From assembly GCA_050012255.1 (NCBI GenBank), contig JBEKHN010000022.1, forward strand, positions 1-31,455: DNA of 31,455 nt. Direction: 5' to 3'. Below, one piece after another: positions 1 through 31,455 of this stretch (within the stretch, counting starts at the first letter, position 1; each line of letters begins with the position of its first letter). Position numbers and translations under genes: made by a program. This DNA comes from Candidatus Bathyarchaeia archaeon (GTDB lineage Archaea; Thermoproteota; Bathyarchaeia; Bathyarchaeales; Bathycorpusculaceae). The notes beneath the pieces were generated by a model. The model had not been told where the DNA came from. It searched no databases and saw nothing but the letters and a program-made list of their open reading frames with translations.

Positions 1-15
1 CGGACACTTAGCCAT
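1..15 (-). CDS. 5' end of a small gene running off the window (MAKCP...), probably a second Cren7-like Zn-ribbon protein
   Basis: ATG at 15 preceded by a perfect RBS GGAGGTGA (23-30, minus strand). The five codons give MAKCP, identical to the N-terminus of the protein at 29145-29315. Confidence 0.5.
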
Positions 16-153
16 TTGTCTGTCACCTCCTTCAAAGGTTTTAAGATTAAAAAACAGGGTATTAAAAACAAGGCGTTGTTTCCCCGTCTATAGGGCTCCG
101 TAGAGCTTGGCTCCACACCTAATGCCCTACCAATCTTCTTCCTCTAGTTAGAA

Positions 154-762
154 CTATAAGCCTACTTTAAATGGCGTTCTATATCCTTTCGCCACCAACC
201 TTTTGTGGATGGAGTTCTTCAAAGCGCCCAGTCCTGCTCCTGTCTTTGCGCTCACTGGGAATACGTGCTCTCCAACAGCAAATGGATAACCTTTGCCTAT
301 TTGATGTATGAACGCTTCACGGTTGACCTTTAACTCCTCCTTATCAACCTTATCTATCTTGTTAGCCGCCACCAAAGGAAACTCACCTGAAGTCTCCGTC
401 AAAAACTGAACCATCTCCACGTCCACTGAGATAAAACCCTTCTTCTCCAAACGCCACGTTACCTCCGAGAACGTGGATATGTCTAAAACATGGACGGCCA
501 AAGCTATGTTCTGAGCATAGGACTCCAGAAACTTGATGATCTGATCATTTTTCTTATCCTCCAAACGTTTGGAAGTTCCCATCATCCTACCAAACCCTGG
601 CATATCTACAAGCACCAAATCGCCACTCAAGGGATATTTTGATATCCGTCGCGTAGTTCCTGGTCGTTTACCGATTGCCACATCCAAGCCTACGACTTCT
701 CTGATGATGCTACTCTTGCCCGCATTAGGCCTTCCAGTGAAAACCAAATACCTCTCACGCAT
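154..762 (-). CDS. engB: GTP-binding protein EngB/YihA family (archaeal)
   Basis: G1 GRPNAGKSS, G2 KRPGTT, G3 DMPGFG, G4 NKIDK, G5 VSAKTG; 202 aa. Confidence 0.9.
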   Translation of the reverse strand: MRERYLVFTGRPNAGKSSIIREVVGLDVAIGKRPGTTRRISKYPLSGDLVLVDMPGFGRMMGTSKRLEDKKNDQIIKFLESYAQNIALAVHVLDISTFSEVTWRLEKKGFISVDVEMVQFLTETSGEFPLVAANKIDKVDKEELKVNREAFIHQIGKGYPFAVGEHVFPVSAKTGAGLGALKNSIHKRLVAKGYRTPFKVGL

Positions 763-1186
763 ACTGAATATTACATAAGACGCAGTATACTTGAATGTAT
801 CCTAGCCCACAATTTCCGAGTTACAAAAACTACGGCAAACAGTTTGGTCTTTCTTTAACACAGCTCCATCTCAAGGTCTTTAATGAACGCTATGCAGTCT
901 TTTCTTGGAATACTTGCCCCCCCTAGTATTTTTTCCGAGCTTCAAAGAGTCTCCCTGCCGAAGCTTAAACCTCTGCAGAGAGAGCGCGCGCTACGACGAA
1001 GACCCGCAAGAACACAAAATATGAGATTTGCGCTATTTCCCAACTTTGTCCGAATGTTTTTTCTTCTTTTGAACATTCTTCTTCTTCAATGAAGGCATAC
1101 ACTAATCTCCACGAAACAATACTACCTATTAACAATATAGGCTACTAATGTTTAAGAAACTTTCACCAATTAGAACTCCATGAGTT

Positions 1187-1300
1187 GGAAGAAAATGGTG
1201 GAGTTGCAGGAGAAATCGTCAAGTTAGTGTTGAATAGCTGAACTACACTACTGCGTCGGTATATCTCGACTTGATACGATCCTGCAAAATGGCTTCTTCC
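1187..1300. other. Nested inverted repeats / candidate structured RNA
   Basis: GGAAGAA(1187)/TTCTTCC(1294), TTGCAGG(1204)/CCTGCAA(1281), ATCG-TCAAGT(1215-1224)/ACTTGA-TA-CGAT(1269-1280), TAGTGT(1225)/ACACTA(1245). Confidence 0.4.
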
Positions 1301-1337
1301 TTGCCCTAGTTTAGCGGACTTGAGCCCGTCTGGATAT

Positions 1338-1357
1338 GAGCCCGGTCCGGCCCACCA
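1338..1357 (+). pseudogene. tRNA 3'-end-like fragment
   Basis: GAGC-CCGGT-CCGGCCC-A-CCA fits T-loop end, T-stem, acceptor strand, discriminator and CCA. No matching GGGCCGG 5' half was seen upstream. Confidence 0.35.
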
Positions 1358-1448
1358 ATCAACAAAACTAATATCTACTCAGGTGACTTGAAAAAAGAAT
1401 ATAAAAACGGGGAGAAAACCAATCTTAGAATAGAGCTGTTGGCTTGAT

Positions 1449-1598
1449 CTAGTATTGGCTTCTTCTTGGGGGTGCTCTCTTAGCGTAACATTCTCGGCAG
1501 TATACTGGTCTGCTGCCATCAGGCTTGAATGGCACTTCACATTCCTTTTTGCATTCAGCGCAAACTGCCTTGTGCATTTCTTTTCTCTCATATGTCAA
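1449..1598 (-). CDS. CxxC-x17-CxxC domain small Zn-finger protein
   Basis: MHKAVCAECKKECEVPFKPDGSRPVYCREC is the family signature. TTG start at 1598 with AAGGAG 9 nt upstream (ATG at 1577 is the alternative). Confidence 0.9.
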   Translation of the reverse strand: MTYERKEMHKAVCAECKKECEVPFKPDGSRPVYCRECYAKRAPPRRSQY

Positions 1599-1864
1599 CT
1601 CTCTCAACTCCTTTACGGTTGCTGTGCAAAAATCACTTCTTACACGCTGCACCTACCCTTCACACCGATACTTATAAACAAAATGCCTCATAAATCATAA
1701 AGCCTAGACTCATAGAGTCTGAATCAGAGATCAACAGACGCCCGCGCCCCACTATTACAGAAAATCTTTATGTATCACCCGCCACGCAGCGCGCGCTTAA
1801 CAGAGCCGGCAAGCAGTTGTCAAATCACAAAAAATCCTTAAGCGAAAAGTTCCATTCTAGAATT

Positions 1865-2014
1865 ATGGAAAGAGTCAAGGTCATTTGGAGTGGTCCTTAT
1901 TCAGTGGACTCAGCAATGGAGAAATTCAGAAACTATGACGATTTTGGAATCTACATGATAACACAACTCAGTCTTCTACAGCGAAGAAGCAACTGCTCTT
2001 CGCAGCTGCCTTGA
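1865..2014 (+). pseudogene. N-terminal fragment of a GIY-YIG-like nuclease
   Basis: MERVKVIWSGPYS...DDFGIYMIT resembles the W-x-GPY...GIY start of archaeal GIY-YIG proteins. The YIG half is missing and the frame ends shortly afterwards. Confidence 0.45.
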
Positions 2015-2167
2015 CCATTGAGCAGTCCTATGAAGAATTGAGAAAACCGAGTATATGATATAGAGTCGGTTTGCCTTGGTTTCCATAGGACAGTCTAAGC
2101 AGGCTAAGACGTTGGTGCAAGCGCGCGTGCAAGAGAGCAAAATCGCTGCGTTCGCTCGGCGCGAGAT

Positions 2168-2281
2168 TCAGTATTCTTCCTTCCTCCAGATGTTGTACGG
2201 ACACTGCCTCCAGCAGTACGTGCTGGCCTTGTAAATGCAACCCTGACATTCAAGTCTGTCAAACCGTCTACGCCTGCTCAT
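2168..2281 (-). CDS. 37-aa Cys-rich small protein (CxxC-x7-CxxxC), not in the ORF track
   Basis: Translated by hand: MSRRRRFDRLECQGCIYKASTYCWRQCPYNIWRKEEY*. A TATA-like CTTAATG lies about 40 nt upstream. Confidence 0.6.
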   Translation of the reverse strand: MSRRRRFDRLECQGCIYKASTYCWRQCPYNIWRKEEY

Positions 2282-2465
2282 AAACAGACTCTCAATACTC
2301 TAATGAACTTCTTTCTCATTAAGTCTTGGATTTTGTCGGAGCGTGCAGTCCGGGCGCGCGCTTGTGGATGGTGCGAAGGGAAACCGTGAACGGGATGATG
2401 TTGGATGACCTATTCAAAACTCTTTTATCGACGCGGCGTTGATCGAGAGTTTGGAGAGAGGACTG

Positions 2466-4322
2466 TTGCGGAAGACTCGTTCTGGGGTGATGCTGGTGTT
2501 GCTTCTATGCTTGTCTTTTGTAGGCTTCGCTTGTAGAACTCAGATAGCAAGGTCAGCACCAAGCGTATTGACCAATGGAGATTTTGAGACTGGAACATTG
2601 AACGGATGGAATGTTCTAGGAACCTGTGCAATCAGCAGTACCATAGTCCATAGTGGGTCATATTCAGCATACGTTTCAGATGTAGGTTATGATAACTGGG
2701 TATCGCAAGAATTGAATCTGCCCGCAGGCAATGACTATCATTTCGAGGGATGGATTTACCCGTTGAAAGTGGGAAATCTAGGCCCAGTCGATTATCCAGC
2801 ATCTTTCTTGTATTTCTGGTATTACAACAAATCATCGATGCTGCCTGCATTCCATGTTAACTATGTTTGGTGCTGGAATGATTGGAATTCTGTAGGTAAT
2901 GGTAATTATTCAAGCGCACTGGAGTTCTTGCTACCCTTCAATCAGTTGGAATGGAATCTTCTTTCGATAAATCTGACAGAAGACGTCCGCTCATACTTTG
3001 TGGGAATCGACCTCTCCCAATTCATACTGCATAGCGTAACAGCGCAATATCATTATTCCAATGGTTCTCCGGGTGCCTTCTATGTTGATGACATCTCTCT
3101 TAGCGCGCGCGTTCCTTATGTGAATGGGACCATTTTCATTCGTGATTATGGAAGCGTTGACCAATCAACAGCGCCGATTTCGACCGTTGACAATATCACT
3201 TACACGTTTGCTAACAACATTAATGGCTCAATCGTCGTGCAGAAGGATAGCATCGTGCTTGACGGGGCTGGCTACACCCTCCAAGGACCTGGAAGTGGAG
3301 AGGGAATAGAGCTTTTCCAAAGAACAAATGTGACGGTTCGGAATACACAAATCACAGCCTTCGATTACGGCATCGCGCTCGGCTTCTCTTCCGAGAACAC
3401 TATTTCCAACAACAACCTAACAGCCAACCATTTTGGCATCGATCTCTCTTTCTCCCACAGGAACATTATTTTTGGAGACACCGTAACAGGCACCATAGGG
3501 TATGCATCTATCCATCTGGTTAACTCTGCAAGTAACAGCATCTTTGGGAACAACGTGACAGCGAACTGCTTTGACGGCATCTGGCTCGATTCCTCCTCGA
3601 ATAACCTTATTTCAGGAAACAACCTAAGTGCAAACGGCAGCTGTGGCATCGAATTCTGGGGTTCTTCTTTTCCCTTCGGTTCAGACTACAATACTATCTC
3701 AAAGAATGATATATCATTTAACAATGGGGTAGGCATTTCGCTTTCTCACTCTTCAAACAGCAGCATTTTCGAAAACAACCTAACAGCAAACAGCGGGTAT
3801 GGCATCTATCTCTATTCTTCTTTTGGCAACAGCGTAAGCCGAAACAACCTAACAGCAAACAACCTTAACATTGGGATCGGTAGCTCCTCAAGCAACATGA
3901 TATGTCATAACAACCTCGTAGACAACGGCCAGCAAGTGTCCATTGAAGCAGGTTCAGTAAATGCTTGGGACAACGGGTATCCATATAGCGGAAGCTACTG
4001 GAGTGACTATAATGGCACAGATCTGTTCAGAGGTCCGTACCAGAATGAAACAGGGGGCGACGGTATAGGAGATACACATTACATTATCGACAGCAACAAC
4101 ACAGATAACTACCCACTGATGCAACCTTGGCGATGCATTTCTGGCGACGTTAACGGTGACGGCACTGTTGACATCTACGACGCCATACTGCTATCTGGCG
4201 CCTTCAACTCCCAGCTAGGCAGTGCAAAGTGGAACCCTAACGCGGACATCAACGGCGACGGCATCGTCGACATCTACGACGCCATAATACTCTCAGGCCA
4301 CTTCAACCAGCACTACCCATAA
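2466..4322 (+). CDS. Secreted/surface protein: signal peptide, CBM-like beta-sandwich, NosD/PbH1 parallel beta-helix, C-terminal dockerin type I
   Basis: Basic then hydrophobic N-terminus (TTG at 2466 after GGAGAGAGG); LTNGDFETG...GW and FYVDDISL (CBM4/9-like); many GIxLxxSxxNxIxxNN repeats; WDNGYPxSGxYWSDY..GDGIGD; duplicated DVNGDGTVDIYD/DINGDGIVDIYD. Confidence 0.85.
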   Translation: MRKTRSGVMLVLLLCLSFVGFACRTQIARSAPSVLTNGDFETGTLNGWNVLGTCAISSTIVHSGSYSAYVSDVGYDNWVSQELNLPAGNDYHFEGWIYPLKVGNLGPVDYPASFLYFWYYNKSSMLPAFHVNYVWCWNDWNSVGNGNYSSALEFLLPFNQLEWNLLSINLTEDVRSYFVGIDLSQFILHSVTAQYHYSNGSPGAFYVDDISLSARVPYVNGTIFIRDYGSVDQSTAPISTVDNITYTFANNINGSIVVQKDSIVLDGAGYTLQGPGSGEGIELFQRTNVTVRNTQITAFDYGIALGFSSENTISNNNLTANHFGIDLSFSHRNIIFGDTVTGTIGYASIHLVNSASNSIFGNNVTANCFDGIWLDSSSNNLISGNNLSANGSCGIEFWGSSFPFGSDYNTISKNDISFNNGVGISLSHSSNSSIFENNLTANSGYGIYLYSSFGNSVSRNNLTANNLNIGIGSSSSNMICHNNLVDNGQQVSIEAGSVNAWDNGYPYSGSYWSDYNGTDLFRGPYQNETGGDGIGDTHYIIDSNNTDNYPLMQPWRCISGDVNGDGTVDIYDAILLSGAFNSQLGSAKWNPNADINGDGIVDIYDAIILSGHFNQHYP

Positions 4323-4338
4323 TCCCCCTCCCCTTTTT
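4322..4338 (+). terminator. Pyrimidine-rich, T-tract archaeal terminator candidate
   Basis: ATCCCCCTCCCCTTTTT immediately after the stop codon. Confidence 0.4.
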
Positions 4339-4344
4339 GGCGTG

Positions 4345-4400
4345 TAGCAAGTAAAACATGGTGTAACTGGCCAGTTATAGTGTAAATTCCCATTTGCACC
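4345..4400. repeat. Direct repeat copy 1 (att-like)
   Basis: 4365-4400 is identical over 36 bp to 7362-7397. Similarity extends left with small indels (TAGCA..AAAACATGGTGT). Confidence 0.9.
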
Positions 4401-4597
4401 CTACGGTGGAGACATCTCCCGCGAACCCCCTTTTTTCTCTGTAGTGGTATAGTTCGGTCACTCGACACTAAGCTGGCGATATCACACGTAGCTTGCGTTT
4501 TTTTCAGCAGAAAAAAGAGGGCGAATAAGTCATTAGAGAGGAGAGACGCATAACCTCCTGATGAACCTCAGCAAGTCTACAGGACGAGTACAGATCT

Positions 4598-7156
4598 ATG
4601 TCTGAAAACAAGGAAATCAACTACTGGAAAATGCAGAAAGATGAGCTTATCAGAGAGCTCAATTCGTCAGCAATGGGGCTTGATGACACAGAAGCTGCAC
4701 GCAGACTCCAAGAGTATGGGCTGAACGAGATTCCTTCAATTGAACGCAGAACGTCGTTAAGGATATTCGCAACTCAGTTCAAGAACCCTCTGGTATACGT
4801 GCTCGTCTTCGCTTCAGCAATAGCTGGCTTCTTAGGACAAATGCCCGAAGCAATTATCATAGTTGCCATCGTGCTTGCCAATGCTGTGTTGGGCTTCGCC
4901 TTAGAACATAGATCGGAAAGAGCCGTTGATGCGCTCAGAAAGTACCTATCGTACACCGCGATAGTTGTCAGAAATGGAAAGAAGCTTGTGATTAACACAA
5001 GCAAACTGGTGTCTGGAGACGTTGTCCACTTGGCAATAGGTGATGTTGTACCAGCAGACATCAGACTGTTGGACGCTGACGAATTCCAGACAGATGAATC
5101 AGTGCTGACGGGCGAATCAACGTCGGTCGACAAGAACACTACCCCAGTTGCGCTTGACAAACCACTCCCACATCAACTGTCCAACACCGCCCTTACGGGT
5201 TCGACAGTGACGAATGGCTCTGGAATAGGATTGGTTGTTGCCACCGGAAGAAAGACGTACTTCGGCCACATAGCCTCCAGTCTCTCTTTGTTGCCTCCAA
5301 AGACTGACTTTCAAAAGAACATCGCAAGTTTTGGGAGTTTTCTCGTGAAAGTGATCTTGCTGCTGACAGCCTTCGTATTTCTAGTTAACTCAGTTCTGGG
5401 CCACGGAGTCTTACAATCACTTTTATTTTCATTAGCCTTGGCAGTAGGCATCATACCAGAAGCCTTGCCCGTCGTAATTACTGTCGGGCTATCTGAAGGA
5501 GCACTCAGACTAGTCAAGAAGAAGGTCGTAGTCAAAAGACTTGAATCAATAGAAGATATGGGAAATGTCGACGTACTCTGCACGGACAAGACTGGAACCC
5601 TGACCCAAAACAAGATCAAGGTTCAGGACATCGTCGATCCCAACGATCATTCAGATCCAGAATTGATCAAATATGCACTTCTCTGCAACTCGGCGGTGGT
5701 TCAAGGAGACAGAATACTCGGCAACCCAATTGATGTAGCAATCTGGGAATACGCCAGAGACAAGGGTTTCGATGAAGTTGGCTTCAACGCATTTGCATGT
5801 ATCCGTGAAATTCCATTCGGGTTCAATAGAAGGAGAATGAGCGCCGTAGTCGAAAGTGGTGACCACAGACTTCTGGTCTCAAAAGGAGCCCCCGAGTCAA
5901 TCCTTGATGTGTCGACTGCGGTTGGTGATGAAATTGAGGCTCAGTCAATGTCGAAGGTGAGCACGGAAGTCAATTCGCTGATTGGAAAGTACAGCCAAAC
6001 TGGAAACAGATTGATAGCACTGTCATGTAAGGAAATCGAGAAAAAATCGGACTACTCAGTAGCAGATGAATCGGGGTTAACATTCGTCGGGCTGGTTGTT
6101 CTCTCCGATCCATTGAAAGAGGATGCTGCTCCTGCCATCTCCAGGCTGAAATTGTTAGGAATAAAGCTGAAAATTCTCAGCGGGGATGATCCTGTCGTAA
6201 CGGCAGAGGTTTGCCGTAGGCTTGGAATCGACTTTCGAGGGAGAGTGCTCTCAGGGGGAGACGTCGAAAAATTGCAAGAGAGCGAGTTGCGCCAAGCCGT
6301 GGAAGAGAATGATGTTTTTGGACGTGTGACTCCGGAGCAGAAATATGCCATAGTCAGTGCTTTGAAGAAGAATGGGCATGTAACGGGGTTTCTTGGCGAT
6401 GGGGTTAATGATGCCCCAGCCCTGAAATTGGCAGACGCAGGGATTTCTGTTGAATCAGGAGTTCAAGTCGCTAAGGAAGCGTCCTCAATAATCCTGCTTG
6501 AAAAGAGTTTGGGCGCTATTGCCGATGGAGTAGCTGAGGGAAGAAAGGCCTTTGGCAACATGATTAAGTACATCATGAATACTATAAGCGCGAACTTGGG
6601 AAACATGTTTACGTTAGCAGTAGGATCTTTGTTCCTTCCGTTTATACCGCTTCTGCCCTCTCAAATACTTTTAACGAATCTCCTCTCTGATGCCCCGCTC
6701 CTCACGATATCAACTGACAACCTTGACGAGGAAAGCCTGAGAACTCCCAAGAAGTGGAACATTGCATTAATAGCAAAGTTCGCCTTGTTTTTCGGTCTGA
6801 TCAGCTCCATCTTCGACTTCGTCACGATTTCATCCCTGATCTACCTTCTCCATGCTGGCCCCGAACTCTTCCATACGGGCTGGTTCATCGAGTCTGTTAT
6901 ATCCGAGATATTGGTCACCTTTTCCATCAGAACCCGAAGGAAGTTCTATGAATCAAGACCCAGCAACCTCATGATCGCAGCCTCAATCATAATGGCATCA
7001 ATGACTCTGGTCATTGTTTACTCCCCTCTTGGATTGTTTTTGGAGTTCGTCAAGCCCCCGCTATGGTTCTTGGGTTTAATCTTTGGAATACTTGGATGCT
7101 ACTTCCTTCTAGTTGAGGGCCTGAAGCATTTATTCTTCAGTCGTTATGAAGTCTGA
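4598..7156 (+). CDS. mgtA: Magnesium-translocating P-type ATPase (P3B)
   Basis: LTGES, LAVGIIPEALP, DVLCTDKTGTLT, KGAPE, GFLGDGVNDAPAL, SANLGNMF, PFIPLLPSQILLTNLLSD, FHTGWFIES. Confidence 0.9.
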   Translation: MSENKEINYWKMQKDELIRELNSSAMGLDDTEAARRLQEYGLNEIPSIERRTSLRIFATQFKNPLVYVLVFASAIAGFLGQMPEAIIIVAIVLANAVLGFALEHRSERAVDALRKYLSYTAIVVRNGKKLVINTSKLVSGDVVHLAIGDVVPADIRLLDADEFQTDESVLTGESTSVDKNTTPVALDKPLPHQLSNTALTGSTVTNGSGIGLVVATGRKTYFGHIASSLSLLPPKTDFQKNIASFGSFLVKVILLLTAFVFLVNSVLGHGVLQSLLFSLALAVGIIPEALPVVITVGLSEGALRLVKKKVVVKRLESIEDMGNVDVLCTDKTGTLTQNKIKVQDIVDPNDHSDPELIKYALLCNSAVVQGDRILGNPIDVAIWEYARDKGFDEVGFNAFACIREIPFGFNRRRMSAVVESGDHRLLVSKGAPESILDVSTAVGDEIEAQSMSKVSTEVNSLIGKYSQTGNRLIALSCKEIEKKSDYSVADESGLTFVGLVVLSDPLKEDAAPAISRLKLLGIKLKILSGDDPVVTAEVCRRLGIDFRGRVLSGGDVEKLQESELRQAVEENDVFGRVTPEQKYAIVSALKKNGHVTGFLGDGVNDAPALKLADAGISVESGVQVAKEASSIILLEKSLGAIADGVAEGRKAFGNMIKYIMNTISANLGNMFTLAVGSLFLPFIPLLPSQILLTNLLSDAPLLTISTDNLDEESLRTPKKWNIALIAKFALFFGLISSIFDFVTISSLIYLLHAGPELFHTGWFIESVISEILVTFSIRTRRKFYESRPSNLMIAASIIMASMTLVIVYSPLGLFLEFVKPPLWFLGLIFGILGCYFLLVEGLKHLFFSRYEV

Positions 7157-7164
7157 ACGCGCGC

Positions 7165-7338
7165 GGCCACTGAAACATTGAAAGCACACTAGTTTGCACT
7201 CAACTCATCAGCTTTGAAAGCGACGAATACCACTCAGCAGTTGCCAGTACAGTCGAAGAGGCAAGGAAGCTCCTTGAACAAGGCTTTGAGTACGTATGCC
7301 AGAAGGATGACATAATGCTGTTCAGAAAGAGGAAGTAG
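7165..7338 (+). pseudogene. C-terminal remnant of a tyrosine recombinase/integrase
   Basis: Translates as GH*NIESTLVCTQLISFESDEYHSAVASTVEEARKLLEQGFEYVCQKDDIMLFRKRK*. This is the LGH...T..Y box with an in-frame TGA (7171) and TGC at the catalytic Tyr position (7195), plus the GFEYV..LFRKRK tail I recognise from archaeal integrases. Confidence 0.8.
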
Positions 7339-7343
7339 CCTCA

Positions 7344-7397
7344 TAGCAAAAACATGGTGTAAACTGGCCAGTTATAGTGTAAATTCCCATTTGCACC
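7344..7397. repeat. Direct repeat copy 2 (att-like), overlapping the 3' end of the gene at 7372-7920
   Basis: Matches 4345-4400 and contains the palindrome AACTGGCCAGTT. Confidence 0.9.
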
Positions 7398-7920
7398 ATG
7401 CGTCTCTTGGATGCTTGTCAGGCGGGCATCTCAGACAGTTCACTTTCACGTTGGGATTTAGCGTCGTTGCAAAGCTCTTCAAGTAGCCGAACCGCACCTT
7501 CTTGCACGGAAACTCCTCAAGGCCTTTGCTCAAACGTGCTTCCTGTGTTCTGCAGCGGTCTATGCTCAAAACTGCTCGTTTGCTGCCCGTTACGATCGTT
7601 TTGAACGGCTGGTCTAGAGCCCAGCTTGATCTATGCAGAAGGCTCATGATCGTTGTAACATCCGGGTTTTCGCCTACGTCAAACATGCGTTGGAGACTCT
7701 TTGCTTCAATCTCTGCCATGGCCTCCCAGACACCGGCGTCAACCTCGGTTGCGGCCTCTGTGCCAAACTTCTTCTCAATGCCTAGGAAGTATAATCCGTC
7801 AACTCTCCAGAGGTTTCGTATCTGTAGAAAGAAATAGTCAAGAAGCTTCTCCGAAGGCATCTTCTTCAGCATTTCTCGGTCTTCAGCGCTTCCAGCTGGA
7901 TAGCCGCTCACACGTTGCAC
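7372..7920 (-). CDS. DUF6125 family protein (V4R-like Cys-containing ligand-binding fold)
   Basis: LWRVDGLYFLGIEKKFGTEAA, CRTQEAR...FPCK, CLRCPPDKHPRDAWCKWEF. Confidence 0.75.
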   Translation of the reverse strand: MQRVSGYPAGSAEDREMLKKMPSEKLLDYFFLQIRNLWRVDGLYFLGIEKKFGTEAATEVDAGVWEAMAEIEAKSLQRMFDVGENPDVTTIMSLLHRSSWALDQPFKTIVTGSKRAVLSIDRCRTQEARLSKGLEEFPCKKVRFGYLKSFATTLNPNVKVNCLRCPPDKHPRDAWCKWEFTL

Positions 7921-7986
7921 CCGCCATAAAGGATTAATAAGCTTCGTTATTTAATCTTTCAAACTCAAAACGAAGAGACACTGCCC

Positions 7987-8799
7987 ATGCTTGAACAGTT
8001 GGTCAAAACCATTATCCTAGGAATAATCCAGGGTCTCGCTGAGTGGCTTCCCATATCAAGCACTGCACACCTCAAAATAGCCCAACAACTGCTTGCGTTT
8101 CCGGCTACGCCGCTCTTCGACGTCGCATTGCACGTTGGCACACTCGCCGTAGTCGTCTTCTACTTCAGAAAGGACGTCAAAAACGTACTCTCCGCACTAG
8201 CACACCTTGACTTCAAGTCAGAATACGGCCATCTAATACCCCTAATAGTAGTTGCAACCATTCCTACAGGAATAATCGGTCTAACGTACGCAAAATTCCT
8301 CGACCCATATTTCGCAGCAAACACTTTCATCATGTTCCTGGCCATTGGGATAGCCCTCATAATAGGCGCAACCTGGCTTTACACCTCTAAAATCGGAAAA
8401 GAAAACACCGACGTTATAACTGTCTCGATAGCCCTGCTTATGGGCGCGGCTCAAGGTCTCGCATCCTTCTCAGGCCTTTCAAGAAGCGGAATGACTATCT
8501 CGACCGCGCTGCTCCTCGGATTGAAAAGGGAAAAAGCGTTCAGGTTCTCTTTCCTACTCTCAATCCCAGCCATAATCGGAGACCTAATAGTCGAGGCCTA
8601 CCTGCAACGCGGCCAATTGGCACTTACAACAATAGGTCCCGTAGAACTTACAGCCGGAATCGTCTTGGCAGCCATAGCAGGCTACGTAGCCATAAGACTC
8701 GTCTCAAACTTGGTGAGGACAAAGAGATTTCATTACTTCGCATTCTACACATGGCTACTAGGCATAGCTCTGATAGCTCTCACGCTGAGCGGCCTTTGA
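7987..8799 (+). CDS. uppP: Undecaprenyl-diphosphate phosphatase (BacA/UppP)
   Basis: GIIQGLAEWLPISSTAH, LHVGT, GLSRSGMTI, AFRFSFLLSIP; multiple TM helices. Confidence 0.92.
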   Translation: MLEQLVKTIILGIIQGLAEWLPISSTAHLKIAQQLLAFPATPLFDVALHVGTLAVVVFYFRKDVKNVLSALAHLDFKSEYGHLIPLIVVATIPTGIIGLTYAKFLDPYFAANTFIMFLAIGIALIIGATWLYTSKIGKENTDVITVSIALLMGAAQGLASFSGLSRSGMTISTALLLGLKREKAFRFSFLLSIPAIIGDLIVEAYLQRGQLALTTIGPVELTAGIVLAAIAGYVAIRLVSNLVRTKRFHYFAFYTWLLGIALIALTLSGL

Positions 8800-8884
8800 C
8801 CACATATGCATAGGTCTTGTGTGAATTCTGAATCTGAATAGAGCTTTCACAAGCAAGATATCCTTCGGCCAGAAAGCTTTCCAC

Positions 8885-9229
8885 ATGCAATCGAAGAATG
8901 AAGAACTCACAGCCGAGCTAGCGACACATGACACTTGGAAGAGAGAGCCCAAAAGCTTCGGACTCTACGAGGAGTATAGCGGACGAAACATCATGGAGAC
9001 GATCAGAATGCGCAGAGCCAACTATGAAATGGCCGGCACAGAGATTAAGAGAAAACTGGAGGCCGAGGTCACGCGGGAAGTTGCGGGCTTCAGTATTTGG
9101 CTTGAAGAAACGAAGAGCCTAGAGTCCATTACTGCTCATTACCACGCGGTCAGCCTCAAAAGCCTGCTTCTCGGGCTTCCAATAGGCATGAAAGTAGCCC
9201 AGCTCTTCAGCATTATATTGGACAAGTAG
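8885..9229 (+). CDS. Hypothetical protein (start uncertain)
   Basis: 114-aa ORF filling the gap between uppP and cca; amphipathic helical C-terminal half. Confidence 0.5.
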   Translation: MQSKNEELTAELATHDTWKREPKSFGLYEEYSGRNIMETIRMRRANYEMAGTEIKRKLEAEVTREVAGFSIWLEETKSLESITAHYHAVSLKSLLLGLPIGMKVAQLFSIILDK

Positions 9230-9312
9230 CAATAACGCAGTGGCAACTAAAAAAACTCTATAGCTTCGCATTTTACACTTGACCGCTGAGAGCCTCGTCG
9301 AGACGAGGATCT

Positions 9313-10764
9313 TCAAGCGGCTTCCAGCCACTTAGGCTTGCCCGAGAGAAAATCAGTCAGAAACTCAGCAAACTCGTTATTCTTCTCATAGACCTTAACA
9401 ACCTCTTCGTTCACAAACACTTCGAAACCCTTCTTCAACACGAGCGAAATCCCCTCGGCTACTCCGGCATTCTTTCCGCCATCTTGCAGTTTTTCACGAA
9501 GCAACGTGCAAGCGTCTGTATAATTTCTTCGAACCTCCACGACCCAGCGGCCGTCCTCTACGTAAGGCCCAGAAACCGTTCTTGACGCGTTCTGATGCTT
9601 CACCAGGAATTTTGCACACTCACTCTCTTTCTCAAGTGGCGGCCCCAGATGTTTTTTAACCTCTGGGATGCAGCAGTGTTCAAGCTCAAAGCCAAAGACG
9701 TTCAAATCCTTCTCATCGCTCCAAGCAAAATCTCTCAAAAGCGAAAAGTCGCTTAGGTCAACAAGCTTGTGCATTGAACGAAGGGATTTGTAGAGCTGCC
9801 CCCACAGGATGTCTGGCACAGCGTCAACCCTTCCAAACGCGACGAAGACAGTCGTTGGCCCCCGACGACGTTTCTTCAACTCCTCCCTCATCCTGGCTTC
9901 ATTTATCGGAATCGTCTTGGGCGGATAGAAGAAGTTCAAGCTCGGCTTTTTCACAAACGCCTGCGCGGCGGCTATGAAGGTGTAGAGGTTCTGCTTGCGC
10001 ACCGCAGAAGCCACGTTTCTCGCCTTATCGACAGGGTCAACAACCACCAAAGGATCGTCGAACAAGAGGTCAACCTCCCTCTGCCTGTTCGCGTAGAAGC
10101 CTTCAATGTCGATGACCATTCTTTGTTTGTGCTTCGCAAACGCCTCGACAGCGTCCAAGAAGGACCTGTAATGCAGGACTAAGAGCTCGCACAAGTATCC
10201 GCTGAAGCCGCCAACCTTGATCTCAGCGCCGTAAACACCAATGCCCTTCATCAACTTCTTCATCAACCGCACCTGACCCCGCATCTTCACGTCCAGATTC
10301 TTGTTGATGTAGTCCGTGTGAAAGGGCGTCCTATCCGTGGCGCTCAACCATTCCCCGCGTTTTGCAGCGTAGCAGGGCACAATGTTCACTCTGGTGTCGT
10401 CAACAAAAGCCTCAAGGTACGGGTGCTCCGCGAACCGTTCAATCTGCTTCGAACCCTTTGTTGCTTCCTTGGCTACTTTCAAGCAAACCTCGCCTAAAGA
10501 CTCGCGGGGAATCGACGCTGGAACACGCATGAAAACGTCTACGTCCGGCTCGCCGCTCAGCCACGTGTCCTTGGCAACGGAACCTTCCACGCGAACCTTG
10601 GCCTTAACGCCCAACTGTTTCGAGGCCGATGTAACTTTCCTTTCAAGCTTCCTAGCTAGGGCCCCTATCCTGGCCCGTTCATCTGTTTTCGGCGTGACCC
10701 GCTTTAAAACGGTTGCAAGGACTCTTCGCATCTTGTCCTGCATCAACACGTCTCTTCTGTTCAT
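9313..10764 (-). CDS. cca: CCA tRNA nucleotidyltransferase (archaeal class I)
   Basis: EGSVAKDTWLSGEPDVDVF, FAEHPY, VPCY, SATDRTPFHT, GVYGAEIKVGGFSGYLCELL. Start placed at the ATGA overlap with the thpR stop (ATG at 10743 is the alternative). Confidence 0.95.
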   Translation of the reverse strand: MNRRDVLMQDKMRRVLATVLKRVTPKTDERARIGALARKLERKVTSASKQLGVKAKVRVEGSVAKDTWLSGEPDVDVFMRVPASIPRESLGEVCLKVAKEATKGSKQIERFAEHPYLEAFVDDTRVNIVPCYAAKRGEWLSATDRTPFHTDYINKNLDVKMRGQVRLMKKLMKGIGVYGAEIKVGGFSGYLCELLVLHYRSFLDAVEAFAKHKQRMVIDIEGFYANRQREVDLLFDDPLVVVDPVDKARNVASAVRKQNLYTFIAAAQAFVKKPSLNFFYPPKTIPINEARMREELKKRRRGPTTVFVAFGRVDAVPDILWGQLYKSLRSMHKLVDLSDFSLLRDFAWSDEKDLNVFGFELEHCCIPEVKKHLGPPLEKESECAKFLVKHQNASRTVSGPYVEDGRWVVEVRRNYTDACTLLREKLQDGGKNAGVAEGISLVLKKGFEVFVNEEVVKVYEKNNEFAEFLTDFLSGKPKWLEAA

Positions 10765-11330
10765 CCCTGCGGACAAACCTCTTTGAGGGTCGAATAAATG
10801 GGCCCTGTCGGCGTTAAGACACTCTTTTTCAACCTCAAACACGCCGCCCTTACCACACCAAATTCAAAACCCACGTTTTCGGTGACAAATTTAGCAAGCT
10901 CCGCCTTGTTCCGTGCGCTCCTGACCCGCGCAATCGTCAAGTGCGGACTGAAACCCTTGGGGTCAGGCGCAAATCCTAAAGCCTGTAAGTGAGGTTCCAA
11001 CTGACTCGAAATGCTCCGCAGATCGTTAGCCCCCTGAGTTATTCCTGCCCACACGACACGCGGGTAGCGCACGTCTGGAAAGGCACCGACACCTTGAATC
11101 TTCACGTCAAAAGGAGCAAACAAAGCCTTCTTCATGGCCTCAAAAATCTTCTCAACCGAATCCGACCTCACGTCGCCTAAGAACCGCATCGTTATGTGAA
11201 TATTCGCAGGTTCAACAACCTTTAAGTCGGCCCCTGTGTTGACCAGCAACGTCTGCACTTCAGTCAACTTCTTCTTAACAGCTTCACTATCAATATCGAA
11301 AGCCACAAAACATCTAACCATCTCAACCAT
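10761..11330 (-). CDS. thpR: RNA 2',3'-cyclic phosphodiesterase (2H family, LigT/ThpR)
   Basis: RCFVAFD, two HxT motifs (HITMRFLG, PHLTIARV), SVLTPTGPIY. Confidence 0.95.
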   Translation of the reverse strand: MVEMVRCFVAFDIDSEAVKKKLTEVQTLLVNTGADLKVVEPANIHITMRFLGDVRSDSVEKIFEAMKKALFAPFDVKIQGVGAFPDVRYPRVVWAGITQGANDLRSISSQLEPHLQALGFAPDPKGFSPHLTIARVRSARNKAELAKFVTENVGFEFGVVRAACLRLKKSVLTPTGPIYSTLKEVCPQG

Positions 11331-11427
11331 GCCTACTCCTCCCGCGCATTTTTGCCTCGTTCATTTCATAAACGCTTTTAACGTGTAAAAAACTATCTGT
11401 CAAAAGAAACAACGGTGAAAGGAAAAG

Positions 11428-11997
11428 ATGACAGAGGATAAGCTTGTCCTAGGTGTCGCAGGAATGCCTGGGTCAGGCAAATCCCTAGTAGTTGAACTCG
11501 CGCAGAAAGAAAAAGGCTACGAAGCCGTCGCAATGGGTGACGTTGTCAGAGAGGAAACAAAGAAGAGAAACCTGCAACCGACACCTGAAAACATCGGAAA
11601 GGTGATGCTTGACCTGAGACAGAAAGACGGAAGCGCGGTCATCGCGAAGAGATGCGTTCCAAAAATAGCCGGCATAAAGGGACAGAAAGTGATCGTGGAC
11701 GGAATAAGAAGCCTAGATGAAATCGAAGAATTCAAAAAACACTACTCAATATTCAGCCTGATCGCCATCCATGCTTCTCCGGACACACGATTCCAACGCC
11801 TGTACCACCGCCGCAGAAGCGACGATGCGAGCCATTGGAAGGTCTTCCTTGAAAGAGACACGCGAGAGTTGAGCGTCGGTTTGGGCAGCGCCATAGCCAT
11901 GGCCGAAGAGATGGTTGTAAACGAGGAACCATTCGATGTTGTGAAGGGCAGAATTAGAAGAATCTTGGAGAAAGTTGAGAACAAATGGAGGAAGTAA
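11428..11997 (+). CDS. P-loop nucleotide kinase, archaeal dephospho-CoA kinase-like (UPF0200)
   Basis: GMPGSGKS, MGDVVREE, VDGIRS, RDTRELSVGLG. Confidence 0.85.
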   Translation: MTEDKLVLGVAGMPGSGKSLVVELAQKEKGYEAVAMGDVVREETKKRNLQPTPENIGKVMLDLRQKDGSAVIAKRCVPKIAGIKGQKVIVDGIRSLDEIEEFKKHYSIFSLIAIHASPDTRFQRLYHRRRSDDASHWKVFLERDTRELSVGLGSAIAMAEEMVVNEEPFDVVKGRIRRILEKVENKWRK

Positions 11998-12386
11998 GCG
12001 TCCACATCGAGGTCGAGGTCAACCTAACGGAATCTGAACAGAAAGTGAAGGAGGCAGTCGAAAACATTTTTGGAGCAATGAACATGCAGACAAAGTCCCT
12101 GCGCAAAGGCAGCCTCCTACTCGCAGAAGCAACAGGACAAGAAGCGCTCGCCAAGTTTCACAACATACTGCAAAGAGAACACATCCGCGCCGCAGCACGG
12201 GCAGTGCTCCTCCAAGGATTAGAAAGAACAAGCGTTAACTTCTGCCTGAACAAACAGGTGGCATACGCAGGCCACGTTTCCTTCTCACAAGAAGTAGCCG
12301 AGTCTCCGCTAGGACCGATAAAAGTGAAAATAAAGTCCGAGAACCCCCGACAAGTCGTTGACTGGCTCACCGCAATGAATCCATGA
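11985..12386 (+). CDS. DUF54/UPF0201 RNA-binding domain protein
   Basis: TESEQKVKEAVENIF, LNKQVAYAG, ESPLGPI; overlaps the kinase stop. Confidence 0.85.
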   Translation: MEEVSVHIEVEVNLTESEQKVKEAVENIFGAMNMQTKSLRKGSLLLAEATGQEALAKFHNILQREHIRAAARAVLLQGLERTSVNFCLNKQVAYAGHVSFSQEVAESPLGPIKVKIKSENPRQVVDWLTAMNP

Positions 12387-12404
12387 AGACAAGAGGGAAT
12401 ACGT

Positions 12405-13418
12405 GTGTCAGAAAAAGCGTCAATAACCGAAAGAGGCGCCGTACTTCTCGGCGAGAACGTTGCGTGCGACGCCTTCGAAGAGACTCGACCAGTGCGCGTC
12501 GTAACCCACGCTCACGCTGACCACATGACTGGCCTCTCACAGAGCCTCAAGAAGTCCAGAAACGTATTGATGACAAAGGCCACGAAAGACCTGATCGACG
12601 CGATGCGCGGACCATTCTACCTAATGGCAGGCCACGTCGAAGCGTTAGACTACGGCCAAACGATCACCTACGGAGATGAACGACTAACCTTCCATAAGGC
12701 AGACCACATACTGGGCGCGGCCCAAGTGCTGGTAGAGGACCCGGAAGGAAAACGAATTGTATTCACGGGCGACTTCAGAATCGACCAAACCCCAATCCTC
12801 AACTCAGACATCCTCGTCATCGAAGCCACCTACGGAAGCCCACACTGCAAACGCAAGTTCCACGAAGACGTGCAAGACTCGCTAATATCGCTAGTGGAGA
12901 AAGCACTGGGATGTGGGCCAGTGTGCATCTTCGGCTACCACGGAAAACTCCAAGAGGTAATGGAGATCCTGCACAAGGCCAACGTAAACGTTCCGTTCAT
13001 CACTCCTGAAAACGTCTTCCGCATCTCAAAAGTTTGCGAAAAACACGGAATGCAACTCGGAAAGCTGATGCTGTCAACCGAAAAAGAGGCAACTGAGCTG
13101 CTTGAAAAGAACTCGCCTTGCATAACCTTCAGCCACATGCACTCAAAAAACAAAGCCACCCTAGACAAGTTCCGCATCTGCGTGAGCGGCTGGGAATTCT
13201 ACTCCGCAATACGCCAAGTCGACGAAAGAGAATACCTGGTGGCCCTAAGCGACCACTCAGACTTCGACGGACTGCTCGAATACGTGCGCCTATCCAAACC
13301 TAAACTCGTGATAACCGACAACTTCCGCGTCCACTACGGCGAGACTCTAGCGAAAGAAATCCGCAAACACTTGGGCATCTCTGCAGTGGCTCAGCCAAAG
13401 AACGGTCTTTTCGAGTGA
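12405..13418 (+). CDS. MBL-fold beta-CASP exonuclease
   Basis: THAHADH, HILGAAQ, FTGDF, IEATYG, SGW, LSDHSDF. Confidence 0.85.
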   Translation: MSEKASITERGAVLLGENVACDAFEETRPVRVVTHAHADHMTGLSQSLKKSRNVLMTKATKDLIDAMRGPFYLMAGHVEALDYGQTITYGDERLTFHKADHILGAAQVLVEDPEGKRIVFTGDFRIDQTPILNSDILVIEATYGSPHCKRKFHEDVQDSLISLVEKALGCGPVCIFGYHGKLQEVMEILHKANVNVPFITPENVFRISKVCEKHGMQLGKLMLSTEKEATELLEKNSPCITFSHMHSKNKATLDKFRICVSGWEFYSAIRQVDEREYLVALSDHSDFDGLLEYVRLSKPKLVITDNFRVHYGETLAKEIRKHLGISAVAQPKNGLFE

Positions 13419-13780
13419 GGGGCGCGTGCATCACCCAGAACGGAGCCCGATAAGAGTCAAGGTCAGACGGTAAAGTCAAGAAAAGAAAGGCATGTTTCGA
13501 GTAATGAAGTAGGTAAACCTATCTGACCCAAGAGACCACAGGGACAGAATGTGAAATGTGCTATTGACTAGCATGCTTCGATTTCTGCAAGTAGCAGATC
13601 GCCATTGCACTAGTCAGTATCATGACCAAGTTCATGCCTGGAAGATACTCATCAGCCAAGCTGATATGCCACACACGCGGAAAAGACAAACCTCGCATAT
13701 TCTCAATCTACATTCTGACTTCACAAATCTCTTCAACGCAAACGTAGACTAGAATCGAACGATGTCGTAAGTGAACCAAA

Positions 13781-14020
13781 ATGAGGCACGTAGCGTCTTA
13801 TTATGCGATTGGTTTTGCAATCGTGGGCTGTCTCATGCTGTACGCTCACTTCTCAACGTTCATTTCGATGGTATCCAACAATTATGATCCTTACGTCACT
13901 CCGGTGCTAGCAACCGCAATGTTATTACCCTTTGTGATTGCAGTGTTCTCTTGGCGAGACTGGAGAGAAACACAAAGGAATAAGGACACAGAAGGAGGAG
14001 CTGAATACGAAGGCGCGTGA
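13781..14020 (+). CDS. Small membrane protein (two TM helices)
   Basis: 79-aa ORF with two hydrophobic segments and a charged tail. Confidence 0.5.
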   Translation: MRHVASYYAIGFAIVGCLMLYAHFSTFISMVSNNYDPYVTPVLATAMLLPFVIAVFSWRDWRETQRNKDTEGGAEYEGA

Positions 14021-14519
14021 GCTTTGGACCGGTAAACCTTGGATACTTCCCAACGTGCTGGCTAGAAGCATTTTAGCTGCCCTAGCAGCCGTTGTGATTT
14101 CTTGGCTCGAATTCTATCTTAATGTGGAGAGCAACTCACAAATTCTGAATTTACCTATAATATTGTGGACGGCCTTGGCAATTTTCCTAGTCTGGGTACT
14201 CAGCTTGACGCACTTGTTGGTCCTGAGGGCTTCAAACACGTACATTCTTAGAAACGATGGTCTAGAAGTGAGGACTGGAATATTAACCTCAAAATCGTTC
14301 GTAGTCGCTCCTGCGGGCTTTTCAGACCTAGAGGTAACTAGATCGGTTTCAGGAAGAATCGTGAATTCTGGAAACATAACCATTCGTACGCAAGGTGACA
14401 GCGACATAAAGATGGCAAAAGTCAGAAAGCCGTTGAAAGTCGCTGACCAAATAAGGGAAGTCATGGCGAGACCAACAGTCAGAATAGAAGGACAAGAACC
14501 GATCACGGAAAAGAAGTGA
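13938..14519 (+). CDS. Membrane protein with bacterial PH (bPH_2) domain
   Basis: LWTGKPW, two TM helices, then YILRNDGLEVRTGIL...GNITIRT...ADQIRE. The true start is probably near 14001. Confidence 0.75.
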   Translation: MQCSLGETGEKHKGIRTQKEELNTKARELWTGKPWILPNVLARSILAALAAVVISWLEFYLNVESNSQILNLPIILWTALAIFLVWVLSLTHLLVLRASNTYILRNDGLEVRTGILTSKSFVVAPAGFSDLEVTRSVSGRIVNSGNITIRTQGDSDIKMAKVRKPLKVADQIREVMARPTVRIEGQEPITEKK

Positions 14520-14773
14520 TCGGAACAATCGCTCAACGAAAAACACCGCGCTTTCTGGACAGATCAGTTGAAATTGTCTGCAACGCACGCGTTGCTGCTC
14601 TTGAATCATTCTTGCCTTTCTGATCACCGAATCTGATAGTTTTCTTTTCCCCTCCGGCCCTTCTTCGCTATCATCATTGTAAACTCAGCTCCTTTCCCAG
14701 AAGCGCGCGGTCAGGGCCTCGATCACTGTACGCCTAAGAGGCTGAAGGCACTATTTCTTAACACGCAATTCTC

Positions 14774-14903
14774 TTTGAACCGGCCACACAGCTCCGCATC
14801 CAACCTGAAATCCTTAACATTTTCAACAATGCTCGCCAACTGTATATGCAAAACGTATATGCAAAACGTATATGCAAAACACACAAGCTCTTCCGCGCGC
14901 GCT
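14774..14903 (-). repeat. Dispersed repeat family A, copy 1 (upstream region plus 5' remnant of an RHH-like gene)
   Basis: The reverse complement aligns with 26033-26134 and reads ...KDFRLDAELCGRFKE. Confidence 0.8.
14842..14880. repeat. Perfect tandem repeat, 3 x GTATATGCAAAAC (13 bp)
   Basis: Units at 14842, 14855 and 14868. Confidence 0.95.
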
Positions 14904-15027
14904 CCATTCTCCTTCTCACCGTGCCTTTCCTGATACTTTCGAATTGTCTCGGATTGACACTAGCACGCGCTGAACCTTGAGAGGATTTTTATAGAGCCGC
15001 GTATCTTGAGCGAAGGAGGTCTGTTCA

Positions 15028-15381
15028 GTGGACGTAAGAGTTCCGAGTCGAAGAGAGATCTTGAAGAGTCCCAAGCGTCGGGATTTTCTCGGAGGCGGCT
15101 GGGTTGACAGTTTGGAGCTCAGTACCATTAACGTTTACTGGCACAGGCGACAGGGGTTCTTCACTGTTTACAGTCTGCTGAACGTGTTGGAGCATGAGGG
15201 TTTGCATTCTGTTTTGGCCAGACTCATCAATTTGGAAACTTCGGTGAAGCTCGATAACGTGCACAGGTGCTCCTGCGTTTGGATAAGTGAAGACAAACTG
15301 GTCTTCGCTAACGAGTTCTTCTTTGGCAGCTGGGTGTTTCCACCTTACTTTGAAGAACCAACAGAAGACATGCTCGAATGA
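15028..15381 (+). CDS. Small HExxH (zincin-like) protein
   Basis: TTTTTATA at 14986, RBS AAGGAGGT ending at 15020, GTG start; VLEHEGLHSVL. Confidence 0.7.
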   Translation: MDVRVPSRREILKSPKRRDFLGGGWVDSLELSTINVYWHRRQGFFTVYSLLNVLEHEGLHSVLARLINLETSVKLDNVHRCSCVWISEDKLVFANEFFFGSWVFPPYFEEPTEDMLE

Positions 15382-15512
15382 CCATAGAACCCAGCGCGCG
15401 CCAACGCGGAAAATCAAGTTCATCGCGCAGCTGATCAACAGCAGAAACCCTGAATTCCGCTAAGCTTTAAAAGTCGATGGTAAACATGTGTTGAATCGCG
15501 TAAGAGGAGAAG

Positions 15513-16799
15513 ATGGCAAGTATGAACAAATCATCCTTGGTTTCGGGCTTCTACAAACTGAGTCCAAAAGAACGTTTAGCGTTTGTTAAAGAATTCTCCA
15601 ATCTGACGGACGAAGAAGCCGCTTTACTCCAGAATACAGGTTCTCTTCCTCTCGACCTCGCTGACCGCATGATAGAAAACGTCGTCGGCGCCATTCCGAT
15701 ACCTCTAGGAATGGGCGTCAACTTCCTAATCAACGAACGTGATTACTTGATTCCCATGGCTATTGAAGAGCCTTCAGTCGTGGCAGCTGCGAGCTACGCT
15801 GCGAAGATGGTGAGGGACGGAGGAGGCTTTCACACAAGCAGCACACTGCCCATCATGATCGGACAAATACAAGCCGTAGGCATCAAAGACCCCTACGCCG
15901 CTAAGATGCGCGTGATACAGGCGAAAGACGAAATCCTGAGAAAAGCCAACGACCAAGACCCACTGCTGGTCTCAGCCGGAGGCGGCGCAAGAGACCTAGA
16001 CGCAAGAGTAATTGGCACCGAGCAAGGCCCCATGCTCATAACCGAACTGCACGTCGATTGCCGAGACGCCATGGGAGCAAACGCAGTCAACACAATGAAT
16101 GAAGCAGTAGCGCCATTAATCGAACGCATAACAGGCGGACGCGTCTACCTCCGAATAATCTCCAACCTAGCGACAAAACGCCTGGTCAGAGCCTCATGCG
16201 TCGTGCCGAAGAAATCCGTGGGCGGCGAAGAAGTCGTGGACGCAATCGTGAGCGCGTACGCCTTCGCAGCAGCAGACCCCTACCGTGCAGCGACTCACAA
16301 CAAGGGAATCATGAACGGCATAATAGCCGTGATAGTCGCAACAGGCAACGACCACCGCGCAATCGAAGCGGGGGCCCACGCGTACGCAGCTGTCAGCGGC
16401 CACTACACGTCGCTGTCAACCTGGGAGAAAAACGAGAACGGTGACCTCGTAGGCTCAATTGAACTGCCTATGGCAGTCGGCCTCATAGGCGGAGCCGTTA
16501 AAACTCATCCGATTGCAAGAATCGCCGTCAAGATTCTAGGAGTGAAGACTGCCAACGAGTTCGGCGAGGTGTGTGCGGCTGTTGGTCTGGCACAGAACCT
16601 CGGAGCTCTTCGTGCATTGGCTCATGAAGGGATACAGCGTGGACACATGTCACTGCACGCGAGAAACATAGCTGTAATGGCAGGTGCCACAGGCGAACTT
16701 ATCGACAAAGTCGCAGCGAAGATGGTTGAAGAGCGTAAGATTCGAATGGACAGAGCCCAAGAACTACTGGACAAGTACAAGGCAACTGGAAAAATCTAA
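15513..16799 (+). CDS. mvaA: Hydroxymethylglutaryl-CoA reductase, class II (degradative/bacterial type)
   Basis: MIENVVG, EEPSVVAA, DAMGANAVN, RAATHNKGIMNG, GIQRGHMSLH; RBS GAGGAG. Confidence 0.93.
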   Translation: MASMNKSSLVSGFYKLSPKERLAFVKEFSNLTDEEAALLQNTGSLPLDLADRMIENVVGAIPIPLGMGVNFLINERDYLIPMAIEEPSVVAAASYAAKMVRDGGGFHTSSTLPIMIGQIQAVGIKDPYAAKMRVIQAKDEILRKANDQDPLLVSAGGGARDLDARVIGTEQGPMLITELHVDCRDAMGANAVNTMNEAVAPLIERITGGRVYLRIISNLATKRLVRASCVVPKKSVGGEEVVDAIVSAYAFAAADPYRAATHNKGIMNGIIAVIVATGNDHRAIEAGAHAYAAVSGHYTSLSTWEKNENGDLVGSIELPMAVGLIGGAVKTHPIARIAVKILGVKTANEFGEVCAAVGLAQNLGALRALAHEGIQRGHMSLHARNIAVMAGATGELIDKVAAKMVEERKIRMDRAQELLDKYKATGKI

Positions 16800-16830
16800 A
16801 AAGCCACAACAGACGCATCTAGACTCGGCG

Positions 16831-17724
16831 ATGAAAGTGAAGGTTATACCAGGACCTGCATCCAAAGATTTGGGCGAAAAACTAGCCAAACAGTTGAACG
16901 CAGAAGTCATACCTGTTTTCCTGAAAATCTTTCCTGACGGGGAATCCTACATCCGCTTCGAATCCAAATCACTGAAGAACGAAGACATCGTCATCGTCCA
17001 GACCACGAGCCCACCACAGGACCAGAGACTGATCCAGCTACTTCTGATGGCCGACAACGCAAAGGACATGGAAGCCAAGAGCATCAAGGCGGTCGTTCCA
17101 TACTTCGCCTACAGCCGCCAAGACAAACGATTCCTACCAGGCGAAGCCTTCAGCACAAAAACCATAGTGAAACTGCTCGAGGAATGCGGCGTCAACAAAA
17201 TCATAACCGTCAACGCCCACAACCCAGCCGTCCTGAAAACCTTCGAAATCCCTGTCCATGACCTATCAGCCATCTCGCTTTTAGCCCAGTATTTCAAGAC
17301 AAAAAAGCTCGTACAAAACCCGCTTTCGCTCTCCATGGGCAAAAAGGCCATAAGCGTCGCCCAGGAAGCCGATAGCATTCTGCACGGAGGCTACGATTAC
17401 GTTGCATCAAAAAGAGACGTCGTGACAGGCAGCGTTACGCTTGAACCCAGACCCTTACAGGTCAAGGACCGCGACGTCATAATCTTCGACGACATAATAA
17501 GCAGCGGGGGAACGATGGCCAAGGTTGTAAAGCTCGTGAAAGACAAAGGGGCAAAAAAGGTTTATGCGGCTTGCGTGCACCCGTTGCTCATCGGCGACTC
17601 ACAAAAAAGAATCATGGAGAACGGCGCTGAAGAAATAGTAGGCACAGACTGCGTCCAGAGCCCCGTAAGCAAGGTTTCAGTCGCTCCGCTCATAAGCCAA
17701 GTGCTCATGCAAGAAGGAGCATGA
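16831..17724 (+). CDS. prs: Ribose-phosphate pyrophosphokinase
   Basis: FPDGESYIR, PYFAYSRQDKRF, DDIISSGGT. Start trimmed to the ATG at 16831. Confidence 0.93.
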   Translation: MKVKVIPGPASKDLGEKLAKQLNAEVIPVFLKIFPDGESYIRFESKSLKNEDIVIVQTTSPPQDQRLIQLLLMADNAKDMEAKSIKAVVPYFAYSRQDKRFLPGEAFSTKTIVKLLEECGVNKIITVNAHNPAVLKTFEIPVHDLSAISLLAQYFKTKKLVQNPLSLSMGKKAISVAQEADSILHGGYDYVASKRDVVTGSVTLEPRPLQVKDRDVIIFDDIISSGGTMAKVVKLVKDKGAKKVYAACVHPLLIGDSQKRIMENGAEEIVGTDCVQSPVSKVSVAPLISQVLMQEGA

Positions 17725-18764
17725 GCGTGGCCAACCTCTTCTTCCTGCTTTCAGGCGAGCATGAAGACCTACCTGTTTCTGAGCTCAAGGCAATACTCGA
17801 GACAGAGGACTACGCATACGGGGTCAGGGAGAAGCTTGACCAAGTTCTAAGACTGGAAGCCGACCCAAACTGCATAGAGGTTCTAAAACACAGAGCAGCC
17901 TTAACAAGGCTCTGCGCAATGGAACTCTTCACCTGCGAGGCAGAAACGAGCAGCATAGTCAAAGCCTTATCATTAGCAAGGCTCGACCAAGCTTTAAGAG
18001 AAAACGAAAGCTTTGCAGTTCGAGTCAAACACGTCAAAGCCCACGCCTCAGAGATAGACGGAATGATGCTCGAAAAGAAGCTCGGCGAACTCATACTTCG
18101 AAACATGCCCAAGGTCCGAGTCAAACTGAAAAACCCTGACAAAACGCTCGTTGGGATACTGACAAGCGAGAAATTCATCTTCGGCCTAAAACTTGCTGAA
18201 ATCCCGGCGACACCGTTCGTCCAAAGACGCCCCAGAAAGAGACCCTTTTTCCATCCGTCAGCCATGCAAGCGAAACTTGCAAGATGCATGGTAAACTTGG
18301 CACAACCGAAGACTGGAGACCTAGTTCTAGACCCCTTCTGTGGAACAGGAACCACGCTCATTGAAGCTGCGCTAGTCGGCTGCCGCGCCCTAGGCCTCGA
18401 CGTGCAACGTCGCATGGCAAGGGGAACTCTTAGAAACGTGACACACTTCGGCATCAAGCCCGAAGGCGTGGTCGTCGCAGACGCGAGAAGCCTGCCTCTG
18501 AAGAAAGTCGATTGCGTCGTGACGGATCCACCGTACGGCACGTCTTCAACCACCCTGAAACGCACGACGAAACAAGTCATCGAAGAAGTGCTGACCGCCG
18601 TCTATGGACTGCTGAAAAATGGAAGAAGAGTCTGCATGGCCGCGCCTAGAAAGCTGAACATTGTCCAAGTCGGAACGGGCTTGGGCTATAAGCATATAGA
18701 GTCCCATTTCGTCTATGTTCACAGAAGCTTAACCCGAGAAGTCGTCGTGTTCGAAAAGGTGTAG
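17721..18764 (+). CDS. trmG10: THUMP-domain tRNA (guanine-10-N2)-methyltransferase, Trm11/TrmG10 family
   Basis: LSGEH, RPFFHPS, LARCMVNL, LDPFCGTG, TDPPYG, VHRSLTR. Confidence 0.88.
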   Translation: MSVANLFFLLSGEHEDLPVSELKAILETEDYAYGVREKLDQVLRLEADPNCIEVLKHRAALTRLCAMELFTCEAETSSIVKALSLARLDQALRENESFAVRVKHVKAHASEIDGMMLEKKLGELILRNMPKVRVKLKNPDKTLVGILTSEKFIFGLKLAEIPATPFVQRRPRKRPFFHPSAMQAKLARCMVNLAQPKTGDLVLDPFCGTGTTLIEAALVGCRALGLDVQRRMARGTLRNVTHFGIKPEGVVVADARSLPLKKVDCVVTDPPYGTSSTTLKRTTKQVIEEVLTAVYGLLKNGRRVCMAAPRKLNIVQVGTGLGYKHIESHFVYVHRSLTREVVVFEKV

Positions 18765-18768
18765 CCCC

Positions 18769-19689
18769 TTGAGTCTACGCGTTGTTTTCCTAGGAACAGC
18801 AGCCGGTGTTCCAACACTCAAGAGGAGCTTACCTGCGATACTGGTCCAACGCGACGGTGAACAGCTCATGTTCGACTGCGGCGAAGGCGTCCAGAGACAG
18901 ATGCTGATGGCCGGAGCAAGCCTCAACAGGACGACAAGGGTCTTCGTAACACACATGCACGGAGACCACGTCATGGGACTTCCAGGGCTACTGCAGACCA
19001 TGGCCCTGCTCGGCAGAGAAAAAAAACTCGAAGTCTACGGACCCCCGAACATCAGAGATTTCCTGCACGGCATCAGGGAAACAGTCCAGTTCGTCCTAAC
19101 GTTTCCAACAGAAATCCACGAGATAGAAAGGCCAGGCGTTGTCTGCCGGGAAGACGAGTACACCGTTCAGGTCGTCCGGTCGAAGCACGTGATACCGAGC
19201 TTCGCCTACGGTTACGTTGAGAAACCAAGACCTGGGAGATTCTACCCTGAAAAAGCCAAGGCTTTAGGCTTGCCAGAAGGCCCTCTGTGGTCAAAGCTTC
19301 AGCGCGGACAGAGAGTCAAGCTGCCAAACGGGCGTGTCATCAAACCGGAAGAAGTGATGGGCCCGCCTAGACAGGGCAGAAAAATAGTCTACACGGGCGA
19401 CACCCGGCCTTTCAAGCGTCTTGAAAAATTCGCGGCCAACGCAGACCTGCTGATACACGACTCGACGCTGGGCGACGAGCTGGCTGAAAGAGCAGAGAAG
19501 TATGGACATTCAACCGTAGACCAAGCCGCCGAGAGTGCAAAGAAGGCAAAAGTCAAGCAGTTGATACTGACACACATCAGTCAAAGGTACGAAGACACGA
19601 GCACGTGGCTGAAACAGGCGAGAAAGATTTTCAAGAACACTGCGATGGCGGAAGACTTCATGCAAGTAGAGATTCCGCTTTTAGAGTAG
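18769..19689 (+). CDS. rnz: Ribonuclease Z
   Basis: FLGT, DCGEG, THMHGDH, exosite GLPEGP, YTGDT, GHST, THISQRY. Confidence 0.95.
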   Translation: MSLRVVFLGTAAGVPTLKRSLPAILVQRDGEQLMFDCGEGVQRQMLMAGASLNRTTRVFVTHMHGDHVMGLPGLLQTMALLGREKKLEVYGPPNIRDFLHGIRETVQFVLTFPTEIHEIERPGVVCREDEYTVQVVRSKHVIPSFAYGYVEKPRPGRFYPEKAKALGLPEGPLWSKLQRGQRVKLPNGRVIKPEEVMGPPRQGRKIVYTGDTRPFKRLEKFAANADLLIHDSTLGDELAERAEKYGHSTVDQAAESAKKAKVKQLILTHISQRYEDTSTWLKQARKIFKNTAMAEDFMQVEIPLLE

Positions 19690-20457
19690 CAGCTGCTTCA
19701 GCTTCTGCATGCTCTCCTCGATGTGCTCAACAGACTCAAGAATCACGATTCCGTCGAAAGAAGTCTTCTTCAACAAGTCTGCAAAGCTTTGCCAGTTGAT
19801 GCTGCCGTAGCCTATGCCCAGATGCTGGTCCACTTTCCCAAGGTTGTCCTGAGCGTGCACGTGCACAAGCTTGTCCGATAACTCTGTTAGAAAACCGTCC
19901 ACTTCTCCGCTGAGGTTCGCGTGCCCAGTGTCCAAGGCCAACCCCACTTCTTCGTTCAGCTCACTGTAGAACCGCTTGAACTCAGCCACGCTTTTCAAGA
20001 CAAACGGTTCCATAACGTTCTCTATCGCCGTCTTCACGCCGTGCTCATTCGCAAACTTGAACAGGAGCCGAACGCTCTCCAGATTCCTAGTCCAGTCCAT
20101 GCCGGGATAGAACATGCTGACGCCAGCTTTCATCCCTGGGTGGAAGACCCAAAGTCTACAATCTAAACCTGCAGAGTTAGCGATCGACTCCTCCAGCCTC
20201 TTCATCGTCGCGTTCAAAAGTGCCTTATCCTGCAAGGATATGTTGATGCCAGTGAACGGCGCGTGAACCGTGTACTCCACGTCATAAGAATCCCTGACGC
20301 TCTTCAGTGCCAAAACTCTCTTCTCGTCAAGGACGTGAGCACCGTCATCCACAACCTCCACGTACCTCGCCCCCGTCTTAGGAATCTCCTCTACCATCCT
20401 CTCGAAAGGTTCGCCAATAGTGTAGAGCATCGACAAGCCAATCTTCGGATTCGCCAA
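19681..20457 (-). CDS. Sugar phosphate isomerase/epimerase (xylose isomerase-like TIM barrel)
   Basis: VHAP, FHPG, IEN, LDTGHA, HVH.QDN..DQHLGIG.G. Confidence 0.85.
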   Translation of the reverse strand: MANPKIGLSMLYTIGEPFERMVEEIPKTGARYVEVVDDGAHVLDEKRVLALKSVRDSYDVEYTVHAPFTGINISLQDKALLNATMKRLEESIANSAGLDCRLWVFHPGMKAGVSMFYPGMDWTRNLESVRLLFKFANEHGVKTAIENVMEPFVLKSVAEFKRFYSELNEEVGLALDTGHANLSGEVDGFLTELSDKLVHVHAQDNLGKVDQHLGIGYGSINWQSFADLLKKTSFDGIVILESVEHIEESMQKLKQLLL

Positions 20458-20701
20458 GGAAACGTCCCATCCGTATTCGGCTGGATTCTACATGTTGACA
20501 CGCATCCTTATAACACAATCTCAAACCTAGACACGCTTGCCCCATGGCTCCTACGACATCCCGCAGACGCAACGTTCTCCTCGTCAAGTCCTCCTTGAGT
20601 AGCAAAGCTGAGGACTGGCAATCAAGTGGAAAGGGGACAGGCGTTTTAGCCCGGCTCTGAACGGGCAAATGAAACCAGAAGATGGCGTGACAGTGGAGTG
20701 T

Positions 20702-20876
20702 ATTGAAAAGTTACTACCCTTGCCAGACTCTCTGCCAAACGCTCTGCACACGGTCGGCATCGAGCCCGCGCTTAGCCACTAGGGCCTTCACCAGCGCCTA
20801 CGTGCAGTACTAGTACCCTAGGGGGGAGGGGGAGGGTGGAATAGACGGGGCCAAAACGCGAATACAGGGATGTAGC
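20702..20876 (+). repeat. Dispersed repeat family B, copy 1 (G-rich core)
   Basis: 20795-20876 matches the reverse complement of 30118-30199 at 79/82 nt; weaker similarity continues back to about 20702. Confidence 0.92.
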
Positions 20877-20878
20877 AT

Positions 20879-21013
20879 ATGCTGAAGGTCACAGCGAGAG
20901 GAATCAGCCAAACACCGACAATAGTAATCGGCCAAAATTGGATCGAAGCACCGTCCAACGTAGACCGGCTCAAGGAGAAGCTAGAATCCTACCTCAAACA
21001 AGCCAACCCTTAG
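20879..21013 (+). pseudogene. Thioredoxin/glutaredoxin-like C-terminal fragment
   Basis: MLKVTARGISQTPTIVIGQNWIEAPSNVDRLKEKLESYL...; GI..TPTIVI resembles the cis-Pro loop, but there is no CxxC. Confidence 0.4.
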
Positions 21014-21522
21014 AACCGCGGGACGCTGTCTAAAACCATGCTTGAAGTCGTCTTCAACTGATACATGCGCAGGCCGAGGGCAATCTCTACAAACTCCTTG
21101 AGCGTGTAGTTGCAAAACTCCAGAGTCGGCGACCCGTACCTGAGACCCCGACACAGAGGGTCAGCGTAGACAAAAAGCTTGTGTTCACCACAAGGAAGCG
21201 CTGCCTCATTCGCGTAACCGAACTCTGGCTTCGTAAGAACCTTGAAAGGCCAGAGTTGACACGCTCTTGGCTTCGTACGCTGCAGCGTGCAAAGGTTGAC
21301 GCTTGAGTTGCTCTGCAGAAAGACGCAGGACCCGTCGCTTCTCCTCCTTATGAACAGCTTGTCCAGGCCGGCGGCTGTGTTTTCAACCCCGAAACTCTTG
21401 ACAATCCTCAGCCACTCATGAAAGTTTATGACCACACTGTAGAGTCTGCAGCAGTCGCCGCATCTCGTGCACTTCCAGTCTGCGATGTAACGCCAAGGAA
21501 CAAACTGCAACTTAGCCATCAC
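21010..21522 (-). CDS. YkgJ family cysteine cluster (CxxCxxCC) protein
   Basis: CTRCGDCC, CVFL, C...KPRACQLWPF, CRGL. Confidence 0.88.
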   Translation of the reverse strand: MMAKLQFVPWRYIADWKCTRCGDCCRLYSVVINFHEWLRIVKSFGVENTAAGLDKLFIRRRSDGSCVFLQSNSSVNLCTLQRTKPRACQLWPFKVLTKPEFGYANEAALPCGEHKLFVYADPLCRGLRYGSPTLEFCNYTLKEFVEIALGLRMYQLKTTSSMVLDSVPRF

Positions 21523-21548
21523 TGAACGAACTCAACGACCCGCGTCTC

Positions 21549-21974
21549 TTATAAAACCTGCTTCGCATACGGTTTCAGCTTCTCAAAAGCCTCAGCAGGC
21601 ATCTGCGTGGCTCTTCTCGTCCGTCTATCGGCCGCAACGATGACCAAGTAGCCGGACGCCAACAAGTCCTCCGTCTCCTTGTTGGACACTGTGAAGCCCA
21701 GTCTCACAGACTTCTCTCTCAGCTCCTCAACCGTCACTTCCACGTCGAGCATATCGTTGAACCCTGCTGGCTTCTTGTACTGGCAGAATGCTTCAACCCT
21801 TGGGAACCAGAGTCCCCGGCTCCTGAAATCCGTGAAGCTGAAGCCCAAAGCCCTGTAAAACTCTTCTTCAGCCCTCTCAAAAAACCTGAAGTAGTTCGAG
21901 AAATGCACAACCTGCGCCGCGTCAGTGTCAGCCCACGTGACTCTGATAGAAGTCTTAAAAGAACGCGCAGACAT
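21549..21974 (-). CDS. Acyl-CoA thioesterase (4HBT/YbgC hotdog fold)
   Basis: VTWADTDAAQVVHFSNYFRFFERA. Confidence 0.9.
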   Translation of the reverse strand: MSARSFKTSIRVTWADTDAAQVVHFSNYFRFFERAEEEFYRALGFSFTDFRSRGLWFPRVEAFCQYKKPAGFNDMLDVEVTVEELREKSVRLGFTVSNKETEDLLASGYLVIVAADRRTRRATQMPAEAFEKLKPYAKQVL

Positions 21975-21983
21975 GCCACTCCA

Positions 21984-22460
21984 CTAGGGTCTCTTGTAAA
22001 GGTAGATCGTGTGTGATGGAAACCCCAGCTCCTGGTTCTCACAGAAATTCACAACCTTCAACGGTCTCCACCCGACGATCTCATAATCATGAGAAACAAC
22101 CCGCACACCATGCTTCAGCTCCGTCTCCAACTTCGGCTTAATCTTCTCGTTTGCGCTTGTCGTTAAGTAGAGGAAAACCACGTCCGCTGAACTCAGGTCC
22201 ACCGTGAACATGTCACCGTTGACTATGGTTATCCTGTCCTGAAGACCCTGCTCATACACAGTGCCCAACGCCTTCTTCACGAGATCCTCTCTCAGCTCAA
22301 CACCAACGGCTCTGGCACCGTACTCCTTCACCGCCATAACCACCGTCCTTCCGTCTCCAGCCCCCAGGTCAAAGAAGACATCACCAGCCCTCAACTCGGC
22401 CAACGCTAACATCTGACGGACCACCTGCGGCGGACTAGGAACAAAAGGCGCTATGAACAG
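21984..22460 (-). CDS. Class I SAM-dependent protein-lysine methyltransferase, aKMT-like
   Basis: PFVPSPPQVVRQML, DLGAGDGR, AVGVE, KPKLETELKHGVRVVSHDYEI.GW, HTIYLY. The frame extends upstream of the tracked GTG to a CTG at 22460. Confidence 0.85.
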   Translation of the reverse strand: MFIAPFVPSPPQVVRQMLALAELRAGDVFFDLGAGDGRTVVMAVKEYGARAVGVELREDLVKKALGTVYEQGLQDRITIVNGDMFTVDLSSADVVFLYLTTSANEKIKPKLETELKHGVRVVSHDYEIVGWRPLKVVNFCENQELGFPSHTIYLYKRP

Positions 22461-22535
22461 ACCATTATGCCCCCGTTACCAACCAGAGTAACCTTGCTTA
22501 ACCAACAACATTAGTCCTTTAAAGACTTTCAATGC

Positions 22536-22862
22536 CTACGAAACGTACGTCGCCTTCTTAGGCGTGGGCTGTCTGGCCTCACCGCACTTTAGGCAGCTCT
22601 GAGCACACAGCTCAAGGTATTTTGCTTCCTCATCAGAACCAACAGCTTCGGCAGCCTTGCGGCAGATCTCGCTCGGCTCCTCGCACCCCTCCTCCTTGCA
22701 CAGCTTCGAAACCGACATGCAAACATCACGCACGTCCTTAGGGTCAAGCACAGCGCGGTTCGTGCGAACCAGCAGGCAAACTTCCCTCGCCAGAACACAC
22801 GTTTTCACATACTTGATTCTCTCAAGGATTTCTTCACGCATCTTCTTTCGAGTTATTTCCAA
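22536..22862 (-). CDS. Cys-rich helical hypothetical protein
   Basis: TTG at 22862 after GAGG; 108 aa with 9 Cys. Confidence 0.7.
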   Translation of the reverse strand: MEITRKKMREEILERIKYVKTCVLAREVCLLVRTNRAVLDPKDVRDVCMSVSKLCKEEGCEEPSEICRKAAEAVGSDEEAKYLELCAQSCLKCGEARQPTPKKATYVS

Positions 22863-22960
22863 ATCTTTTTCCTCACGTGGCCAGTAGCAGTCGCTTACGC
22901 TCAAGTAGGCAAGCATTGATTTAAACATTGTTTATCGTGGCTGCTGACGGCAGATTTGTC

Positions 22961-25840
22961 CTACCAGAAACGTTTGCTCAGGGCCTTGCGCTCAGCTTCG
23001 AGCACCAGCTCATAGAACCTGTCATTCGTCCTAGGCTGTTTCTCAAGAACTTCTCTAACGTCTGAAGGTTGAACTCTTCTCGCAGACAACGCTATCGCAG
23101 CAGCCTTTCCATACTTCTCGATCAGTTTAGCAGTTTGCACGGCTTGACTCTGAAGCTTCTCTTCCGCCTTCGTAAGCCTCTGACCCTGCTTCTCCACTAT
23201 GGGCTGCAGCCTCTCTTCTTCAACCCTGACGAGTCCTATGGCAGACGAACCGCACCTTGGACACTTGAGCCTGTCAGGCAAATCATTAATCTTCAGCATC
23301 TCCACGTAACTCCAACAGTTCGTGCAGAGGAAACCACTCGTCTCGTTAAGCAACCGAGCCTTAGCAGACTCCACGAGCACAGCCCGCATCCTTTCAGGAG
23401 GAATAAGGTCCGTCTTCATGCTTATTCGCTCAATACCCAGGCGAGCGATAGGAGTTGAAGACCCTTCAGTCTCAACCTTCGTCACCTGAACTTTGCCTTG
23501 CCGCATTCTTCCGAGAACCTCAATCAATTTTTCAACGTCAAGGTCTTTAGTAAACACTTCCTTCAGGGCCTCTTCATAGATTGGCGTGTCTTCAAAGCTC
23601 TTCACCAGCTTCTGAAGGCTAACACTGCTGAAGTCCGCCCACTTCTGCAGAGCCCCAAAGCGATGCGCCACGTGGATCATCCGCCTCTTGAAGAGTCCAG
23701 TCTTCACGGTGGCCGTCTTCAAGCGGTTTCTCACAGCCTTTTCCTGCATCGCTTTGACATCATCAAACAGTGCTACGACCTGATTCGCGTTCACAGTGCC
23801 CATGGTCTGCAAGAAGATACGGTAAGGATCATGCTGAACCACCGCTGTGTACCCCATCTTCTCGGAGAGCAGCTCGCCCAGCAACAAGGCCAAAGCCCTG
23901 TTCGTAAGCGAACCGAAGTTGACGTGAATGAGAACGAACTCTTGCCAGTCTTCGACGATTATCCGCTTGTCAGTCGGAGCTGGAAAACCAGCGTTCACAT
24001 GTTCAATCGTCTCGGCCAAGGCACTTAGAACCGTATCTTTGTCGGATGGATAGCGCTCACTCAACTCGTCTGCGATTTCTTCAGGCGAAACGTTTCTTCG
24101 TCGTTGTTCTTCAACGAAACCCCTGATCACGCCCACTTCTTGCGAAACCTCGAAAGGAACTGGAATCTCCTCTCCTATCCAGCTCGGTATGGCCCCAGTA
24201 GGGTCGTCTATCGGTCTGACATGAACTCGGTCTTCAGAAACGCTATGAATGATCCAAGGCGACCCTCTAATGATGAACTTCGTGCCGGGTTTACCGAACT
24301 CGGCCATAAACGCCTCATCTAGGACTCCAACAGCGGAGTCGTTTGACTCGTCAACAACGAGAAACTGCTTCTCTTCAGGAATCATGGACAAGTTGTCGAA
24401 GTAGTACTCAAAAAGAGCCTTTGTCTGCCGCGGCCTCAGGACTATCTTGTCCTCAAACGAAACCCATGCCAACCGCGGAAAACGTCCATGCATGTACCTC
24501 AACACTTTTTCAACATCATTCTCCGTCAGATCCTCGTAGGGGTAGGCGTTCCCGAAGATTTCAACGATCTCGCTAAACCCAAGCCTTCTGTTCCTAATCA
24601 GCAAACCCGCGATCTGATGTGCGAGAACGTCGTAGGGCTTAGGAGGAATAACCACAGGTTCCAAATCCTCCTTCAACGCCTTTTTCGCAATGGCCAAGGC
24701 CTCAAGAGCATCATCGGAATCCAAGGCAACGATGATTCCCTCGGCGATCCGCCCGATTCTGTGACCGCTCCTCCCCACACGCTGAATGAGCCTCGTCGCC
24801 TGCCTTGGGCTCATGTACTGAACGACCAGGTCTATCCTACCCACGTCTATGCCCAACTCAAGAGAGCTCGTGCAAACGAGCCCCTTCAGCTCACCATTCT
24901 TTAAACCCCTCTCAGCAGCTATGCGAGAAGGCTTAGAAAGCGAACCGTGGTGTATGGAAACGGGAAAATTCATGTCCCAAACCTTGAACCTGCTCGCCAA
25001 AACCTCAGACACAGCCCGTGTGTTCGTGAACAAGAGCACCGATTTGGCCTTGCTGATGTAGTCCCGAATGATCCGCAGTCTCGCCGCAACCTCGGGGTGC
25101 GTGTAAAGCTGAGAAGCAAGCTGCAAATCCTCATCGCCAGGCCTTGGAAAGATGATCTTCAGGTGCATCATTCTTCCGACTGGGACGCGCACTATCTCGA
25201 CGCTTCTGCCCTTTCCGACGAGAAATTGAGCCACCTTGTCTGGGCTGCCGATCGTGGCAGACAAGCCTATCAGTTGGAAGTCCTTTCCGATCATGACCCG
25301 GAGCCTTTCCAACGCCAAGGCAAGCTGACTTCCACGTTTACTGTCAGCCATCTCGTGGACCTCGTCAATTATTACCCATCGCACCTGCTGAAGATGCTGA
25401 CGCATTATCCAACCAGACAAAATCGCCTGAAGAGTCTCAGGAGTCGTGATCAGAATGTCCGGCGGGCTTCTTGACTGGCGAACTCTTTCTTTGGTGTCCG
25501 TGTCTCCATGTCTCACTGCCAACTTCACGTCTAGGGTATTGCACCACCACTCGAGCCTCTCAAGTATGTCACGATTGAGGGCCCGTAAAGGAGTGATGTA
25601 CAAAACCTTGATTCCCGGCTTGCCCTGCTGTCCCTGGAGAAGCATACTCAAAACTGGAAGGAAGGCGGCTTCAGTCTTCCCTGTGGCCGTGGGCGAGATC
25701 AGAAGAACATTTTTTCCCTCAAGAATCAGAGGAATAGTCTTCTCCTGTGGTTCTGTAGGCTTCGAGAACTCCCTCTCCTCAACGAGTCTTCGAACAGGCT
25801 TAACAAGCAGGCCAAAAGCATTTGCAGCTGATTCTTTCAA
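22961..25840 (-). CDS. lhr: Lhr-family SF2 DEAD/H helicase with C-terminal Zn finger
   Basis: PTATGKT, YITPLRAL, TTPETL, DEVH, GLSAT, HHGSLS, TSSLELGID, QRVGRSGH, PSWIGE; C-terminal CTNC...CPRC. Start moved to the TTG at 25840. Confidence 0.92.
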   Translation of the reverse strand: MKESAANAFGLLVKPVRRLVEEREFSKPTEPQEKTIPLILEGKNVLLISPTATGKTEAAFLPVLSMLLQGQQGKPGIKVLYITPLRALNRDILERLEWWCNTLDVKLAVRHGDTDTKERVRQSRSPPDILITTPETLQAILSGWIMRQHLQQVRWVIIDEVHEMADSKRGSQLALALERLRVMIGKDFQLIGLSATIGSPDKVAQFLVGKGRSVEIVRVPVGRMMHLKIIFPRPGDEDLQLASQLYTHPEVAARLRIIRDYISKAKSVLLFTNTRAVSEVLASRFKVWDMNFPVSIHHGSLSKPSRIAAERGLKNGELKGLVCTSSLELGIDVGRIDLVVQYMSPRQATRLIQRVGRSGHRIGRIAEGIIVALDSDDALEALAIAKKALKEDLEPVVIPPKPYDVLAHQIAGLLIRNRRLGFSEIVEIFGNAYPYEDLTENDVEKVLRYMHGRFPRLAWVSFEDKIVLRPRQTKALFEYYFDNLSMIPEEKQFLVVDESNDSAVGVLDEAFMAEFGKPGTKFIIRGSPWIIHSVSEDRVHVRPIDDPTGAIPSWIGEEIPVPFEVSQEVGVIRGFVEEQRRRNVSPEEIADELSERYPSDKDTVLSALAETIEHVNAGFPAPTDKRIIVEDWQEFVLIHVNFGSLTNRALALLLGELLSEKMGYTAVVQHDPYRIFLQTMGTVNANQVVALFDDVKAMQEKAVRNRLKTATVKTGLFKRRMIHVAHRFGALQKWADFSSVSLQKLVKSFEDTPIYEEALKEVFTKDLDVEKLIEVLGRMRQGKVQVTKVETEGSSTPIARLGIERISMKTDLIPPERMRAVLVESAKARLLNETSGFLCTNCWSYVEMLKINDLPDRLKCPRCGSSAIGLVRVEEERLQPIVEKQGQRLTKAEEKLQSQAVQTAKLIEKYGKAAAIALSARRVQPSDVREVLEKQPRTNDRFYELVLEAERKALSKRFW

Positions 25841-26032
25841 GACTAGTTGAACTCCAATGTCAGAGGGAATAAGCATGGAGTCATAGGTAAAAAGATTTTG
25901 GACAGCGTAAGCAGGAGAATTCAAGAAGATTGATGTTGCAAGCATGTGCTAACTGACGTAGCGTTCTAGACAAGAAGGAATAGGAAAACTGTGAGTAGCG
26001 CAGCGCGCTGGCTTGCCCCTAAATTCGCTGAT

Positions 26033-26134
26033 AGCGCGCGTAAGAGCATATACGTTTTGCATATACAGCGGACGAGCATCGTTGAAAACGGTGAGGCCGT
26101 TCACGTTGGATCCGGAGCTACGTGGCTGTTCAAA
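26033..26134 (+). repeat. Dispersed repeat family A, copy 2
   Basis: Shares 23 identical nt (GCATATACGTTTTGCATATACAG, 26046-26068) and about 70 nt of further similarity with the reverse complement of 14774-14903. Confidence 0.8.
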
Positions 26135-26167
26135 CGCGCACGCATAATAAAGGGACAAGGCAGCGCG

Positions 26168-27493
26168 CTACTTGGACTTGGTTATGTGCACGTTTTTCAC
26201 CAGGACGTATGGGCTTAGCGACGGTGGGTCTGCTTCCTCCCACCAGTGGACGTGCTGCCTCTCTCTTGAAACACCCGCAATGTTGCCAAGCATGGCTAAT
26301 GCGTTATCGCTTATTCGCAGGTCTTTAAGCGACCGTTTAATCTCTCCCCTTTCTACGAGGAAGATGCCGTCTCTGGGGATAGTGGAGAAATCACCCTTCG
26401 CGGAGTTTTGGAAGCGCGTGTACCACGTGTTAGTCAGGTAAAGCCCTCTCTTCATTTCTTTGAAGAGTTCTTCTCTGCTCGCGTCTCCAGGTTCCATTTC
26501 TGTATTCCACGGAGTTGGAGCAATCAGGCCCGCGTTGCCAGTTGTCTTGGTCTTGAAGATCTTCGCTGTGGACGCGTTATGAAGATAGGTCTTGAAGGAG
26601 CCGTGGTCTATGAAAGTGTTCTCTCTTGTGGGAACACCTTCATCGTCGAAGACCCTGTTGGACAGTGAGTAGGGGGCAGGGTTGTCCTTCAACGTGACGA
26701 TTTCTGGCGCCACATTCTTGCCGAGCTTGTCAACGAATATGGATGTCCGTGTCATAATCGAGTAGGCTGAAGCCATCCTGGCCCAAACTCCGAGGAGAGA
26801 ACCGAAAATCAACGGGTCAAAGACAACATTATAAACGCCTTCATCGCCTAAACTTGGGTTCTTAGCTATCTTGGCAATCTCGCCAGCCTTTGCCCCTGCC
26901 CTAGAAGGTTCAAACTCTTTCAGCGTTGAGCTGCATTCAACGCCGTGCCCCGAGGCTTCTCTCTGTGAAAAAGCCCTGATAGAAAGCTCGATCGCTGATC
27001 TCGTGTCCACGCAGGTCGGTCCTTCAGAAGAAGCGAGGTAAACGTTCTCAAATTTGGCAAAGAGTATGCCACCGCTTTCGACCTTTGATCCAGCCTCTTT
27101 CTTGGCGGCTTCTATCGCTGCAGAAACGTGATCCGTCAGGTTCTCAAGATTTTCAATCTTCTTGTCGGCCCTGCTCTTCGCGTAGCGAAAAGTGCCTTTT
27201 GCGAAGCCTCCGAAGGTTGGATTTTCTTCAGAAACCTTAACAAGCTTCATCAGTTGCTTGAGGCTGGCATCGGATTCGCGGAAGTCGTGTATCTGTGTTG
27301 CAACTACGCGTTTCTTCCAGGCTAGGATCACATCAGTGGCATAATCGTTCCAGGCAACGGTGATGTCTGTTTGGTTGTTGCTGAAGCGGACCTGACGGTA
27401 CTTGCCAAAGACTGTACTGGCGATAACTTCGTCAGCGCCTAGCGCTTTCGCTTTCTTGATTATCTCTTCCGTTTCACCCATTGCATCGATCAT
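26168..27493 (-). CDS. pmbA: TldE/PmbA family protein
   Basis: VRFSNN, FDDEGVP, TTGNA, GDFS; lacks HExxxH; ATGA-coupled to tldD. Confidence 0.88.
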   Translation of the reverse strand: MIDAMGETEEIIKKAKALGADEVIASTVFGKYRQVRFSNNQTDITVAWNDYATDVILAWKKRVVATQIHDFRESDASLKQLMKLVKVSEENPTFGGFAKGTFRYAKSRADKKIENLENLTDHVSAAIEAAKKEAGSKVESGGILFAKFENVYLASSEGPTCVDTRSAIELSIRAFSQREASGHGVECSSTLKEFEPSRAGAKAGEIAKIAKNPSLGDEGVYNVVFDPLIFGSLLGVWARMASAYSIMTRTSIFVDKLGKNVAPEIVTLKDNPAPYSLSNRVFDDEGVPTRENTFIDHGSFKTYLHNASTAKIFKTKTTGNAGLIAPTPWNTEMEPGDASREELFKEMKRGLYLTNTWYTRFQNSAKGDFSTIPRDGIFLVERGEIKRSLKDLRISDNALAMLGNIAGVSRERQHVHWWEEADPPSLSPYVLVKNVHITKSK

Positions 27494-28908
27494 TTCATGA
27501 ACACCGCTCTAAGTCTAAGCCACGGGCCACCTGTGTACACTTGTGCCCCTTGTTCAGGGTCGCCCTTGCCGCATGTAGCCGAGTCAAACTCAACTTTCTT
27601 GGATACACCGTCGACAGCAGTCCAGAACTTCTGCGTGGTCGTTTCAACAACGGGTCTCGCAACAGGATGGGTCAATTCACCGTTTTTTATCATGTATGCT
27701 TCTCTGCCAACGTAGCGTTGGTTGAAGCGCTTGTCATCGATGTTCCATTCAGTGAAGGATTTCATGCAGACGCCATACTTGATGTCTTCAATCAGCTCCT
27801 CGTCGGTCAGTTCGCCAGGAAGCACGAACGTGTTTGCCATGCGCACTATGGCTTCTCGGTCGTAATTTTCGGATCTTGAAGAACCGTTGCTTCGCGTGTT
27901 CATCTTCGCGGCTGATTCTCTGTTGTGCAGGAACTCGTTTATGACGCCTTTCTTGTACAGAAACCTGCGTCTGGCCTTGACTCCTTCATCATCATACAGG
28001 TAGTACCCGTAACTGTTCTCGATCGTGGGGTCGTCGACGACCGTGACAGCGTCGCTACCGATTCTTGTGCCGATCCAGTATGGGCCGCCCTTGTAGATGA
28101 AGGATCTTCCTGCTTGGCTCATTTCTCGGCCTAGGATTCTGTCAGCCTCCATGGGGTGGCCGCAGGATTCATGTGCTGCTATTCCTGCAACTTCGGGGCC
28201 GCAGACCAGGTCCATCTTTTCAGGTTTCAGGACTTTTGCTTTTGTTATGACGGTTCTGAGCACTTTTGCGTCGTGAACCATTTTTTCCGCGATCTTCCAC
28301 TCATCGAAGGCTTCCCATCCGCCACTGTAGCCGAACTGTTCTGAAGCCTGCTCAGTCTTTCCACTCTCTGCGACTGCGATGAAGAAATACGCGCCGATCT
28401 TCGGAAGGCGGGATGATATGCGCGATCCTTCCGAGTTTACGAAATACTTGGTTATCAGGTTTATCGAACACTGCGACGTTGTAGCCGCGATCTTGACACC
28501 GCAGGACGTCAAAGCCCTGTTGACTTCAGTGAGGGTAGCCACTCTTTCTTCAGTTGGAACGTTCTCGATCTTCTTTTTTTGGTCAGCAGTCCAGCTTGTC
28601 CTAACCGCCTTCTCTTTGGCAAAGAACAGCTTGTCTTTTCGATTTGCAGCCCCCGCGTATTTGAACGCCAGGTCCACAACGTCTCTCGCCTCGCTCTTTG
28701 ACCACTTGTTCGTCGATGCGAAGCCGATTCCTCCGTTTGCCATGATCCGCACGCAGAACCCGCTGTCCACAGCCTCTGCGTATACTTCCAGGATTCCGTC
28801 TCTCAGCACCATCCTGTCCAATGCTTGGCTCTGGCCTCCAACTTCGGCGTACTCGACCTTCTTGCTCTGTGCATACTCTAAGGCGTAATCAATGATGTCC
28901 CGTTCCAT
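27490..28908 (-). CDS. tldD: TldD metalloprotease
   Basis: HESCGHPMEADR, DDPT, YDDEGV, VRMANT, CGKGDP. Start trimmed to the ATG at 28908. Confidence 0.92.
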   Translation of the reverse strand: MERDIIDYALEYAQSKKVEYAEVGGQSQALDRMVLRDGILEVYAEAVDSGFCVRIMANGGIGFASTNKWSKSEARDVVDLAFKYAGAANRKDKLFFAKEKAVRTSWTADQKKKIENVPTEERVATLTEVNRALTSCGVKIAATTSQCSINLITKYFVNSEGSRISSRLPKIGAYFFIAVAESGKTEQASEQFGYSGGWEAFDEWKIAEKMVHDAKVLRTVITKAKVLKPEKMDLVCGPEVAGIAAHESCGHPMEADRILGREMSQAGRSFIYKGGPYWIGTRIGSDAVTVVDDPTIENSYGYYLYDDEGVKARRRFLYKKGVINEFLHNRESAAKMNTRSNGSSRSENYDREAIVRMANTFVLPGELTDEELIEDIKYGVCMKSFTEWNIDDKRFNQRYVGREAYMIKNGELTHPVARPVVETTTQKFWTAVDGVSKKVEFDSATCGKGDPEQGAQVYTGGPWLRLRAVFMK

Positions 28909-29144
28909 GCTGTTCCAACCTTTAGGCTGACATTCTAGAACGAGGAGGAATAAAACGTTTGAGTTGCGCGGCCCGTTTTGATGGCTTTCATCCGGCGTCT
29001 CAGCTGCTTTGATGTAGCGGTTTGCGGAAGCAGGCACTTATGCATGGTCGTTGAACAGGCGCTCCTTGGACAGGGATCAATGGAAAGTTATTTATCTATC
29101 ATCATGAGAAACCATGGATACGGAAACATATGGGAGGAAATTAA

Positions 29145-29315
29145 GTGGCTAAATGTCCAAAGTGCGGAACTGAAGTTTCAAAACCAAAGAAAACGTGGAC
29201 GATGGCTGGGCGCCCAGACAAGGCGGGAAAAAGGATTCAGCTGGAGATCGGACTTTTCGAGTGTCCAAAGGATCACAAGGTGTTCAGGGAAGTTCTGAAC
29301 AAGAAGAAGATTTAG
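29145..29315 (+). CDS. Cren7-like chromatin protein with Zn-ribbon ligands (56 aa), not in the ORF track
   Basis: MAKCPKCGTEVSKPKKTWTMAGRPDKAGKRIQLEIGLFECPKDHKVFREVLNKKKI*; P-x-K-x-W, IGLF-x-x-P and FR match Cren7 hallmarks. RBS GGAGG at 29133, TATA-like TTATTTA at about 29088, pyrimidine/T tract downstream. Confidence 0.85.
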   Translation: MAKCPKCGTEVSKPKKTWTMAGRPDKAGKRIQLEIGLFECPKDHKVFREVLNKKKI

Positions 29316-29426
29316 ACGAGAAACTCTGACGGCTCTTTCGTCTATCCTCCTTTCCCCTCTTTTTCATTTTTTGAAAGCGTTAAGTTTTAAAGCTCCACTG
29401 TTCTTGTTCAACAGGCAACTTCAGCC

Positions 29427-30104
29427 ATGGAAGGTCGATCATTGTCAGCGTTAAGACTTGGGCGTTTGTGGAGAGACGATTCTTTCCAGACCGCCGTGAT
29501 GATTTTCTTCATAGTCTCGGTTGTCTTCGGGTTTTGGTACGGCTCGCGTCTCTTTTTGGACACGCAGTATCCGATGCTCGCTGTGGCTTCTGGAAGCATG
29601 AGCCTTCCTAAAGGCGTGGTTGATGATGGGTGGTCCCGCCCGTTTGGACCGACGCTTCACACTGGAGATCTGATCGTCGTTGAAGGAGTGAATCCACAAG
29701 ACGTTTACGCAGCGCCATACAATGCGAGCGGGCGCTCAGGCGACATCCTCGTGTTTCGTGCTATTGGAAGCGACGATCTGATCGTGCACAGAGCCATAGG
29801 AAAAAACGTGGGAAGCGACGGTCAGGTCGTGGCGTTCATAACTCAGGGTGACGGCAATGACCAGACTGGACCTTACTCGCCGACTCCCGTAGAGAACGTT
29901 ATCGGTAAGGTCGTTATGCGGATTCCATGGATCGGACACGTTGCGCTTTTCATGCGCAACTCCACCGGGATACTTGTAATACTTGTCCTCATAATGGTCC
30001 TGATCGTCGTCGAATTTGCCCTTCCAGCGGTGATAGGCAAGAAACCTGCTGATGAGAAGGGCAAGCGCATCGAAAAGGCTCCTGAACTTGAAGGTCCCAC
30101 GTGA
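29427..30104 (+). CDS. Signal peptidase I (archaeal Sec11/SipW type, S26)
   Basis: TM, VASGSM, GDL, IVHR, TQGDGN, VIGKV..IPWIG, C-terminal TM. Confidence 0.92.
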   Translation: MEGRSLSALRLGRLWRDDSFQTAVMIFFIVSVVFGFWYGSRLFLDTQYPMLAVASGSMSLPKGVVDDGWSRPFGPTLHTGDLIVVEGVNPQDVYAAPYNASGRSGDILVFRAIGSDDLIVHRAIGKNVGSDGQVVAFITQGDGNDQTGPYSPTPVENVIGKVVMRIPWIGHVALFMRNSTGILVILVLIMVLIVVEFALPAVIGKKPADEKGKRIEKAPELEGPT

Positions 30105-30117
30105 CACTTCAGCGAGC

Positions 30118-30293
30118 GCTACATCCCCGTATTCGCGTTTTGACCCCGTCTATTTCACCCTCCCCCTCCCCCCTAGGGTACTAGTACTGCACGTAGGCGT
30201 TGGGCAAGGCCCTACTGGATTTGTGGGGGCATGAGGCCGAGCGCGTCCCGAGGGTTTGGCAGAGGATCTGGGCAAGGGTCGTAACTTTTCAAT
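30118..30293 (-). repeat. Dispersed repeat family B, copy 2
   Basis: Inverted copy of 20702-20876. Confidence 0.92.
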
Positions 30294-30460
30294 GTTCTCG
30301 ACCGTCGCCCATCCTAAGTGGGCGCTCTTGTGTGGTCGAAGGTCTGTCTGGCGTTTGTGCTATGGATGGAGCGCGCGCGAGATAGTGTTTGTCTCAAAAA
30401 GTTTGCAGGTTCAGGATAGGCTCTTTCTTGCTAGAAAAGTGCGGTTTGTGTCGAACGTTG

Positions 30461-30994
30461 TTAGTCTTTGTTCCTGTTTTTTGGAGTCTGCAGTATGTGT
30501 TTGGCCAGGTATGAGAAGGTGAGGTAGCGATGGTGCACTTTGTCATTGAGGTCTATTAGAAAGCTGTCAAGCTTGGACGCGTCGATGAAGGGCATCTGCT
30601 TTATCCATCGTTTGAAGTCGGCGTATTCCGAGTAGCTTCTGTGGAAGGAAACTATGATCCCGTCGTACTCCATTCCTCTTCCTCTCTCGTCTAGGATTAC
30701 CTCGAAAGCCGTTTCGTTGAAGCTTTTGACGAATTCTCTTCTAGCCTCGTCCAACACTTCTGGCTTCCGAAACTCATCCTTCACCCTGCCAAGCGTCAGG
30801 GCCGCCAGACTATAGCCGAGCTTCTGAAAGTCAGGTATGACGGTGTATTCTTTGACAACGCCTTCCTTTTCCAATCTCGATATCATTCTGCTGACAGTGG
30901 GCTGAGAGGTTCCGATTGCCTTCGCGAGTTCTCTGTCGCTTCTCCTGCTGTTCTTCATAAGCTCGGAAATCAGCTTCAACTCGATCTCTTTCAT
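30461..30994 (-). CDS. Lrp/AsnC family transcriptional regulator
   Basis: ELMKNSRRSDRELAKAIGTSQPTVSR...LEKEGVVKEYTVIPDFQKLGY. Confidence 0.9.
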   Translation of the reverse strand: MKEIELKLISELMKNSRRSDRELAKAIGTSQPTVSRMISRLEKEGVVKEYTVIPDFQKLGYSLAALTLGRVKDEFRKPEVLDEARREFVKSFNETAFEVILDERGRGMEYDGIIVSFHRSYSEYADFKRWIKQMPFIDASKLDSFLIDLNDKVHHRYLTFSYLAKHILQTPKNRNKD

Positions 30995-31455
30995 CCTTTG
31001 CTTCCTTCTCCTTTCGGATGAGAAGTAGATAATGGAATTGTCCGCTTAAGAATTTAATGATGGAACGCACGGCACGGGTCACCTGTTAGCTGCACCTGCT
31101 AAGCCTTTTTCGAGTGTTTGGATGCTGCACCATGCAGCGTGCCCTTAGCACCTAAGGCTTTATTATGCTTCGGTGGAGATATCTCTCGCGCAACCTCTCT
31201 TTTTGTGTTCTTTGCAGAGGTGAGGCAAAAAGTATCGAACATACGCGAGAAACAGTCTTCTGCATCGCTATTGAAAGATCTTTTCTTCAAGCTTTTTAAA
31301 TGGTGCAATTGTGGAGTCGCACAGTTGGTCCGTGCCTCCTCTGCTGACTCGTTCAAGCGCGTGCGCTGAAGGAAGTGGGTGTTTTTGAACCTTCCTTAAC
31401 AAGATTATCACAATCCCATCCCCTTTCAAAACCTCTAAACGGTCCTCTCACAGAG

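Follow-up and report, generated by a model that had tools for sequence, protein, structure and literature searches.

Runs of alternating G and C, 7–10 nt long, in the non-coding DNA of this genome (G000; 38 contigs) may well be junction filler, that is, scars of illegitimate joining. The window, the whole 31,455-nucleotide stretch that was analyzed, contains 20 overlapping GCGCGC matches; dinucleotide shuffles of the same DNA averaged 8.66 (sd 3.3), and none of 100 reached 20 (maximum 17). These matches form 13 maximal runs, all located where the preliminary description had placed them (Table 1). With 24,625 bp of the window in ORFs and 6,830 bp outside, 12 of the 13 runs are non-ORF (sole exception: 3103–3111), in line with the earlier statement that 12 lie outside the large genes. 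Five of the 13 (984, 1789, 2354, 26034, and 26163) are found ≤6 nt from the end of a homology block shared with G001, a complete, single-contig congener that is ~92–94% identical to G000. The gene ending at 7156, formerly taken for an integrase remnant cut off at 7159–7165, encodes a complete P-type cation ATPase whose domain matches reach residue 844 of 852; the run does stand at its stop codon, starting 2 nt past it, but the gene is not a remnant. The 'repeat A' that was said to begin at runs was identified as part of an IS5-type MITE with an internal run. The GCGCGC motif is specific neither to the window nor to the genus: it is present in 10 of 10 congeners, and its distribution over the class is patchy (~21 motif-rich among 251 genomes).

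Table 1 Runs and run-associated features of the window, with matches in other genomes.
Feature	Position	Strand	Remarks
(GC)4 run at joint	984–991		G001 blocks 124–993 (97%) and 918–995 stop here; a distinct block, 993–1716, begins immediately after the run
(GC)4 run at joint	1789–1796		Exact end of G001 block 1368–1796; among the 52 exact joints
7-nt run within dispersed repeat	2121–2127		Inside G001 matches 1955–2340 and 2010–2362; GGGCGTG at the equivalent spot in one G001 copy
(GC)4 run at dispersed-repeat end	2354–2361		Two G001 matches (2010–2362, 2141–2360) stop here
9-nt run in NosD/dockerin ORF 2439–4322 (627 aa)	3103–3111		Only window run within an ORF; between CBM_4_9 match (residues 43–107) and NosD match (residues 286–410); other-genome matches begin shortly after, at 3126 or 3164
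8-nt run, 2 nt past P-type ATPase stop codon	7158–7165		G001 and G007 synteny starts only at ~7347–7374
7-nt run, DNA without G001 counterpart	14703–14709		13429–14966 replaced by other DNA in G001
Partial TGGCT-type MITE copy ('repeat A') ending at 9-nt run 14894–14902	14775–14902	-	14775–14875 matched by many G001 and G007 copies; sequence beside the run matches the element part starting at 26034
(GC)4 run in aligned DNA	15394–15401		Within block 14966–20880; G001 reads GTTGCAACC there
172-bp insertion holding IS5-type MITE (26003–26168)	25997–26168		GCGCGC at each tip; internal 7-nt run at 26034–26040
9-nt run just past end of G001 synteny (30310)	30371–30379		Spanned by X1 and X2 contigs

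Based on genome-wide counts, GCGCGCGC is the most over-represented 8-mer of G000 (434 sites vs ~27 expected). The comparison of coding and non-coding counts against sequence models, proposed with the preliminary description, was positive: there are 360 non-coding sites, compared to 5.1 expected under an order-1 and 62.9 under an order-3 Markov model, and 68 coding sites, compared to 12.8 ± 3.5 after codon shuffling, with the coding/non-coding split resting on a crude in-house ORF model. The density of 8–10-nt runs is 18–32 times higher in non-coding than in coding DNA, and this scarcity in genes would arise because joining events of the kind proposed here destroy them. The coding excess (68 vs 12.8) is not readily accounted for by a pure indel origin unless many of the ORFs concerned were miscalled or insertions were in frame.

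The runs are limited in length. Counts in G000 (7 nt: 171, 8 nt: 201, 9 nt: 123, 10 nt: 63, 11 nt: 2) have their mode at 8 and drop sharply beyond 10, whereas other alternating dinucleotides fall off smoothly; the same cliff exists in G001 (8 nt: 267, 9 nt: 130, 10 nt: 56, 11 nt: 2) and in three further families ((GC)5/(GC)6 counts of 49/2, 32/1, 29/6, 46/4, and 177/29). Dinucleotide microsatellites are likewise alternating and mostly non-coding, but the archaeal runs differ from them in that long runs are missing (10 nt: 63, 11 nt: 2), in their preferred phase (GCGCGCGC: 176, CGCGCGCG: 25), and in that orthologous runs differ by presence/absence or substitutions and not by 2-nt steps. The flank preference is limited to A at −1 and T at +1, i.e., A-(GC)n-T; no other flank consensus and no flanking direct repeats were found around the runs.

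Confinement of the motif to non-coding DNA, together with a palindrome that has preferred A and T flanks, would also suit a functional non-coding signal under selection, such as a protein-binding site, a transcription signal, or a Z-DNA-forming element. We regard this as very improbable, because intergenic run density is ~1 per kb whether the flanking genes are tandem, divergent, or convergent, runs have no favoured spacing from gene starts or ends, and they are enriched in variable rather than conserved DNA (~3 times denser in non-coding DNA outside conserved blocks). Moreover, G001 shares only 49 of the 103 colinear runs at ~92% identity, close to a rough estimate of neutral 8-mer decay. Assembly or library artefacts at chimeric joins might be suspected in a genome of 38 contigs, several of which terminate in MITE termini, but the likelihood of this is close to negligible: the motif, the length cliff, and many orthologous copies also occur in single-contig G001, the motif is found in all ten congeners and in other families, contigs of public sequencing runs span window runs (with a MITE-free allele in X5, from another study; see below), and an artefact would not avoid coding DNA.

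The runs mark joints. Comparing the breakpoints of relatives with the runs, as the preliminary description had suggested, revealed that they coincide: 56 of 653 ends of G000/G001 homology blocks lie ≤3 nt from a run (3.9 expected). Among 96 clean indels, 35 have a run at the joint of the short allele (29 with a run of at least 7 nt and six more with a 6-nt run; background 3.7%, P = 7e-19). In 27 of these 35 scar cases, the long allele (81–3690 bp) is ordinary unique DNA without a run at either end, and explicit filler sequences were identified at joints (ACGCGCGC, TTCGCGCGCGA, GCGCGCGC, and AGCGCGCGCT). In their lengths (mode 8, maximum 10) and in their preference for A|T flanks, scar runs match those of the genome at large. 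A run also stands at a border of 42 of the 132 replacement events. Microhomology between G/C-rich ends that were already there could account for some joints, such as C23:1859, where only GC is extra.

To polarize these events, a third genome (G007) was used, and where it was usable the run-bearing allele appears to be the derived one. In two clear cases (C2:65892 and C3:159054), G001 and G007 both keep the long allele contiguous with its flanks, and in two partial cases (C8:16972 and C12:23346), G007 retains ~20 nt of the long-allele end without a run. Because the three genomes are almost equidistant (92.2, 91.9, and 91.6% identity among G000, G001, and G007), this polarity is two-of-three parsimony and is not rooted.

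The preliminary description had interpreted the runs as preferred recombination or capture sites, and part of this stands, since they do mark joints (the 56 block ends) and serve as a MITE target; at most joints, however, the run was not a pre-existing recombination site. Under a recombination model, two nearby runs would recombine, the intervening DNA would be lost or shuffled, and one run would stay. Identical 8–10-bp repeats ~1 kb apart in non-coding DNA, the coincidence of breakpoints with runs, and a few joints with native GC-rich ends (e.g., C5:77187 and C3:164130) are consistent with such a process. Yet, given the 49 of 103 conserved runs, about half predate the G000/G001 split, and therefore long alleles should mostly show runs at their ends. 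The numbers of long alleles with runs at both, one, or neither end were 3, 5, and 27, compared to 7.9, 17.5, and 9.6 expected (P = 4e-10), only six of the 96 clean indels (mostly MITEs) had extra DNA bounded by a run on each side, and no recombinase was linked to the runs, all of which makes recombination between existing runs an improbable source.

A mobile element overlies this population of runs. An IS5-type transposon (transposase domains DUF772 + DDE_Tnp_1) and its MITEs (162–298 bp) insert in the middle of (GC)4 with a 4-bp duplication, as shown directly by filled sites of 6+6 (GCGCGC-element-GCGCGC) that match an empty (GC)4; because insertion splits the (GC)4 in this way, every element copy is flanked by GCGCGC. 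The MITE in the window has the terminal inverted repeat GCGCGCTGGCTTGCCCC vs GCGCGCTGCCTTGTCCC, and its right tip (26163–26168) reaches into the stop codon of the gene for PmbA/TldD (26168–27493). The insertion is missing from G001 and G007 (empty sites GAGT-GCT-TACTT and GAGT-GTC-TACTT), and the X5 contig, from an independent sequencing run, joins position 25996 to 26168 with only GC between, which is the MITE-free allele.

This association raises the alternative that cut-and-paste transposons left the runs behind on excision, as footprints of their ends or of a duplicated target reading GCGC, with a solo run marking a former insertion and the accompanying deletions due to imprecise excision. 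The transposase has the DUF772 and DDE_Tnp_1 domains, the element and MITEs are always GCGCGC-flanked, exactly 5 nt separate the run from the conserved core in 87 of 97 termini, filled 6+6 sites correspond to empty (GC)4, a limited footprint length would account for the 10-nt cliff, and the patchy class distribution resembles that of a mobile element. We nevertheless consider this origin unlikely. Termini do not follow runs in other genomes (octamers/termini of 254/0 in G008, 359/2 in G009, and 128/0 in G004). None of the five genomes of the family richest in the motif has the transposase subfamily, compared to 27 of 53 in a motif-poor family, none of the 52 exact joints leads into a MITE terminus, and all transposase copies are broken in G000 and G001. 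The 6+6 vs 8 relationship is what a 4-bp duplication would give on insertion at the middle of an existing (GC)4, whereas excision keeping the duplication would leave 12-nt runs, only two of which were counted; at one triple site, the run is solo in both G007 and G000, and G001 carries the element. The likeness to IS5-family elements and their MITEs (terminal inverted repeats, the two transposase domains, MITE size, and 4-bp duplication of a palindromic target, with (GC)4 becoming 6+6) covers only element-flanking runs (~107 termini in G000) and leaves the ~560 solo runs unaccounted for, which are also present where the element is lacking. The runs could still stem from a transposon family, so far unrecognised, with GC footprints.

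Over-representation of an 8-nt GC-rich palindrome, with hundreds of copies per genome in a limited set of lineages, recalls HIP1 (GCGATCGC) of cyanobacteria. HIP1 is frequent within genes, is propagated by substitutions, and is found together with cognate methyltransferases; it has also reportedly been seen at deletion borders, in studies from Robinson and colleagues and from Elhai. The archaeal runs, unlike HIP1, are 18–32 times rarer in coding DNA, appear as inserted filler at joints, have a hard length limit, and do not track C5 methyltransferases. A HIP1-like palindrome iterated through a methyltransferase and mismatch-repair bias, or shaping by BssHII-type restriction-modification, both raised in the preliminary description, could draw on the two C5 methyltransferase genes of G000 and on the many non-conserved runs that differ by CpG-to-TpG or CpA changes. 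In a survey of C5 enzymes, however, only 2 of the genus's 11 genomes (not complete G001) and 36 of 251 class-wide had these genes; so did ~4 of the 21 genomes rich in the motif, and none of the five of family f35, the richest of all. Vsr was absent from all five genomes tested. CpG transitions (0.064) exceed those at other C sites (0.050) by ~1.3-fold with transversions equally raised, and CpG substitution rates are no different in GCGC context; we accordingly give these models hardly any credence. Yeast mitochondrial GC clusters and REP/BIME elements are also GC-rich intergenic palindromes, optional between strains and tied to deletions or rearrangements, but those elements are 20–50 nt long, have hairpin potential, and move as units, whereas the archaeal runs are 7–10 nt, have no longer consensus, and would be made at deletion joints.

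Junction filler resembles junctional addition, as in bacterial and archaeal Ku/LigD end joining or the N-nucleotides that terminal transferase adds in V(D)J recombination, where new nucleotides also appear at a deletion joint. Known end-joining additions are short and variable in sequence; the archaeal filler, in contrast, is a fixed alternating 7–10 nt, and we found no earlier description of a fixed-sequence repair scar of this kind. The genus has a complete Ku/LigD-polymerase/ligase-phosphoesterase operon (PolDom, Ku, and ligase + phosphoesterase genes in one operon in G000) that could conceivably write the runs, although this step is quite doubtful: we give it low weight because, over the 251 class genomes, the presence of Ku does not follow the motif (only 5 of ~21 motif-rich genomes have it, and 65 of the 230 others). 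In G016, the operon is intact (PolDom 66% identical to that of G000), yet only seven octamers are present. The IS5-type transposase, C5 methyltransferases, and a Y-family polymerase paralog likewise fail to track the motif across the class.

Under the junction-filler reading, self-complementary (GC)4–5 would be newly written when non-coding DNA breaks and rejoins with sequence lost or replaced, and the run and the deletion would be made in a single step by the addition of nucleotides at the joint. The IS5-type MITE forms a second layer that uses existing runs as insertion targets.

In the window, which makes up the entire contig C22 of the assembly under study (hereafter, G000; 2.35 Mb, 38 contigs), GCGCGC occurs in 20 overlapping matches that resolve into 13 maximal alternating G/C runs of 6–9 nt (hereafter, runs), each exactly where the preliminary description had placed it. 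Dinucleotide-preserving shuffles of the window contained 8.66 ± 3.3 matches, and 0 of 100 reached 20. The runs lie mostly outside genes, as had been proposed (12 in 6,830 bp of non-ORF DNA and one in 24,625 bp of ORF DNA). Based on Pfam, the gene content of the window is ordinary (GTPase, NosD/beta-helix/dockerin protein, complete P-type ATPase, BacA, CCA-adding enzyme, HMG-CoA reductase, PRPP synthetase, THUMP methyltransferase, tRNase Z, Lhr helicase, and two PmbA/TldD genes), and Rfam and tRNA scans of the window gave no matches. An integrase remnant described as ending at a run is absent, with the gene that ends at position 7156 being the full-length P-type ATPase. One run in the NosD/dockerin ORF keeps the reading frame because it is 9 nt long, and two gene fragments may have been fused at this run to give the long ORF, which starts with TTG. 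Given that the dockerin-encoding segment matches dozens of places in every congener, it suggests that dockerin-bearing surface proteins form a large family. A dispersed element that occurs twice in the window is palindromic, because both strands of the same locus match. Coordinates of these and other features are collected in the table.

Features of the window (contig C22) and of other contigs, listed by genome and position (all G000 unless stated)
Location	Feature	Observation
Window 3103-3111	9-nt run separating two NosD/dockerin ORF domains	Matches to other genomes begin shortly past the run
Window 4137-4322	Final ~185 bp of the NosD/beta-helix gene (dockerin domain)	Dozens of matches per congener, 70-88% identity
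Window 14845-14890, 26045-26075	TGGCT-type MITE, short ~13-nt tandem repeat	TATATGCAAAACG-like
Window 20634-20881, 30117-30309	Dispersed element, ~190-250 bp	Dozens of matches in G001 and G007; no (GC)n run; copy at 20634-20881 present in G000 and G001, missing from G007 at that locus
Window 25997-26168	172-bp insertion, terminal inverted repeats starting with GCGCGC	Missing from G001 and G007
Window 26003-26168	IS5-type MITE	
C2:10758, C5:72147, C10:23679, C11:3209	Indels of 1.5-2.7 kb	Exactly 9 bp of microhomology at the joint, no (GC)n
C2:65892, C3:159054, C8:16972, C12:23346	Indels compared for polarity	
C13:56585	Indel compared for polarity	Left flank multi-copy
C3:19943	Small indel at a run	Clean 10-nt (GC)5 versus nothing in G001
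C6:37304-38281, C7:4931-5887	Two C5 cytosine methyltransferase genes	Missing from most congeners
C8:92, C9:87, C15:105, C16:239, C25:105	Contig ends	~100-240 nt from a MITE terminus
C10:11524-15305 (outside the window)	Complete NHEJ operon: LigD-type primase-polymerase, Ku, ligase-phosphoesterase, DUF72 gene	Ligase fused to 3'-phosphoesterase; LigD-type polymerase at 11524-12261; Ku/LigD gene set at ~11.5-14.6 kb
G004, C10:254484-255225	LigD-type polymerase gene	Split in two; Ku match shortened

Genome-wide, GCGCGCGC is the top over-represented 8-mer of G000 (434 sites; ~27 expected from dinucleotide content), and no 6-mer exceeds GCGCGC in observed/expected ratio when a maximal-order Markov model is used. 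Run lengths (4 nt: 7854; 5: 1735; 6: 517; 7: 171; 8: 201; 9: 123; 10: 63; 11: 2; 12: 2) show a bump at 8–10 nt and a cliff from 10 to 11 nt, whereas AT, AC, AG, GT, and CT runs decay smoothly with length. Microsatellite slippage predicts smooth decay and long alleles, and does not describe this spectrum: the cliff recurs in the complete genome of a congener (G001), and five motif-rich genomes of other lineages show a comparably steep drop from (GC)5 to (GC)6. There is a phase preference (GCGCGCGC: 176; CGCGCGCG: 25), with A at position -1 (59%) and T at +1 (54%) but otherwise no flank consensus, and direct repeats flanking the runs were not found above a permutation control, nor was a target-site duplication outside the run. 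For most runs, this lack of consensus also excludes membership in a longer repeat; flanks were repeated within the genome for 123 of 560 runs and 78 of 600 controls, and 763 of 872 runs had no second homologous site.

Using our own crude ORF model (80.6% coding), we found that the density of runs is higher in non-coding than in coding DNA by 27x (8 nt), 18x (9 nt), and 32x (10 nt), an enrichment with no counterpart among other GC-rich palindromes. Non-coding DNA holds 360 octamers (sites of the over-represented 8-mer), compared to 5.1 (order-1) or 62.9 (order-3) expected, thereby extending the intergenic excess from the window to the genome. Called ORFs hold 68 octamers against 12.8 ± 3.5 after codon shuffling, and this five-fold excess is one of the main weaknesses of reading the runs as scars of DNA joining. 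Because intergenic density is uniform (~1 run per kb in tandem, divergent, and convergent regions alike) and there is no favoured distance to gene ends, a role as promoter or terminator signal is unlikely and was rejected.

We compared G000 to G001, a single contig that is 92–94% identical in aligned DNA, and to 400 kb of another congener (G007). Both flanks were colinear in G001 for 103 of 559 runs, versus 236 of 600 random non-coding controls. Among these 103 runs, 49 are conserved as runs in G001, 34 align with an equally long sequence that is not a run (in many cases a CpG-to-TpG or CpA variant), seven with a 6-nt run, and 13 show small indels. The proposal that runs mark the joints of variable DNA holds: of the 653 ends of homology blocks between G000 and G001, 56 have a run no more than 3 nt away, whereas 3.9 were expected from 20,000 matched random positions, and the runs are enriched just outside the blocks (99 vs. 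38 expected) and depleted just inside (15 vs. 38).

To describe these joints, we used 231 adjacent, colinear anchor pairs, which yielded 96 clean indels (≤20 nt on one side, ≥30 nt on the other). In 29 of these, a run of at least 7 nt sits right at the joint of the short allele, and in six more a 6-nt run does so, compared to a run in 3.7% of random non-coding 30-nt windows (binomial P = 7e-19 for the excess). Clean examples have explicit fillers such as ACGCGCGC, TTCGCGCGCGA, GCGCGCGC, and AGCGCGCGCT. The lengths of these scars (6 nt: 6; 7: 4; 8: 13; 9: 8; 10: 4) and their A and T flank preference match the genome-wide population, and they occur in both directions, with the short allele in G000 or in G001. 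Replacement events also carry runs, at one or more borders in 42 of 132 events (52 of 528 borders, or 9.8%, vs. the 3.7% background). Runs are not a general property of indels, given that 61 of the 96 clean indels have none at the short-allele joint. Four of these 61 have 9-bp microhomology at the joint and resemble insertions by a different IS family that duplicates 9 bp of target.

If recombination between two existing runs had removed the intervening DNA, the long alleles should mostly show a run at one or both ends, because about half of the runs (49/103) predate the G000/G001 split. The numbers expected with a run at both, one, or neither end were 7.9, 17.5, and 9.6, and those observed were 3, 5, and 27 (chi-square 43, P = 4e-10), leading us to reject run-to-run deletion. 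The 27 long alleles without a run at either end (of 35 scar indels) consist of 81–3690 bp of unique, mutually unrelated DNA. The preliminary description had further proposed cassettes bounded by runs; extra DNA has a run at both ends in six of the 96 clean indels, mostly MITEs, which does not support cassette-type segments or an integron-like, site-specific system that needs a site on both sides.

Polarity rests on two-of-three parsimony, because G000, G001, and G007 are nearly equidistant (92.2, 91.9, and 91.6% pairwise identity). At the C2 and C3 polarity sites, the long allele is contiguous with its flanks in both G001 and G007. At the C8 and C12 sites, G007 has its own shorter allele without a run and retains ~20 nt of the end of the G001 long allele, which is absent from G000 where the run sits; at the C12 site, two further congeners (G008 and G009) have 438 and 1554 nt, respectively, between the same flanks. 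These patterns suggest that, in the few cases open to testing, the allele with the run is derived; this is the thinnest part of the argument. The weight of evidence is that the runs are products of joining events, not their cause.

A subset of the runs flanks a mobile element. The 172-bp insertion in the window has an element-free allele in an independent public sequencing run (X5), where only GC separates 25996 from 26168 on a metagenome contig. Metagenomes in which the organism is present come from peat, wetland, and sediment. Genome-wide, the terminus of this element is GCGCGC followed by 5 nt and TGTTCCTAAATT, with the run ending exactly 5 nt before the TGTTCCTAAATT core in 87 of 97 core hits that have a nearby run. 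There are 107 termini in G000, with 35 paired elements of 162–298 bp plus one of 1620 bp, and 68 termini in G001. Long copies encode a DUF772 + DDE_Tnp_1 (IS5-type) transposase, and all copies are broken in G000 and G001. With terminal inverted repeats, a DDE transposase, and polymorphic insertion, elements such as the window copy belong to the IS5-family IS/MITEs. Filled and empty sites differ by (GC)4 becoming GCGCGC-element-GCGCGC, and one three-genome site has a solo run (one without an adjoining element) in G007 and G000 and the element in G001. This fits an element that inserts into the middle of a pre-existing run and duplicates 4 bp. The GTATATGC/GCATATAC and related words are among the most over-represented 8-mers because of the ~13-nt tandem repeat of the TGGCT-type MITE. 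The assembly of G000 seems to break at MITE repeats, and counts of MITEs and runs in draft genomes are therefore probably underestimates.

The shared GCGCGC raises the alternative that solo runs are footprints of this IS5-type family, the one for which it was tested, in which case they should co-occur with the element and joints should lead into it. Genomes with 128–359 octamers carry only 0–2 termini, 0 of 52 exact joints lead into a terminus, and none of the five genomes of the most motif-rich family (f35) has the transposase subfamily, compared to 27 of 53 in a motif-poor one. Because termini, joints, and the class-wide distribution of the transposase all fail to track the runs, the element is a user of the runs and not their source. 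The idea that runs act as capture sites is thus upheld in that the MITE lands in them, but not as an account of the joining events from which, on balance, they result.

The preliminary description had compared the motif to cyanobacterial HIP1. As in HIP1, a palindromic octamer is far above expectation genome-wide. HIP1 has a comparable density inside genes, co-occurs with a cognate DNA methyltransferase, and arises through base substitution. Here, in contrast, runs of 8–10 nt are 18–32x denser in non-coding DNA, and C5 methyltransferases do not accompany the motif (PF00145 is encoded by 2 of the 11 genomes in the genus, by 36 of the 251 in the class-wide sample, and by none of the 5 in f35). 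The analogy fails on these two features, and a methylase of the C5 type finds no support. With respect to origin, 34 of 103 colinear runs differ from G001 by substitutions alone, whether gained or lost, whereas in 35 of 96 indels the run stands as filler inserted at the joint. The substitution spectrum has no m5C signature, and m5C hypermutability was not seen. The two C5 methyltransferase genes of G000 are probably mobile restriction-modification or orphan genes, given that most congeners do not have them.

Candidate enzymes for writing the runs were sought among hand-picked families, none of which tracks the motif. Among the relatives sampled, 8 of the 11 genus members and 1 of 20 other genomes have Ku, and the congener G004, with its split polymerase gene, has fewer octamers than any other near-complete congener (128 in 2.3 Mb) and 3–4x fewer runs than those of similar size. 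The class-wide sample removes this association, with Ku in 5 of ~21 motif-rich and 65 of 230 other genomes. Ku is common in two families (26/44 and 25/53 genomes) and one genus of the window's family (9/13), the motif-rich families f35 and f26 are Ku-less, and a relative with an intact NHEJ operon (G016) has only seven octamers. LigD-type polymerases have terminal-transferase activity, and the parts of the literature consulted describe no G/C-alternating product or specificity. A second Y-family polymerase paralog looked promising in a contrast of five genomes, where each of the four motif-rich ones has it, yet many motif-poor lineages carry it as well. Searches of these five genomes for PolX palm, Vsr, Prim-Pol, and reverse transcriptase gave no match.

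The motif extends well beyond G000. Octamers number 29–464 per genome in 10 of 10 congeners searched and 0–14 in other sampled genera of the family. Using the 10-mer A(GC)4T as a probe in 251 genomes of the class (reversed control near zero), we found 13–131 copies in 5 of 5 genomes of f35 and 16–119 in most genomes of f26, and the 10-mer is also abundant in three more genera of the window's own family and in single genomes of three other families (f36, f27, and f29). The original observation is thus confirmed and extended beyond the window. Few polarised cases, crude gene calls, the octamer excess in ORFs, and the lack of a motif-tracking enzyme are the main weaknesses of the interpretation. 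A limited literature search returned nothing on an over-represented archaeal (GC)4-5 motif, nor on prokaryotic deletion joints that share a constant filler.

We tentatively propose, as a possibility rather than the expected outcome, that several archaeal families seal broken DNA with an undescribed fixed linker, that the resulting stamps record deletions and replacements, and that a transposon family has specialised on them. The proposed enzyme would extend or bridge DNA ends with a self-complementary (GC)4-5 linker, whose length could be set by self-templating or, as CCA-adding enzymes do, by the protein itself. Such a linker would allow any two ends to pair and be ligated, and each sealing event would leave an 8–10-nt stamp, so that the genome would retain a readable record of these changes; the transposon family would later have adopted the stamps as landing sites, a clean example of a transposon targeting host-made sequence. 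There would also be practical interest in a protein able to attach a defined, self-complementary linker to DNA ends. More broadly, motif enrichment at breakpoints can be the product of rearrangement and not its cause. If the runs are written at joints, they would be natural marks, readable from the sequence, of where illegitimate recombination took place in archaea, making deletions and replacements countable and datable straight from genomes, and would point to an end-joining activity with a fixed product in lineages where homology-free repair of double-strand breaks is barely understood.
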